From Clostridia bacterium (GTDB lineage Bacteria > Bacillota > Clostridia > RUG12999): a DNA stretch of 52,105 bases. The stretch's first letter is position 1; every line of letters starts with the position of its first letter. The notes under the pieces are model-generated. The model worked only from the letters and a program-made list of their open reading frames with translations. It had not been told where the DNA came from and made no database searches. Both the position numbers and the translations under genes were made by a program. Below are positions 1 through 52,105 of this stretch, one piece after another. Location of the stretch: assembly GCA_045534775.1 (NCBI GenBank), contig JAZSKI010000017.1:1-52105 (forward strand). Direction: 5' to 3'.

Positions 1-94
1 CGTAGGTGCGCTCGGCTCTTCAGGTGTATTCTGCATTTCCTCAGGAGGCTGATTTATAGGAGCGGGTGCCGCATTATCGTCTCTGAAATCCTTA
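1..94. repeat. 94-bp direct repeat, copy 1 (identical to 188..281); may extend past the window edge
   Basis: Read directly: cgtaggtgcgctcggctcttcagg...ctctgaaatcctta occurs at 1..94 and again at 188..281. I can see no mismatch. Confidence 0.9.
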
Positions 95-187
95 AGTCGG
101 AGGCCAAGCGGTCTTAGGAAGACCAACTGGGGCTATCAACTCCTTGGCTCACAGAACGACATGGCTACGATCCGACTTGCTCGGAGT
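95..187. other. 93-bp compositionally foreign spacer between the two repeat copies; carries the last 12 codons and the stop of the SLH ORF
   Basis: Hand count: A23 G27 T18 C25, about 56% G+C, against an AT-rich background. Self-complementary ends agtcgga 95..101 / tccgact 171..177. Inner stems gccaag 103..108 / cttggc 143..148 and ggtct 110..114 / agacc 120..124. Confidence 0.7.
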
Positions 188-3097
188 CGTAGGTGCGCTC
201 GGCTCTTCAGGTGTATTCTGCATTTCCTCAGGAGGCTGATTTATAGGAGCGGGTGCCGCATTATCGTCTCTGAAATCCTTATCCTGCCCTACAACTATAA
301 CGTCTCTTACCCAAGTGTTGCTGTCAACTCTTAATAATACAAAGGAGCCTTCGTCACTATAAGGTGAATTGCCTATGGTTCTGTCAATCTCTATATCAGA
401 TACGTCGCCTACAACTATTCTCGGGTTTGCATAATTTGCTTCATCATAGACATATACATTTGCCGAAGAATTCAATGAATATGTACCGGCACTTTCATAT
501 CTGTCATCAAAGGCGATAGAATAGCTCTTGTTGGTTCTGCCCCTTACAATTCCGTATACAAAGGTAATATGGTCAGCGTTGCCGCCCGGCGCATAGATTA
601 CAATGTTATTTCCGTTTCTATAAGGGTTGATTACGGCATTGCCGCTTATCATTTCACCCGGACGGAATATTAAGGCTATCTTCTTTGCGTGACCTTTATT
701 GTTTTTAGAAACCGATATAACGTCGCCTATTTTTATGTTTGTGCCAACACCAAGACCCGTCACATCACTTATTGTAACATCCATAGCATTGAAGGTTACG
801 GCTGTTTTTGAACCGTCTGAATAAACAGTAAGCTTTGTCAGCACATCGCCGCCGCTGTAAACCTGTTCGATACCGTTTACAATCATAACGCTTTCGGTAT
901 AGTTAACCTCACCTGTCATATTGTATCCCATAATTGCTACGGCGTTTCCTGTTTCTGTCTCCGTAAAGGCTTTGCCGGTATATTTTGCATTATGCACAAG
1001 CATATTACCCGTGCCTACCGAAATGTCGGATTTGCTTGCCGTATAAAGCTGAGCTGCAGGAACTCCTATATCAAACACTATCGTATTATTCTGAGTAAAC
1101 ACACCGCTTGAGAGATATTCAGAATAAGCATTGTACGTACTGTTAGTGAAGCTTCTGTAAGCATAGTCGCCGTCAGTAACATTACTGTTTGCAAGGTCAA
1201 AGTTAATTTTGTTTATATATCCCGAATTATTCAGGCTGTAAGATACCATTGTATAAACAGGAACAACATTTCCGTTTACAGTACCCGCCCAATCAGCAGG
1301 CTTGTAGCTGTTCCAGTCATTTACAATATTACTTGCCCTTACGCCGCTTGTAGTACAGTTAACAGATACCTTGTCGGCAAACTCAAAGTCCTTCCAAACT
1401 CCGTCAGCCGTAAGAATATTAGCTTTAAGCGTTGTTGAGATTACGCCTTCAACACCCATATTGAGCATAAAACCAAATTTGAAATTGGTTGCCATGCCTG
1501 TTCTGTCGGCATAGACTATCTTGCCTAAACGGTTAATATAAAATACTCCTTCGTAGCCTAATTTTATATCGCTGTCAGCCACAAGATATTCATATTCAAC
1601 ATCATCAATTTTAACTATGTTTTCATCATTATTGTAGCCTGTAACAACACCGTCAATAACCGAATTGCTCACTATATAAACTGTACCGTTAACAAGCTCT
1701 TTTTTACTGTTGCAATTACCGCAAATGCTTAAAACATCGCCTTCGCGAATATCATCAAAGTCTACCTCTTCATTGTTTTTAATAATCTTAAAGGAGTACT
1801 CGCTGTCCTCCACATCAAGAATAACAGATAAGTTGTTTTTACCTACAACACGGTAGTTTTTCGAAGAAACGCTGTCAACAACAATATCCATATAATCCGT
1901 AACATAAATTACATCATATATTCCATCGGCACTATTGTCAAGAAACTCTACCACACCGTTTATTCCCGAATTTACCTTGTTTACAAATTGAGTAACATAG
2001 CTTCCGCCGTCAACCTTTCTTCCGTTATAATAATAAGTAAGGCTTGTGTCGCTTGTTTCAAATTTTATGTATTTGGATCTGGAGCTTCCGTCATCAAAAT
2101 AATACAGCTTTCCGGAAGAGATACTGCTCATCTCAGACGTATCAATATCAGACGAGCTTATGGAAATACGTCCTATTTTTGCGTTCTTCGATACAATCGC
2201 CAGGATTTCAGGATAATCCTCATCTACGCCCTTAATATAAGCATAGGTATACTGTTCAAGATATTTATCCGCCTCTGTATTCCCCATATCCGGTCTTATG
2301 ACCTGATTTACGCTTCTGAAAACCTTGCGACCGCCGATATTTTCATAGCGTTTTGTAATGGTATATTCCACACGGTATGACTGTATATAAATATCTGACG
2401 AGCCTGCCGTTTTTGTTACCTTACCCTCAACCTTTTCAACATCAAGCTTATCAAGCAAATTTGTTGATACCTTCTCAAAGGTAGTTTGTGTTCCGAAGCC
2501 CACCTGTTCCATCATCTGAACCTCAAGACTGTTATATACAAGTGTAGCCACTATTCCTCGGGTAGCAGGAGTGCCGCTCATACCATCCGCACCCGATAAA
2601 ATGCCCTCGCGCGCCGCTATAACCGTATATCCGCCCGGATAACCGCCTTTTGTATCAGCTTCAGGAGTATATCCTAACGCCGCAACTACCATTTTTATTG
2701 CCTGTTCATAAAGCACAGGCTCCTCCGGCCTAAAAGTGCCGTCCGGATAACCGTTTATAACACCGTGGTTAGCGGCTAAATTTATGTATCCGCAAGCCCA
2801 ATGATTTGAAGCTACATCAGAAAATTTTGTACTGCCGCCCGCACCCGTTGCCGCATCTCCCAATCCTAACGCTCTCATAATAACAGCCGCAAATTCAGCT
2901 CTTGTTATTGTATTTTCGGGGCGGAAGCTGCCGTCGTTATATCCCGTCAACACGCCCAAAGACGAGAGCAAGCTTACGCTTTGGTGAAGCTCCTCAGCTT
3001 TATCTACGTCGCTGTATTCCGCCGCCATAGGTGTAATTGAAGCTAAGGCAAATACAGCAACCATAATAATTGGTATAAGTTTCAATTTCATTCTCAT
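149..3097 (-). CDS. Large S-layer-homology (SLH) domain cell-wall-anchored protein with signal peptide
   Basis: ORF 149..3214. Likely start is ATG at 3097 (MRMKLKLIPIIMVAVFALASITPMAA signal peptide) preceded by AAAGGAGAG. Three SLH-like repeats follow (FSDV..HWA..YI, GYxDGTFRP). The C-terminus runs into the 95..187 insert. Confidence 0.85.
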   Translation of the reverse strand: MRMKLKLIPIIMVAVFALASITPMAAEYSDVDKAEELHQSVSLLSSLGVLTGYNDGSFRPENTITRAEFAAVIMRALGLGDAATGAGGSTKFSDVASNHWACGYINLAANHGVINGYPDGTFRPEEPVLYEQAIKMVVAALGYTPEADTKGGYPGGYTVIAAREGILSGADGMSGTPATRGIVATLVYNSLEVQMMEQVGFGTQTTFEKVSTNLLDKLDVEKVEGKVTKTAGSSDIYIQSYRVEYTITKRYENIGGRKVFRSVNQVIRPDMGNTEADKYLEQYTYAYIKGVDEDYPEILAIVSKNAKIGRISISSSDIDTSEMSSISSGKLYYFDDGSSRSKYIKFETSDTSLTYYYNGRKVDGGSYVTQFVNKVNSGINGVVEFLDNSADGIYDVIYVTDYMDIVVDSVSSKNYRVVGKNNLSVILDVEDSEYSFKIIKNNEEVDFDDIREGDVLSICGNCNSKKELVNGTVYIVSNSVIDGVVTGYNNDENIVKIDDVEYEYLVADSDIKLGYEGVFYINRLGKIVYADRTGMATNFKFGFMLNMGVEGVISTTLKANILTADGVWKDFEFADKVSVNCTTSGVRASNIVNDWNSYKPADWAGTVNGNVVPVYTMVSYSLNNSGYINKINFDLANSNVTDGDYAYRSFTNSTYNAYSEYLSSGVFTQNNTIVFDIGVPAAQLYTASKSDISVGTGNMLVHNAKYTGKAFTETETGNAVAIMGYNMTGEVNYTESVMIVNGIEQVYSGGDVLTKLTVYSDGSKTAVTFNAMDVTISDVTGLGVGTNIKIGDVISVSKNNKGHAKKIALIFRPGEMISGNAVINPYRNGNNIVIYAPGGNADHITFVYGIVRGRTNKSYSIAFDDRYESAGTYSLNSSANVYVYDEANYANPRIVVGDVSDIEIDRTIGNSPYSDEGSFVLLRVDSNTWVRDVIVVGQDKDFRDDNAAPAPINQPPEEMQNTPEEPSAPTTPSKSDRSHVVL
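188..281. repeat. 94-bp direct repeat, copy 2; encodes the Pro/Glu-rich C-terminal linker of the SLH protein
   Basis: Identical to 1..94. The minus-strand translation is KDFRDDNAAPAPINQPPEEMQNTPEEPSAPT. Confidence 0.9.
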
Positions 3098-3190
3098 ATA
3101 TCTCTCCTTTTTATGTGCAATAATGCACAGGTTTTGGCATTGAAAAGCAAGGTTTCGGTACGGTATTATATTTACCGTCTTTATAACACT

Positions 3191-3219
3191 ATTATACACC
3201 CTTTTATCAAACAAGTCAA
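3191..3219 (-). promoter_or_regulatory. Sigma-A-type promoter of the SLH-protein gene (TTGACT-17-TATAAT)
   Basis: Minus-strand TTGACT (3214..3219) and TATAAT (3191..3196) with a 17-bp spacer. The roughly 90-nt leader contains the hairpin tgtgca-ttat-tgcaca. Confidence 0.6.
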
Positions 3220-3284
3220 CATATTTAACAAAACAGTAATATAAACGTAAAAAATGAATTTTTTGTTAAAATCTTTTAATTCTA

Positions 3285-3313
3285 TTGCAATAACTTGTTT
3301 TTTGTGGTATACT
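3285..3313 (+). promoter_or_regulatory. Sigma-A-type promoter with extended -10 (TTGCAA-17-TGgTATACT) driving the aroQ leader
   Basis: TTGCAA 3285..3290, TATACT 3308..3313, TG at 3305..3306. Confidence 0.55.
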
Positions 3314-3319
3314 ATTATG

Positions 3320-3547
3320 GATGGGCATAATATTTTGATTGATGAAATCGAAAATCAAAAGGAGATTTAACGTGGAAGGAGCTTTCACGTTATGCCTCCG
3401 GCGGATTTAACTGCCCGTGCGAAATTTTCTTCGCATTCGCGAAGATAAGCACACGGGCGTAAAAATCTCTTATCATTCCTTGCCATACGGATAAGAGACC
3501 TCTGATTACTTTTTGTGCCGACGTATGGCGGCAGAATGGAGATTTTT
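3320..3547 (+). promoter_or_regulatory. About 220-nt highly structured 5' leader upstream of aroQ; class unknown
   Basis: Consecutive hairpins: 3333..3360; 3370..3390 (sequesters GGAG); 3413..3458 with nested 3429..3444; 3467..3497; 3517..3532. Higher G+C than neighbouring intergenic DNA. Confidence 0.4.
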
Positions 3548-3976
3548 ATGAAAATACTTATTTTAAACGGGCCTAATCTGAATCTTCTCGGCACTCGCGA
3601 CCCCGCTCATTACGGAACAGATACGCTTTCTTCCATAAATAAATACATTGAACGCACTTACCCTGATATAGAATTTGAATTTTTCCAATCTAACCACGAA
3701 GGTGCTATAATAGATACCCTCCACGAGGCAAACGGCGTTTTTGACGGCATTGTCCTTAATGCAGGTGCATATACCCATTATTCCTATGCTATAGCAGATG
3801 CTATTGACGCCATTTCCGTTCCCGTAATCGAGGTTCATTTGTCTAACATACATTCCCGCGATGAATTTAGACATAAATCGGTTCTGGCGGCAGCATGTAA
3901 GGGTCAGATTTCGGGATTTGGCAAGGATAGCTATATTCTTGGCGTTAAAGCACTTGTTTCAGAAGGAGATTTTTAA
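3548..3976 (+). CDS. aroQ: Type II 3-dehydroquinate dehydratase
   Basis: MKILILNGPNLNLLGTRDP...HYG N-terminus and ..EVHLSNIHSRE.FRH motif. ATG 3548 follows GGAG. Confidence 0.9.
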   Translation: MKILILNGPNLNLLGTRDPAHYGTDTLSSINKYIERTYPDIEFEFFQSNHEGAIIDTLHEANGVFDGIVLNAGAYTHYSYAIADAIDAISVPVIEVHLSNIHSRDEFRHKSVLAAACKGQISGFGKDSYILGVKALVSEGDF

Positions 3977-3977
3977 T

Positions 3978-5048
3978 ATGATTAACGAAAGACTTGAGAA
4001 TATAAGACGCGCAATGACCGAAGCCGGTCTTGACGGCTTGCTTGTCACAAGCAGAGAAAATGTGTTTTATCTCAGCGGATTTTCAGGTACAAACGGAGAC
4101 CTTTTTATAACTCATGATGCGGCATATATTATGACGGATTTCAGGTATCTTATACAGGCAGCGGAGGAAGCCCCTCTTTATACGCTGAAGGATACCAAGG
4201 CAGGTATATACGGTCTGGTAAACGAATTGATTTTTGCTCACAGAGTTATGCGACTCGGTATTGAGGACAGGCTTCTGTCTTATGCGGCATACAAGGGTAT
4301 GAAAGGTTCTTTGAACAACACCGTAATTATCGGTGTAGGTGATTTAATCTCAAGCACGCGTACAGTTAAAGACCCGGACGAGTTTTCAGCCCTGCGGACC
4401 GCCGCAAGAATTGCCGACGATGCTTTTTCTGCAACAGTAAAGCTGATGAAATGCGGAATGACCGAGCTTGAGGTAGCAGCCGAAATAGAATATCAAATGA
4501 GAAAAAAATGTAGCAAAGGTACGTCCTTTGATACTATTGTAGCTTCAGGAGTAAATTCCGCAAAACCCCATGGAACCGCCACCTCAAAGACTCTTGATAC
4601 AGGAGATCTGGTGGTTATGGATTTCGGCTGTATATATAACGGATATTGCAGTGATATGACCCGTACCGTAGCTATGGGCGAGATAAGCGGCGAACAAAAA
4701 GCCGTATATAACGCCGTTCTCTACACCCAGCTTAAAGCCTTGAATTTTGTAAAACCCGGTGTAGCCTGCAGCGATGCAGACGAATATGCAAGAAAAATTT
4801 TAGACAACTTTGGTTACGGAGAATTTTTCGGTCATTCTTTAGGTCACGGTGTGGGAATAGAGATACATGAAGAGCCTGCACTTTCGTCAAAATCCAAGAA
4901 AACTCTTTCTTCCGGTATGGTATTTACCGTAGAGCCGGGTGTGTATATTGACAACAAGTTCGGTGTCAGAATCGAAGATACTGTCATAATTACAGAAAAC
5001 TCTATGGAAATTTTGACAAATTCCACAAAAGAACTCATAATTATTTGA
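3978..5048 (+). CDS. Xaa-Pro aminopeptidase / M24B family metallopeptidase
   Basis: Creatinase-like N-domain plus M24 metal ligands (DFG..Y.GY.SDMTRT, HSLGHGVG.E.HE, VEPG). ATG 3978 lies 2 nt after the aroQ stop, with AGAAGGAG upstream. Confidence 0.85.
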   Translation: MINERLENIRRAMTEAGLDGLLVTSRENVFYLSGFSGTNGDLFITHDAAYIMTDFRYLIQAAEEAPLYTLKDTKAGIYGLVNELIFAHRVMRLGIEDRLLSYAAYKGMKGSLNNTVIIGVGDLISSTRTVKDPDEFSALRTAARIADDAFSATVKLMKCGMTELEVAAEIEYQMRKKCSKGTSFDTIVASGVNSAKPHGTATSKTLDTGDLVVMDFGCIYNGYCSDMTRTVAMGEISGEQKAVYNAVLYTQLKALNFVKPGVACSDADEYARKILDNFGYGEFFGHSLGHGVGIEIHEEPALSSKSKKTLSSGMVFTVEPGVYIDNKFGVRIEDTVIITENSMEILTNSTKELIII

Positions 5049-5059
5049 GAATTTTTTGC

Positions 5060-5088
5060 TTGAAATTTTATAAAAAATAGTGTATAAT
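5060..5088 (+). promoter_or_regulatory. Sigma-A-type promoter upstream of efp (TTGAAA-17-TATAAT)
   Basis: TTGAAA 5060..5065, TATAAT 5083..5088. Confidence 0.55.
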
Positions 5089-5188
5089 ATATAATGTAAT
5101 AGTGTAAGACTTCTTTTGTCATAAAAACTATGCAGACAAAAGTGCCAAATATACTAAGCCGAAGCATAGCGGCGGAATGGAGTAAAAA

Positions 5189-5746
5189 ATGATATCAGCA
5201 GGAGATTTTAAAAACGGTGTAACCTTTGAGCTTGACGGAAACGTGTTTCAGGTTATTCAGTTCCAGCACGTAAAACCGGGTAAGGGGGCAGCTTTCGTAA
5301 GAACGAAGATTAAAAACGTTATCACCGGTGGCGTTGTTGAAAGAACTTTCAACCCCACAGACAAAATGCCCAAAGCACATATCGAAAGAAAAGATATGGA
5401 ATATTTGTATAATGACGGTGAGCTTTATTATTTCATGGACACCGAAACCTATGAGCAGATGCCTCTCGGTACGGATTTGCTTGAGAATTCACTCCCCTTC
5501 TTAAAGGAAAATATGATTGTTAAAATCCTTTCCTTTAAAGGCAACGTGTTCGGTGTTGAACCTCCTAACTTTGTTGAGCTTGAGGTTACAGCTACAGAAC
5601 CCGGTGTTAAGGGTGATACAGCTACAGGTGCTACAAAGCCCGCAACTCTTGAAACAGGTGCAACTGTCTATGTGCCTTTGTTTATAAACCAGGGCGACAG
5701 AATAAGAGTTGATACCCGCACAGGTACTTATATGGAAAGAGCCTAA
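5189..5746 (+). CDS. efp: Translation elongation factor P
   Basis: 185 aa. [43 protein letters not shown] is the canonical EF-P N-terminus, including the modified-Lys loop. Confidence 0.95.
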
Positions 5747-5770
5747 TATATAGAACAGGAGAATAATATT

Positions 5771-6169
5771 ATGTCATACTTAACCGAACGAGCATCTTTT
5801 CTCAGCGGTTTGGCAGAAGGTCTTGGTTTTGACAGTAATTCAAAGGAAGGTAAGCTTTTTGGTGCTTTAATTGATGTTATAACAGAGCTTACCGAAGAGG
5901 TTGCATTGCTTGAAGAGCGTCTTGAAGATGTCATTGATGAAGACTATGGCTTTGACGATGACAGCGACCTTGACGATTGCTGTGATGATGACCTTGATTA
6001 TTTTGAAATAAGCTGTGAAAAATGCGGTAATACAATTTATCTTGATGAAGATTTACTCGATAGTGACGAAGAGCTTAAATGCCCTGTTTGCGGCGAGGAA
6101 ATAGAGATAGAATTTGAAGATTGTTGCGATGGCGGTTGCGACGACTGCGGTTGCGACGATTGTAAATAA
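5771..6169 (+). CDS. Acidic Cys-rich zinc-ribbon protein (CD1247 N-terminal-domain-like), function unknown
   Basis: 132 aa. Helical N-domain, poly-Asp/Glu linker, CxxC-x(26)-CxxC ribbon (CEKCG...CPVCG) and a CCDGGCDDCGCDDCK tail. RBS CAGGAGA. Confidence 0.7.
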   Translation: MSYLTERASFLSGLAEGLGFDSNSKEGKLFGALIDVITELTEEVALLEERLEDVIDEDYGFDDDSDLDDCCDDDLDYFEISCEKCGNTIYLDEDLLDSDEELKCPVCGEEIEIEFEDCCDGGCDDCGCDDCK

Positions 6170-6181
6170 TATCACTACAGC

Positions 6182-6214
6182 GGTTTGCGGGTTTTTACCC
6201 GCAAACCTTTTAAT
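6182..6214 (+). terminator. Rho-independent terminator
   Basis: ggtttgcgggt-tttt-acccgcaaacc followed by tttt. Confidence 0.85.
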
Positions 6215-6252
6215 TTACTGATACGCCGCCCCGCGGCAGAATGGAGTTTGTT

Positions 6253-7425
6253 ATGAACGTATCGGAAAAAGCATTGCTGTTGCACGAAGAAAATAAAGGT
6301 AAAATAGAGGTTACGGGAAAGGTTCGGGTAACTGCCCGCGAGGAGCTTTCTTTGGCATATACCCCCGGCGTTGCCGAGCCGTGCAAAAAAATACACGAAA
6401 ACAAAGAAGATGTTTATAAATATACAAATAAAGGAAATATGGTAGCCGTTGTTACAGACGGTACTGCTGTTCTGGGATTAGGTGATATAGGTCCCGAGGC
6501 AGGGCTTCCCGTAATGGAAGGGAAAGCACTTCTTTTCAAAGAATTTGCAGGGGTAGACGCCTTCCCCATTTGTCTTGATACTAAAAACACAGATGAAATA
6601 GTAAACGCCGTCAAGCTGATAGCACCGGGCTTTGGCGGAATCAACCTTGAAGATATTTCCGCACCTCGATGCTTTGAGGTGGAAGAACGGCTAAAAAAAG
6701 AACTTGATATACCCGTTTTCCACGATGACCAGCACGGTACGGCGGTTGTCGTGGCAGCGGCTATGCTTAACGGCCTCAGATTAGTCGGCAAGAAAATCGA
6801 AGAAATCTGTTTGGTAGTAAACGGTGCCGGCGCCGCAGGAACTGCCTGTACAAAGCTTCTCCTTGCTTTCGGACTTAAAAATGTTATAATGTGCGATAAG
6901 GACGGCGTAGTTTACAGAGGTCGTCCCGGTATGGATGCCTCGCTTGCGGCTATGGCTGAAAAGACTAACCCTGAATGTAAAAAAGGCACTCTTAAAGATA
7001 TTATCGGCGGTGCGGACGTATTTATCGGCGTTTCTGCACCTAATTGTCTCACGAGAGAAATGGTTGGTATGATGAATAAGGATGCTATAATTTTTGCTAT
7101 GGCAAATCCCGTACCCGAAATTTCTCCCGAAGAAGCGAAAGCGGGCGGTGCCCGCGTTATCGGCACCGGCAGAAGCGATTATCCCAACCAGATTAATAAC
7201 GTGCTGGCGTTCCCCGGCATATTTAAAGGAGCTTTAAGCGTACGTGCCACTGAGATTAATGACGAAATGAAGATTGCGGCAGCAAAGGCTCTTGCCTCCC
7301 TTGTGTCAGATGCGGAGCTAAACAAAGATTATATAATTCCCGATCCCTTTGATAAAAGGGTAGCCGAAACTGTTTCGCAGGTTGTTGCTCAGGCGGCAAT
7401 AGCTTCGGGTGTAGCACGGATATAA
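6253..7425 (+). CDS. NAD(P)-dependent malic enzyme (short form, no PTA domain)
   Basis: LSLAYTPGVA, VVTDGTAVLGLGDIG, FGGINLEDI and GAGAAG motifs. ATG 6253 follows GGAG; the ORF track starts 12 nt earlier. Confidence 0.9.
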   Translation: MNVSEKALLLHEENKGKIEVTGKVRVTAREELSLAYTPGVAEPCKKIHENKEDVYKYTNKGNMVAVVTDGTAVLGLGDIGPEAGLPVMEGKALLFKEFAGVDAFPICLDTKNTDEIVNAVKLIAPGFGGINLEDISAPRCFEVEERLKKELDIPVFHDDQHGTAVVVAAAMLNGLRLVGKKIEEICLVVNGAGAAGTACTKLLLAFGLKNVIMCDKDGVVYRGRPGMDASLAAMAEKTNPECKKGTLKDIIGGADVFIGVSAPNCLTREMVGMMNKDAIIFAMANPVPEISPEEAKAGGARVIGTGRSDYPNQINNVLAFPGIFKGALSVRATEINDEMKIAAAKALASLVSDAELNKDYIIPDPFDKRVAETVSQVVAQAAIASGVARI

Positions 7426-7438
7426 CGGTGGTGATATA

Positions 7439-8041
7439 ATGGATACTGCAATTAAACAGGATTTTACCGTCAAGGTAGCTATTATGTATATCCTTAAAAA
7501 ATTCGGTGAAGCAATGGAAGATGAGGTTTTGACGGATATAGCTACGGGTGTCTGTGAAATCAATTATTTTACTTTAAAGCAATGTGAGCTTGAGCTTATA
7601 GATTCGGGATTTATTCACAGCTATAATAACGGCGGCACAGAATACCATCTTCTTACGGACAAAGGTAACCAGGCTTTGGATTTCTTTGTCAGCAAACTGC
7701 TTTACAGCGTTCGGCTTAAAATAAATGACTATATTAAAAGCTATACCCCCGGCAAACGCAACAGCAAATTTAACTGTGACATCATCCCCATAACCGACCT
7801 GGATTTCAATATTTTTGCCGAGTATATCGAAAACGGAAAAACTATGCTTAAAATAGAATTTTATGCCGGTAGCAGAGAGCAGGCGGAGGAGCTTGTTAAA
7901 AAAATCCGTCACAACCGTGATTTGATGTACGGTGACTTATATAAATATATTATGAAGCTGGCATCAACAGTTGAAAAGGAAGATATAAACGAAAATCCCA
8001 GATACGAGGATTTTGACGATAATATGAATTTTTTTGAATAA
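7439..8041 (+). CDS. DUF4364-like protein (winged-helix-like N-domain), function unknown
   Basis: 200 aa. The N-terminal pattern KV.IMYILKKF...L.....NYF.L.Q...EL..SGFI recalls clostridial DUF4364 proteins. Family assignment is from memory. Confidence 0.55.
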   Translation: MDTAIKQDFTVKVAIMYILKKFGEAMEDEVLTDIATGVCEINYFTLKQCELELIDSGFIHSYNNGGTEYHLLTDKGNQALDFFVSKLLYSVRLKINDYIKSYTPGKRNSKFNCDIIPITDLDFNIFAEYIENGKTMLKIEFYAGSREQAEELVKKIRHNRDLMYGDLYKYIMKLASTVEKEDINENPRYEDFDDNMNFFE

Positions 8042-8055
8042 CAGGCGGTGACAAA

Positions 8056-8565
8056 ATGAAATACGGAGATTTTTATAAATATGCCTACAGCCTTTTTGAG
8101 AGGGTTACCCCTCTTTTGGGTGATTGTGGCGTTATGTGCGAAAACGCCTGTTGCAAGGGCGACGAGGAAAGTGGAATGTACCTTTTCCCCGGCGAAGAGA
8201 TAATGTATAAAAATATGCCGTATTGGTTTAAAATCGAGGAATCCTCCTTTGAGTATTCCGATGATAAATATGCCGCTATTGCACTTTGTACCCCTTATTG
8301 TGACAGACGACTGCGCCCCCTTGCCTGCAGAATTTTCCCGTTACTGCCTTATATTACCGAAGCAGGCGAGCTGAAAATTATTATGGACCCACGCGGAAAA
8401 TCCATGTGCCCTCTTGCGGCAGGCGCAGAGCCGGGTCAGCTCAATCCCGATTTTGTCCGTCGGGTTACATATCTCGGAAAGCTTATGATAAGAAATAAAG
8501 TGCTTTATGAATATTTGGAACAGCTAAGCCGCTTGACAGACGATTACTTTGGTGGTTTACTTTAG
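8056..8565 (+). CDS. Cys-rich hypothetical protein (possible metal or Fe-S binding)
   Basis: 169 aa. CGVMCENACC cluster (Cx3Cx3CC) plus further conserved-looking Cys residues (CTPYCD, LACRIFP, MCPL). Its end abuts the next gene. Confidence 0.5.
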   Translation: MKYGDFYKYAYSLFERVTPLLGDCGVMCENACCKGDEESGMYLFPGEEIMYKNMPYWFKIEESSFEYSDDKYAAIALCTPYCDRRLRPLACRIFPLLPYITEAGELKIIMDPRGKSMCPLAAGAEPGQLNPDFVRRVTYLGKLMIRNKVLYEYLEQLSRLTDDYFGGLL

Positions 8566-8579
8566 TGGGAGGTAGCATT

Positions 8580-9422
8580 ATGCGTGAAATAAATGTTTCG
8601 GAAATTACAAAAGTCGTTCGCGACCTTTGCATTTCCACTAACTGCAATCTGAATGATGATATCCTGCAAAGACTGAAAGAAGGTATAAACACAGAAAAAT
8701 CAGAGGTAGGGTCACAGATTTTGACTTCTCTTGCAGAAAATGCGAAAATCGCAAGAGAAAAGGGCGTGCCTATCTGTCAGGATACGGGTATGATGATAAT
8801 TTTTGCTCAAATAGGTCAGGATGTCCATATAACGGGCGGCAATATAACCGATGCCATAAATGAAGGTGTCCGCCGCGGCTACAGCGACGGATATTTGCGT
8901 AAATCTGTGGTAAAGGATCCATTAAGACGTGAAAATACGGGTGATAACACCCCTGCTATTATATATTATGATATTACAGACGGCGATAAAATAAAAATTA
9001 CTGCTATGCCAAAGGGCTTCGGAAGCGAAAATATGAGCAGTGTAAAAATGCTGAAGCCTTCAGACGGTGTTGAAGGTGTTATAGAATTTGTTACGGATAC
9101 GGTAAAAAAAGCAGGTCCAAACCCCTGTCCCCCTGTGGTAATCGGTGTGGGAATAGGCGGCAGTATGGACAAGGCGGCAATCCTTTCCAAAACAGCCCTG
9201 ACCCGCCCCGTAACCTCTCATAATCCCGATAAATATTACGAGGCTTTAGAAGAATTATTGCTTGAAAAAATAAACGAAACAGGCATTGGCCCTCAGGGGC
9301 TGGGCGGGAAAATAACGGCCCTTGGCGTAAATATTGAAGCCTATCCCACCCACATAGCAGGTCTGCCCGTAGCAGTGACCGTAAGCTGTCACGTAACCCG
9401 CCACGGAGAATGTGAAATATAA
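8580..9422 (+). CDS. Fe-S (class I) fumarate/tartrate hydro-lyase, alpha subunit only
   Basis: GVPICQDTGMMIIF, MPKGFGSEN and NPCPPVVIGVGIGG motifs. ATG 8580 follows GGGAGG. No beta-subunit ORF follows. Confidence 0.85.
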   Translation: MREINVSEITKVVRDLCISTNCNLNDDILQRLKEGINTEKSEVGSQILTSLAENAKIAREKGVPICQDTGMMIIFAQIGQDVHITGGNITDAINEGVRRGYSDGYLRKSVVKDPLRRENTGDNTPAIIYYDITDGDKIKITAMPKGFGSENMSSVKMLKPSDGVEGVIEFVTDTVKKAGPNPCPPVVIGVGIGGSMDKAAILSKTALTRPVTSHNPDKYYEALEELLLEKINETGIGPQGLGGKITALGVNIEAYPTHIAGLPVAVTVSCHVTRHGECEI

Positions 9423-9426
9423 AAGG

Positions 9427-9466
9427 TTCTCCCCTTTGACAGGTAATGTCGAAGGGGAGAATTTTA
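9427..9466. terminator. Bidirectional rho-independent terminator between convergent genes
   Basis: ttctcccctt (9427..9436) pairs with aaggggagaa (9452..9461), flanked by an A-run and a T-run. Confidence 0.8.
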
Positions 9467-9470
9467 ATTT

Positions 9471-9851
9471 TTATTTCACCGGAGATTTTTTAAAATGTTT
9501 GATTATATAAGTTATTCCCATACCTATAGCCGCGCCTGCCCAGTCCTTCAGTAAATCTGCAAATTCAAAGGCTCTGCCTTCCTTCAGAATTTCCTGGTAG
9601 CTTTCATCAAATACGGCAAAGAGAAAACAGAACAAAGCTGTCAAAGCTAGTGCTTTCTTCATATTCCAATATTCCTTCGCCAGACACAGGGCATTTATTC
9701 CCAGGAAGAAAAACAGCACTATATGTGCAACATAACGAAGCTCGTCGTTCTTTTCAGCTACATAATTATCTCTGGAGGATGTGTCTGCAGGTTCTTCCGA
9801 AACCGCAGAAATTATCTTTTCCGTCACATTTGTACTCAAAGCGTTGGACAT
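9471..9851 (-). CDS. VanZ-like family membrane protein (N-terminus probably extends to about 9929)
   Basis: FDESYQ....GR.FE..D...D..GA motif typical of VanZ-like proteins. An in-frame hydrophobic segment with no stop lies upstream of the first ATG. Confidence 0.7.
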   Translation of the reverse strand: MSNALSTNVTEKIISAVSEEPADTSSRDNYVAEKNDELRYVAHIVLFFFLGINALCLAKEYWNMKKALALTALFCFLFAVFDESYQEILKEGRAFEFADLLKDWAGAAIGMGITYIIKHFKKSPVK

Positions 9852-9966
9852 CTCTGCCGATTGAGTTGAAAATGCTAAAATAACGAAAACATTAATTATA
9901 AATAAAAATATAAGTATACATCTTTTTATAAATATCTCCCCCTTGAGGTTATATCCGAAAATAATG

Positions 9967-11139
9967 CTATAATCCTATTTCCCGTAAAAGCTCCTTTGCT
10001 TCGTCGGCCTTTCCCTTCGGGATGTTCCTGCTGTATTCAAGCTCCTGCCGGGTTTCCTTTGCAACGCCGCGAATAAGAAGGTTTATCCATCTGTACACGT
10101 GCATAAAGGGCAGTAGCCATCCATGCTTTAATAATATGGGGTAATACCTTTTCATAGTACAATATGGCAAGAATATTCTGGAAATTATATATTGCACTTT
10201 TCCGCCTTTTTTCTGCTGTTGCACTAATATTTTGTTTTCAATATTTCCGTGGACGCCGCCTGAAATTATAAAATTCTGCATCTTTTCGGTAACAGCATCA
10301 CATTCCTCGCCTTCAAGCCAAACCCTGCTGAGTCTGCGGGCTTTTTCGCTGAATTTCAGTAATTTCCCCCGTTTAAGCAAGCTGTCGCGCTTTTCTCTGT
10401 TTATATTTTCAATATTATCCAAAATCCATAAATCTATAAATGGTCTTATGCCGCAACCGCCTATCTGCAGGTGCTTTGCCATATGTGCTATATGGAAAAA
10501 ATAAAACATCTCGTCTGTCATTTCGTGGTAACAGGTGTATCCTTCTTTGGGTTGCACGTAATTCCATACATCATCAAGCATCTTCGTTATTTCTTTTGAA
10601 ATCCCGTCATCTATCAGTCCGAAATGAAGCTCTACGTGGACTTCTGAAGGCGAATATAGACATATATCATATTCATTCTGTTCGTGTTCGCTATATTGAA
10701 GCTCTTTTACCAGACACGAAACAGCATTTCTTAAATCCTCTTTTTTAACCAGAATATCTATATCGCTGCTTGTCCGCATCCACGGGTTTGGGTAATATTT
10801 TCTTATTTCAGAGCCTTTCAGCGGCACAAAGGAGATTTTTGCTTTTTCAAACACATTACATATTCTTGTAAGCTCATAGTTTAATTTTTCATAACGGTAA
10901 ACCGCTATAAGCGGAACCTGGTCAATATTAGTCGTCCCTTTTTCAATAATATCATTTTTTATGATTCCCATGGCCACAAGCTGTGAAACATCATGTTTTT
11001 GAGCAAGCCGGAGAACTTTTACTAAATTTTCTTTATCTGCCAGAAATTCTTTTTCGGTATCATCTACAGGCTTGTCGCTGAAAGCAGCCCTAAGTGCGGC
11101 AAACAAAGCCTTATTAATATTTTCTTCCATATAAGTCAC
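9967..11139 (-). CDS. Uncharacterised nucleotidyltransferase family protein (last gene of the polysaccharide operon)
   Basis: 390 aa. The SSDIDILV nucleotidyltransferase-fold motif resembles the PF14907-type proteins common in EPS loci. Confidence 0.6.
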   Translation of the reverse strand: MTYMEENINKALFAALRAAFSDKPVDDTEKEFLADKENLVKVLRLAQKHDVSQLVAMGIIKNDIIEKGTTNIDQVPLIAVYRYEKLNYELTRICNVFEKAKISFVPLKGSEIRKYYPNPWMRTSSDIDILVKKEDLRNAVSCLVKELQYSEHEQNEYDICLYSPSEVHVELHFGLIDDGISKEITKMLDDVWNYVQPKEGYTCYHEMTDEMFYFFHIAHMAKHLQIGGCGIRPFIDLWILDNIENINREKRDSLLKRGKLLKFSEKARRLSRVWLEGEECDAVTEKMQNFIISGGVHGNIENKILVQQQKKGGKVQYIISRIFLPYCTMKRYYPILLKHGWLLPFMHVYRWINLLIRGVAKETRQELEYSRNIPKGKADEAKELLREIGL

Positions 11140-11144
11140 CGCCT

Positions 11145-12383
11145 TCAGTCTCTCCTGAACAAGTCTCTTGTATAAACCTTTTCGTCTACATCATCCAAAC
11201 AGCTGTCATATCTGTTGGCAACTATGGCATCGGATATTTTTTTAAATTCCTCCAGGTTATTCACAATTCTGCTTCCAAAAAAGGTACTGCCGTCATTTAA
11301 GGTTGGTTCGTATATGACAACCGTTGCACCCTTTGCTTTAATTCGTTTAATAACTCCCTGGATACTGCTTTGGCGGAAATTATCGGAATTTGATTTCATA
11401 GTTAATCTGTAAATCCCGATAACACAGGGATGCTCTTTGCTTTCATTATAGTCGCCGCAGCTGTAGTAATCATAATAGCCCGCCATATTCAATATCTGAT
11501 TGGCAATAAAATCTTTTCGGGTACGGTTACTCTCTACTATGGCACTCATCATATTCTGCGGTACACTCTCGTAGTTGGCAAGTAACTGTTTGGTGTCCTT
11601 CGGCAAACAATAGCCGCCATACCCGAAGGAAGGATTGTTGTATTGGTCTCCTATGCGCGGGTCAAGGCAAACCCCTTTAATAATCTGTTTTGTGTCAAGT
11701 CCCTTCACTTCTGCGTAGGTATCAAGCTCGTTGAAATAAGAAACGCGAAGTGCCAGATAGGTATTTGCGAACAGCTTTACCGCCTCTGCCTCGGTGCTTC
11801 TCATAAACAGGGTATCAATGTTTTCTTTTACAGCACCTTCCTGCAAAAGTGCCGCAAAGGCTTTTGCCGCCTCTGCTATTCTCGGATTATCCATATCCGC
11901 ACCTATGATAATGCGGCTGGGATACAGATTATCGTATAACGCCTTAGATTCTCTTAAAAATTCAGGGCTGAACATAATATTATCCGTATTATATTTTTTT
12001 CGTACCGATTCGGTGTAGCCTACGGGAATGGTGGATTTAATAACCATTACAGCTCTTGGGTTTACCGATAGTACCGTTTCAATTACAGCTTCAACTGCCG
12101 AGGTATCAAAAAAGTTTTTTGCACTGTCGTAATTTGTCGGTGCGGAAATAACAACAAACTCCGCATCACCGTAAGCTGATTTACCGTCTAAGGTTGCGGT
12201 TAAATCAAGTTCCTTTTCGGCAAAATATTTTTCAATATATTCATCTTGTATAGGAGATTTCCTGCTGTTAATCATCTCCACCTTTTCAGGAATAATATCC
12301 ACCGCCGTTACCTGATGGTGCTGTGCCAACAATGTGGCTATAGATAAACCGACATAGCCGGTACCTGCAACTGCTATTTTCAT
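11145..12383 (-). CDS. ugd: UDP-glucose 6-dehydrogenase
   Basis: [14 protein letters not shown] Rossmann start. Catalytic region [11 protein letters not shown]. 412 aa. Confidence 0.92.
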
Positions 12384-12407
12384 TTTGTACCTCCGAAATG
12401 TTTATTC

Positions 12408-13958
12408 TCACGCTTTCCTCTTTGTAACAAAGCCCTTTATATATGCAACCGTTTCCTTAAAAATCGTTGTTCTGCCGTATATTATCAATGATAATCCGGT
12501 TACTGCTACGGCACAGACCGTTCCGTGAACTATGAAGGAAATCAACGGATTTTCAATTTTTATAAAACTGTTTAACGCCGCTGATACCATCACGCCTAAA
12601 ACAACTACGACAAACCATACGGCATATTCTTTAAAATAATTGATAACCTTTTCTTTAAAGGCATGCTTGTATATTACGTATGGGTCAAACCAAAACTGTG
12701 TCACCAGTCTTGCAATTACCGAGCCTGCATAAACACCGGGCGCTCCCCATACAAGGGCTCCCGTAATTGAAGCTATTATATTAATTATTGCCATTATCAG
12801 CGGTCTATACTGTCCTTGTACGAAGAGACCGTTTGCATCTCTGTAGGATGCGACAAGGGTAGTATTCCCTTTCAGGAAGAAGTCAAAGCACAGAAAGAAA
12901 ACCAGCCATTTATCTATGATATACTCTCCTCCCAGCCAGACATCTCCTACAAATTCATCAAGCAACACATACAGACACACCGAACATAACGCAAAGAAAT
13001 AGGTGCAGACAAAATTCATAATTCTGAAAAGCAAATACTGTCTCTTCCTGTCCTCCGATGCCGCAAGGTTTCCTATGCTTGACGTAACAGAGCTTAAAAA
13101 CTGGAGCGCCAACGCGTAAATCTCGTTTATTATCATGCTATAGTTTGATATGAACCCGACTATCGCCGAGCTGATCATAGAAGATACGATAATACTGTTT
13201 GTTCCGTTAAGAACCGTACCCGATACCTTGTACAGCGATAATGCCTTTACATTTTTAAAAATAGATTTCCTTTCCTCTTTTGAAACCCTTTCCTTCGGAT
13301 AGGCTTTAATGGTTGTGAATTTTTTATCTGCAATCAAGGCACTTACTCCGTTTTGCAGTGCGGTAAACGCTATAGTCAAAATGAGATATAGTATAAAATC
13401 CTTCCATATCGCTATAACAACAATCTGAAAAATTGTTCTTACAATTACAAAAATTGCATTGACTGCCGAAATAACATATCCCTGCTGATTTGCCGTCAGC
13501 AGTGTTGATTTGTAAATTAAAAGATATGATACCGATGTGTTTAAAACATACAGAAAATATATAAGTCTTATATCCTCTTTTACGTTGGGCACATCTGTTA
13601 TAATATGATTAACAAAGGGTAGTAATGCCGCTCCGACTAAAAATACGACCGCCGCAATGGTCCTGTATGCGGCTTTATATAAATTCATCAGTCCCGCTAT
13701 CCGGCAATAGTCCTTTTCAGCCAGTGGTTTATACAGAGAATAGGTTATTGCAGAGCCTATCCCCAGCTCTGCAAAAGACAGCACCATCAGAACCTGCGTA
13801 AAAACTGATGATACGCTTGTATATTCAATGCCTAAATATGCTATGAAAATCGTCCTTGATGCAAAATTCGCAATAAGGGCTACTAATTTATATATGAGCC
13901 CCACACTTGTATTGGCTATTGTTTTTTTTACTCTTGACCCATCACTTCGGCTATTCAT
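12408..13958 (-). CDS. wzx: Wzx-type oligosaccharide flippase (MOP superfamily)
   Basis: 516 aa, hydrophobic throughout with many TM helices. Position in the glycan operon fits. Confidence 0.8.
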   Translation of the reverse strand: MNSRSDGSRVKKTIANTSVGLIYKLVALIANFASRTIFIAYLGIEYTSVSSVFTQVLMVLSFAELGIGSAITYSLYKPLAEKDYCRIAGLMNLYKAAYRTIAAVVFLVGAALLPFVNHIITDVPNVKEDIRLIYFLYVLNTSVSYLLIYKSTLLTANQQGYVISAVNAIFVIVRTIFQIVVIAIWKDFILYLILTIAFTALQNGVSALIADKKFTTIKAYPKERVSKEERKSIFKNVKALSLYKVSGTVLNGTNSIIVSSMISSAIVGFISNYSMIINEIYALALQFLSSVTSSIGNLAASEDRKRQYLLFRIMNFVCTYFFALCSVCLYVLLDEFVGDVWLGGEYIIDKWLVFFLCFDFFLKGNTTLVASYRDANGLFVQGQYRPLIMAIINIIASITGALVWGAPGVYAGSVIARLVTQFWFDPYVIYKHAFKEKVINYFKEYAVWFVVVVLGVMVSAALNSFIKIENPLISFIVHGTVCAVAVTGLSLIIYGRTTIFKETVAYIKGFVTKRKA

Positions 13959-14976
13959 ATACTTTCCCTTCCAATATGCTCTTTAATGCAGGCTTCAGAC
14001 CTTCCTCATCATTCCCGCGGGCAACCTGCATTACTACACTGCAGAAGCTTTCATTACCTTCAATAATATCAATTTCACCGGATTCTGTAACTGCTACATC
14101 CCAAGCCACAATACCGATTTGCGGTACTACCTCTGCCGCTTTTTTAACCGTTTCCACGGCTGCCTCCCAGCAAGGTATATAAAAATCTTCTTCTGAATCT
14201 TCCAAAAACTGCTCTTGTCGGGATTCACATGCCGATAATTTGACAAAAAACGGCGAGTTTATTTTTCCTGTTTCTATATCTATACCCGCCATTTTTCCGC
14301 CTTGGGAAAAATTATCTATTTTGGCATCCTCTCCCCTGCCCGCTCTTACTCCGGCAAACAAAAGAGTTACACCGAAGTCATTTCTCACGGTTACTATCCT
14401 CATGGTGTTTAAGGAAGTAGGGTTTAATTTTTTCAGTTTGGTATGATTGTATATCTGCTCTTCAATCAGATTAAAATTCTGTTCCTTTATGTGTGCCAAA
14501 ATCTCATCAAGATCATCATTTTCCGTAATATTTATTACTTCAACCTGTTTTCCGCTGTCGCCGTAGCTTGCCTTTGCAACAACATTTTTATGCTTCGCTA
14601 AAAATGCTTTTACTTCTTCATCCGACAGCCCATCAGTGCATATCCACGCTCTTTTTATAAACTCCGAAAATTTATCTAAAAACTGTACCTTCTCATGAAA
14701 TAAATTTCTGTATTCTTTTTTGTTGATTTTATCATAAAGCTTGAAATTATAAAATGTCGTTATGTAAGTATTTCTGTTTTCGGGCGAACGGAAATAGAAA
14801 TTCAAATCTCCGTATTCACCCCAGATTGCACCGTATTTTAAGGCACATCCTATCATATCAATAATAATTTTAAAGCGCGATATGTTTTGTTGCTGTGAAA
14901 TTCTTGAAGCTACAGCTATTAAATCTTTCCGCTTATTCTTTTTATACAAATAATACAGTGGGTCTAATATATACAT
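13951..14976 (-). CDS. Sugar-transfer-associated ATP-grasp ligase (putative amidoligase)
   Basis: 341 aa. VAK.S.G.SGK.V, MRIVT and the WDVAV...GE..IIEGN ATP-grasp C-terminal signature. Overlaps the flippase gene by 8 nt. Confidence 0.65.
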   Translation of the reverse strand: MYILDPLYYLYKKNKRKDLIAVASRISQQQNISRFKIIIDMIGCALKYGAIWGEYGDLNFYFRSPENRNTYITTFYNFKLYDKINKKEYRNLFHEKVQFLDKFSEFIKRAWICTDGLSDEEVKAFLAKHKNVVAKASYGDSGKQVEVINITENDDLDEILAHIKEQNFNLIEEQIYNHTKLKKLNPTSLNTMRIVTVRNDFGVTLLFAGVRAGRGEDAKIDNFSQGGKMAGIDIETGKINSPFFVKLSACESRQEQFLEDSEEDFYIPCWEAAVETVKKAAEVVPQIGIVAWDVAVTESGEIDIIEGNESFCSVVMQVARGNDEEGLKPALKSILEGKVYE

Positions 14977-14993
14977 TCCAATTCCTCCTTATG

Positions 14994-16157
14994 TTAATTT
15001 TGTCTTAAAATGTCAGATTTCAGTCTTGCTATAAATTTTTCAAACTCTTCTGCTTCCTTTGCCGTTGCCGCCTTGATTCTATCGTCATAGCTTCCCCTTA
15101 AAGCCTCATCAACAGTATTCAATATATCTTCGTTTTTCGTGCTTTTCCCATCATAGTAAAGCTCCGGCAGGCAAAAGCGGGTTATAAACAAATCCTTAAG
15201 CTTGCCTTCATAATTTTCATCATTATATCCCGAATAATCTATTGCTACTGCAGGTGTTCCCTGTACTAAAGACAGCAGGCAACCGTGAAAATAGCTTGTT
15301 ACTACTACCGCCGCCTCCGATAATACCGCCGCCCATTCAAAAGGCGTCAAATCATAGAGATAATAATCCGCATCTGCCAAAGGATTAAAAAGAGTTATTA
15401 TTTGATATTCGTCGGAATATTTTTCTCTGATTTTTTTAACCATCTCAGATTTTGGCATCATCACGACCATATATTTTTTTCTTAAATCGCATTTATGGGT
15501 TTTAAGTATTCGCTCTTTATAGTTTTCCGCAAGGCTTTTAATTCGTTTTTTATCAATAAACAAAGTCGGGTCACAGCAATGCACCGGTTTCACATTGTCA
15601 TTGCAATATGTTACAAATTTTTCCGTATTGGCATCACGCACACCGATTAATTTCATTTTTTCAAAAGCTGTTGCGCATTCCTCCATCTGCGTCCTTGCCT
15701 CTTCAAGATAGCGCAACCCGTGAACTGATGCCGCATAGGTTACAACCTTGCATTTTTTAAAGTCATATAAGGGAATAAACGCCGATGGATAGCCGTTTTG
15801 CTTCCAGTTAAAAACCGCATCGCTGCCTATAATCAAAATATCATAGTTATTATCAATATATGAATACAGCTCTTTTAAATCCTTAAATTTATTTTTCTTT
15901 GAAAGAGATAACCGGCTATAAGATTTTTTAAAAGCATTGATTTTTTTAATATTATACCAAAATCCCGTCTTAATTCCGTAATGTTTTATATCACATAACA
16001 CATTTATCATTATTCTGCTGCTTTCATCTGATGCAACATAATCAATTATTTCCACCTCATCAGGGAAAAGTGTTGATAATTTTTCTGAGAAGGAAAAGGA
16101 TTGCAAAAATGCGCCGTAATTTATCGGTTTATGAAATGTTAATATGCCTATTTTCAT
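14994..16157 (-). CDS. Polysaccharide pyruvyl transferase family protein
   Basis: MKIGILTFHKPINYGAFLQSF N-terminus typical of CsaB/WcaK/EpsO-type pyruvyl transferases. ATG 16157 follows AGGAGGAG. Confidence 0.75.
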   Translation of the reverse strand: MKIGILTFHKPINYGAFLQSFSFSEKLSTLFPDEVEIIDYVASDESSRIMINVLCDIKHYGIKTGFWYNIKKINAFKKSYSRLSLSKKNKFKDLKELYSYIDNNYDILIIGSDAVFNWKQNGYPSAFIPLYDFKKCKVVTYAASVHGLRYLEEARTQMEECATAFEKMKLIGVRDANTEKFVTYCNDNVKPVHCCDPTLFIDKKRIKSLAENYKERILKTHKCDLRKKYMVVMMPKSEMVKKIREKYSDEYQIITLFNPLADADYYLYDLTPFEWAAVLSEAAVVVTSYFHGCLLSLVQGTPAVAIDYSGYNDENYEGKLKDLFITRFCLPELYYDGKSTKNEDILNTVDEALRGSYDDRIKAATAKEAEEFEKFIARLKSDILRQN

Positions 16158-16176
16158 ATTACTCCTCCTAAAAAAT

Positions 16177-17430
16177 TCAGTTTTCAGCAATATCTGCACC
16201 GAATATCGGTTCTTTTTCCTTTCTGCTCAGGGTAATCCACGCCAAAAGGAAGAAAAAGAGATTGTTAAACCAGATATGGTCTGTTGAAAATACCAATATA
16301 TATATCCAGAAATATATTCTTGCATTTTTCCTTGTTTTATTTCTCATACTTATAAAAATTACGGCAAGTATCAATACTCCTAAAATGCCGAAGTCCAGCA
16401 GGGTGGAAACAAAGTCGTTGGAGTAGTTTTTACTCAGCCCGAAATACAAGTGATATTGGTTAAAGCCCACACCTATAATTTTATTTAAAATGTTATACTC
16501 ATTAAAGAGTTCTATATTACCTAAAAGACGTTGACTCACAGATGAATTGGACCTTTCAAAGCTTGTTTGTATTGTAGTCAGTCTTTTCAGATAGGTATCC
16601 ACAAGGATTTTAAATTCACCGTTGAAAAGGTACAACAGCAAAGCGGCGCAAAAAGCAACTGCAAGTATAATCGTAAGTGCTGCCTTCTGTTTGGCAGTTC
16701 CCGTAAAGTCAAAGAACAAGCTATAAATTAATATAAACAATATTCCCATAACACCCAGCAATGAACTGCTTAAAATGCACGCCAGTCCTATAAGAACAGC
16801 TGTAAATATTTTTTTATTTTTTATGCAATACACCAGAACGGGCAGTTCATAAATCGCAAAATACGAAGGCTCTTCAAAAAAAGAATGTACGCGGATTTGT
16901 CCCGTGTTTTGGTCTATCATAGCACCGAAGGAGTTGTATTCACCCGTTTTAAAGGGCAATACTCCCGAATAAAAGGTATAAATACCTGCCGTCATAGCTA
17001 TAAATTGAAAAATCAGCAAAATTGCGCTTATTACTCCCACACATATTGCCGCCTTATAAAACCATTCTTTATCCACCTGTCCCCAGGCACTCGAAATTCC
17101 AAACCAATATACCACATATACGGCAAATACCTTCATTGCCAGCAAATAGTCCGTATTCCTTGAAGGAGTAATCAGCGATGCGATTAACGTAAACAGCAGG
17201 AAGAATGCCAACATTATCGGGATTTCACTGTCTCTTCTTATACTTTTGTTGATTCCCGTTAAACAAAACAACACCGCTATTATGTCTGTCAGCATTATAT
17301 CAATGCTTCCGACTGTTATTTTATACGGGTCCAATATGGGCATAATACTCAGCACAACAGCAAAAATCAGCGGTAGCTTGCTTTTTTTATCCACCATAGT
17401 TTGTCCGTCTAACCGTCTTTCTCCTATCAT
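16177..17430 (-). CDS. wzy: Wzy-type O-antigen/repeat-unit polymerase (O-antigen ligase-like membrane protein)
   Basis: 417 aa polytopic membrane protein with a large loop. ATGA overlap with the upstream gene. Confidence 0.7.
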   Translation of the reverse strand: MIGERRLDGQTMVDKKSKLPLIFAVVLSIMPILDPYKITVGSIDIMLTDIIAVLFCLTGINKSIRRDSEIPIMLAFFLLFTLIASLITPSRNTDYLLAMKVFAVYVVYWFGISSAWGQVDKEWFYKAAICVGVISAILLIFQFIAMTAGIYTFYSGVLPFKTGEYNSFGAMIDQNTGQIRVHSFFEEPSYFAIYELPVLVYCIKNKKIFTAVLIGLACILSSSLLGVMGILFILIYSLFFDFTGTAKQKAALTIILAVAFCAALLLYLFNGEFKILVDTYLKRLTTIQTSFERSNSSVSQRLLGNIELFNEYNILNKIIGVGFNQYHLYFGLSKNYSNDFVSTLLDFGILGVLILAVIFISMRNKTRKNARIYFWIYILVFSTDHIWFNNLFFFLLAWITLSRKEKEPIFGADIAEN

Positions 17431-18419
17431 ATTTTTAATTCCTCCATTTTGCGGACTATCCTTTCAATATGCTTCGGTGTGCAGTAATAGGATCCGAACA
17501 CTTCCTCGATCCCGTCCTTCACCGTCTGCACGTCAATATTATTTCTAATTATTTCTATTAATTCCGCCGGGTCTTGATTTAAATCAAAGGCTATGGCAAA
17601 AGCCTTGTTTTGAACCACTTTGCTGAAATCTGTCAGACAGGAGCTGTATATGGGAATGACGCCTGCCGATAAGTATGACGAGATTTTGGTGGGCGTTGCC
17701 ACGCGGTTTACCTCCACATCATCTCTTAAAATAAACCCGTAGGTTATTTCTTGAAGCTCCCCTGCCACTTCCGCCTTTGGCACACATTTTATCTCATAAT
17801 TCTTAATTTTATATTTTAAAATAATTTCTTCTGCCTCTTTTGTATTAAAGGTCAAAACCTTAAAAAACGCTTCAGGGACGGCTTCTTCAATTTTTGAAAA
17901 AATCCTGACGGTTTCCTCAAAGCATTGCCACACCGTTATTGACCCCACATAAGTAAAATTTTTTTTTGAATAATCCTTTCTGTCAAACACGGACGTATCA
18001 AGACTCTCATTATAGCAGGGCATAATATACACCTTATCATCAAAGCTTCTGCCCACTAATTTTTCATAATGCTTTTTCATATAATCAGACACAAAAAATA
18101 TCATTTTTGCTTTTTTTATAGCAAAGCAGTCCATATAATTAAGAACTGCCATCCTGAGACGGCTTTTGTTTCTCATATAGGATTCTTCGGCAGCGATTCC
18201 CTGCTGCCATATCATAAAGTTACGATACCCCTTCAGGTAATACATATACGCATCCTTGCCCATTGAAAAAATAATCAAATCATCTTTATCAACGGTTGAT
18301 AAATCGTTGATATTATCGCAGATATATCCCCTTTTTTTCAGAGCATCTGATATTATATTAAGATACAGGTCCAAAACCACCATATTATCATAATTAACAT
18401 ATATATGTGCTTTCTTCAT
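17427..18419 (-). CDS. Putative GT-B-fold glycosyltransferase
   Basis: 330 aa. C-terminal ..ATPTKISSYLSAGVIPI.. resembles a GT-B nucleotide-sugar binding helix. Weak family call. Confidence 0.5.
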   Translation of the reverse strand: MKKAHIYVNYDNMVVLDLYLNIISDALKKRGYICDNINDLSTVDKDDLIIFSMGKDAYMYYLKGYRNFMIWQQGIAAEESYMRNKSRLRMAVLNYMDCFAIKKAKMIFFVSDYMKKHYEKLVGRSFDDKVYIMPCYNESLDTSVFDRKDYSKKNFTYVGSITVWQCFEETVRIFSKIEEAVPEAFFKVLTFNTKEAEEIILKYKIKNYEIKCVPKAEVAGELQEITYGFILRDDVEVNRVATPTKISSYLSAGVIPIYSSCLTDFSKVVQNKAFAIAFDLNQDPAELIEIIRNNIDVQTVKDGIEEVFGSYYCTPKHIERIVRKMEELKI

Positions 18420-18429
18420 TTATTTCCCC

Positions 18430-19341
18430 TCATTCAAATACTTTTTGCCATGCCTTTATAAAAAAGGCTGTTTTTGAATTCCAAAAGCCTTTTTCATATT
18501 TTTCCCACTTCTCGGCATAGCATTTATATATTTCATCTCCGAATAAATCAAACATCACCTTCAGCTGTGCTATGTGAAGCTTATGATAAAACGGACTGCA
18601 AATCCTTTTTCCGTACTCATATTTACTCCAGAATTTCAAATCAAATTCGGGCAATCGGGCTTTTAAGGTATCCAGGGTTTTGTTTAACACCGACAAAACC
18701 TCGGTATCATCAATATATTTTGTATAATCATATAATCCCCATAATAAAAATATCCAGCCGTTCAGGATAAGCGGGTCATGGGTACATTCATACAAATATA
18801 CGCCACCGTCCGAATAATTTGTCGTGCCGCCCTCCGATATTGGTTTAAGCATAAAATCCTTTGCTTTTTTTATTGCCGCGAAATATTTTTCGTCTTTGGT
18901 CTCAATATGTGCTCTTATAAGCATTGAGATACCTTCGCCCTGCGCCATTGAAGAATACGGATGCTTCGGGCTTTCATACTCAAAGGTACTCCACCCGCCG
19001 TCCGGCTGCTGATTTTCCACAGCCCAGTCTGCACAGGCAATAAGCTTCGTTTTATACCTTTCTTCCTTTGTTTTAAGATACAAATCATACGCTCCGAGAC
19101 CGTACTGGAAAATTCCGATTGAAAAATATATCTCCTCGCCCGTATCTACGTGATATTTAGGTACAAGAATTTCCGGGTTATCCTTTGTAACCTTTTCTGT
19201 TAAATCATTATAATATCCCTGTATTTCGGTTTTGGAATAACAAGTCCCCTCGCCTTGATTGACGTGAGAAATGCTTTTCCCCGTCAGCATCTTATACCAT
19301 TTTTTTATCTTATAAACAGAAACGCCCATACTCTTACTCAC
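18430..19341 (-). CDS. D-glucuronyl C5-epimerase C-terminal-domain homologue
   Basis: 303 aa. DGGW...YSSMAQGEGISMLIRAH and NGW.F.L.GLYDY match the animal heparosan glucuronyl C5-epimerase family signature as I recall it. Confidence 0.65.
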   Translation of the reverse strand: MSKSMGVSVYKIKKWYKMLTGKSISHVNQGEGTCYSKTEIQGYYNDLTEKVTKDNPEILVPKYHVDTGEEIYFSIGIFQYGLGAYDLYLKTKEERYKTKLIACADWAVENQQPDGGWSTFEYESPKHPYSSMAQGEGISMLIRAHIETKDEKYFAAIKKAKDFMLKPISEGGTTNYSDGGVYLYECTHDPLILNGWIFLLWGLYDYTKYIDDTEVLSVLNKTLDTLKARLPEFDLKFWSKYEYGKRICSPFYHKLHIAQLKVMFDLFGDEIYKCYAEKWEKYEKGFWNSKTAFFIKAWQKVFE

Positions 19342-20380
19342 CCTCTATTTTATCAATTAACACCTTAACGGCCCGGTCTGTCTGATATTTTTTTGCTTCT
19401 TTTATACAGTTTCCCTTCATATCCAAAAGAATTTTCGGGTCTGAAGCCGCCTGCATAAGTATATCTTCAAATTCCTTCAAATTATCAAATTCGTATCCTA
19501 TTCCCGTTTCTCCGTCCTTCACCACATCAGAAAAGCTTTGCCATTTTGCACAGATAACCGGAATCCCTGCCCCATAGGCATCTATTATCGTCCCCGGGAT
19601 TCCTTCCGTATAAAAATGCGTCGGAAACAAAAGTGCATAATAGTCCTTTAACGCTGTTACGCTTTTATTTGCTTCCACAAAGCCTTTATAGCTTATATAA
19701 TCAGGAAAGCTCTTTTGCTGTTCTTCAAACCACGTTTTGCTTTCCTCCCATATCTGACCGTATATATCAAGGGAAAAAGCTGTATATCCCACTTGTTCGT
19801 TTACTTTTTTAATTATGTCAACCGCTGTCGCTATTCCCTTCTCCTTCATAACCCGGGAAAAGGTACATAATTTCAGCGGTGTGGTTTTGGGATAAATCAG
19901 CTCGCCCTCTGACAGAACCTCTAATTTTTTGCAGTTGGGTAAAATCTCAAGATTTTCAAGTCCCATATTTTCCAGCGCTTTTTTCATAGTAGCCGTTTCC
20001 ACGTAAACTCCACGGAATTTCTTAAGCCCTTCTATCAGCCATTTTTTATCCTCCGCAAATTTGGGCAGCCACCCTCCGATTACCACATAGTGTAATTTTT
20101 TTCTGAAAAAAAAGTTCCATACCCGCAGAAGCGGAACCAAAAGCTTAAGTCCGTTTTCCACCGGCATCATTATCAAATTATCGCATTTCGCCAAAACACA
20201 AGGGATTTTCAAGAGGAAATACGGGATTTTCCTGATACCGCCTGCCAAATCAAGCTTAAGCACGTTTTCTTCTCCAAGCCTGCTTTCAAGCTCTTCGGTT
20301 ATGATTTTAGTCTTTACGGTCTGCCCGTTGAGCAAAGTCTTTCCAAAGCCAAAATGCCCTATTACGCATATTTTGCTCAT
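19334..20380 (-). CDS. Family 4 (GT-B) glycosyltransferase
   Basis: FPT..YTEGIPGTIIDAYGAGIPVI......ETG (EX7E region). ATG 20380 follows GAGGTG; the ORF-track GTG at 20392 overlaps the upstream stop. Confidence 0.8.
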   Translation of the reverse strand: MSKICVIGHFGFGKTLLNGQTVKTKIITEELESRLGEENVLKLDLAGGIRKIPYFLLKIPCVLAKCDNLIMMPVENGLKLLVPLLRVWNFFFRKKLHYVVIGGWLPKFAEDKKWLIEGLKKFRGVYVETATMKKALENMGLENLEILPNCKKLEVLSEGELIYPKTTPLKLCTFSRVMKEKGIATAVDIIKKVNEQVGYTAFSLDIYGQIWEESKTWFEEQQKSFPDYISYKGFVEANKSVTALKDYYALLFPTHFYTEGIPGTIIDAYGAGIPVICAKWQSFSDVVKDGETGIGYEFDNLKEFEDILMQAASDPKILLDMKGNCIKEAKKYQTDRAVKVLIDKIEGE

Positions 20381-20388
20381 ACTGCACC

Positions 20389-21162
20389 TCACATAAAATA
20401 TTTTTTAAAGGCATTGAAGCAGAATCGGATAACATTAATACCTGCCCGCATTTTTCCTATTTTTTCGTCCTGCGTTTGTATCTCCCACACCTGCTTAATA
20501 CTTTTAAATTTATTGGAGGAAAGCGACCCGCTTGCTACTCTGTATCGTACCAAAGCTTCGTTAATTCCGCAGGCAACAGCCCCGTCTCTCAGAAGCTTAA
20601 GCCAGGTTGCATAGTCCTGACCGCCTCGTCTGAGAGGCATGCGGAAATCACCCAGCACAGCTCTGTCTATTACCACCGAGGAGGTGGGAATAACCGTATT
20701 GTGTAATAAATACTTATAATCACAGGTTTCTGTAATGTTTCGTTTTGATTTTATGGTCACTCCGTTTTCATCCATCATCTCAATAGCCGTATAAGAAAAA
20801 GGAGAGCTTTTCAGGTTCATTAGCTCCAGCTGTCTTTCTGTTTTAGAGGGCAACCAGATGTCATCGCTGTCCAAAAAAGCCGCATATCTGCCCTTCGCCA
20901 GCTCCAGCGCTTTGTTACGGGCGGCTCCTGCTCCCATATTTCTTTCCTGAATAAAATACACGATTTCGGGATGAGTTTTTTGCAATTCTTTAATAATCTC
21001 TGCCGAGCTATCCTTTGAACAGTCATCTACCAACACAATTTCTATGTTTTTATAGGTTTGATTAAATATTGAATCCAGCGCGGCGGTTAAGTGTTTTTCC
21101 GCATTATATATGGGCATAATAACCGACACAAGCCCTTCAGCATATTCTCTGTTCATCTGCAC
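20389..21162 (-). CDS. Family 2 (GT-A) glycosyltransferase
   Basis: VSVIMPIYNAEKHL...QTYKNIEIVLVDDCSKDSS and FLDSDD motifs. Confidence 0.88.
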   Translation of the reverse strand: MQMNREYAEGLVSVIMPIYNAEKHLTAALDSIFNQTYKNIEIVLVDDCSKDSSAEIIKELQKTHPEIVYFIQERNMGAGAARNKALELAKGRYAAFLDSDDIWLPSKTERQLELMNLKSSPFSYTAIEMMDENGVTIKSKRNITETCDYKYLLHNTVIPTSSVVIDRAVLGDFRMPLRRGGQDYATWLKLLRDGAVACGINEALVRYRVASGSLSSNKFKSIKQVWEIQTQDEKIGKMRAGINVIRFCFNAFKKYFM

Positions 21163-21174
21163 TCCCCTACCCTA

Positions 21175-22101
21175 TCAATAAATTGGTGTAAGCCATTTTT
21201 TCAGCTTGTCATTTTTCCCCGTAGCTGCTTCCAGATATAGCTTATGAAGCTTTGCCGTTATCTCCCCTATTGTGCCGTCGCCGATAACATATTTATCTAT
21301 GGAAAGCACCGGTGTAATCTCCATTGCCGAACCGCAAAGGAAGGCTTCCCCGCAGGTATAAAGCTCGTTTCTGTCTATAGTTCTCTCAACAACGGGAACA
21401 TTATTTTCCTCTGCTAATTTAATCACCGTATCTCTTGTAATGCTTTCGAGAACACTGTCAGTCAGCAAAGGTGTGACAAGCTTCCCGCCCGATACCATAA
21501 AGAAGCATGAGCCGGGTCCTTCCGATACCTTGCCCGCCTCATTTAAAAACAAGCAGGTATCATAGCCGTTTCTTAAGGCTTCCTTCTGCCCCGCGCGGCT
21601 GTTCATATAGTTTGCGCCGCATTTAATTCTCGGTGAAAGAGTTGTATCAGAAATTCTCCGCCAGGAGGTAACACAGCAATTAAGCCCTTTTTTATTATAT
21701 TCCGCACTTGTTTTTCCCCTCGGAATAGGTGCAACGAACATATTTACGGGATCCTCCGACCCCCACGAGCCAAAGCCGTCAACAAACAAGGTCTGGCGGA
21801 CGGAAAGGTTTTCATCATATTCATTGGCTCTGACAACATCAATCAGCGCTTTTTTCAGCTCTTCTTTCGTATAGGGAACATCTATACGAAGTAATCTTGC
21901 AGAACGAATCAATCTGCTGTAGTGGTCGTCTAAACGGAAGGCATAAAGCTGTTTGTCGGTTTCATTCCAATAACAGGGAATCCCCTCAAATACATTCAGT
22001 CCGAACTGTGCTGTCGGCGCAAGAATATTCACCTTTGCGTCGTTGACATTCATAATCTCGCCTTTAAACCAAATAAATCTGTTTGCAACATCTGTTTTCA
22101 T
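21175..22101 (-). CDS. Class IV (fold-type IV) aminotransferase, branched-chain / D-amino-acid aminotransferase family
   Basis: 308 aa. FGLNVFEGIPCY, NYMNSR and VSEGPGSCFFMV..GKLVTP motifs. Confidence 0.8.
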   Translation of the reverse strand: MKTDVANRFIWFKGEIMNVNDAKVNILAPTAQFGLNVFEGIPCYWNETDKQLYAFRLDDHYSRLIRSARLLRIDVPYTKEELKKALIDVVRANEYDENLSVRQTLFVDGFGSWGSEDPVNMFVAPIPRGKTSAEYNKKGLNCCVTSWRRISDTTLSPRIKCGANYMNSRAGQKEALRNGYDTCLFLNEAGKVSEGPGSCFFMVSGGKLVTPLLTDSVLESITRDTVIKLAEENNVPVVERTIDRNELYTCGEAFLCGSAMEITPVLSIDKYVIGDGTIGEITAKLHKLYLEAATGKNDKLKKWLTPIY

Positions 22102-22113
22102 GCTGTTTCTCCT

Positions 22114-22812
22114 TTAAACCAACAATTCATCATCCGGCAAATGAGCAAGCCTTATGATTTCCTCTTCAGCCAATTTTGCGGCAGTCTCATCATCCAGCGT
22201 TTCATCTGCTTTTTCTTCATAAATATCCTGTTTTTTGAAAACCTTTGCCACGGTTCCGAAAATAATCTTTATATCAAGCCATATTCCCTGTTTTTTAAAC
22301 TTGTCTATGTACTCATTATCAAAGGTTACCTTTTCGTCCCAGTTATTTTCGTTTCTTCCCTTTATCTGAGCAAGTCCCGTTATCCCCGCTTTGACCTCAA
22401 ACCTTTTCTTATATTTTTTGTTCAGGGTGTCATAATCGCCTAACTCATATATAACAGGAGGTCTCGGTCCTACTATGGACAAATCTCCTTTGATTACGTT
22501 TATAAGCTGCGGCAGTTCATCTATACTGCTGCTTCTCAGCCATTTCCCCGATTTTGTTACTCTGGGGTCATTTTCAAAATTAAAAAGTCCCGATCCCATA
22601 TTTTCAGCATCCATAACCATAGTTCTCAGCTTATACATCTTAAAAACTCGCCCGCCTCTTGTTCTGCGGTCCTGTATAAAAAAAATCGGGCCCCTGCTGT
22701 CAATTTTTATTATAATTGCAGCTATCAATAAAAGCGGTGACAGCACCAACAATGCCAATGAGCAGCATACTATATCCATAATTCTTTTTAAAAACAGATT
22801 AAAAGAATACAT
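22114..22812 (-). CDS. Initiating undecaprenyl-phosphate sugar-phosphate transferase (small bacterial sugar transferase, EpsL/PglC-like)
   Basis: Single N-terminal TM helix plus the DELPQLINVIKGDLSIVGPRP signature. Confidence 0.88.
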   Translation of the reverse strand: MYSFNLFLKRIMDIVCCSLALLVLSPLLLIAAIIIKIDSRGPIFFIQDRRTRGGRVFKMYKLRTMVMDAENMGSGLFNFENDPRVTKSGKWLRSSSIDELPQLINVIKGDLSIVGPRPPVIYELGDYDTLNKKYKKRFEVKAGITGLAQIKGRNENNWDEKVTFDNEYIDKFKKQGIWLDIKIIFGTVAKVFKKQDIYEEKADETLDDETAAKLAEEEIIRLAHLPDDELLV

Positions 22813-22829
22813 ACATTGCCTCCTCTTTT

Positions 22830-24050
22830 TTAAAAAGTATATGTATGAAAAATATCATCAAAATTTTCTTTCCTTTTAATTACCTGAGCCTCTTCACCGC
22901 CTATATCTATGATGGGGAAATTAGGTAATATAAACGGAGGTTTCATAACTATGGAATAAGAACCGCAATTGGAAAATATTATATAATCCCCTACCGCTAT
23001 TTCTCCTTCAAATCCGCGGTACATAACATCATTTTCAATGCAGGTATAGCCCACAATATCCGCACCTTTGTAATATTTCCCTTCCCCGCCCGTTGAAACA
23101 ACCTTTATGGGAGGATTTACGTTTCCCATACTGATATTTTTCTGGCTGCCGAGAATCGTAATAAAGGTTTTCCCCCGTACCTCTTTTATTGTCTCAACTC
23201 TGCCGACAAATCGCATAGAGTCGCCTGCCAGAGCCGAGCCGGGTTCTATAATAAGCTCAGGTAGCTCATCAGGAAATTCTTTGGCGATAACCGCCCCCGC
23301 TTCCCGCGCATAATCCTTATATGACGGAATCCGATAGCTGAACTGCTCTTTCAGGGATTCTTCCATATTCCCGTATATTCCGCCGCCTAAATCTATCCTT
23401 TCAGGCAAATAGCCCATAATTTTCGATACCTGTTTTACAAGCTGCGCCATTCCCGTCGCACGTTTATGCCAATATTCAACATTTCTTTTGGCAAAATGAC
23501 ATTGAAGGCTGATTAAATGTACATTACTCAGCCCCTCAATAAATTTAACAGTATTTAAAAATTCATCGCTTTCCGAATCTATGCCAAAACGCGAAACAAC
23601 GCCGTCACCTACGTCAAAATTACATCTGATTCCAACGTTAAAGATGCGGCCTGTGCAGCTTTCCGATAATTCCTTGATCATTTCCAGTTCATGCACGGAA
23701 TCAATATTTATTGTTCCTCCTGTCAAAAGAAGCTCTTTTGCTTTTAAAGAATCCTTAACAGGGCCGTTCCAGATAATTTTTGAAGGCGGCACTCCTACCC
23801 GCAAAGCAATCTCCAGCTCCATATCTGAAACCACTTCACCGTACCCGCCTTTTTTATTAACTATTTTACAAAGCTTTGGTGTATAATTAGTCTTATACGA
23901 ATATGCAATATTAAAATTCGGATATATTTTTTTAAATTCCCGGCTCAGTCTTTCATAATTTTCTTCAAAAATTTTTGAATCCAATATGTAAAAGGCATTG
24001 CCGAATTTTTCCGATAGCTCTTCAAGCCTTTCTCTCGTTATATCACACAT
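22830..24050 (-). CDS. PLP-dependent decarboxylase, Orn/DAP/Arg decarboxylase (fold-type III) family
   Basis: 406 aa. AYSYKTNY (PLP-Lys region), IDLGGG, EPGSALAGD and CGSYS motifs in DAP-decarboxylase order. Confidence 0.75.
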   Translation of the reverse strand: MCDITRERLEELSEKFGNAFYILDSKIFEENYERLSREFKKIYPNFNIAYSYKTNYTPKLCKIVNKKGGYGEVVSDMELEIALRVGVPPSKIIWNGPVKDSLKAKELLLTGGTINIDSVHELEMIKELSESCTGRIFNVGIRCNFDVGDGVVSRFGIDSESDEFLNTVKFIEGLSNVHLISLQCHFAKRNVEYWHKRATGMAQLVKQVSKIMGYLPERIDLGGGIYGNMEESLKEQFSYRIPSYKDYAREAGAVIAKEFPDELPELIIEPGSALAGDSMRFVGRVETIKEVRGKTFITILGSQKNISMGNVNPPIKVVSTGGEGKYYKGADIVGYTCIENDVMYRGFEGEIAVGDYIIFSNCGSYSIVMKPPFILPNFPIIDIGGEEAQVIKRKENFDDIFHTYTF

Positions 24051-24879
24051 TTGTTTTCTCCTTGATTTTGTTTACAATCATATCGACACATTCGGCGATA
24101 TTTTTTATATTCTGTTTAAATGTGATTTCCGATACTTTTCTGATTGAATGCTCATATTCACGGAATATAAACATTCTTTTTCTGAAGCTTTCTTCAAATT
24201 CCTCTATGCTGTCAAAATCCTCAGCCTTACAGAAGCTTCTGGATAAAATCGACATTTTCGAACCAAGCCTGTAATGCTCCATAACTATTTTCTCCGAAGG
24301 CAAAAGACCCTCACCTATGCAGGCAACTCCTCCAAAGCCGTATTTTATACCTTTGTTTTTCATCTTATTGCAAAGCTCTTCAACCAGTCCATCGGCTAGA
24401 AGCTCAAACATAAAGGTCTTTTTATAGCTCAAATGCAAATCATTTAAGCCTATATGTATTTCGCTGAGCATGGGATGCTCCAATACCTCATCAATACATT
24501 CGACTGCTTCTTTTGTTTCAAGCAGAAGAATAGTCGGCACGCGGTTGTTTACAGCTCTGAAAAACCTGTCAACCTCATCACAGGTCTTCCACATAGGAAG
24601 CATTATACATTGAGCTCCCGCCTCAATTACATCATTTATTTCCTTTTCAGAATTTTCATTCCAGGGGTTTATCCTTACCAATAATTCCGATTTTGTAAGA
24701 ATTTTTGATATTTTTCTTACATCCTCCACTGTATGCGTTGACTTAACAGTGTCCATATTTCTTTGTCTTTCTTTTTTGCCGATTGTCTCCAAATCAATCC
24801 ACACACGTGCCACACCGTATTTTTCCGCAATCAATGCCACGTCCGGATTGTTTGTTATATACATAAATTCCAGAGCCAC
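24043..24879 (-). CDS. HpcH/HpaI aldolase / citrate-lyase-beta-like TIM-barrel protein (first gene of the operon)
   Basis: 278 aa. WIDLE...R.N...E...A.....MLPM....E......LLLET.EA pattern. Start is either GTG 24879 or ATG 24864. Confidence 0.55.
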   Translation of the reverse strand: MALEFMYITNNPDVALIAEKYGVARVWIDLETIGKKERQRNMDTVKSTHTVEDVRKISKILTKSELLVRINPWNENSEKEINDVIEAGAQCIMLPMWKTCDEVDRFFRAVNNRVPTILLLETKEAVECIDEVLEHPMLSEIHIGLNDLHLSYKKTFMFELLADGLVEELCNKMKNKGIKYGFGGVACIGEGLLPSEKIVMEHYRLGSKMSILSRSFCKAEDFDSIEEFEESFRKRMFIFREYEHSIRKVSEITFKQNIKNIAECVDMIVNKIKEKTNV

Positions 24880-24924
24880 TATTAAATCACTGCCTTTCTA
24901 AAAACAACAGAAGCGTTAAAACAA

Positions 24925-24950
24925 GGGGGCCTTTATATAATACCCCCCCC
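24925..24950 (-). promoter_or_regulatory. 5'-terminal G8/C5 hairpin in the polysaccharide-operon leader (stabiliser or attenuator candidate)
   Basis: Minus-strand reading: aaaaaaa-gggggggg-tattatataaag-gccccc-ttgtttt. C8 homopolymer at 24943..24950. Confidence 0.5.
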
Positions 24951-24957
24951 TTTTTTT

Positions 24958-24986
24958 ATTTTAGCATATCTTTGGCTTTTTGTCAA
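24958..24986 (-). promoter_or_regulatory. Sigma-A-type promoter of the polysaccharide operon (TTGACA-17-TAAAAT)
   Basis: Minus-strand TTGACA = 24981..24986 and TAAAAT = 24958..24963, with a 17-bp spacer. Confidence 0.6.
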
Positions 24987-25025
24987 GAGAAAGATGGTTT
25001 TATCTCTTTTTTAACAGTAAAAAAA

Positions 25026-25069
25026 GCCTCCCGGTTTTTGTGCAAACTGCATAAAAACCGAGGGCTTTT
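25026..25069. terminator. dprA terminator (bidirectional-looking imperfect hairpin)
   Basis: aaaaa-gcctcccggttttt ... aaaaaccgagggc-tttt immediately downstream of the dprA stop. Confidence 0.6.
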
Positions 25070-25075
25070 CCTATG

Positions 25076-26209
25076 TTACTTTAAGGTATATGTATTTTGC
25101 GATGTCCGTTTAATTTTATCCTTCATCTCAAGCAAGGTAATAATTCCATTTACCGCCGATATCGGTTTTTGCACCTTCGCCGCAATCTCATCAATGGTTT
25201 TGGGAAATTCTCTTATGGAATTAATTACTGCCAGCTCATCAGCCGAAATCCCTTCAACAGTCTGCGGCATATCAAATTCAATAGAATTCATATTAAACTT
25301 GCTTGCTCTTATTAAACCGGGATAAATATTCTCATATTCTTCAATTAAATCCTTTGCTTTTGTTATAGGCTTTGCAATAGTTTTAATAAGCTCATTGGGT
25401 CCTTCTGCGTTAGGATTTTTAATATCTCCCGGTACTGCAAAAACATCCCGTTCAGAGTCAAATGCCAGTCTTGCCGTCTTTATGCTGTTTCCGGCGACCG
25501 CGGATTCCACCAGCACCGTTGCAACGGAAATTCCCGCTATAATTCTGTTACGCTCTGCAAAATTCCCTGCAAAGGCACCTGTTTCAAAAGCATATTCGGA
25601 AATGACCGCACCGCTGTTCAGTATTTTGAACATAAGCTCTTTATTGCCTCTTGGATAAACCTTGTTAACGCCGCTTACAAGAGCTGCTGTAGTTTTTCCG
25701 CCTACCGATAATGCCCCTTCGTGGGCAGCTTTTTCAATTCCGTCAGATAATCCGCCCACTACGGTTACGCCCTCGCAGGCAAGCTCTCTTGCAAGTCTGT
25801 AAGCTGTTTCCTCGCCCGTACGACTGCATCTTTTCGTTCCTATTATAGAAACATAAAGCTCCTCGTTGGGCTTAAAATGGTCGCCTCTTACATAAAGCAG
25901 CAGAGGCGGTGCATGGATTGCCCTCAGATTTTTAGGATAGTCCTCCGCATCCATCGTCAGAAATGATACATTATAGTTATTTGCAAACCACATTTCACTT
26001 TCAGCCTTTGATAAATCCTTGTTCATAAGTGCTTCGATTACTTCATCACTTTTTATACCATATTGCTTCAAATCAGCGCGATTAGCCCTGAACAGCTTTT
26101 CAACATTGCCGACATTCCTGTAAATATCACGTGCCGTAGCCCGTCTTGTCCCCATTGCGTTTACAAACCAAAGATGATACATTATATTTTCAAATTTTTT
26201 CTTATCCAC
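25076..26209 (-). CDS. dprA: DNA-processing protein DprA (Smf)
   Basis: 377 aa. Rossmann-like DprA core (IIGTKRCS..GE, VVGGLSDGIE..AH.GAL, VFAVPG) plus a C-terminal winged-helix domain. Confidence 0.9.
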   Translation of the reverse strand: MDKKKFENIMYHLWFVNAMGTRRATARDIYRNVGNVEKLFRANRADLKQYGIKSDEVIEALMNKDLSKAESEMWFANNYNVSFLTMDAEDYPKNLRAIHAPPLLLYVRGDHFKPNEELYVSIIGTKRCSRTGEETAYRLARELACEGVTVVGGLSDGIEKAAHEGALSVGGKTTAALVSGVNKVYPRGNKELMFKILNSGAVISEYAFETGAFAGNFAERNRIIAGISVATVLVESAVAGNSIKTARLAFDSERDVFAVPGDIKNPNAEGPNELIKTIAKPITKAKDLIEEYENIYPGLIRASKFNMNSIEFDMPQTVEGISADELAVINSIREFPKTIDEIAAKVQKPISAVNGIITLLEMKDKIKRTSQNTYTLK

Positions 26210-26232
26210 AGTAACATCACCTATATCTTATT

Positions 26233-27903
26233 TTAGAAAAGTCCTGTAATCACATCGTCCCCGTCAATATCTATATTATTTGCCGCAGGTACCTTCGGAA
26301 GCCCGGGCATTGTCATTATATCTCCCGTCAGGGCTACTATAAAGCCCGCACCTGCCGAAAGTCTTACCTGTGTAACTGTCATATCGAAGTTTTCAGGTCG
26401 TCCTAAAAGAGCGGGGTTATCAGAAAGAGAATACTGATTTTTCGCCATACACACAGGCAAATCGCCGTACCCCATTTTCTCAATATCCTCTATGCTCTTT
26501 ATCGCCGCAGGCTCGTAGTGTACATTGTTCCCGCCGTAAACTTCATTTACTACAGCCTTAATTTTATCCTTTACAGGCATATTAAGCTCATAGAAGGGTT
26601 TGTATTTCGGATTTTCATTTTCTGTAGCTTCGATTATCTTTTCCGCAAGAGCTATGCCGCCTTCGCCGCCTTTGACAAAGACATCGCTTTCTACGCAAGC
26701 TACGCCGTATTTTTCACAAAATTCCTTTACGGCAGCTATTTCCTTTTCCGTATCCGTATAGAATTTATTAAGAGCTACTATAGGCTTAATTCCCGTTTTC
26801 AGTATATTTTCAATATGCTTGCCTAAATTGGGCATACCCTTCATAAGTGCATCGTAGTTTTCGTCTTTTAAATCCTCTTTTTTAACGCCGCCGTTATACT
26901 TTAACGCTCTGATTGTGGCTACAATAACTATAGCCTGAGGATTTAAGCTCGCCTGACGGCATTTAATATCAAGGAATTTTTCGCCGCCCAAATCCGCACC
27001 GAAGCCTGCTTCTGTTATACAGTAATCACCTAATTTAAGTGCAAGCCTCGTAGCTCGTACGCTGTTACAGCCGTGAGCAATATTCGCAAAGGGTCCGCCG
27101 TGGATAAGGCAGGGCGTGTTTTCAAGAGTCTGTACAAGGTTCGGGTTAACAGCATCCTTGAGAAGCACCGTCATAGCGCCTACCGCCTCTAAATCCTCTG
27201 CGGTAACGGGTTTGTTATCATAGGTATACGCCACTATTATCTTTGCAAGACGTTTTTTCAAATCCTTTATATCTTGTGCCAGACAAAGTATCGCCATAAT
27301 CTCCGAAGCTACGGTTATCATAAATCCGTCCTGTCGGGTGACACCGTCAGCCTTCCTGCCGAGACCTACAACAACATTACGGAGGGCTCTGTCATTCATA
27401 TCAAGAACACGTTTCCAGACGATTCTCTCAGGGTCAATTCCAAGTGCATTTCCCTGATGAATATGGTTATCTATCATAGCGGAAAGCAGATTGTTCGCGG
27501 CTGTCATAGCGTGAATATCTCCCGTAAAATGCAGGTTTATATCCTCCATAGGCACTACCTGAGAATATCCGCCGCCGGCGGCTCCGCCTTTTATACCGAA
27601 AACAGGTCCGAGAGACGGTTCTCTTATGGCAATAACCGCATTTTTACCCATTTTGCATAAAGCCTGTCCAAGTCCAACGGTAGTTGTGGTTTTACCCTCT
27701 CCTGCAGGTGTAGGGTTAATAGCCGTCACCAAAATAAGCTTTCCGTCCTTCTTATCCTTCAGTCTGCTGAAAATATTGTCATTAACCTTTGCTTTGTACT
27801 TTCCGTACAGCTCCAGCTCATCTTCGCTGATTCCTATCTTTTTCGCAATTTCCGAAATTGGCAGCATTTTACACTCTCTGGCAATTTCAATATCTGTTTT
27901 CAT
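26233..27903 (-). CDS. fhs: Formate--tetrahydrofolate ligase
   Basis: 556 aa. [15 protein letters not shown] and [14 protein letters not shown] signatures. Confidence 0.95.
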
Positions 27904-27928
27904 TTATATCCTTCCCTTCGCTTTAGTA

Positions 27929-28585
27929 TTATAAGCTTTTTAAAAATTCTTTTAACCTGCGGTAAATTATTTTATGTCCTTCATCCGAAGGATGTAATCC
28001 GTCAGGCATATATATTTCTCTTATCTCATCTGTTTCAGGGTTCATTCCGCCTGTTCTGTACAAATCCAGCACAGGTATTCCATAATATCCCGCCACGTGG
28101 ATTATTGCATCAACATAATCCTTTAATGTTCCCGCCGCACGGATTCCGATTTCGTTGTAATCCCGTTCTTCCTCCAGACGGTGAAGAGGTGTCATAACAA
28201 CAATTTGACCTCTTTTATATTTTTTAATTAAATCTGTATATAAATTATGTAATGCGCCATAAAAGGTATCATCTGTCCTGTCCTCCGGTTTTCCCATAGC
28301 GGCATCTCCATGCCCGAAATCGTTGGTTCCGCCGAAAACAACCACTACATCCGCATCCGCATCCATATCATCTATACGGCTTCTGAAATATTTATCAAAG
28401 CTTTCATCAGCCGGCTTCTGCTGTCTTGCTATTCTTGTTCCGCTGATACCGAAGCCCTTTACCTCACAGCCATCCTTTTCAATCAGCTTCCAATACACGT
28501 TATTTATATCTGATGGTCCGATTCCTTCTGTAATGCTGTCTCCCAGAAACAAAATCTTCTTATTTTTGATTTCCATTTCCGACAT
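27929..28585 (-). CDS. SGNH/GDSL-family hydrolase
   Basis: KKILFLGDSITEG (block I), GGTNDF (block III) and DGLHPSDEGH (block V). ATG 28585 follows AAAGGGGA. Confidence 0.85.
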   Translation of the reverse strand: MSEMEIKNKKILFLGDSITEGIGPSDINNVYWKLIEKDGCEVKGFGISGTRIARQQKPADESFDKYFRSRIDDMDADADVVVVFGGTNDFGHGDAAMGKPEDRTDDTFYGALHNLYTDLIKKYKRGQIVVMTPLHRLEEERDYNEIGIRAAGTLKDYVDAIIHVAGYYGIPVLDLYRTGGMNPETDEIREIYMPDGLHPSDEGHKIIYRRLKEFLKSL

Positions 28586-28644
28586 TTTCCCCTTTAATTT
28601 TTTAGTTAACCTTTTATTTCCGTTTTTACACATTATAAACAGGT

Positions 28645-28727
28645 TTATCCACAAACCAAGTCCGTTTTTAACAGTATTTTGTTAAATTATCCACATAGTT
28701 ATTAACTTTTACACAGCGTTATCCACA
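28645..28727 (+). promoter_or_regulatory. Cluster of three perfect DnaA boxes (TTATCCACA), same orientation
   Basis: Exact 9-mers at 28645..28653, 28687..28695 and 28719..28727. The first lies inside the spacer of a candidate minus-strand promoter (TTGGTT-16-TATAAT). Confidence 0.85.
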
Positions 28728-28736
28728 GAAAGTGGT

Positions 28737-29765
28737 TTACATAATAATGTTATCCCCAAGCTTAAGTGATGGGTAGGCATTAAGGCTTAAATCGCCTCTT
28801 ATGCCTTTTTTATACTCATAATATCCGCCGCAGGCTATCATGGCGGCGTTGTCCGTACAGAGTACGAGAGGCGGATAATAAGTAGAAATTTTATATTTTT
28901 TTGATTCCGCGTCCAAATTTTTTCTCAGCGCCGTATTAGCCGCAACTCCTCCTGCAAGGCAAATTTTATCGGTTTTTCTAAAAATTGCGGCTTTTACTGT
29001 ATTTTTAACCAGAATGTTAACCACAGCTTTCTGGAAGGATGCAGCTACATCCTCTTTGCAGACGGGTTCGTTTTTCTGCTCTGCTCTGTGTATATAATTC
29101 ATAACAGAAGTTTTAACGCCGCTAAAGCTGAAATCCAGGCTGTCTTTAAACTGTACCTGCGGAAATTTCAGTGCCTCAGCATTGCCTTTTTCGGCTGTTT
29201 TTTCAATAAGCGGTCCGCCGGGATAGCCAAGTCCCAGCACTCTTGCAATTTTGTCAAATGCCTCCCCTGCCGCATCGTCTCTGGTTCTGCCCATAATTTC
29301 AAATTCACCGTAGTCCTTCACATATACTATATGACTATGCCCGCCTGAAGCTACGAGACACACAAAGGGAGGTTCAAGGTCCTTATGAGCTATATAATTG
29401 GCACATATATGCCCTTCTATATGATGAACGGGGACAAGCGGCTTTTTAAGTGCATACGCCAGCCCTTTCGCATAGGATACACCTACAAGTAAGGCTCCTA
29501 CAAGACCGGGACCTGCGGTAACAGCTACTGCATCAATATCATCAAGCGAAAGTCCGCTTTCTTCTAAGCTTTTCTCCAAAACCGCATCTATTGCTTCCGT
29601 ATGTTTTCTTGATGCTATTTCGGGAACTACTCCTCCATATAATTTATGTATATCTATTTGTGTAGATATGACATTTGATAAAATCTTACGCCCCTGTGAC
29701 GAGATGGCAACAGAGGTTTCGTCACAAGAGCTTTCTATAGCTAATATAATAGGTTTTTCAATCAT
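28737..29765 (-). CDS. tsaD: tRNA N6-adenosine threonylcarbamoyltransferase TsaD (Gcp)
   Basis: [20 protein letters not shown] and GGVAAN motifs. ATGA overlap with the mnmE stop. Confidence 0.93.
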
Positions 29766-31117
29766 TTTCCCACACAAAACTCCTTAAATATTTTGTCTAC
29801 TATCTCTTCCGATACAGTCATTCCCGTAACCTCACCCAGACCTTCAAGAGCCGTCTGTATGTCTACGGAGATACAATCGGCAGGAATCCCTGAGTTATAT
29901 GCTGTTTCTGCTTCACGCAGAATTTTAAGGGCTTTTGAAACAGCCTCAATATGTCTTATATTCGTTATGGTAACGCTGTTTTCAATTCCCACATTATCAA
30001 ACATATCAATAACAGCCTGTTTTAAAGCTTCTGTGCCCTCCCCTGTTTTCGCTGAAATTATAACCTTTTTACAGTCTATAAGCTTTGAATATTTATCGGA
30101 AGAATTTTTAATATCGGATTTATTAAGCACCATTATTACTTTTTTATCTTCCAGCTTTTTTATAATTTTCATATCCTCTTCATCGGGGGTATCGCTCATA
30201 TCGGCAATATATAACACCAAATCAGCTTTGTCTATTGATTTTATCGCTTTATCCACACCGATTTTCTCAACAGCATTATCCGTTTCTCTTATACCTGCCG
30301 TATCAATTAATTTAAGAGTTAATCTTCCCAGCTGCAGGTATTCCTCTACCGTATCTCTGGTAGTTCCTTCAATATCGGTTACGATTGCTCTTTCCTTTTG
30401 CAGCAGACAGTTAAGCAAGGATGATTTCCCTGCATTGGGTTTTCCCGCAATTACTGTTGAAATACCTTCTCTTATGTATTTCCCTGTTTCCGCAGTTTTG
30501 AGCAGATTTTCAAGGTTATCCGCAACCTCTTTTATATTTTCTTTAAATAATTCTTCAGAAAAACCGCTGACTCCCTCTTCGGGGAAATCAGCTTCCGCCT
30601 GAAGATATGCCATTATTTTTACCAGCTTTTCTCTGACTTCATTTATTTTTGAAGATAAGCTTCCCTCTAAATGATTTATACCTGTACTGAGGGCTGTTTC
30701 ATTTTTTGAATTTATTATATCTATTACAGCTTCCGCCTGTACCAAATCCAGTTTTCCGTTCAAAAAGGCACGTTTTGTAAATTCTCCGGCTTTAGCCTGT
30801 CTTGCCCCTGCCGAAAATAAAAGCTTCATTATACTGCGGACTACCGTCATTGACCCGTGACAGCTTATTTCCACCGTATTTTCGCCTGTATAGGTTTTGG
30901 GAGCTTTCATAACGGTTGCCAAAACCTGGTCTACTGTTTCTTCCCCGTCTTTTATTGTTCCGAAATGAACAGTATGACTTTCGGTTTTTTCCAAATCCGA
31001 GGAAAATATTTTATTACAAATTTTAATAGCTTCATCACCGCTTATTCTTATAACAGCAATTCCGCTTGTCCCTACCGGAGTTGCAAGTGCCGCTATTGTA
31101 TCAGAACCGTATTTCAT
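29762..31117 (-). CDS. mnmE: tRNA modification GTPase MnmE (TrmE/ThdF)
   Basis: 451 aa. [36 protein letters not shown] and C-terminal FCVGK. Confidence 0.95.
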
Positions 31118-31309
31118 ACTTTGCTCCCTCTATATGTCAAATATTTACTTTTTTCTGCATTTACAATAATATTATATCACAAACTTTATAATATATCAAT
31201 ATAAAATTAGTAAATTTTTTTAATTTTTGTATTGCTTATTTTTAAGTTTTGTGATATAATTATATATGGAGAAATTTTTTACTTAATTAAGATAAATGGA
31301 GTGAATACT

Positions 31310-32656
31310 ATGATAGATATTAATAAAATATGGGAAGAGACTTTAACCATACTTGAAGCAGAAGCTCCTTCGGTTGTTTCTTTTAATACATGGTATAAAC
31401 CTCTCGTTCCCGTAGCTTATGAAAACGGTACCTTTATCCTTGCCGTAAATGACGGATTTACGCAAAATATGATAAACGGTGTACATAATCCCCTTATTGC
31501 CAACGCCTTACAACAGGTACTGTCAGAGAAGGTTACGGTAAAAGTAATTCTTACCTCTCAGATTTCTGAATATAAAACAAAAATTGCAGATACAGAGCCT
31601 GTTCATGTTCACACCGCAGCTCCCATTAATGAAAATATCATTGGAATAAACCCTAAATATACCTTTGATAATTTCGTCGTAGGTTCAGGAAACAGATTTG
31701 CTCACGCGGCATCTCTTGCGGTTGCGGAAACTCCCTCTCAGGCCTGGAATCCTCTTTTCCTTTACGGTTGTTCGGGACTGGGTAAAACTCATCTTATGCA
31801 CGCTATAGGAAACTACATTGCTTCCATAAACCCGTCACTTAAAATAATGTATGTTTCTTCTGAGCTTTTTACAAATGAGCTTATTAACTCAATTAAAGAC
31901 AATACCAACGAATCCTTCAGAAATAAATATCGTATGATTGATGTTCTTTTGATTGACGACATACAGTTCATCGGCGGTAAAAAACAAACAGAAGAAGAAT
32001 TTTTTCATACGTTCAACCATCTCCATCAGGCGGACAAGCAGATAATTATATCCAGTGACCGTCATCCGAGAGAAATGAACACTCTTGAGGACCGTTTGAA
32101 ATCGAGATTTGAATGGGGTCTTACCTGTGATATTCAGCCACCCGATTATGAAACGAGACTTGCTATCCTGCAAAAGAAAATGCAAGCTCTTGAGGTTGAT
32201 GTTCCGGGTGATGTTCTTGATTATATTGCAAGCAATGTAAGTAACAATATAAGAGAGCTTGAAGGGGCTTTAACACGAATATCGGCTTTTGCCAAGCTCA
32301 ATAATCTTGAGCTGACGATGGATATGACCGAAAACGTATTGAAAGAATATTCGACGCAGAAAGCAAAAATTTATACTGTTGAGCAAATAAAAAAATATGT
32401 AACTGAATATTTTGATTTAGCTCCCAATGACCTGGATTCTAAAAAAAGAAACAAGGAAATTGCTTATCCGAGACAGCTGGCAATGTATATCTGTCGTGTG
32501 CTTCTTGATCTTTCTTATCCTCGAATAGGTCAGGATTTCGGACGTGACCACACTACGGTAATGTATGCTGAAGAAAAAATCAAAAGTGATATTCTTACCA
32601 ATAATGTTGTAAAAACTCACTATAACGATATTATGCAGGCTATACAGAAAAATTGA
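31310..32656 (+). CDS. dnaA: Chromosomal replication initiator DnaA
   Basis: NPLFLYGCSGLGKTHLMHA Walker A, sensor motifs and C-terminal DHTTVMYA DNA-binding signature. ATG 31310 follows GGAG. Confidence 0.97.
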   Translation: MIDINKIWEETLTILEAEAPSVVSFNTWYKPLVPVAYENGTFILAVNDGFTQNMINGVHNPLIANALQQVLSEKVTVKVILTSQISEYKTKIADTEPVHVHTAAPINENIIGINPKYTFDNFVVGSGNRFAHAASLAVAETPSQAWNPLFLYGCSGLGKTHLMHAIGNYIASINPSLKIMYVSSELFTNELINSIKDNTNESFRNKYRMIDVLLIDDIQFIGGKKQTEEEFFHTFNHLHQADKQIIISSDRHPREMNTLEDRLKSRFEWGLTCDIQPPDYETRLAILQKKMQALEVDVPGDVLDYIASNVSNNIRELEGALTRISAFAKLNNLELTMDMTENVLKEYSTQKAKIYTVEQIKKYVTEYFDLAPNDLDSKKRNKEIAYPRQLAMYICRVLLDLSYPRIGQDFGRDHTTVMYAEEKIKSDILTNNVVKTHYNDIMQAIQKN

Positions 32657-32915
32657 TTTATACACATTTTTAACAATCTCGTTGTTGAAATGTTAATAAT
32701 AAAATGTGAATTGATTTTTATTTAAAATTATGTCTCGGTTTTTATTAAGAAAATCTGCAGTTTTTTCCACACCCTGTGTTTATAAATTTTCACTATAATA
32801 TAACAAAATTTACAGTTTTCCACATTATCCATATCCCCTACTACTACTACGGTATATATAATAATTTATTTACATGCCATCAAGATGGCAAATATAATTA
32901 AAAGGACTGATATAA
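32657..32915 (+). promoter_or_regulatory. oriC: oriC unwinding region (dnaA-dnaN spacer): DnaA boxes, GC cluster, DnaA-trios, AT-rich DUE
   Basis: One-mismatch boxes at 32658..32666 (TTATACACA) and 32763..32771 (TTTTCCACA). Abutting pair at 32816..32824 (TTTTCCACA) and 32825..32833 (TTATCCATA). Then CCCC, (CTA)x4 at 32838..32849, and tatatataataatttattt. Confidence 0.8.
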
Positions 32916-34016
32916 ATGAAAATTTCATGTAATAACTATGATTTACTCGAAGCTTTACAGGCTACTCAGAAGGCTTCCTCTTCGAACACATCTTTTCCCG
33001 TACTTGAGTGTATTTTATTTGAAGCAAACGACGAAATAAAGCTTACGGGAAATAATCTTGAAATAGCTATTGAATATGCCGTTGAAGGTGATATTCTTGA
33101 AAAAGGACAAATAGCAGTTAACTCAAAAATTATTTGTGAAATTGTAAGAAGAATGCCCGAGGGTAATATTTTAATCGAAACTGCAGGTGAAAATGTCAGA
33201 ATTTCATGTGGAGAGCTTGAATTTAATATAACAAGCATAAGTGGAGACGATTTCCCTAAAATTCCTGAAATTAACACAATTAATAAAATAGATATTACAG
33301 CAGCTCAGTTAAATTCTCTCATTAAAACAACGTCCTTTGCCGTAGCTTTAAATGATATGAAGCCTATTTTAACAGGTATTAAGCTTGAATTTGATAATAA
33401 TAGCATAAAAGCAGTTGCTGTAGACGGATACAGACTTGCTCTTAAAAATATTATTACGGAAAATGTACTGCCGCAGTGCAGTTGCGTTGTGCCGGGTAAG
33501 TCGTTAACTGAATTCTGTAAAATTGCAGGTTCGTCAGATGATGAAATTACATTTAATATAGGTGATAAAAATGCACTTTTTGATTTTGGTAAATGTAAAT
33601 TTTTCACAAGACTTTTAGAAGGCGAATTTATTAATTATGCAGGAATTATACCTAAAGAACATAAATACAGCCTTAATGTGGAAGTGAAAGAGCTTATTAA
33701 AAGCGTTGACCGTGCAGCTCTTATGTCAGAATCCGATTCTAATAAAACTCCCATAAAGGTTGTATATGATGATAATAAAATGTCTGTTCTTTGCGTAACA
33801 CAAAGAGGAAGTGTAACAGATATACTTAACGTGAAATCTGTTGGTGAAGAGGTTATAGAAGTAGGATATAACTGTAAATATCTTTTAGATGCTCTTCGTG
33901 CGGCAGACTGCGATGAAGTTAAAATTGAAATAACAGGAAGTATTAATCCTACGGTTATTAAACCTGCTGAAGGCGACGATTTTATATTTATTGTCCTCCC
34001 CGTTCGATTAAAATAA
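32916..34016 (+). CDS. dnaN: DNA polymerase III beta sliding clamp
   Basis: 366 aa with three-domain clamp layout. Follows dnaA. Confidence 0.95.
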   Translation: MKISCNNYDLLEALQATQKASSSNTSFPVLECILFEANDEIKLTGNNLEIAIEYAVEGDILEKGQIAVNSKIICEIVRRMPEGNILIETAGENVRISCGELEFNITSISGDDFPKIPEINTINKIDITAAQLNSLIKTTSFAVALNDMKPILTGIKLEFDNNSIKAVAVDGYRLALKNIITENVLPQCSCVVPGKSLTEFCKIAGSSDDEITFNIGDKNALFDFGKCKFFTRLLEGEFINYAGIIPKEHKYSLNVEVKELIKSVDRAALMSESDSNKTPIKVVYDDNKMSVLCVTQRGSVTDILNVKSVGEEVIEVGYNCKYLLDALRAADCDEVKIEITGSINPTVIKPAEGDDFIFIVLPVRLK

Positions 34017-34028
34017 AAGGAGTATATT

Positions 34029-34247
34029 ATGGATATTAAAATAAATACACCGTTTATTAAGCTTGATCAGTTTTTAAAATTTTCAGGAATAGCAATGACC
34101 GGCGGAGAAGCAAAATTAATGATAACAGACGGTATTGTTTTCGTGAATGGTGTTCAGGCATCTCAAAGAGGAAAAAAAATATATCCGTCAGATGTTGTGG
34201 TAATAAAAGCTGATGACGGTGATATTACTGTTAATGTAGAAGGCTGA
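34029..34247 (+). CDS. yaaA: S4-domain RNA-binding protein YaaA
   Basis: 72 aa. I.L.QFLK..G...TGGEAK.......V.VNG. Conserved dnaN-yaaA-recF position. Confidence 0.85.
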   Translation: MDIKINTPFIKLDQFLKFSGIAMTGGEAKLMITDGIVFVNGVQASQRGKKIYPSDVVVIKADDGDITVNVEG

Positions 34248-34249
34248 AA

Positions 34250-35335
34250 ATGTATATTACAGATATTGAATTAAATAATTTCAGAAATTTTAAAAATCAA
34301 AAAATAAAATTAAATAAAGAAATTAATGTTTTTTACGGTAATAATGCGCAGGGAAAAACTAATCTTTTAGAGGCTGTTTATATGGTGTCTATGGGAAAAA
34401 GCTTCAGGTTCTGCAAAGATAAAGACATTATCTCTTTTGAAAAAGAACGTGCTGAAATAAACGTAGATTATTTCAGTAATAATATGATAAATAAAAATAC
34501 CGTTATTTTAAATAAAAACGAAAGAAAAATAATGAAAAAAAACGGATGTATTATTAAAAAAAGAATGGATTTTATAGGAAATCTGAATGTTATTCTTTTT
34601 ACTCCAGAGGAGCTTGAAATTGTAAAAGAAGGACCTTCTTACAGAAGAAAATTTTTGGATATATGTGCTTCTCAGCTGCGAAAAAAATATCTTTTTGCAT
34701 TATCTGATTATACGAAGGCTGTTGAACAAAAAAATAAATTACTTAAAGAAAATAATTTATCAACCCTGCCGATATGGAATGAAAGATTAGCCGAATACGG
34801 TAGCACAGTTTTATGGTACAGAATTTCTTTATTTAAAAGAATTAAAGAGATGATAAAGCCTGTTTATGGTGAAATAACTGATTTTAAAGAAGAATTAACA
34901 AGCTGTTATGTTAAAAGCTTTAAATTTGAAGATAATTTCTCAATTAAAGAAATTAAAACGGCTTTTTTAAAAGCTCTTAAAGAAAGAGAAAAAGATGAAA
35001 TAGAAGCTTCTGCTTCTTTGATAGGTCCCCACAGAGATGATATTATATTTTATATAAACGGGAAAAACGCAAAGCTTTTCGGTTCTCAGGGACAGCAAAG
35101 AAGTATTGTAGTTGCATTAAAGCTTGTACAGGCTGATTTGTTTTATGAAGAAACAGGCGAACATCCTGTTTTGTTGCTTGATGATATAGCAAGCGAGCTT
35201 GATGTTACAAGAAGAAATTTTTTGTTTGATAAAATAAAGAAAAAACAAGTTTTAATTACCTGTACTGATGCGGAGAAAATTGAAAATTCAGAAAATGCAG
35301 AATATTTCAGGGTTGATAAAGGAAGTATTAGTTAA
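34250..35335 (+). CDS. recF: DNA replication and repair protein RecF
   Basis: NFRN......L...INVFYGNNAQGKTNLLEA Walker A, GPHRDD and LLLDDI.SELD signature. Confidence 0.95.
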   Translation: MYITDIELNNFRNFKNQKIKLNKEINVFYGNNAQGKTNLLEAVYMVSMGKSFRFCKDKDIISFEKERAEINVDYFSNNMINKNTVILNKNERKIMKKNGCIIKKRMDFIGNLNVILFTPEELEIVKEGPSYRRKFLDICASQLRKKYLFALSDYTKAVEQKNKLLKENNLSTLPIWNERLAEYGSTVLWYRISLFKRIKEMIKPVYGEITDFKEELTSCYVKSFKFEDNFSIKEIKTAFLKALKEREKDEIEASASLIGPHRDDIIFYINGKNAKLFGSQGQQRSIVVALKLVQADLFYEETGEHPVLLLDDIASELDVTRRNFLFDKIKKKQVLITCTDAEKIENSENAEYFRVDKGSIS

Positions 35336-35410
35336 CAACAGTTAACCAATACTTAAAATGTTAATATAAAATGAAGTTATAATGTGTTAACTTATTAAAG
35401 GGGGTTGCTT

Positions 35411-35692
35411 ATGTTTTTACATCTCGGAAGTGATGTTATGGTCTTTGTCAAGGATATAATTGCTATTTTTGATTTTGAAACAACCACTTTATCTAAAATT
35501 ACGAGAGAGTTTTTAAGCATATCCGAAGAAGAAGAATTTATAATAAATGTATCTGAGGAGGATTTGCCTAAATCCTTTATAATAACAGAGGTAGACAGAA
35601 AAAGTAAAATTTATATATCGCCTATTTCTTCAGTTACTTTAAATAAAAGGTTTGAAGAAATTTACGGCGAAGATGTATATATATTTGAATAA
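35411..35692 (+). CDS. remB: DUF370 / RemB-like (YaaB) extracellular-matrix regulator family protein
   Basis: MFLHLG.D..V...DIIAIFD N-terminus. Conserved recF-remB-gyrB position. ATG 35411 follows AAGGGGG. Confidence 0.75.
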
Positions 35693-35703
35693 CGGAGGTA
35701 ATC

Positions 35704-37617
35704 ATGGATAATCAGAAAGTAAATTCAAATTATGATGAAAATTCCATACAGGTATTGGAGGGTCTTGAAGCCGTAAGAAAACGCCCCGGTATGTATATAG
35801 GAAGTACTTCATCAAGAGGCTTGCATCATCTTGTTTATGAAATCGTCGATAACAGTATTGACGAAGCTCTGGCCGGATATTGTAAAAATATCCTGGTAGA
35901 CATAAACGAGGATAATTCTATTACCGTATCAGATGACGGTCGTGGAATACCTGTAGGAATTCATCCTAAAATGGGTATTCCTACGGTAGAAGTAATTTTT
36001 ACCGTTCTCCACGCCGGCGGTAAGTTTGGCGGCGAAGGATATAAGGTATCAGGCGGATTGCACGGTGTTGGTGCGTCTGTAGTTAATGCTCTTTCAAGGT
36101 ATCTTGAGGTTGAGGTTTGTGACGGAAGTCATGTATATACTCAAAGGTATGAAAGAGGCATTACAGCTAAGAAAATGGGTATTATTGGTGATACCGAAAA
36201 AACAGGTACAAAAGTTACCTTTATGCCTGATGACGAGGTTTTTGAAACTATAGAATTTGAATATGATATTTTAAAAACAAGACTCCGCGAGCAAGCATTT
36301 TTAAATAAAGGTCTCAGAATTGTTCTGACGGATAAACGTACCGATCCCGTTACTACAGATGAGTTTAAGTATGACGGGGGTATTGTTTCATTTGTAGAAT
36401 ATATAAATAAGAATAAAGATGCTATTCACGAAAATGTAATATATTATGAAGCTGAAAAGAACGATGCAATGGTTGAAATTGCAATGCAATACACAACGGG
36501 CTATAATGAGAATATTGTAAGCTTTGCAAATAATATAAACACAGCCGAGGGCGGAACACACGAAACAGGCTTTAAAACAGCTCTTACAAAGGTTATCAAT
36601 GATTACGCAAAAAAATATAACATATTGAAGGAAAATGATAAAAATCTAACCGGCGAGGATGTCCGTGAAGGCTTAACGGCAGTTATAAGCGTAAAGCTTC
36701 GCGAAGCTCAGTTTGAGGGTCAGACCAAAACAAAGCTTGGTAACAGCGAAATTCGCAGTCTTGTAGATGGTGCCGTAAGCGAAAAATTTGAGGCTTTTAT
36801 GGAAGAAAATCCACAGATAGCTAAAACAATAGTTGATAAGGCAATGACAGCTTCAAGAGCAAGAGAAGCGGCGAAAAGGGCAAGAGATTTAACAAGAAGG
36901 TCTACTGCATTAGGTGGTCTTTCTATGCCTGAGAAATTGGCTGATTGCCGAATTAAAGAAGCAGCAGGAACAGAGATATATATCGTAGAGGGTGACTCTG
37001 CGGGTGGTAGTGCAAAGCAAGGAAGAGACAGTAGCTTCCAGGCTATCCTCGCCCTCTGGGGGAAGATGCTCAATGTTGAAAAATCAAGAGTTGATAAGGT
37101 TTTAAATAACGAAAAGCTTGAGCCTGTTATAAGAGCCCTGGGTGCGGGTATAGGCGAAGAATTTGATGTTTCTAAGCTGAGATATGAACGCGTTATAATA
37201 ATGGCCGATGCCGATGTTGACGGTGCTCATATAAGAACACTTCTTTTAACCTTCTTCTTCAGATATATGAGACCTCTTATAGAAAACGGAAATGTGTATA
37301 TAGCACAACCCCCTCTTTATAAGGTATATAAAGGAAAAAATGAAAAATATGCCTATAGCGATGATGAATTAAATGAAGCACTTAAAGAGATTGGTGAAGA
37401 TGCAAAAATCCAGCGATATAAAGGTCTCGGTGAAATGAATCCGCAGCAGCTTTGGGAGACTACAATGGACCCTGCTACAAGAACTATACTGAGAGTTGAA
37501 ATGGAAGATGCCATTGCGGCAGACGAAATATTTACAATTCTTATGGGTGATAAGGTAGAACCCAGACGTGAATTTATAGAAGTTAATGCTAAATATGTAA
37601 CTAATCTTGATATATAA
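35704..37617 (+). CDS. gyrB: DNA gyrase subunit B
   Basis: [41 protein letters not shown] and [14 protein letters not shown]. Confidence 0.97.
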
Positions 37618-37706
37618 ATATTATTTAGTTAACAAACGATAACCAATAAAGAGTTTATTTAAGTTAACAATTGATAACTAAATAATTACGAAAGGAAATA
37701 TGTACA

Positions 37707-40163
37707 ATGGATAACAGTAACGAAAAGGTTATACCGGTTGATATACAAAAGGAAATGAAAAAATCTTACATTGATTATGCAATGAGCGTTATTGTAGGTC
37801 GTGCATTACCGGATGTAAGAGACGGACTTAAGCCGGTACACAGAAGAATATTATATACTATGTATGAGGACGGATTTACTCCCGACAAACAGTACAGAAA
37901 ATGTGCAACTACAGTCGGTGACGTGCTTGGTAAGTACCATCCCCATGGAGATGCGTCTGTATATGATGCTCTTGTAAGACTTGCGCAGGATTTTTCTCTC
38001 AGATATACGTTAGTTGACGGTCACGGAAACTTCGGTTCTGTAGACGGTGACCCACCTGCCGCCTACCGTTATACTGAGGCAAGAATGTCTAAAATATCTA
38101 TGGAAATGTTGACCGATATAGATAAGGAAACAGTAAATTTTGTACCTAACTTTGATGAAACAACCAAAGAACCCTGGGTACTGCCTTCGAGATTTCCGAA
38201 TTTGTTGGTAAACGGCTCATCCGGTATAGCTGTAGGTATGGCTACAAATATACCTCCCCATAATCTATGCGAGGTTATTGACGGATGTATAGCAATGATT
38301 GATAATCCTGATATTGATATTGACGAGCTTATGGAATATATAAAAGGTCCTGATTTTCCGACAAAAGGTATTATTTACGGCTTATCAGGAATAAGAGCCG
38401 CATATAAAACCGGCAGAGGAAAGGTCATAATAAGAGCAAGGGCTGAAATAGAAGAACATAAAAACAAACAAGCTATTGTCGTAACGGAAATACCGTATCA
38501 GGTTAATAAAACACGTCTTATTGAGGCGATTGCAAACTTAGTGAAAAATAAGACAATAGAAGGAATAAGCGACTTAAACGACGAATCGGGCAAAGAAGGT
38601 ATGCGAATAGTAATTGAATTAAAACGCGAGGCAAATGCCAATGTAGTTTTAAATCAATTATATAAATTTACTCAGATGCAGGAAACCTTTGGTGTAATAA
38701 TGCTTGCCCTGCACGAGGATCAGCCTAAAGTACTTAATCTTCAGCAGATGATAAGATATTATCTGGACCACCAGGAAGATGTAATTATAAGAAGAACAAA
38801 ATATAATCTTAAAAAAGCAGAAGCGAGAGTTCATATACTTGAAGGTCTCAGAATAGCAATTTCAAATATAGATGCAGTTATTGAAACAATAAGAAGTGCC
38901 TATAATGATGCAAAACAAAAGCTTATGGACAGGTTTGAATTAAGTGAAATTCAGGCGCAGGCTATTCTTGATATGAGACTTGCAAGACTTCAGGGGCTTG
39001 AAAAGGAAAAGATAGACAATGAATATAATGAGCTTAATGAGAAAATAGCTTATTATAAGAATATTTTATCTGATTCTAATATTGTAAATGATATTATCAA
39101 GCAGGAGCTTACGGAAATTAAGGGAAAATACGGTGATGAGAGAAAGACTGAAATAACAACATCTGATTATGATATTGATATTGAAGATTTAATTCCTGTT
39201 GAAGATAATGTAATAAGTATGACTCACCTGGGATATATCAAACGCCAGCCCATTGACACTTATAAGAGTCAGAGAAGGGGAGGCAGAGGAATTAGCGGAA
39301 TGAGCTTCCGTGAAGAGGATTTTGCGGAAGGCATTATGGTTGCATCTTCTCACGATATATTGATGTTCTTTACAAATAAGGCGAGAATGCATAAGATAAA
39401 AGCGTATAAGATACCCGAAACAAGCAGGCAGGCTAAGGGAACGGCTATAGTAAATCTTCTGCAGCTTGAAGCTGATGAGAAGGTAACGGCTATTATCCCG
39501 GTTAAGGAATTTGAAGAAGATAAGTATCTTATAATGCTCACTAAGTACGGTATTATAAAGAAAACGGAGCTTATAAAGTATAACACAAAAATAAAAGGCG
39601 GTCTCATAGCCATTAAGCTTGACGAAGGAGATGAGCTTATTGAGGTTAAGCTGACGGACGGCACGAAAGAAATGATACTCGGCACCCATAAGGGTATGGC
39701 TATCAAATTTGATGAAAACGACGTCAGAACAGTAGGCAGAGATGCAAGAGGCGTTAAAGCTCTTAAACTTAAGTCAGGCGATTATGTAGTGGGAATGGAA
39801 ATAGCTGACGAAGGAAAATATTTGCTTTCAGTATCTGAAAACGGCTATGGAAAACGCACAGAGGTCAGCGAATATAATATTCAGGCAAGAGGCGGCCTTG
39901 GTGTTAAAAATTACGCAATAACAGAGAAAACAGGTAATATAATAGGTATGAAGGCTGTAAACGACGAAGATATAATTATAATGACATCAGGTGGTGTAGT
40001 TATAAGAATAGACTCAGAAGAAATCAGGGTTTGCGGCAGGGTTTCTCAGGGTGTTAAGCTTATAAGAACGGATGAGGAAAATCGCGTTAAGTTTATCGCC
40101 AAGATAGATAAGGAAGAAGAAGCCGAAGAAGAAACTACGGCGGAGACAGAAACAAAAGAATAG
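37707..40163 (+). CDS. gyrA: DNA gyrase subunit A
   Basis: [33 protein letters not shown] and [10 protein letters not shown] (catalytic Tyr), plus beta-pinwheel C-terminal repeats. Confidence 0.97.
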
Positions 40164-40170
40164 GTTATTT

Positions 40171-40197
40171 AATCGGAGATGCGAGGCATCTCCGATT
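40171..40197 (+). terminator. 12-bp perfect hairpin after gyrA (terminator candidate, weak U-tract)
   Basis: aatcggagatgc-gag-gcatctccgatt. Confidence 0.5.
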
Positions 40198-40199
40198 AA

Positions 40200-40215
40200 T
40201 GTTTCACGTGAAACA
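40200..40215. promoter_or_regulatory. parS: parS centromere-like site, perfect 16-bp consensus palindrome
   Basis: TGTTTCACGTGAAACA read directly, about 95 bp upstream of soj. Confidence 0.9.
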
Positions 40216-40240
40216 TTTTAAAAAAATCCATAAAAAACTA

Positions 40241-40269
40241 TTGAAATGTGCTTAAAAAAATGTTATAAT
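40241..40269 (+). promoter_or_regulatory. Sigma-A-type promoter of soj-spo0J (TTGAAA-17-TGtTATAAT)
   Basis: TTGAAA 40241..40246, TATAAT 40264..40269, extended -10 TG. Confidence 0.65.
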
Positions 40270-40308
40270 AGTAATATGTTCAGATAAAATTTTTAAGGAG
40301 AAAAAGCT

Positions 40309-41069
40309 ATGAAAATAATATCAATAGCAAATCAAAAGGGTGGAGTAGGAAAAACAACCACTGCCATAAATTTATCTGCTGCTATTGCAGAGCTCGGAAA
40401 AAAAGTATTACTTATAGATGTTGACCCGCAAGGTAATGCAACAAGTGGACTCGGTCTTGAGATTGAGAGTGATGATTATACAATTTATGATGTTTTGATT
40501 AATGACCTTCCTCTTGAGGATGCAGTTGTAAAAACAGATTTTAATAATTTGTGGATATGTCCGTCAACAGAATCTCTTGCAGGTGCTGAAATTGAGCTTG
40601 TATCGGAGGAGGAAAGGGAGTTTAAGCTTAAAAAAGCAATAGCCTCTCTTGATATGGACTTTGATTATATTTTCTTAGATTGTCCGCCGTCCTTCGGGCT
40701 GGTTACTTTAAATTGTCTCACAGCTACCGATACTGTTTTAATTCCTATTCAGTGTGAATACTATGCCTTAGAGGGAGTAAGCCTTTTAACAAGTAATATA
40801 AGAAGGGTAAAGTCTTCCTTTAATCCTAAAATAGATATTGAAGGCGTGCTTCTGACAATGCTTGATGCCCGAACAAATTTGGGGGTTCAGGTGGTTGAAG
40901 AGGTGAAAAAATATTTTCCGGGGAAGGTTTATGCCAGCATAATTCCGAGAAATGTAAGACTTAGTGAAGCACCCAGCTATGGACAACCTATAAATATATA
41001 CGACCCGTCCTCAAAGGGAGCTGAGGCATATATGGCACTCGGCGAGGAAGTATTAATGCTTAATGAGAG

Positions 41070-41073
<4 letters not shown>
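40309..41073 (+). CDS. soj: ParA-family chromosome partitioning ATPase Soj
   Basis: [17 protein letters not shown] deviant Walker A. 254 aa. Confidence 0.95.
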
Positions 41074-43222
<2,149 letters not shown>

Positions 43223-43287
43223 ATATTTTATGCCAATTAATAAACGGCAAATATGATTTTAAAGAATTGTGGTTAAGAGGGATAAAA

Positions 43288-43743
43288 ATGAAAAAAGTAT
43301 TAACATTAGCACTTGCACTTATTATGACAATTTCACTTGTTTCCTGCGGAAACAGTACAGCTGTGCATGATGAACCCGATAAAGCAGCAGATGCTACAAG
43401 CTCAGAGACACCTGCCTTTGATACAAGTTGGGCAAGCAATGACTTTGAAGCAATGATTCCGGAGCTTCCTTTTAAGGGCTGGAATGCCGGCGAAGAAACG
43501 GACTCAAGCTATGAATTGGAGCTGGAAGACTTAAAGACAGCAAACGGTGCGGATACTGCCTCCGGTTTTGAAGAAGATAAAGACAAGCTTATTACCTACA
43601 TTAATTCTCTGACTGAATATGGTTTTTCTGTAGAAGAAACAGGGGAAAATTATAAGTGGCTTGTGACAACTAAAGAAGGTAATACTGTTGAATTTATGTG
43701 TGCTGACGGATTTTGCCGGATAACATTCACTAAGGCAAGCTGA
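43288..43743 (+). CDS. Small secreted lipoprotein, function unknown
   Basis: MKKVLTLALALIMTISLVSCGNS signal peptide with lipobox (LVSC). RBS AAGAGGG. Confidence 0.75.
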   Translation: MKKVLTLALALIMTISLVSCGNSTAVHDEPDKAADATSSETPAFDTSWASNDFEAMIPELPFKGWNAGEETDSSYELELEDLKTANGADTASGFEEDKDKLITYINSLTEYGFSVEETGENYKWLVTTKEGNTVEFMCADGFCRITFTKAS

Positions 43744-43803
43744 CGGCATATACAGACAGTCTGTTTTGAGGTTGTGTGAACCCTATTTTACAGAATTATA
43801 CTA

Positions 43804-43876
43804 TGAGGGGGTGAGGTAATTTGTGCCTTGCCCCTCAGTTAGGTTGTTTATAACAGGTAATTTGTGCCTGTTATAA
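43804..43876 (+). promoter_or_regulatory. Twin hairpins sharing the 15-nt core AGGTAATTTGTGCCT, upstream of polC
   Basis: Hairpin 1: tgagggg 43804..43810 / cccctca 43831..43837. Hairpin 2: ttataacagg 43848..43857 / cctgttataa 43867..43876. Core copies at 43814..43828 and 43855..43869. Confidence 0.6.
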
Positions 43877-43898
43877 CAGCCGGCATATTAACATAACT

Positions 43899-46800
43899 AT
43901 GCAAAGGAAGATGGAAATGCCGTCAATAACTGAGATTACGGGGGATATTCTTATAAACAATGCCGATAAAATTGAAATAATTGAAATGGCTGTTTATCAG
44001 AAAGACAAAAAAATAATTTTAAAAATAAAACCTGACAGATTTTTATGTCTGGATGAAATTAATATAATAAAAGGCAGTCTGAATAAAAAATTCAAAGGGT
44101 TTAAAACGGAGATTTCCTGCGATTATAAGGACCTTGATTTAAAAGGCTCGGTTTTGCCTGTTTACAGCGAATATGTTTTAGACAAAATCTACAGGGGAAA
44201 TCTTATAACCAAATGTGCTTTATTTAATTCGGTATGGCGAATATCGGATGATGAGCTTATAATTCAGATTAAATTTGAAGGTATGCACCTCATAAACGAA
44301 GGTACGGCAAAAAAGATTTCTGCTGTTATATTTGAGGAAACAGGCAGAAAATATAACGTATTTTTTACCGACGGATTAAATGAACAGGAAATAAAAAATA
44401 TAATATCCAAGAGAGCAGAGGTTGTTGAAAAAAATGTACCTACGGAAATTATAGTTAAAAAACCCACAGAGACGGTGCCTATGCCCATACCCGAAAATTT
44501 GCCTATTTCTATGGAAGAAACGGAACATATTGCAACCATAAGGGGGAAGAAAATCACAGAAAAACCGATAGCGATAGCTAAAATCACAGGCGAAATGAAT
44601 GCGGTAACTGTTCAGGGCGATGTTTTAAATATTGAAACCCGAGAGCTTAAATCGGGCAGAGTTTTAGTAAGCCTTGCCATAACGGATTATACAAGCTCAA
44701 TTAAGGTGAAGCTTTTTGAAGGAGCGAAAAACGAAGCGGAAGAAGAGAAAAAGGAACGTGCAAAAGCGAAGCTTGATAAAATTCTTGCAAGAATAAAAAA
44801 AGATGTCAGAATTATATTAAGCGGAAGAGTCCAATTTGATGATTTTGATAAAGAGCTGGTTATTATGGGAACTAACATTAACCGAATTGAAAAAGAAGAA
44901 AGAATGGATAACGCCGAAGTTAAACGTGTTGAGCTTCATATGCACACTCAAATGTCTGCTATGGATGGGCTTGCCTCCGCCAAGGCATTGATTTTACGTG
45001 CCGTAAAATGGGGGCACAAAGCTATTGCAGTTACGGACCATGGCGTAGTTCAGGCATTCCCGGAAGCCTTTGATGTTGCGAGGAAAAACAATATCAAGGT
45101 GCTGTATGGTGTAGAAGGCTACCTGCGCCGCGAATCTGTTAACATAGTTTATAATGCAAAGGACGACAGTACGATAAATTCTTCTTTTGTGGTATTTGAT
45201 ATAGAAACAACGGGCTTTAGTCCCGTAAACGACAGTATAATAGAAGTAGGGGCGGTTAAGATTGCAGGAGGTGAAATAATCAACCGTTACAGTAGCTTTG
45301 TAAATCCTCACAGGAGCATACCTGAAAATATTACAGAGCTTACTAGTATAACCAATGAAATGGTAGCAGACGCACCGGATATAAAACAGGTTATGGAAGA
45401 ATTTAACGAGTTTTCAAAGGACTGTATTTTAGTGGCACATAACGCAAATTTTGATGTAGGCTTTATGCGTGCCAATGCATCGGCTTTGGGAATTGGGTTT
45501 GATTACTGTTACCTTGACACCTTAGAGCTGTGCCGTGCTATGTTTCCTGACCAGAAACGTCACGGACTTGCGGCTATGGTTAAGCTTCTCAACATAAATC
45601 TCGCTAATCACCACCGTGCGGTGGATGATGCGGAGGCTACCGCTGAGGTGCTGAAATATTGTTTTGGTATGTTAAAGGAAATGAATATTACAGAAATTGA
45701 CGATTTAAATATAATGCTCAGCCCGGATAACGAGAAAAAGATGAAAAATTATCACGTTATCATTATTGCGAAGAATAAAAAAGGGTTGGAGAATTTATAT
45801 CATATAATTTCCGAATCTCATTTAAATCATTTTTATAAACGCCCCATAATGCCAAGAAGCCTTATAAATAAATATCGCGAAGGGCTTATTATAGGCTCGG
45901 CGTGCGAAGGGGGAGAGCTGTACCAGGCGATACTTAACGGGAAGAAAGAGAAGGATCTTGAAAATATTATAGAATTCTATGATTATCTCGAAATTCAACC
46001 TGACGGCAATAATGAATTTATGGTAAGAAACGGCAGAGTTGACGGAGTAAAGGCACTGCAGGCAATTAACAAACGTATAATAGAGCTGGGCAAAAAGGCG
46101 GATAAGCTGACGGTTGCCACCTGTGACGTTCATTTTCTTGAACCCCATGATGAGGTGTTCAGAAGAATTTTAATGGACTCTCAGGGCTTTGAGGATGCTG
46201 ACAATCAGGCTCCGCTGTATTTGAGAACTACCGAAGAAATGCTGGAGGAGTTTAAATATCTGGGCAAAGAGCTTGCATACGAGGTGGTAGTCAAAAACAC
46301 CAATAAAATCGCAGATATGGTAGAAGAAATTATGCTTCTGCCGGATGAACCCCATACGCCTACTATGGACGGCGCGGAGGAAGATATAGTAAATATTTCT
46401 ATGGCAAAGGCTCATAAAATTTACGGTGACGACCTTCCCGAAATAGTGCAGGCGAGAATTGACAGAGAGCTTGGCTCAATTATAAAACACGGATTTTCGG
46501 TGCTTTATATAATTGCTCAGAAATTGGTTTGGAAATCCCTGGAGGACGGGTATCTGGTAGGCTCAAGAGGTTCGGTAGGCTCATCTTTTATAGCGTTTTT
46601 GCTTGATATTACAGAAGTTAATGCTCTGCAACCCCATTATGTTTGCCCTAACTGTAAGCACAGCGAATTTATAACCGACGGTTCGGTGGGTATGGGAATG
46701 GATATGGAAGACAAAAACTGTCCGGTGTGCGGCACGCTTTACAATAAAGACGGTCACGATATTCCCTTTGAAACCTTCCTGGGCTTTGACGGCGATAAGG

Positions 46801-48218
46801 AGCCTGATATTGACCTTAACTTTTCGGGCGAATACCAGCCTAATGCTCATAAATATACCGAAGTGCTGTTCGGCGAAGGCTATACCTTCCGCGCAGGAAC
46901 GATAGGTACGATAGCGGAAAAAACAGCCTACGGGTTTGTGAAAAAATATATGGACAAACGGGGGCTTAACCCTTCGGCAGCGGAAATAGACCGACTTGTG
47001 CAGGGCTGTACGGGCGTAAAACGCACAACGGGCCAGCATCCCGGTGGTATTATGGTTGTGCCGAGAAACGAAGATATACATTGGTTTTGTCCTGTTCAGC
47101 ATCCCGCTGATGATACGGAAAGTGATATTATAACCACTCATTTTGACTATCATTCAATTTCAGGACGATTACTTAAGCTTGATATATTAGGTCATGATGA
47201 CCCGACCGTTATCAGGATGCTGGAGGATTTGACGGGTCTTAACGCCAGAACAATTAAAATAGGCGAAGAAAAAACCATGAGCTTGTTTACTTCTACGGAA
47301 GCCCTTGGAGTAACGCCCGAAGAAATAGGCACCACCGTAGGCACTTACGGAATACCTGAATTTGGTACGCCATTTGTAAGAAAAATGCTGGTAGATACCA
47401 AGCCTACGACCTTTGCGGAGCTGGTACGAATTTCGGGACTTTCCCACGGTACGGACGTTTGGCTTAATAATGCACAGGATTTGGTTCAGGCGGGGACGGT
47501 CACTCTGAAAGAAGCAATCTGTACCCGTGATGATATTATGACTTATTTAATCTATCATGGTTTGCCTAAAAAAGATTCCTTTAAAATTATGGAAAGCGTG
47601 CGTAAGGGCAAGGGGCTTTCACCTGAATATGAGGCACTGATGCGAGAAAATAATATCGAAGAATGGTATATAGATTCTTGTAAAAAGATAAAATATATGT
47701 TCCCGAAGGCTCACGCCTCCGCCTATGTAATGATGGCGTTCAGAATAGCGTATTTTAAGGTTTATTACCCAAAAGAATTTTATTCCGCATATTTTACGGT
47801 CCGGGCAGATGAATTTGACGTGAGTCTTATGTTAGGCAGGGAAAATGTTAAAAAGAATATGAAAGAATTTTCAGAAATGGAAAATCCGACAGCAAAAGAG
47901 AAAAATGTGCTGACGATTCTCGAAATGTGTAACGAAATGTATGCCCGCGGGCTGGAGTTTTTACCTATAGATATTTATGAATCTGATGCAAAAAAATTTG
48001 TTCCCAAGGAAAAGGGTATACTTATACCGCTTAACGCATTGCCGGGTCTTGGCGGCTCGGCGGCAGACAGCGTGGTTGAAGCAAGGAAAGACGGCGAATA
48101 TTTTAGCATAGAGGATTTCAGGGAAAGAACAAAGGTATCGAAAACCGTAATAGAGCTTCTGAAAGAATTTCATTGCTTAGACGGAATCCCCGAAACAGAC
48201 CAGGTAACGTTTTTCTGA
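43899..48218 (+). CDS. polC: DNA polymerase III alpha subunit, PolC type
   Basis: 1439 aa. PHP (HMHTQMS), inserted DEDDh exonuclease (FVVFDIETTG) and polymerase core. An alternative start at ATG 43917 has better spacing to AGGAAG. Confidence 0.97.
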   Translation: MQRKMEMPSITEITGDILINNADKIEIIEMAVYQKDKKIILKIKPDRFLCLDEINIIKGSLNKKFKGFKTEISCDYKDLDLKGSVLPVYSEYVLDKIYRGNLITKCALFNSVWRISDDELIIQIKFEGMHLINEGTAKKISAVIFEETGRKYNVFFTDGLNEQEIKNIISKRAEVVEKNVPTEIIVKKPTETVPMPIPENLPISMEETEHIATIRGKKITEKPIAIAKITGEMNAVTVQGDVLNIETRELKSGRVLVSLAITDYTSSIKVKLFEGAKNEAEEEKKERAKAKLDKILARIKKDVRIILSGRVQFDDFDKELVIMGTNINRIEKEERMDNAEVKRVELHMHTQMSAMDGLASAKALILRAVKWGHKAIAVTDHGVVQAFPEAFDVARKNNIKVLYGVEGYLRRESVNIVYNAKDDSTINSSFVVFDIETTGFSPVNDSIIEVGAVKIAGGEIINRYSSFVNPHRSIPENITELTSITNEMVADAPDIKQVMEEFNEFSKDCILVAHNANFDVGFMRANASALGIGFDYCYLDTLELCRAMFPDQKRHGLAAMVKLLNINLANHHRAVDDAEATAEVLKYCFGMLKEMNITEIDDLNIMLSPDNEKKMKNYHVIIIAKNKKGLENLYHIISESHLNHFYKRPIMPRSLINKYREGLIIGSACEGGELYQAILNGKKEKDLENIIEFYDYLEIQPDGNNEFMVRNGRVDGVKALQAINKRIIELGKKADKLTVATCDVHFLEPHDEVFRRILMDSQGFEDADNQAPLYLRTTEEMLEEFKYLGKELAYEVVVKNTNKIADMVEEIMLLPDEPHTPTMDGAEEDIVNISMAKAHKIYGDDLPEIVQARIDRELGSIIKHGFSVLYIIAQKLVWKSLEDGYLVGSRGSVGSSFIAFLLDITEVNALQPHYVCPNCKHSEFITDGSVGMGMDMEDKNCPVCGTLYNKDGHDIPFETFLGFDGDKEPDIDLNFSGEYQPNAHKYTEVLFGEGYTFRAGTIGTIAEKTAYGFVKKYMDKRGLNPSAAEIDRLVQGCTGVKRTTGQHPGGIMVVPRNEDIHWFCPVQHPADDTESDIITTHFDYHSISGRLLKLDILGHDDPTVIRMLEDLTGLNARTIKIGEEKTMSLFTSTEALGVTPEEIGTTVGTYGIPEFGTPFVRKMLVDTKPTTFAELVRISGLSHGTDVWLNNAQDLVQAGTVTLKEAICTRDDIMTYLIYHGLPKKDSFKIMESVRKGKGLSPEYEALMRENNIEEWYIDSCKKIKYMFPKAHASAYVMMAFRIAYFKVYYPKEFYSAYFTVRADEFDVSLMLGRENVKKNMKEFSEMENPTAKEKNVLTILEMCNEMYARGLEFLPIDIYESDAKKFVPKEKGILIPLNALPGLGGSAADSVVEARKDGEYFSIEDFRERTKVSKTVIELLKEFHCLDGIPETDQVTFF

Positions 48219-48232
48219 TAAAACAAAAAAAT

Positions 48233-48288
48233 AACCTCTGATAAGAACGGCTGTAAAAAGAGACTTTTCAGAGGTTGTTTTATTTTTT
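48233..48288. terminator. Bidirectional terminator between polC and the convergent activase gene
   Basis: aacctctga 48233..48241 / tcagaggtt 48268..48276, then gttttatttttt. An A-run precedes the stem. Confidence 0.7.
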
Positions 48289-48298
48289 AATACAATAA

Positions 48299-49198
48299 TT
48301 ACATAATCCGCACAATCATATCGGGAGAAACCTTCAGAATATGTAAGTATTTTTCAATTTCAGCTTTATCGGCAAATTGAGAATTTTGATATTTTTGAGG
48401 TTTTTCAATTTTTTCGGCTTTTGAAATTCCAAGAGGGTGATATGGTTCAATATCAACCTGTTTAATTCTGTTTAACCGCTGAAGAAGCTCCCTCAAAGCA
48501 TAAAAATGGTTTTCATCAAGATTGATTTGAGGAATTATCGGACATCTTAAAATTATTTCAGACCCTCTGTCGTGGAGAAACTGCAAATTATTCAGAATAA
48601 CACCGTTTTCGGCGCCTACATACCGTAAATGCTTTTCATTATCAAGACATTTAATATCAAACAAAAATACATCTGTATATTTTGCCAGCTCTGCCAGCTT
48701 GTCTCTGCTTCCAAAGCCGGAGGTTTCTATACATACATGAATATTTGAATTTTTAGCCTTTTTAGCTAAAGCTATAGCAAAATCCGCCTGAAACAGGGGC
48801 TCGCCACCGGAAATTGTCATCCCACCGCCGGAATTTTCAAAAAATGCACTGTCGCGAAGCACCTCTTCAATAATTTCATCGGAGCTTCTGACCTTGCCGC
48901 ACAGCTCAAGCGCTTTGGAATAACAGCCTTTGGCACATTCACCGCAGTGGGTACAAAGGGCGCGATTATACTTATGGAGATCTTCTGTGCTGTGCAAGGA
49001 AAGGGGACAGGCAGATACGCAATATCCGCAGTTGATACATTTTTCTGCATCAAAACAAATTTCAGGGTCGGGATTTTTAGATTCGGGATTATGGCACCAG
49101 GCACAGTCTAAAGGGCACCCCTTTAAAAAAACCGTAGTGCGTATCCCGGGACCGTCCTGGGTACAAAATCTTTGTATATTAAAAACAGTTCCTTCCAT
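48299..49198 (-). CDS. Glycyl-radical-enzyme activating protein (radical SAM, with ferredoxin-like insert)
   Basis: [31 protein letters not shown] (CX3CX2C) plus two CxxCxxCxxxC clusters. 299 aa. Confidence 0.88.
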
Positions 49199-49217
49199 AA
49201 CGAATCACCTCGCAGCT

Positions 49218-50480
49218 TTATTTTATATTTTTTAAGGATTTCAGATATGCATCAATAGCCGCTTCAAATTTATTGTCACCGGGATTATAGTAAACAGAAT
49301 TCACAATGTTATCGGGCAAATATTGCTGGTTAACATAATTTCCCGGATAGCTGTGAGGATATTTATATCCTTCAGAATGACCGAGTTTTTTCGCACCTGC
49401 GTAATGACCATCCTTTAAATGTGACGGTATGTCACCGGTATTTTTAGATGAAAGCTCGCTGAGGGCAGCATCTATTGCACAGATTACAGAATTGGATTTT
49501 GGCGAGGTGGCAAGCAATATTACCGCCTGTGCCAACGGTATGCGTGCTTCGGGAAAGCCGAGCTGCAGTGCACTGTCGACACATGATTTTACTATGGAAG
49601 CGGCGGTAGGATAGGCAAGACCTATATCCTCCGATGCTATAACAATGAGGCGGCGGCAAATCGAAAGCAAATCACCGCCGGCAATAAGCCGCGCGAGATA
49701 GTGGAGAGATGCGTTTACATCACTGCCGCGAATGGATTTCTGAAAAGCACTTAAAATATCATAATGGCTGTCGCCGTCGCGGTCATAGCGTACGGCGGGA
49801 CGGCTTGTAACCTCGGTTACAAGTTCTAAGGTGATTACATCAGAATTACTCTGAACCAAGGTCATAAAACATACTTCAAGGATATTCAGGGCTTTTCGTA
49901 CATCACCAAAGGCTATATTTGAAATTTGTGCAACAGCATTATCGTCGATGGATATTTCAGCAGAAAAATCCTTTTTTAACACTTCAAGACCTCTTAAAAC
50001 GGCAGGTTCAATATCCTCGGCGGCTACAGGTTTGAATTCAAAAACACTGCTTCGACTGAGAATAGCATTATAAACATAAAAATAGGGATTTTCCGTAGTG
50101 GAGGCGATAAGGGTTATACTGCCGTTTTCTATATATTCCAGCAAGGCTTGTTGCTGTTTTTTATTAAAATTTTGAATTTCATCAAGATAAAGGACAACAC
50201 CTTTGAGTCCGTCAAAGCTGTTTAAATCTTTAGCAATAGCTTTTATATCACTTACCGAACCTGTGGTTGCGTTTATGTAATACAGTTTTTTATCGGCGCG
50301 GGCGGCGGCAATTCGTGCAACGGTTGTTTTGCCTGTTCCCGAAGGCCCGTAAAATATCATATTCGGCAAGGTGTTCCCTTCAATTAATCGGCGAAGCACC
50401 TTTCCCTCGGATATTAAATGCTGCTGTCCTACTACTTCATCAAGGGATGAAGGACGTATTCGGTCTGCAAGGGGTTGCAT
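49218..50480 (-). CDS. rarA: Replication-associated recombination protein A (AAA+ ATPase RarA/MgsA)
   Basis: PLADRIRP..LDEVVGQ.HL, GPSGTGKTT and YLDEIQ.FNK. ATG 50480 follows GGGAG. Confidence 0.92.
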   Translation of the reverse strand: MQPLADRIRPSSLDEVVGQQHLISEGKVLRRLIEGNTLPNMIFYGPSGTGKTTVARIAAARADKKLYYINATTGSVSDIKAIAKDLNSFDGLKGVVLYLDEIQNFNKKQQQALLEYIENGSITLIASTTENPYFYVYNAILSRSSVFEFKPVAAEDIEPAVLRGLEVLKKDFSAEISIDDNAVAQISNIAFGDVRKALNILEVCFMTLVQSNSDVITLELVTEVTSRPAVRYDRDGDSHYDILSAFQKSIRGSDVNASLHYLARLIAGGDLLSICRRLIVIASEDIGLAYPTAASIVKSCVDSALQLGFPEARIPLAQAVILLATSPKSNSVICAIDAALSELSSKNTGDIPSHLKDGHYAGAKKLGHSEGYKYPHSYPGNYVNQQYLPDNIVNSVYYNPGDNKFEAAIDAYLKSLKNIK

Positions 50481-50502
50481 AACACCCGCTCCCTTCAATA
50501 AG

Positions 50503-50524
50503 AGGTGCATCTGCCGATGCACCT
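50503..50524 (-). terminator. Hairpin between glyA and rarA (weak terminator or processing site)
   Basis: aggtgcatc-tgcc-gatgcacct. Poor U-tract on the minus strand. Confidence 0.35.
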
Positions 50525-50536
50525 TTTAAAATCTGA

Positions 50537-51778
50537 TTATTTACTATATAAAGGATATTTATCGCAAAGAGCGGTAACGCCTGCTTTAATTTCATCCTTC
50601 TTTGTTTCAAATTCGGTAATTGCCAGCTTGATAAGATGGGCAATGGTTTTCATATCCTCTTCCTTCATTCCTCTTGAAGTAACAGCGGGAGTTCCTATTC
50701 TGATACCGCTTGTTACAAACGGACTTAAGGTCTCGCAGGGGATAGTGTTTTTATTAACGGTAATTGAAACCTCATCAAGCATATGCTCTGCATCTTTACC
50801 TGTTACACCGAATTTTGTAAGATTTACAAGCATAAGGTGATTATCGGTTCCGCCGGAAACAATCTCAAAGCCCTCATCAATAAGAGACTGACAAAGTGCA
50901 GCGGCATTTTTAACAATCTGTTGCTGATATGCTTTAAATTCGGGAGAAAGAGCTTCCTTCAGACAAACAGCCTTAGCAGCGATTACGTGCATCAAAGGCC
51001 CGCCCTGTATTCCGGGGAATATTGCTTTATTTATAGCAGCGGCGTGTTCTTCCTTGCACAAAATAAGACCACCGCGGGGACCGCGAAGAGTTTTATGGGT
51101 CGTTGTTGTAACAAAATCCGCATAAGGTACGGGATTGGGATGAAGACCTGCGGCTACAAGACCTGCAATATGTGCCATATCAACCATAAAATATGCGCCG
51201 ACTTCATCAGCTATTTCTTTAAATTTTGCGAAATCAATAGTTCTTGAATATGCACTTGCACCTGCAAGAATAAGCTTAGGCTTATTTTCCAAAGCAAGAC
51301 GTCTGATTTCATCATAATCTATAGTTTCGGTTTTTTCGGATACACCATAAGGTACAATATTAAAATATTTACCGGAAATATTTACGGGACTGCCGTGAGA
51401 CAGGTGACCGCCGTGTGATAAATTCATACTGAGGACGGTATCACCGGGCTGAAGCACCGCAAAGAATACTGCAAGGTTTGCACTTGCACCGGAATGGGGC
51501 TGTACATTAGCGTGGTCAGCACCGAACAATTCCTTTGCACGTTCAATGGCGAGAGATTCTGCCATATCAACATATTCGCAACCGCCGTAATATCTTTTTC
51601 CGGGATAACCCTCTGCATATTTATTGGTAAGGGGAGTTCCCATAGCTTCGATTACTGCATTTGAAACAAAGTTTTCAGATGCAATAAGTTCGATTTTGTT
51701 ACGCTGACGGTTAACCTCAAGCTCAATGACATCGGCAAGCTCAGGATCAACCTTTCTTATTTCGTCTGTTGTATACAT
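50537..51778 (-). CDS. glyA: Serine hydroxymethyltransferase
   Basis: [32 protein letters not shown] and [14 protein letters not shown] (PLP-Lys). ATG 51778 follows GGAGG. Confidence 0.96.
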
Positions 51779-51808
51779 TTGATAACCTCCAAAAATTACT
51801 ATACCTAT

Positions 51809-51837
51809 ATTATACAATTAAAATAAAAATTTTGCAA
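51809..51837 (-). promoter_or_regulatory. glyA promoter (TTGCAA-17-TATAAT)
   Basis: Minus-strand TTGCAA = 51832..51837 and TATAAT = 51809..51814. Confidence 0.6.
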
Positions 51838-51844
51838 TAGTTTT

Positions 51845-51873
51845 TTGAAAATTTCTTTATAAATATGTATAAT
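51845..51873 (+). promoter_or_regulatory. Outward-facing sigma-A promoter (TTGAAA-17-TATAAT)
   Basis: TTGAAA 51845..51850, TATAAT 51868..51873. Confidence 0.55.
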
Positions 51874-52000
51874 TTGCATTTGTAAGGTATATAATAGGAG
51901 AAATGGGCATAATTTTACAGTATAAGATGCAAAAAATGCCACGATTAATTGTGCAAAAGGACTAAAAATAACCAAAAGTAAAAAAATAAGCAAAAAAGTG

Positions 52001-52030
52001 TTGACAAGCGGGGTTAAGATATGATATAAT
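52001..52030 (+). promoter_or_regulatory. Strong promoter with A-rich UP-like region (TTGACA-18-TGaTATAAT); a second TTGACA lies at 52087..52092
   Basis: TTGACA 52001..52006, TATAAT 52025..52030, preceded by aaaaaaataagcaaaaaag. Tandem consensus promoters at the window edge resemble rrn or tRNA operon P1/P2. Confidence 0.6.
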
Positions 52031-52105
52031 GATAAAGCTGTCGAAAAACAGCGGGAGCATCTTTTTAAAAAAGTTTAAAAAAAGGCTTGACAAAGTTAAA
52101 AAGAT

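Follow-up and report, generated by a model that had tools for sequence, protein, structure and literature searches.

The window, i.e. the whole analysed stretch of 52,105 nucleotides, includes 14 open reading frames that are all located on the minus strand and span 24879..9967. Gene content was assigned by Pfam and NCBIfam profile matches. The genes (g1–g14) and the elements flanking them, given in the direction of transcription, are the following:

25011..25073, minus strand: intrinsic terminator after dprA, strong hairpin and U7 (fold -29.7 kcal/mol, z -6.07)
24958..24986, minus strand: sigma-70-type promoter, TTGACA-17-TGcTAAAAT (11/12, extended -10)
24880..24957, minus strand: 5' leader, with a G8/C5 hairpin at ~24918-24954 followed by a U-rich tract
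24043..24879, minus strand: g1, HpcH/HpaI-like class II (metal-dependent) pyruvate-aldolase-fold protein (Pfam 35.8 bits, cut-off 25)
22830..24050, minus strand: g2, fold-type III PLP decarboxylase (Orn_Arg_deC_N 85 bits)
22114..22812, minus strand: g3, small monotopic phosphoglycosyl transferase (PGT; PglC-like), the initiating enzyme (Bac_transf 212 bits)
21175..22101, minus strand: g4, class IV (branched-chain-type) aminotransferase (Aminotran_4 159 bits)
20389..21162, minus strand: g5, GT2 glycosyltransferase, TuaG-like (Glycos_transf_2 122 bits)
19334..20392, minus strand: g6, GT4 glycosyltransferase (Glycos_transf_1 50.6 bits)
18430..19341, minus strand: g7, D-glucuronyl C5-epimerase homologue (C5-epim_C 132 bits)
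17427..18419, minus strand: g8, GT-B-fold glycosyltransferase-like protein (AF2 pLDDT 92.4)
16177..17430, minus strand: g9, Wzy-type polymerase (Wzy_C 30 bits, just below the 31.7 cut-off)
14994..16199, minus strand: g10, polysaccharide pyruvyl transferase (PS_pyruv_trans 99.8 bits)
13951..14976, minus strand: g11, ATPgrasp_ST amide ligase (PF14397 135 bits)
12408..13958, minus strand: g12, Wzx-type flippase (homology to a PF01943 protein; ten hydrophobic segments)
11145..12383, minus strand: g13, UDP-glucose 6-dehydrogenase (all three UDPG_MGDP_dh domains)
9967..11139, minus strand: g14, NTP_transf_5 nucleotidyltransferase-fold protein (PF14907 131 bits)
9471..9851, minus strand: VanZ-like membrane protein, probable 15th gene (VanZ 51.5 bits, model positions 52-125 only)
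9423..9465, both strands: bidirectional intrinsic terminator, 19-pair stem (minus-strand fold -21.3 kcal/mol, z -6.26)

The ORF listing reproduced the 14 co-oriented, closely spaced genes of the preliminary description to the exact coordinate: the widest intergenic gap within the run is 24 nt, a 4-nt overlap (ATGA) is present at 17427-17430, and 8-nt overlaps at 13951-13958, 19334-19341 and 24043-24050. An additional 4-nt overlap, beyond those described earlier, was found at 20389-20392. The promoter, previously singled out as the one good candidate, was indeed the top match within 9000-26500 and sits between the dprA terminator and g1. Promoter-like matches in total were at chance level (53 vs 51.9), as were terminator-like matches (15 vs 13.6), and the minus-strand terminator-like matches within the operon were few, weak and inside coding sequence, in agreement with the earlier statement that no internal terminators could be seen. 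The dprA terminator, the fold of which was equalled by 0 of 200 shuffles, shields the operon from upstream transcription. The 5' leader had no match in Rfam and its fold (-19.9 kcal/mol, z -1.28) was not significant. The VanZ-like ORF is preceded by a 115-nt AT-rich gap without a terminator, and the terminator at 9423..9465 is common to this ORF and the convergent fumarate hydratase gene. Because this hairpin sits after the VanZ-like ORF, the transcription unit probably includes it and comprises 15 genes. Given the small gaps and overlaps, the single strong promoter and the flanking terminators, the 14–15 genes are a single Wzx/Wzy-type operon for an acidic surface polysaccharide.

The operon is located near the replication origin, as noted earlier. 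Five housekeeping genes separate the promoter from dnaA, which starts at 31232, and the DnaA-box cluster at 28645-28758 together with the turning point of the GC skew at ~32-33 kb therefore places the origin region ~3.7-6.2 kb from the promoter. The check for GC deviation gave no signal (0.390 in the locus vs 0.393 in the remainder of the window). The usual Gram-positive capsule regulators are missing, as had been described: no homologues of CpsB, CpsD, LCP, the NusG paralogue, PglF or DegT were found anywhere in the window, the sole match in this search being a ParA-like ORF. For GyrB and Fhs no relative of at least 90% identity was present among ~15 billion proteins.

The profiles confirmed HpcH_HpaI, Orn/DAP/Arg decarboxylase, Bac_transf, Aminotran_4, GT2, GT4, C5-epim_C, PS_pyruv_trans, ATPgrasp_ST, UDP-glucose dehydrogenase and NTP_transf_5, and the gene content given in the preliminary description, including a GT-B-like g8 and Wzx g12, was borne out when the g8 model and g12 homology were added. 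g8 had no match in Pfam or NCBIfam, and none of its 570 homologues carried a Pfam domain. In Foldseek its model matched GlgM, SenB, BshA, MshA and Gtf3 (TM 0.65-0.72), which confirmed, at the level of the predicted structure, a glycosyltransferase-like GT-B fold. In the loci compared, its gene always comes after the C5-epimerase gene. g12 had no direct Pfam match; homology to a protein carrying PF01943 in locus L105 (35% identical, E 2e-97) confirmed its assignment as Wzx.

Among the other downstream genes, g6 was 44-54% identical to its counterparts in L083, L100, L102 and L106. g7 matched human and zebrafish GLCE (E ~1e-15) and is predicted to convert GlcA to IdoA; by manual residue counting it has Tyr at the positions aligned to Y500, Y560 and Y578, and Leu where E499 aligns. 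g9 has at least eight hydrophobic segments, and its positional homologues in L102, L106 and L107 score on Wzy_C. The real start of g10 may be an ATG 14 codons further downstream. g13 reached 581 bits with PRK15057 (cut-off 757) and passed the NDP-sugar dehydrogenase subfamily model (309 > 190). g14 had no relative in PDB or NCBIfam, and a homologue (25% identical) was found in the ATP-grasp locus L105. This gene content supports the earlier prediction of an acidic, pyruvylated, uronic-acid-containing polymer.

The first five genes form the head cassette, which opens with g1. The AF2 model of g1 (pLDDT 92.9) had its closest PDB folds in HpcH/HpaI/YfaU (TM 0.60-0.67), and its invariant residues R69, E121 and D147 occupy the aligned positions of the Arg and the Glu/Asp metal ligands found in class II pyruvate aldolases. 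Over 8000 g1 homologues were found, 582 representatives at E≤1e-30. g2 was rejected as LysA itself (152 bits vs the 298 cut-off) and retained only as a relative of DAP decarboxylases; its PDB relatives are LysA, FslC and BtrK. The top PDB match of g3 was the diNAcBac-1-P transferase PglC (134 bits). g5 scored 243 bits on the TuaG model, under the cut-off of 400, and probably performs the second sugar transfer.

The 99 related loci surveyed were chosen by similarity to the g1 of the window, so that type A loci are over-represented; the informative related loci, with at least 3.3 kb downstream, numbered 60. The order HpcH–decarboxylase–PGT–aminotransferase was found in 45 of the 60, ahead of varied glycan genes, and a PGT was at most two genes away in 59. 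The identity of g4 across type A loci was 61-81%, and that of g3 60-73% vs 37-55% beside other module types. Judged from gene order and identities, the head cassette, found widely among gut and rumen Clostridia, is a unit built round the PglC-like initiating transferase, and the aldolase, decarboxylase and aminotransferase belong with that enzyme. No description, enzyme assay or glycan structure was found for it in the literature. Parts of it are exchangeable: the aminotransferase alone stands in for aminotransferase plus decarboxylase in L052 and L096, and in L017, L043, L092 and L095 both give way to a D-2-hydroxyacid dehydrogenase, in some cases accompanied by an Asn-synthase-like gene.

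Fusions of the HpcH-like domain were catalogued among 50%-identity cluster representatives, and 20 fusion proteins were examined; these are metagenome gene calls, a number of which may have arisen from frameshifts or assembly errors, P0397 being the only one checked on DNA. The domain was joined to PGT (P0314, P0320, P0322, P0347, P0406), to PGT and GT4 (P0339), to GT4 (P0330), to the decarboxylase (P0315, P0324), to 2-Hacid_dh (P0344, P0370), to Ldh_2 (P0317), to a Polysacc_synt_2 dehydratase domain (P0397, confirmed on contig L109) and to a PglF-type N-terminal domain (P0312 and an ORF of L005). None of the 20 combined it with ATP-grasp.

That g2 (lysA-like) and g4 (ilvE) are amino-acid genes present in a glycan operon by chance, with no role in the polysaccharide, is extremely improbable. 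g4 does exceed the NCBIfam IlvE equivalog cut-offs (296.9 > 279 and 277.4 > 245.55) and no model scores g2 higher than LysA, but g2 reaches only about half of the LysA cut-off; moreover, the position of both genes is kept in the 45 loci from different organisms, both are missing where the 2-hydroxyacid dehydrogenase substitutes, and two representatives carry the decarboxylase and the HpcH-like domain on one polypeptide.

The survey also separated the head cassette from the genes that follow it. In L106 and L107 the block GT4–C5-epimerase–g8–Wzy–pyruvyl transferase–ATP-grasp–Wzx is arranged as in the window, but the head is DegT–PGT–Hexapep, i.e. a classical DegT/acetyltransferase starter-sugar module replaces the cassette ahead of the same block. 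The block genes of L106 were 45-62% identical to those of the window, and its PGT and GT2 38% and 36%, vs 63-70% and 61-74% in HpcH-headed loci; the latter range is that of g5 in L083, L100/L101 and L102, which match the window in head type as well as in downstream block. g5 thus co-varies with the head type. Pyruvyl transferase, ATPgrasp_ST and a Wzx homologue of 510-525 aa were grouped in eight other loci, with identities as low as 36%, the PS_pyruv_trans gene being immediately upstream of ATPgrasp_ST in seven of them while L104 has a dehydrogenase gene between; by this conservation the three genes are a separate module. The preliminary description had called the gene combination unlike any characterised locus, and no characterised match was found, but the combination is not unique, as the uncharacterised metagenome loci L102, L100/L101 and L083 are nearly syntenic.

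These data bear on the idea, implied earlier, that the ATP-grasp enzyme is served by a tailoring set of aldolase, decarboxylase and aminotransferase: the aldolase would join pyruvate and a small aldehyde, g4 and g2 would give a free hydroxy-alkylamine, and g11 would couple it through an amide to the carboxylate of GlcA/IdoA, in the manner of the C. jejuni HS:2 glucuronamide system. All four genes share one operon with Ugd, L004 has the head cassette with an ATPgrasp_TupA gene, and the precedent is real, since in Campylobacter jejuni PLP enzymes make the amine and the TupA-like ATP-grasp Cj1438C amidates GlcA (PMC11800379). ATPgrasp_ST, a small family with 64 matches, also recurs in the near-syntenic L100-L102. 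It was, however, present in none of the 44 other type A loci of the census (visible flanks), a single type B locus (L095) had it, at 28% identity, and the trio occurs without it in dozens of the 99 loci. Conversely, the ATPgrasp_ST block is also found under DegT-type heads (L106, L107, L108) or without such a head (L103-L105). As the PGT and GT2 co-vary with the cassette, and the 20 fusion proteins examined join the HpcH-like domain to PGT, GT4 and a sugar dehydratase domain but never to ATP-grasp, this reading is very doubtful.

The explanation that fits best, to which we give an even chance, is a three-module Wzx/Wzy operon in which the aldolase, aminotransferase and decarboxylase build an unusual amine-bearing branched first sugar of the repeat unit. 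The chemical steps that we infer would be as follows. In module 1 (g1–g5), the HpcH-like enzyme would add pyruvate enolate to a carbonyl on the first-sugar precursor, most probably the 4-keto group of a UDP-4-keto-6-deoxy-HexNAc supplied by a PglF/CapD-type dehydratase whose gene would lie in another part of the genome. The 2-oxo-acid side chain of the product would be converted to an amino acid by the branched-chain-type aminotransferase and to a primary amine by the PLP decarboxylase, after which the PglC-like transferase would transfer the resulting sugar-phosphate to undecaprenyl phosphate and the GT2, which co-varies with the head, would add sugar two. Chemistry on a 2-oxo acid is favoured by the replacements of g4 and g2 listed above and by the aldolase fold and ligands of g1, and a role in the starter sugar by the DegT–PGT–Hexapep heads that stand in for the cassette. 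A chemical precedent for such a branch is shewanellose, a 6-deoxy-HexNAc whose C4 bears a C3 branch derived from a 2-oxo acid (PMC4052302). Module 2 (GT4, C5-epimerase, g8 and Wzy) would, with Ugd, supply GlcA, partly or wholly epimerised to IdoA, and polymerise the unit. Module 3 (pyruvyl transferase, ATPgrasp_ST and Wzx) would introduce a pyruvate ketal, amidate a carboxylate, presumably of the uronate or the pyruvate, by means of the ATP-dependent ligase with an amine or amino acid not derived from the head cassette, and export the repeat unit through the matching flippase. With one initiating transferase, GT2, GT4 and g8, a repeat unit of about four sugars is predicted. Since g4 passes the IlvE cut-offs, it could use an ordinary small 2-oxo acid instead.

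The cassette might also make a free small molecule (amino alcohol, amino acid or hydroxy acid) that a locus-specific transferase attaches, e.g. by CDP-activation and a LicD phosphodiester, its linkage to the PGT reflecting only a conserved 5' position. HpcH-family enzymes such as HpaI and YfaU normally act on small aldehydes, the aminotransferase resembles an ordinary branched-chain one, and 7-8 loci have CTP_transf_like and LicD genes after the cassette. Neither LicD nor a cytidylyltransferase is present in the window, however, the visible sequence of many type A loci offers no enzyme that could attach such a product, and the fusions to PGT and Polysacc_synt_2 domains, the DegT/Hexapep replacement and the co-variation of PGT and GT2 would be left unexplained. 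This alternative is unlikely.

A further alternative, unlikely although a real possibility, is that the same chemistry takes place later, on an Und-PP-sugar or Und-PP-disaccharide after the PGT and the first glycosyltransferase, and not on the nucleotide sugar. The fusions P0339 and P0330 and the membrane-anchor fusions (L005 ORF, P0312) would suit this timing. The PGT fusions do not require such timing, since in Neisseria PglB a PGT is fused to the enzyme making its own UDP-sugar substrate; the fusion to a dehydratase domain points to the nucleotide-sugar stage, and the co-variation of the PGT with the module type suggests that it sees the modified sugar.

Against the branched starter sugar, the PGT–HpcH pair of L013 and L015 lies amid housekeeping genes with no other glycan genes. 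In its favour, of the 30 loci with good coverage 17 have a PglF/CapD-like dehydratase close to the cassette, often as the gene just upstream; the other 13 have none nearby. The window likewise includes no 4,6-dehydratase or other keto-sugar-making enzyme, which weighs against this reading and leaves the 4-keto group as a candidate carbonyl acceptor. The DegT-headed L107 locus is also without a dehydratase, which shows that dehydratase supply in trans is normal.

The fourteen genes of the operon, g1 to g14 in order of transcription, are all co-oriented and run from 24879 down to 9967 on the minus strand. The ORF listing reproduced exactly the overlaps reported in the preliminary description (ATGA at 17427..17430; 8 nt at 13951..13958, 19334..19341 and 24043..24050), and the widest intergenic gap was 24 nt. 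Searches against Pfam and NCBIfam confirmed each of the gene assignments made there, with g8 and g12 giving no family match. Also the reading of the locus as a Wzx/Wzy-type polysaccharide operon was supported, as was the predicted acidic, pyruvylated, uronic-acid-containing polymer, for which the UDP-glucose dehydrogenase Ugd (g13) would supply GlcA. Overall the locus is an ordinary heteropolysaccharide operon of this type, built from exchangeable modules, and what makes it interesting is the cassette at its head, widespread, undescribed and probably for a starter sugar.

The initiating phosphoglycosyl transferase (PGT) g3 matched Bac_transf with 212 bits and had PglC as its top PDB match. The candidate Wzy polymerase g9, a polytopic protein, scored 30.0 bits with Wzy_C, just below the cut-off of 31.7, and its positional homologues match Wzy_C. 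For g12 there was no direct Pfam match, and BLASTP against a Polysacc_synt-annotated fragment from the related locus L001 found nothing; the protein is 35% identical (E 2e-97) to one in the same position in locus L105 that bears PF01943, has about ten hydrophobic segments and is assigned as a Wzx (MOP-family) flippase. The last gene, g14 (NTP_transf_5), had no characterised relative in PDB or NCBIfam searches, and a gene of its type recurs in L105. No CpsB, Wzz/CpsC, CpsD, LCP or NusG paralogue was found in the 52-kb window, in agreement with the earlier statement that the usual Gram-positive capsule regulators are absent, and one ParA-like ORF was the sole match. In many related loci an LCP ligase, a PHP phosphatase, Wzz/CpsC and CpsD are present upstream of the cassette (clusters c5, c6 and c29).

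The following signals border the operon:

About 25011-25073, minus strand: intrinsic terminator after dprA, hairpin followed by U7 (-29.7 kcal/mol, z -6.07)
24986..24958, minus strand: promoter, TTGACA, 17 nt, TG-extended TAAAAT
24918-24954, minus strand: leader hairpin G8/C5 and then a U-rich tract, directly after the promoter (folding z -1.28, not significant)
9471-9851, minus strand: VanZ-like ORF, Pfam match only to C-terminal model positions 52-125 of 126
9423-9465, both strands: bidirectional hairpin of 19 pairs (z -6.26)

The promoter, previously described as the only good one, was the top match within 9-26.5 kb. In 9000-26500, neither promoter-like matches (53 versus 51.9 in shuffled sequence) nor terminator-like matches (15 versus 13.6) were enriched. 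The few minus-strand terminator candidates within the operon were weak and inside coding sequence. Neither the leader nor the window as a whole had a match in Rfam. NusG paralogues, which the window lacks, lie just upstream of the cassette in several related loci (L025, L031-L033, L036, L046, L048, L069 and L099), so that such leaders could be controlled by antitermination. The gap of 115 nt between g14 and the VanZ-like ORF is AT-rich and terminator-free, and a hairpin is found only after the latter, so that the transcription unit probably includes this ORF as a fifteenth gene. The ORF has no possible upstream extension, and the gene may be truncated or else a shorter variant. No GC deviation of the locus was found (0.390 versus 0.393 in the rest of the window).

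The head cassette comprises g1-g5. Altogether 99 related loci were gathered and their ORFs called and clustered, and the 60 in which 3.3 kb or more followed the g1 homologue formed the census; relatives of the window's g1 are favoured in this sample. A contig scan with a single protein query, based on narrow peptide patterns, gave only 14 loci, all MAGs. The order present in the window, HpcH-like protein, decarboxylase, PGT and aminotransferase (type A), was found in 45 of the 60 loci, usually followed by a GT2 gene and then by differing glycan genes, such as LicD with cytidylyltransferases, rhamnose genes or other glycosyltransferases. Two loci had the same order without the decarboxylase, and four combined PGT and HpcH with a D-2-hydroxyacid dehydrogenase (type B), three of these with an Asn-synthase-like gene as well. 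A PGT was at most two genes away in 59 of the 60 loci, and its median identity to g3 was 64% in type A, about 50% in the type without decarboxylase and about 42% in the others.

A PglF/CapD-like dehydratase was present near the cassette in 17 of the 30 well-covered loci, often immediately upstream, and absent nearby in 13. The window itself contains no dehydratase, DegT or hexapeptide acetyltransferase; the lack of a dehydratase in the window and near these 13 cassettes is a weak point for a keto-sugar acceptor. The type B composition with the Asn-synthase-like PP-loop protein was seen in L095 (10001-13464), L097 and L043. Two Oscillospiraceae/Eubacteriales MAGs have a lone PGT-HpcH pair (L013 9371-10834; L015 3107-4496), the neighbours being a metallophosphoesterase, an HI0933-like flavoprotein, a class V aminotransferase and a Mur-ligase-like gene; no glycosyltransferase, Wzx or Wzy was found near the pair, which is a weak point for reading the genes as a glycan cassette. 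No description of an HpcH-PGT cassette was found in the literature, and searches on the ATPgrasp_ST family and on aldolase-made C-branched nucleotide sugars gave no description of the cassette either.

The first gene of the cassette, g1, matched Pfam HpcH_HpaI with 35.8 bits (cut-off 25). Its AlphaFold model (pLDDT 92.9) is a TIM barrel with HpcH/HpaI/YfaU as the nearest structures (Foldseek TM 0.60-0.67), and R69 and the metal ligands E121 and D147 align with those of class II aldolases and are invariant across the family. On profile, alignment and model, g1 is assigned to the HpcH/HpaI class II aldolase family, with pyruvate aldol activity predicted. It shares the fold, the Arg and the Glu/Asp ligands with the class II pyruvate aldolases HpaI/HpcH and YfaU/RhmA (PDB 2v5j, 4b5s, 7et8, 2vws), but the identity to these is just about 15%, and g1 differs from them in two long helices added at its C-terminus (residues 225-277), in many further family-specific invariant residues and in a genomic setting of glycan initiation instead of aromatic or sugar-acid catabolism. 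Relatives of g1 number more than 8000, at about 60-65% identity and mostly from gut and rumen Clostridia; 582 representatives of 50%-identity clusters were found at E ≤ 1e-30.

Two other assignments of g1 were rejected. A PEP mutase would open a phosphonate route (PEP to phosphonopyruvate, phosphonoalanine and 2-aminoethylphosphonate), but g1 lacks the EDKxxxxxNS motif, and both profile and fold place it with HpcH/HpaI. For a PEP-utilising enzyme, the stretch IGLNDLH resembles GTNDL, yet there was no match to Pfam PEP-utilizers_C.

Two other predicted tailoring enzymes make up a trio with g1. The decarboxylase g2 scored 152.3 bits against the LysA model TIGR01048, about half of the cut-off of 297.9, and thus failed the equivalog test; its profile places it in the fold-type III decarboxylase superfamily and not in LysA. 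The class IV aminotransferase g4 was above the IlvE equivalog cut-offs (NF005146, 296.9 versus 279; TIGR01122, 277.4 versus 245.55) and by profile looks like a normal IlvE, which is likewise a weak point for the cassette reading.

Exchange between loci indicates the slot that the trio fills. Uncharacterised near-relatives of the locus are present in metagenomes: the gene order of L102, L100/L101 and L083 is nearly that of the window between HpcH and Wzx, L083 stopping after Wzy. Two further loci, L106 and L107, share with the window Ugd and the block GT4, C5-epimerase, g8, Wzy, pyruvyl transferase, ATP-grasp and Wzx (in L106 the block genes are 45-62% and Ugd 67% identical), and start with a DegT-PGT-hexapeptide acetyltransferase head, which classically provides a 4-amino-4,6-dideoxy-HexNAc as starter sugar. 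The identities of PGT and GT2 to those of the window are 38 and 36% in L106, versus 63-70 and 61-74% in the HpcH-headed loci. Since the head is swapped with PGT and GT2 changing along, the trio appears to occupy the starter-sugar tailoring slot, the enzymes predicted to recognise the first sugar changing with it. A third head type, with DegT, PIG-L, PGT, ATP-grasp_3 and GNAT, was found in L108. The split Ugd homologue of L102 (14440-15530; ORFs of 117 and 220 aa) points to a frameshift, pseudogene or assembly error.

Fusions of the HpcH-like domain were counted among the 50%-identity cluster representatives, and as they come from metagenome gene calls, they can be artefacts. PGT+HpcH was present in five representatives, HpcH+decarboxylase and HpcH+2-Hacid_dh in two each, and GT4+HpcH, a triple PGT+GT4+HpcH and HpcH+Ldh_2 were also found. 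One fusion to a Polysacc_synt_2 dehydratase domain (P0397) was confirmed as a single ORF on contig L109, and a PglF-type membrane/CoA_binding_3 N-terminus was joined to HpcH in P0312 and in an ORF of L005 (E 3e-19). By their domain content, the fusions seem to trace the pathway of the cassette. One further representative, P0313 (427 aa), has a response-regulator receiver domain N-terminal to the HpcH-like domain, which is unexplained.

Between loci the HpcH-like protein has varying partners: an aminotransferase of the branched-chain type, a fold-type III amino-acid decarboxylase, and two dehydrogenases, one for D-2-hydroxyacids and one of the Ldh_2 family. All these act on a 2-oxo acid or on the amino acid derived from it, consistent with a pyruvate aldol adduct as the shared intermediate. 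The most economical reading is a route of five steps with a putative keto-sugar acceptor: a dehydratase would form UDP-4-keto-6-deoxy-HexNAc, g1 would join pyruvate to the sugar ketone, the side-chain 2-oxo acid would be transaminated, the resulting amino acid would be decarboxylated, and g3 would load the modified sugar. Like the window, the DegT-headed L107 lacks a dehydratase in the locus, and in B. fragilis the dehydratase is encoded away from the polysaccharide loci, on which precedent supply in trans is a common arrangement.

Similar modules are known for bacillosamine- and AATGal-type sugars: PglF-PglE-PglD-PglC in Campylobacter, CapD/CapN/CapM in S. aureus and WcfR/WcfS in Bacteroides fragilis, and in Neisseria PglB is a PGT-acetyltransferase fusion. 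As in these, a small PglC-like PGT is flanked by tailoring enzymes (there for the dehydratase-derived UDP-4-keto-6-deoxy-HexNAc), the module heads variable loci, the dehydratase may be elsewhere and fusion of a tailoring enzyme with the PGT can occur; the heads of L106 and L107 are bacillosamine-type modules in the very slot of the cassette. However, the DegT aminotransferase and the acetyltransferase are replaced by the aldolase-like protein, the class IV aminotransferase and the fold-type III decarboxylase, and the predicted product has a new C-C bond and a side-chain amine instead of a ring 4-amino group. The trio thus seems to resemble the PglF/E/D/C module in position and modular exchange without being a member of it.

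The expected outcome of an aldol reaction between pyruvate and a 4-keto sugar is known from shewanellose, 2-acetamido-2,6-dideoxy-4-C-(3'-carboxamide-2',2'-dihydroxypropyl)-D-galactose, of the Shewanella putrefaciens A6 O-antigen (PMC4052302), a 6-deoxy-HexNAc with a three-carbon, 2-oxo-acid-derived branch at C4. It differs in coming from a Gram-negative O-antigen, whereas the type A cassette is predicted to go on to an amino acid and an aminoethyl branch. No description of the shewanellose biosynthetic genes was found in the literature. By analogy, the type B loci with the Asn-synthase-like gene would fit a shewanellose-like, carboxamide-branched product.

Tentatively, and with rather less than even confidence, we propose that the cassette encodes an undescribed, widespread pathway which forms a C-C bond between pyruvate and UDP-4-keto-6-deoxy-HexNAc and converts the side chain to a 2-aminoethyl group, with sister cassettes leading to hydroxy-acid or carboxamide branches and so explaining sugars of the shewanellose type. 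The amine-bearing branched sugar would start the repeat and, together with the uronate and the pyruvate ketal, give zwitterionic surface polysaccharides in commensals. In immunomodulatory zwitterionic polysaccharides the motif is a free amine beside a carboxylate, and human-gut and rumen Clostridia carry the cassette in abundance. If true, this would be a new starter-sugar route, in which an aldolase-made C-branch on a nucleotide carrier undergoes amino-acid-type transamination and decarboxylation, and it would fill the genetic gap behind shewanellose and other C-branched sugars.

The module of pyruvyl transferase, ATPgrasp_ST and Wzx is a smaller but concrete lead. The ATP-grasp protein g11 matched PF14397 (ATPgrasp_ST) with 135 bits (cut-off 31.4). 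The family is small, with 64 matches, and all nine contexts read were glycan loci, an NDP-sugar dehydrogenase being present in seven of the eight other than the window. The three genes stay together also in the headless L103-L105, and as they are kept either with DegT heads or without a head, the genes for the ATP-grasp protein, the pyruvyl transferase and the flippase form a module of their own. No ATPgrasp_ST homologue was found in the visible flanks of the other type A loci of the census. The idea that the trio supplies the amide substituent of the ATP-grasp enzyme was not supported, given the independent occurrence of the two across loci.

Campylobacter jejuni HS:2 likewise combines an ATP-grasp amide ligase with a UDP-glucose dehydrogenase in one capsule locus, and glucuronamide formation there involves the dehydrogenase Cj1441, the PLP enzymes Cj1436/Cj1437, the phosphatase Cj1435 and the TupA-like ATP-grasp Cj1438C (PMC11800379). 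Cj1438C amidates GlcA with the C6 carboxylate as acceptor (PMC11800379) and is closest to g11 in role, but g11 belongs to a different Pfam family, is stand-alone and is part of a Wzx/Wzy locus. Unlike in HS:2, it is always beside the pyruvyl transferase and Wzx and has no dedicated amine-supply genes; amine-supply enzymes co-inherited with the ATP-grasp gene were not found. The carboxylate acceptor could be a uronate or, given the constant pyruvyl transferase neighbour, the pyruvate ketal.

A second, divergent ATPgrasp_ST paralogue lies just after Wzx in L100 (13408-14295), L106 (10621-11661) and L107 (12645-13670), being 23-26% identical to g11 in L100 and L106, and hints at two successive ligations in these loci; the window has a single copy. 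The L104 block of pyruvyl transferase, ATPgrasp_ST, Wzx and 2-epimerase is directly followed, at 11688-13762, by genes for an ATP-grasp resembling D-Ala-D-Ala ligase and for an alanine racemase, which may be housekeeping genes or a source of D-alanine for the amide.

The other smaller lead is the Pfam-less GT-B family of g8, tied to the C5-epimerase gene. It comprises 570 proteins, none with a Pfam domain, and its gene always comes after that of the C5-epimerase. The AlphaFold model of g8 (pLDDT 92.4) matched the GT-B proteins GlgM, BshA, MshA, SenB and Gtf3 (TM 0.65-0.72), while by sequence hhalign against a GT4 alignment gave a probability of 3.4% and the PDB search only coiled-coil noise. 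From the structure model, and not from its sequence, g8 is thus predicted to be a GT-B-fold glycosyltransferase-like protein.

The C5-epimerase homologue g7 has a C5-epim_C domain of 132 bits. In the HMMER alignment, with the numbering counted by hand, it keeps the equivalents of the catalytic tyrosines Y500, Y560 and Y578 of human GLCE, but this putative epimerase has Leu at the position of E499. Homologues of about 300 aa are known from Ruminococcus, Bacteroides, Bacillus and the E. coli O112ab/Shigella boydii 15 O-antigen loci (PMC3068255), and a prokaryotic homologue is Halobacterium Agl32 (PMC12624080). Like these, g7 has about 300 aa and the C5-epim_C domain alone, and lies among glycan genes that include one for uronic-acid supply. 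IdoA has been reported in the polysaccharides of Clostridium perfringens Hobbs 10 and Butyrivibrio fibrisolvens X6C61 (PMC3068255; PMC12624080).

The operon had been placed next to the replication origin. On the opposite strand, from 31232 onwards, are the genes dnaA, dnaN and gyrBA, and the turning point of the cumulative GC skew is at about 32-33 kb, so that the origin region is indeed near, at an actual distance of about 3.7-6.2 kb. DnaA boxes (TTATCCACA, at most one mismatch) were enriched in the window, with 26 versus 14.4 expected:

28645-28758: cluster of three perfect boxes (28645-28727) and one imperfect box, about 2.5 kb from dnaA
32658-32833: second cluster, imperfect boxes, in the dnaA-dnaN spacer
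26202-26210 and 30249-30257: further boxes

The first box of the cluster at 28645-28758 is at the 5' end of ORF 27929-28654 and the last inside the 5' end of the listed tsaD ORF. The clusters could represent an origin in two parts or a promoter regulated by DnaA.

No relatives at 90% identity, and hence no sister strains, were found among about 15 billion proteins for GyrB, Fhs, the aminotransferase, Ugd and the ATP-grasp protein, each being a singleton, and the source organism is otherwise unsampled. No tRNA or Rfam family was found in the window. Two very large ORFs, 149-3214 on the minus strand (1021 aa) and 43899-48218 on the plus strand (1439 aa), flank the housekeeping regions.

Follow-up and report, generated by a model that had tools for sequence, protein, structure and literature searches.

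The polysaccharide operon of the window (the whole stretch of DNA analysed, 52,105 nucleotides) is made of two independent modules, an initiation cassette and a uronic-acid module. The cassette is uncharacterised and widespread in gut Firmicutes. Three of its genes, coding for an aldolase-like protein, a transaminase and a decarboxylase, probably build a new amine-bearing branched sugar together with the initiating enzyme. We give a probability of about 45% to this explanation taken as a whole, in which the cassette acts on the initiating sugar and a separate module provides the uronic acid.

The operon comprises 14 genes, all on the minus strand (24879..9967), and the four ORFs which the original prediction had joined into a single pathway were confirmed there at their coordinates. 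The first gene codes for an HpcH/HpaI-like class II aldolase-type TIM barrel (24043..24879; Pfam HpcH_HpaI, 35.8 bits for a cutoff of 25), hereafter HpcH-like. Its stop overlaps by 8 nt (ATGTGTGA) the start of a gene for a fold-type III PLP decarboxylase of the Orn/DAP family (22830..24050; Pfam Orn_Arg_deC_N, 85 bits, and Orn_DAP_Arg_deC). These are followed by a small monotopic phosphoglycosyl transferase (PGT), the initiating enzyme (22114..22812; Pfam Bac_transf, 212 bits; NCBIfam EPS_sugtrans/WcaJ-like), a fold-type IV BCAT-like aminotransferase (AT4; 21175..22101; Pfam Aminotran_4, 159 bits) and a TuaG-like GT2 glycosyltransferase (20389..21162; found by Pfam, its 243 bits for TuaG lying under the model cutoff). 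Neither the PGT gene between the decarboxylase and aminotransferase genes nor the operon-first position of the aldolase-like gene figured in the original prediction. Pfam and NCBIfam models further identified a GT4 (19334-20392), a C5-epimerase-C-like protein (18430-19341), a TuaH-like protein with no function assigned (17427-18419), a Wzy-like protein (16177-17430) and a polysaccharide pyruvyl transferase (14994-16199). This block (14994..20392) is the serotype-specific part of the locus and is shared only with L031, L090 and L091 among the loci compared. The last four genes code for an ATPgrasp_ST protein, a probable amidoligase (13951..14976; Pfam, 135 bits), a 516-aa multi-pass membrane protein with no Pfam match, probably a flippase (12408..13958), the UDP-glucose 6-dehydrogenase-like Ugd (11145..12383) and an NTP_transf_5 protein (9967..11139; Pfam, 131 bits). 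Ugd, also matched by Pfam, stays under the cutoff of its best model (NF011631, 581 bits for 757) and passes that of the NDP-sugar dehydrogenase subfamily (TIGR03026, 309 bits for 190). A promoter-like site (24958..24986, minus strand; TTGACA-17-TAAAAT, TG-extended), the top-scoring one of the region at 11/12 by consensus match only, lies downstream of the dprA terminator hairpin and upstream of the first gene of the operon.

Relatives of the aldolase-like gene occur in at least 595 species, and the HpcH-like family amounts to 579 clusters (50% identity) at E<=1e-30. In a survey of 80 loci, one per GTDB species, the order HpcH-like, decarboxylase, PGT, aminotransferase was found in 53, a recurrence far above chance, and the cassette heads loci that otherwise differ in gene content; Blautia schinkii DSM 10518 is among its carriers. 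The initiating PGT is its constant partner, being adjacent in about 70 of the 80 loci. A GT2 gene follows AT4 in most loci with the complete cassette (variant A) and is fused to it in L029, L053 and L061; the GT2 of the window probably adds the second sugar, and module 1 (24879-21175) possibly extends to include it, down to 20389.

Such conservation bears on whether a dedicated pathway exists at all. The three enzymes could instead be paralogues embedded in the operon and providing pyruvate/PEP, branched-chain amino acids or lysine-like amines as ordinary precursors, or they could form a PEP/pyruvate-sensing regulator of the PGT. An IlvE-level aminotransferase score, a Response_reg-HpcH fusion (P0189) and the known regulation of PGTs by partner proteins (PMC12802240) speak in favour of this. 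We nevertheless regard it as highly improbable: gene order and coupling are fixed over hundreds of species, the HpcH-like active-site residues are invariant across phyla, the pockets of both PLP enzymes are systematically remodelled, and the tailoring enzymes are exchanged for reductases or for AsnB.

Sister variants of the cassette carry 2-oxo-acid reductases in place of the transaminase and decarboxylase. One is a ComC-like Ldh_2 protein (PDB 2x06 match, 6e-63); the other, 2-Hacid_dh, is a D-2-hydroxyacid dehydrogenase. The locus-final NTP_transf_5 gene of the window has the same position in variant-C loci and in L093. Identity to the PGT of the window follows the tailoring variant (60-73% in variant A, 52-56% in B, 40-45% in C), whereas HpcH-like identity does not and stays at 56-66% throughout. 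HpcH-like proteins are also fused to both reductases and to the decarboxylase (L054, P0192, P0200). The replacement of the PLP enzymes by two unrelated 2-oxo-acid reductases, together with these fusions, backs a logic in which a 2-oxo acid is converted to an amino acid and then to an amine. The serial relationship of three of the four enzymes originally proposed is supported, and their link to the ATP-grasp protein and Ugd is not.

Other fusions connect the HpcH-like protein to glycan initiation. Its partners include the PGT (P0190, P0196, P0198, P0223, P0283, P0215), GT4 (as GT4-HpcH and PGT-GT4-HpcH) and both parts of the PglF/CapD 4,6-dehydratase, that is, the catalytic domain (Polysacc_synt_2) and the N-terminal membrane module, the latter in at least 7 proteins (homology E=1e-38). 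Of 47 full variant-A loci, 14 have a PglF-like gene immediately upstream, and the DegT that would use the PglF product is missing from 16 of 20 PglF-bearing loci. The fusions to PGT, GT4 and PglF point to chemistry on the initiating sugar, which makes the predicted synthesis of a small free amine from a simple aldehyde less likely. As fusions cover almost every type of neighbour, they point to a shared pathway rather than to consecutive steps.

The AF2 model of the HpcH-like protein is a TIM barrel (pLDDT 93). Its sequence profile matches only class II pyruvate aldolases of PF03328 among solved structures (HpaI/HpcH, YfaU/RhmA, GarL, SwHKA), with which it shares a catalytic Arg and metal-binding Glu/Asp residues; R69, E121 and D147 are invariant in orthologues across phyla. 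These aldolases can add pyruvate to hydroxylated ketones, and keto sugars too have served as electrophiles for family members (PMC7610986). The HpcH-like protein nevertheless diverges from them. It is 11-17% identical, has another residue in place of the DxEH His, and carries an additional invariant lid (GKxxRQ...S), long C-terminal helices and a motif, (H)IGLNDLH, reminiscent of PEP-utilising enzymes; its context is glycan assembly where theirs is catabolism. Foldseek places the model equally close to HpaI/YfaU, pyruvate kinases and CitE-like lyases, which, with the lost His, would count against an aldol reaction on the sugar.

Both PLP enzymes depart from the D-specific roles initially suggested. 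The aminotransferase passes the NCBIfam IlvE models (296.9 for a cutoff of 279; 277.4 for 245.6) and L-BCATs (6h65, 6gkr) are its top hits in the PDB. Across 60 orthologues K159, R97 and Y164 are kept while W126 is changed to K/R (60/60), Y95 to S (57/60) and R40 to P (56/60), a pattern which, judged from the alignment, corresponds to a substrate pocket remodelled to be open and cationic. The decarboxylase keeps the PLP Lys53, His185 and Cys337 but scores far under the LysA cutoff (152 bits for 298). It has lost the DAP-binding residues, with EPGS and an invariant KPPFILP where the EPGR Arg and YNxRxR motif would stand, and action on a D-centre is not supported. It also gains the invariants R189 and K370, which, like the opened cationic AT4 pocket, count in favour of the proposed tailoring chemistry. 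Fold-III decarboxylases of the same family, BtrK (1e-13) and FslC (2.8e-19), show that an alpha-amino acid can be decarboxylated while it is part of a larger scaffold, as do SbnH and the N-domain of MccE; here the scaffold would be a sugar nucleotide, and the substrate-site residues differ.

We infer the reactions, carbonyl acceptor and product as follows. The HpcH-like enzyme would join pyruvate to a carbonyl on the initiating-sugar precursor, giving a 2-oxo acid. The carbonyl would most likely be C4 of UDP-2-acetamido-2,6-dideoxy-hex-4-ulose, the PglF/CapD product. The aminotransferase would then convert the 2-oxo group of this adduct to an alpha-amino acid, and the decarboxylase would remove the carboxylate to leave a primary amine, the branch becoming an aminoethyl group. 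Tailoring would occur before the adjacent PGT moves the sugar to undecaprenyl phosphate.

This arrangement recalls the PglF-PglE-PglD-PglC type pathways (UDP-diNAcBac and relatives), in which tailoring genes stand beside or are fused to a small monotopic PGT moving the finished sugar and the first enzyme is membrane-anchored via a 4-TM N-terminal module; bifunctional PGTs (BiPGTs) fused with tailoring domains are recognised (PMC11626204). The enzymes differ: an SDR, a DegT enzyme and an acetyltransferase do the tailoring in those pathways, whereas the cassette relies on its BCAT-like fold-IV transaminase, its fold-III decarboxylase and an aldolase-type protein of PF03328. In NCBIfam models the window PGT also looks like a hexose-1-P transferase (WcaJ/EPS type), and its sequence bears no GLLLP diNAcBac motif (PMC10186338), which would weigh against the proposed acceptor. 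The window has no gene for a 4,6-dehydratase, and roughly half of the cassette loci have none within 10 kb on either side; the acceptor would thus have to be made elsewhere, or be another carbonyl.

A proteobacterial branch of HpcH-like proteins (35% identity, same invariant residues) offers a parallel. In every locus examined, its gene is translationally coupled to one for an AsnB amidotransferase. The AsnB-HpcH loci also carry LegC-like, NeuB, NeuA, NeuC and acetamidino genes. Counting against the parallel, no special similarity was found between the HpcH-adjacent PGTs of the two branches. By analogy between this context in other genera and a published structure, we infer a link to shewanellose, a sugar also found in Morganella morganii. 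No description of shewanellose biosynthetic genes was found in the literature searched, and no aldolase is listed in the M. morganii O-antigen clusters examined. In Shewanella putrefaciens A6, shewanellose is 2-acetamido-2,6-dideoxy-4-C-(3'-carboxamide-2',2'-dihydroxypropyl)-D-galactose and occurs together with an 8-epilegionaminic acid derivative (PMC4052302), in keeping with the legionaminic-type genes of the AsnB-HpcH loci. Its structure reads as a 4-keto-6-deoxy-HexNAc with a pyruvate-derived three-carbon branch at C4, the 2'-ketone being hydrated, and AsnB would supply the carboxamide. Amidation in place of transamination of the same adduct would yield shewanellose; with the window cassette, the branch would instead undergo transamination followed by decarboxylation.

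Alternatively, the cassette could produce a free small 2-oxo-acid derivative (hydroxy acid, amino acid or amine depending on the variant), possibly with a distal phosphate or carboxylate, attached to the first sugar by an unrecognised PGT-proximal activity such as the GT2; membrane tethering would then serve channelling only. This fits the aminotransferase, which scores as a bona fide IlvE, an enzyme normally acting on small free 2-oxo acids, and this score counts against the sugar-borne reading. It also fits the small-molecule habits of PF03328 aldolases (PMC7610986), the preference of the ComC-like reductase for anionic 3-substituted pyruvates, the suitability of the AT4 K/R and of decarboxylase R189/K370 for an anionic tail, and the half of loci without a cis dehydratase. 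We still hold it to be rather unlikely. No conserved kinase, nucleotidyltransferase, ligase, acyltransferase or other transferase for attaching a free amine was found in the cassette loci, the dehydratase-domain fusion and PglF membrane-module swap would stay unexplained, and the AsnB pairing with the shewanellose structure provides a concrete sugar-borne alternative (PMC4052302).

The second module is genetically separate from the cassette. Among 47 variant-A loci with at least 9 kb downstream, ATPgrasp_ST is found in one and missing from 46, a dehydrogenase is found in 6 and missing from 41, and ATPgrasp_TupA occurs in 4. Only 64 close homologues of the ATPgrasp_ST protein were found. It occurs together with a UDP-sugar dehydrogenase in 5/5 contexts and without the cassette in 2/4 (L092 and L093, the latter with adjacent Ddl and alanine racemase genes). 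The block PS_pyruv_trans, ATPgrasp_ST and a ~510-aa membrane protein, which in L090-L093 holds the position of the 516-aa protein of the window, accompanied by a UDPG_MGDP_dh gene, is present in every context, whether the cassette is there or not. Ugd is the proposed source of a uronic acid, which this module (Ugd, ATPgrasp_ST, pyruvyl transferase and membrane protein) would make and probably amidate, with an amine that need not originate from module 1.

These data speak against the scheme of the original prediction, in which pyruvate and a small free aldehyde would lead to an amino alcohol ligated by ATPgrasp_ST to the carboxylate of Ugd-derived GlcA. Every enzyme family it needs is present in the operon, the ATPgrasp_ST-dehydrogenase association is constant, and in the Campylobacter jejuni HS:2 glucuronamide pathway (Cj1437, Cj1436, Cj1438C, Cj1435, Cj1441) the amines come from a transaminase and a PLP decarboxylase, and an ATP-grasp domain uses them to amidate GlcA after incorporation (PMC11800397). 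By analogy with Cj1438C, ATPgrasp_ST fits a uronic-acid amidoligase (PMC11800397, PMC11800379), and that part of the parallel holds. However, the HS:2 PLP enzymes act in parallel (on DHAP and L-serine phosphate) and not in series, its ATP-grasp is TupA-like (PMC11800379), it needs a HAD phosphatase, none resembling Cj1435 being detected by Pfam in the window, and in the present case there is no genetic dependence between the amine cassette and the ATP-grasp. The four families do co-occur in L031, L090 and L091, but these are of the window's own locus type, the linkage counts run contrary to the scheme, and it leaves the aldolase-like fusions to PGT, GT4 and PglF modules unexplained. It is a scheme which we consider distinctly improbable although the original interpretation is partly supported overall.

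In our preferred reading, the repeat would begin with a 6-deoxy-HexNAc bearing a 4-C-(2-aminoethyl) branch, produced by cassette chemistry on the initiating sugar. This predicted sugar would be cationic, in a polymer also carrying a pyruvate ketal and a uronic acid. If this is true, the aminoethyl-branched sugar of the cassette has not been previously reported.

The polysaccharide operon comprises 14 genes on the minus strand, from 24879 to 9967, which were assigned with Pfam and NCBIfam. It opens with an HpcH/HpaI-like, aldolase-like protein (24043-24879), followed by an Orn/DAP-type fold-III decarboxylase (22830-24050), a small Bac_transf phosphoglycosyl transferase (PGT; 22114-22812) and a class IV aminotransferase (21175-22101), the stop of the first gene overlapping the start of the second (ATGTGTGA). 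This cassette is followed by a TuaG-like GT2 (20389-21162), a GT4, a C5-epimerase-C-like protein, a TuaH-like unknown, a Wzy-like protein, a polysaccharide pyruvyl transferase (14994-16199), ATPgrasp_ST (13951-14976), a 516-aa membrane protein, the UDP-glucose 6-dehydrogenase-like Ugd (11145-12383) and, at the operon end, an NTP_transf_5 protein. The aldolase-like, decarboxylase, aminotransferase and ATP-grasp genes of the original prediction are real and were correctly placed, but the PGT lying within the trio and the position of this trio at the operon head had been missed. Of the promoter-like sites in the region, the best-scoring one (TTGACA-17-TAAAAT, 24986-24958) lies upstream of the HpcH-like gene, and a terminator-like hairpin stands after dprA, before the operon. 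Neither promoters nor terminators are more numerous in the region than in the shuffled expectation, and the best site was used for its position only.

The locus contains teichuronic-acid-like genes, namely those for the GT2, the 330-aa protein weakly similar to TuaH, and Ugd. A protein with a heparosan-type glucuronyl C5-epimerase C-terminal domain, encoded in the 17427-19341 stretch, suggests that the polymer may contain an iduronic-acid-type residue. The window that carries the pyruvyl transferase gene also encodes a 1021-aa protein with SLH domains (149-3214, minus strand). SLH domains attach proteins to wall polymers that are pyruvylated; consequently, the locus might make an anchoring wall polymer rather than a capsule. 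The NTP_transf_5 gene and a VanZ-like gene close the locus (9471-11139), and the same pair ends L093 (19848-21017), an ATP-grasp locus from another genome that is otherwise unrelated; VanZ is also fused N-terminally to the PGT in two other loci, L051 and L077. NTP_transf_5/VanZ is a recurrent accessory pair of clostridial glycan loci. A hairpin with a 19-bp stem and a T-run (9423-9465), located between the convergent genes 8565-9422 (plus strand) and VanZ-like 9471-9851 (minus strand), is probably a bidirectional terminator. The operon begins ~6 kb from the replication origin and is co-oriented with replication. The origin region (31232-40163 and 25076-31117) carries dnaA, dnaN, recF, gyrB and gyrA on the plus strand and mnmE, tsaD, a GDSL protein gene, FTHFS and dprA on the minus strand; the cumulative GC skew reaches its minimum at ~32 kb and GC falls to 30-34% at 32-36 kb. 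A PolC-type DNA polymerase III with PHP, exonuclease and alpha domains is encoded at 43899-48218 (plus strand); together with the SLH protein, it assigns the organism to the Firmicutes. The loci closest to that of the window (L031, L090 and L091) all belong to uncultured gut Clostridia.

At least 595 species were found to carry relatives of the aldolase-like protein when a single genome was scanned for each GTDB species, and the best 80 loci were analysed. The cassette is conserved and tied to the PGT: 53 of these loci carry the aldolase-like, decarboxylase, PGT and aminotransferase genes in this order (variant A), five lack the decarboxylase alone (variant B), and eight, or nine with locus L027, lack both PLP enzymes (variant C). 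Another five hold only the aldolase-like gene and the PGT, and six contigs were too short for classification. Variant C loci fill the slot directly after the PGT with either an Ldh_2 protein, whose best match is the L-sulfolactate dehydrogenase ComC (PDB 2x06, 6e-63), or a D-2-hydroxyacid dehydrogenase. Replacement of the transaminase by two unrelated 2-oxo-acid reductases is strong contextual evidence that the product of the aldolase-like enzyme is a 2-oxo acid. Altogether, the tailoring enzymes are interchangeable and share a target, a 2-oxo acid or its carboxylate: they are the transaminase with or without the decarboxylase, both reductase families, AsnB and, in L077, an Asn_synthase-like PP-loop protein (11997-13568) found in the tailoring position downstream of the PGT. 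Identity to the window PGT follows the variant (A, 60-73%; B, 52-56%; C, 40-45%), and that of the aldolase-like protein is steady at 56-66% in all of them. A sulfopyruvate/ComA-type route, an idea raised by the ComC-like reductase, was rejected, as neither ComA/ComB-like genes nor a similarity of this kind in the HpcH-like protein was found.

The original prediction took the first protein of the cassette for an aldolase, and its membership of PF03328 holds: it scores 35.8 bits (gathering threshold 25), 36 of 36 homologues pass the threshold (best E=1.8e-14), and its AF2 model is a TIM barrel (pLDDT 93). Foldseek places class II pyruvate aldolases, pyruvate kinases and CitE-like lyases equally near (E about 1e-9, 11-17% identity), and the only PDB matches of the 36-homologue profile are class II pyruvate aldolases (HpaI, YfaU and SwHKA, 2e-6 to 2e-5). 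The metal ligands E121 and D147 align with E153 and D179 of YfaU and the catalytic R69 with R70 of HpaI; all three are invariant in the clostridial and proteobacterial branches, as is an additional lid, G34-K35-x-x-R38-Q39...S47. In PF03328, the His of a D-x-E-H motif stands next to the Arg (PMC7610986). The homologue alignment of both branches has no conserved His at this place, where the motif reads D29-L-E31-T/Y/V, so that the protein agrees with a canonical HpcH in family, fold and ligands but not in this residue. We regard it as an aldolase by family, and the downstream 2-oxo-acid enzymes and the fusions described below indirectly suggest a pyruvate-dependent aldol activity. A PEP-mutase/phosphonate route (PnPy > PnAla > AEP) was also discarded: PEP_mutase Pfam matches reach only E>=0.004, no EDKxxxxxNS-type motif, the PEP mutase signature, is visible, and class II aldolases are the only PDB matches of the profile.

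The aminotransferase exceeds the cutoffs of the NCBIfam IlvE equivalogs (NF005146, 296.9/279; TIGR01122, 277.4/245.55) and its best structural matches are L-specific BCATs. The D-amino-acid transaminase originally considered is consequently not supported, TIGR01121 giving 110 bits (cutoff 277) and DAAT structures 1e-22 against 2.5e-72 for BCATs. Equivalents of K159 (the PLP lysine), E193 and Y164 are invariant among 60 cassette orthologues, and R97 is also kept. The substrate pocket, formed by Y31, R40, Y95, W126 and Y129 in the 1i1k/1iye structures (E. coli numbering), is remodelled. When compared with the IlvE of E. coli, the sequence of which was verified as 1i1k, W126 is replaced by K/R in 60/60 distinct orthologues, Y95 by S in 57/60 and R40 by P in 56/60, Y31 is changed to F and Y129 is deleted (56-60 of 60 orthologues for the pocket positions). 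The decarboxylase keeps the fold-III signature (AYSYK53TN, H185, GGG, EPG and C337, invariant in 60 orthologues) and scores 152 bits with the LysA model TIGR01048, about half of the 297.9 cutoff. Its DAP distal site is altered (EPGR to EPGS, YNxRxR to an invariant KPPFILP), and R189 and K370 are new invariants. Together, the DAAT models, the LysA cutoff and the lost DAP residues lead us to reject the D-amino acid/DAP logic proposed for the two PLP enzymes. Action on a tethered amino acid has precedents among fold-III decarboxylases, namely BtrK and FslC, both of which are among the PDB matches of the window enzyme. As for the PGT, a GLLLP loop motif and a C-terminal aromatic box form the fingerprint of diNAcBac-specific enzymes (PMC10186338), and the window protein lacks this UDP-diNAcBac fingerprint, the loop reading ...NMGSGLFNFENDPRVT.... 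Typing the PGT substrate by similarity was uninformative because the cross-branch identity of 33-49% is unremarkable.

Domain fusions were detected through unusual lengths in an exhaustive profile search that returned 579 representative clusters at 50% identity (E<=1e-30). Fusions of the PGT to HpcH occur in five clusters, along with PGT-GT4-HpcH and GT4-HpcH arrangements. HpcH is also joined to Ldh_2, to 2-Hacid_dh (two clusters) and to the decarboxylase (two clusters plus locus L054), and the aminotransferase is fused to the downstream GT2 in three loci. One homologue, P0272, joins HpcH to Polysacc_synt_2, the catalytic domain of the UDP-GlcNAc 4,6-dehydratase family; its gene lies at a contig end, making the neighbourhood uninformative. 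At least seven proteins of about 600 aa carry HpcH in place of the dehydratase domain on a 4-TM N-terminal PglF/CapD-like module. This module is homologous to PglF-like N-termini by BLASTP (E down to 1e-38) and has no significant Pfam match, with a weak CoA_binding_3 in the homologue P0185 only. In another homologue, P0189, a Response_reg receiver domain is fused to the HpcH-like domain; this fusion and the Asn_synthase-like arrangement of L077 are additional cassette variants. Such fusions place their partners in one pathway but do not give the order of the steps. Bifunctional PGTs that carry fused tailoring enzymes have been recognised as a class, for which no aldolase-type partner is mentioned (PMC11626204).

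In the original prediction, the amine made by the cassette was joined to a uronic acid by the ATP-grasp enzyme. ATPgrasp_ST has only 64 close homologues, and we read four of their contexts: L090 and L091 are of the same locus type as the window, cassette included, while L092 and L093 carry ATPgrasp_ST without it. The succession of pyruvyl transferase, ATPgrasp_ST and ~510-aa membrane protein is kept in 4/4 contexts. UDPG_MGDP_dh is found near ATPgrasp_ST in the window, L091 (split), L092 and L093, and co-occurrence with a nucleotide-sugar 6-dehydrogenase was scored in 5/5 contexts; the part of L090 that was read shows just a UDP-GlcNAc 2-epimerase. These contexts support a predicted role in uronic-acid decoration, but the amine need not be that of the cassette, as L092 and L093 illustrate. 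In L093, two genes, those of the membrane protein and a 2-epimerase, separate ATPgrasp_ST from a downstream D-Ala-D-Ala ligase and alanine racemase (13688-15762), which hints that the family may attach D-Ala or D-Ala-D-Ala to uronic acid. A second ATPgrasp_ST paralogue is present in L090 (13408-14295). All four families of the prediction occur together in L090 and L091, yet among the 47 variant-A loci that extend 9 kb or more downstream, ATPgrasp_ST is present in one, ATPgrasp_TupA in four and a UDP-sugar dehydrogenase in six. With the PLP enzymes thus genetically uncoupled from the ATP-grasp, we consider the proposed coupling improbable. The analogue proven by experiment belongs to the HS:2 capsule of C. 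jejuni, with which a parallel had been drawn. There, the TupA-like domain of Cj1438 amidates GlcA after incorporation, using serinol-P or ethanolamine-P from Cj1437 and Cj1436 (PMC11800397, PMC11800379). Unlike HS:2, with its TupA-like amidoligase, HAD phosphatase and dedicated amine-forming PLP enzymes, the window has ATPgrasp_ST (PF14397) instead of TupA, no HAD phosphatase, and PLP enzymes uncoupled from the ATP-grasp. None of the established types compared fits the cassette: it differs from canonical HpcH in the missing His, from canonical IlvE in the pocket, and also from LysA, DAAT and the glucuronamide system of C. jejuni.

A full-length homologue (35% identity) on Rhodobacteraceae plasmids gave entry to a large proteobacterial branch, which shares all invariant residues of the clostridial one. 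In four contexts of this branch (L088/L089, L094, L095 and L096), the aldolase-like gene shows translational coupling to one for an AsnB-type glutamine amidotransferase, and in three of them a LegC-like aminotransferase precedes it. NeuB, NeuA, NeuC, acetamidino-forming genes and PGTs are neighbours, and PglF-like dehydratases occur in L096. Shewanellose from Shewanella putrefaciens A6, 2-acetamido-2,6-dideoxy-4-C-(3'-carboxamide-2',2'-dihydroxypropyl)-D-galactose, co-occurs with an 8-epilegionaminic acid derivative (PMC4052302). Its name reads exactly as a 6-deoxy-HexNAc with CH2-C(OH)2-CONH2 on C4, that is, pyruvate on a 4-ketone with the carboxylate amidated, and pyruvate addition to hydroxylated ketones, a keto sugar included, is known for PF03328 aldolases (PMC7610986). 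Both the pairing with AsnB and the neighbours of legionaminic type fit the shewanellose/8-epilegionaminic pair, a putative link drawn from the published structure and from gene context in other genera. No description of shewanellose biosynthetic genes was found in the literature searched. The O-antigen cluster tables of Morganella morganii list neither an aldolase nor AsnB, and provide neither support nor a valid test since the shewanellose serotype may be absent from them.

We propose, with a probability of about 0.45, that the cassette tailors the initiating sugar. The HpcH-like enzyme would add pyruvate onto C4 of UDP-2-acetamido-2,6-dideoxy-hex-4-ulose, the BCAT-like enzyme would aminate the pyruvate-derived branch, and the decarboxylase would leave a 2-aminoethyl branch; the PGT would then transfer the tailored sugar, which the GT2 would extend. 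Tailoring could take place at the nucleotide or at the lipid-linked stage, and the aminotransferase pocket, opened by Y95S, R40P and the loss of W126 and Y129 and made cationic, would suit a nucleotide diphosphate. As in PglF/E/D-PglC, an initiating sugar would be tailored and then handed to a small PGT, but by three families of enzymes that are not known to do so. Our estimate is held down by the lack of a dehydratase in cis, the IlvE likeness, the family-level aldolase call, the nature of the fusion evidence and the shewanellose link. No 4,6-dehydratase is encoded in the window, nor within 10 kb in about half of the 20-kb loci examined. A keto-sugar dehydratase does accompany the cassette elsewhere: a PglF/CapD-like one lies immediately upstream in 14 of the 47 variant-A loci, one is fused to HpcH in P0272, and its N-module is found in the seven or more 600-aa proteins. 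In the NulO loci L088, L094 and L095, a dehydratase is obligatory and yet likewise not encoded in cis, so that such an absence is weak evidence, and 16 of 20 PglF-bearing cassette loci have no DegT to use the PglF product. The overall IlvE-like character of the aminotransferase argues against a sugar-borne substrate. A free 2-oxo-acid-derived metabolite attached via an unrecognised route seems rather unlikely to us, and a role of the cassette enzymes in precursor supply or regulation very improbable indeed.

Extended to the whole family, tailoring of the initiating sugar becomes a somewhat more tentative proposal. The HpcH-like proteins would be unrecognised sugar-nucleotide C-C branching enzymes, pyruvate aldolases acting on 4-keto-6-deoxy-HexNAc, and would account for shewanellose in Proteobacteria and, with a recruited BCAT and fold-III decarboxylase, for unreported initiating branched sugars in hundreds of Firmicutes of the gut and rumen, the predicted structures being 4-C-(2-aminoethyl), 4-C-alanyl or 4-C-(2-hydroxy-2-carboxyethyl) 6-deoxy-HexNAc. 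The polysaccharide would be zwitterionic where a pyruvate ketal and a uronic acid are also present, as in the window, whose polymer would carry both charges given the pyruvyl transferase and Ugd. Polysaccharides with free amines beside carboxylates are zwitterionic and are known immunomodulators.

Literature searches returned nothing relevant on the gene combination of the cassette, which is directly testable in cultured carriers such as Blautia schinkii DSM 10518, Anaerovibrio lipolyticus LB2005 and Selenomonas caprae. If true, our proposal would give a function to a large family annotated 'aldolase/citrate lyase family protein', supply the missing enzymology of a known C-branched bacterial sugar, and add a new partner class for bifunctional PGTs. 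It would also predict that, in Firmicutes abundant in the gut and rumen, the repeats of capsules or wall polymers carry new branched sugars with a cationic group at their reducing end. Even without the sugar-borne version, the cassette would still lead from a 2-oxo acid to an amine, as a widespread and uncharacterised route tied to the initiation of glycan assembly.
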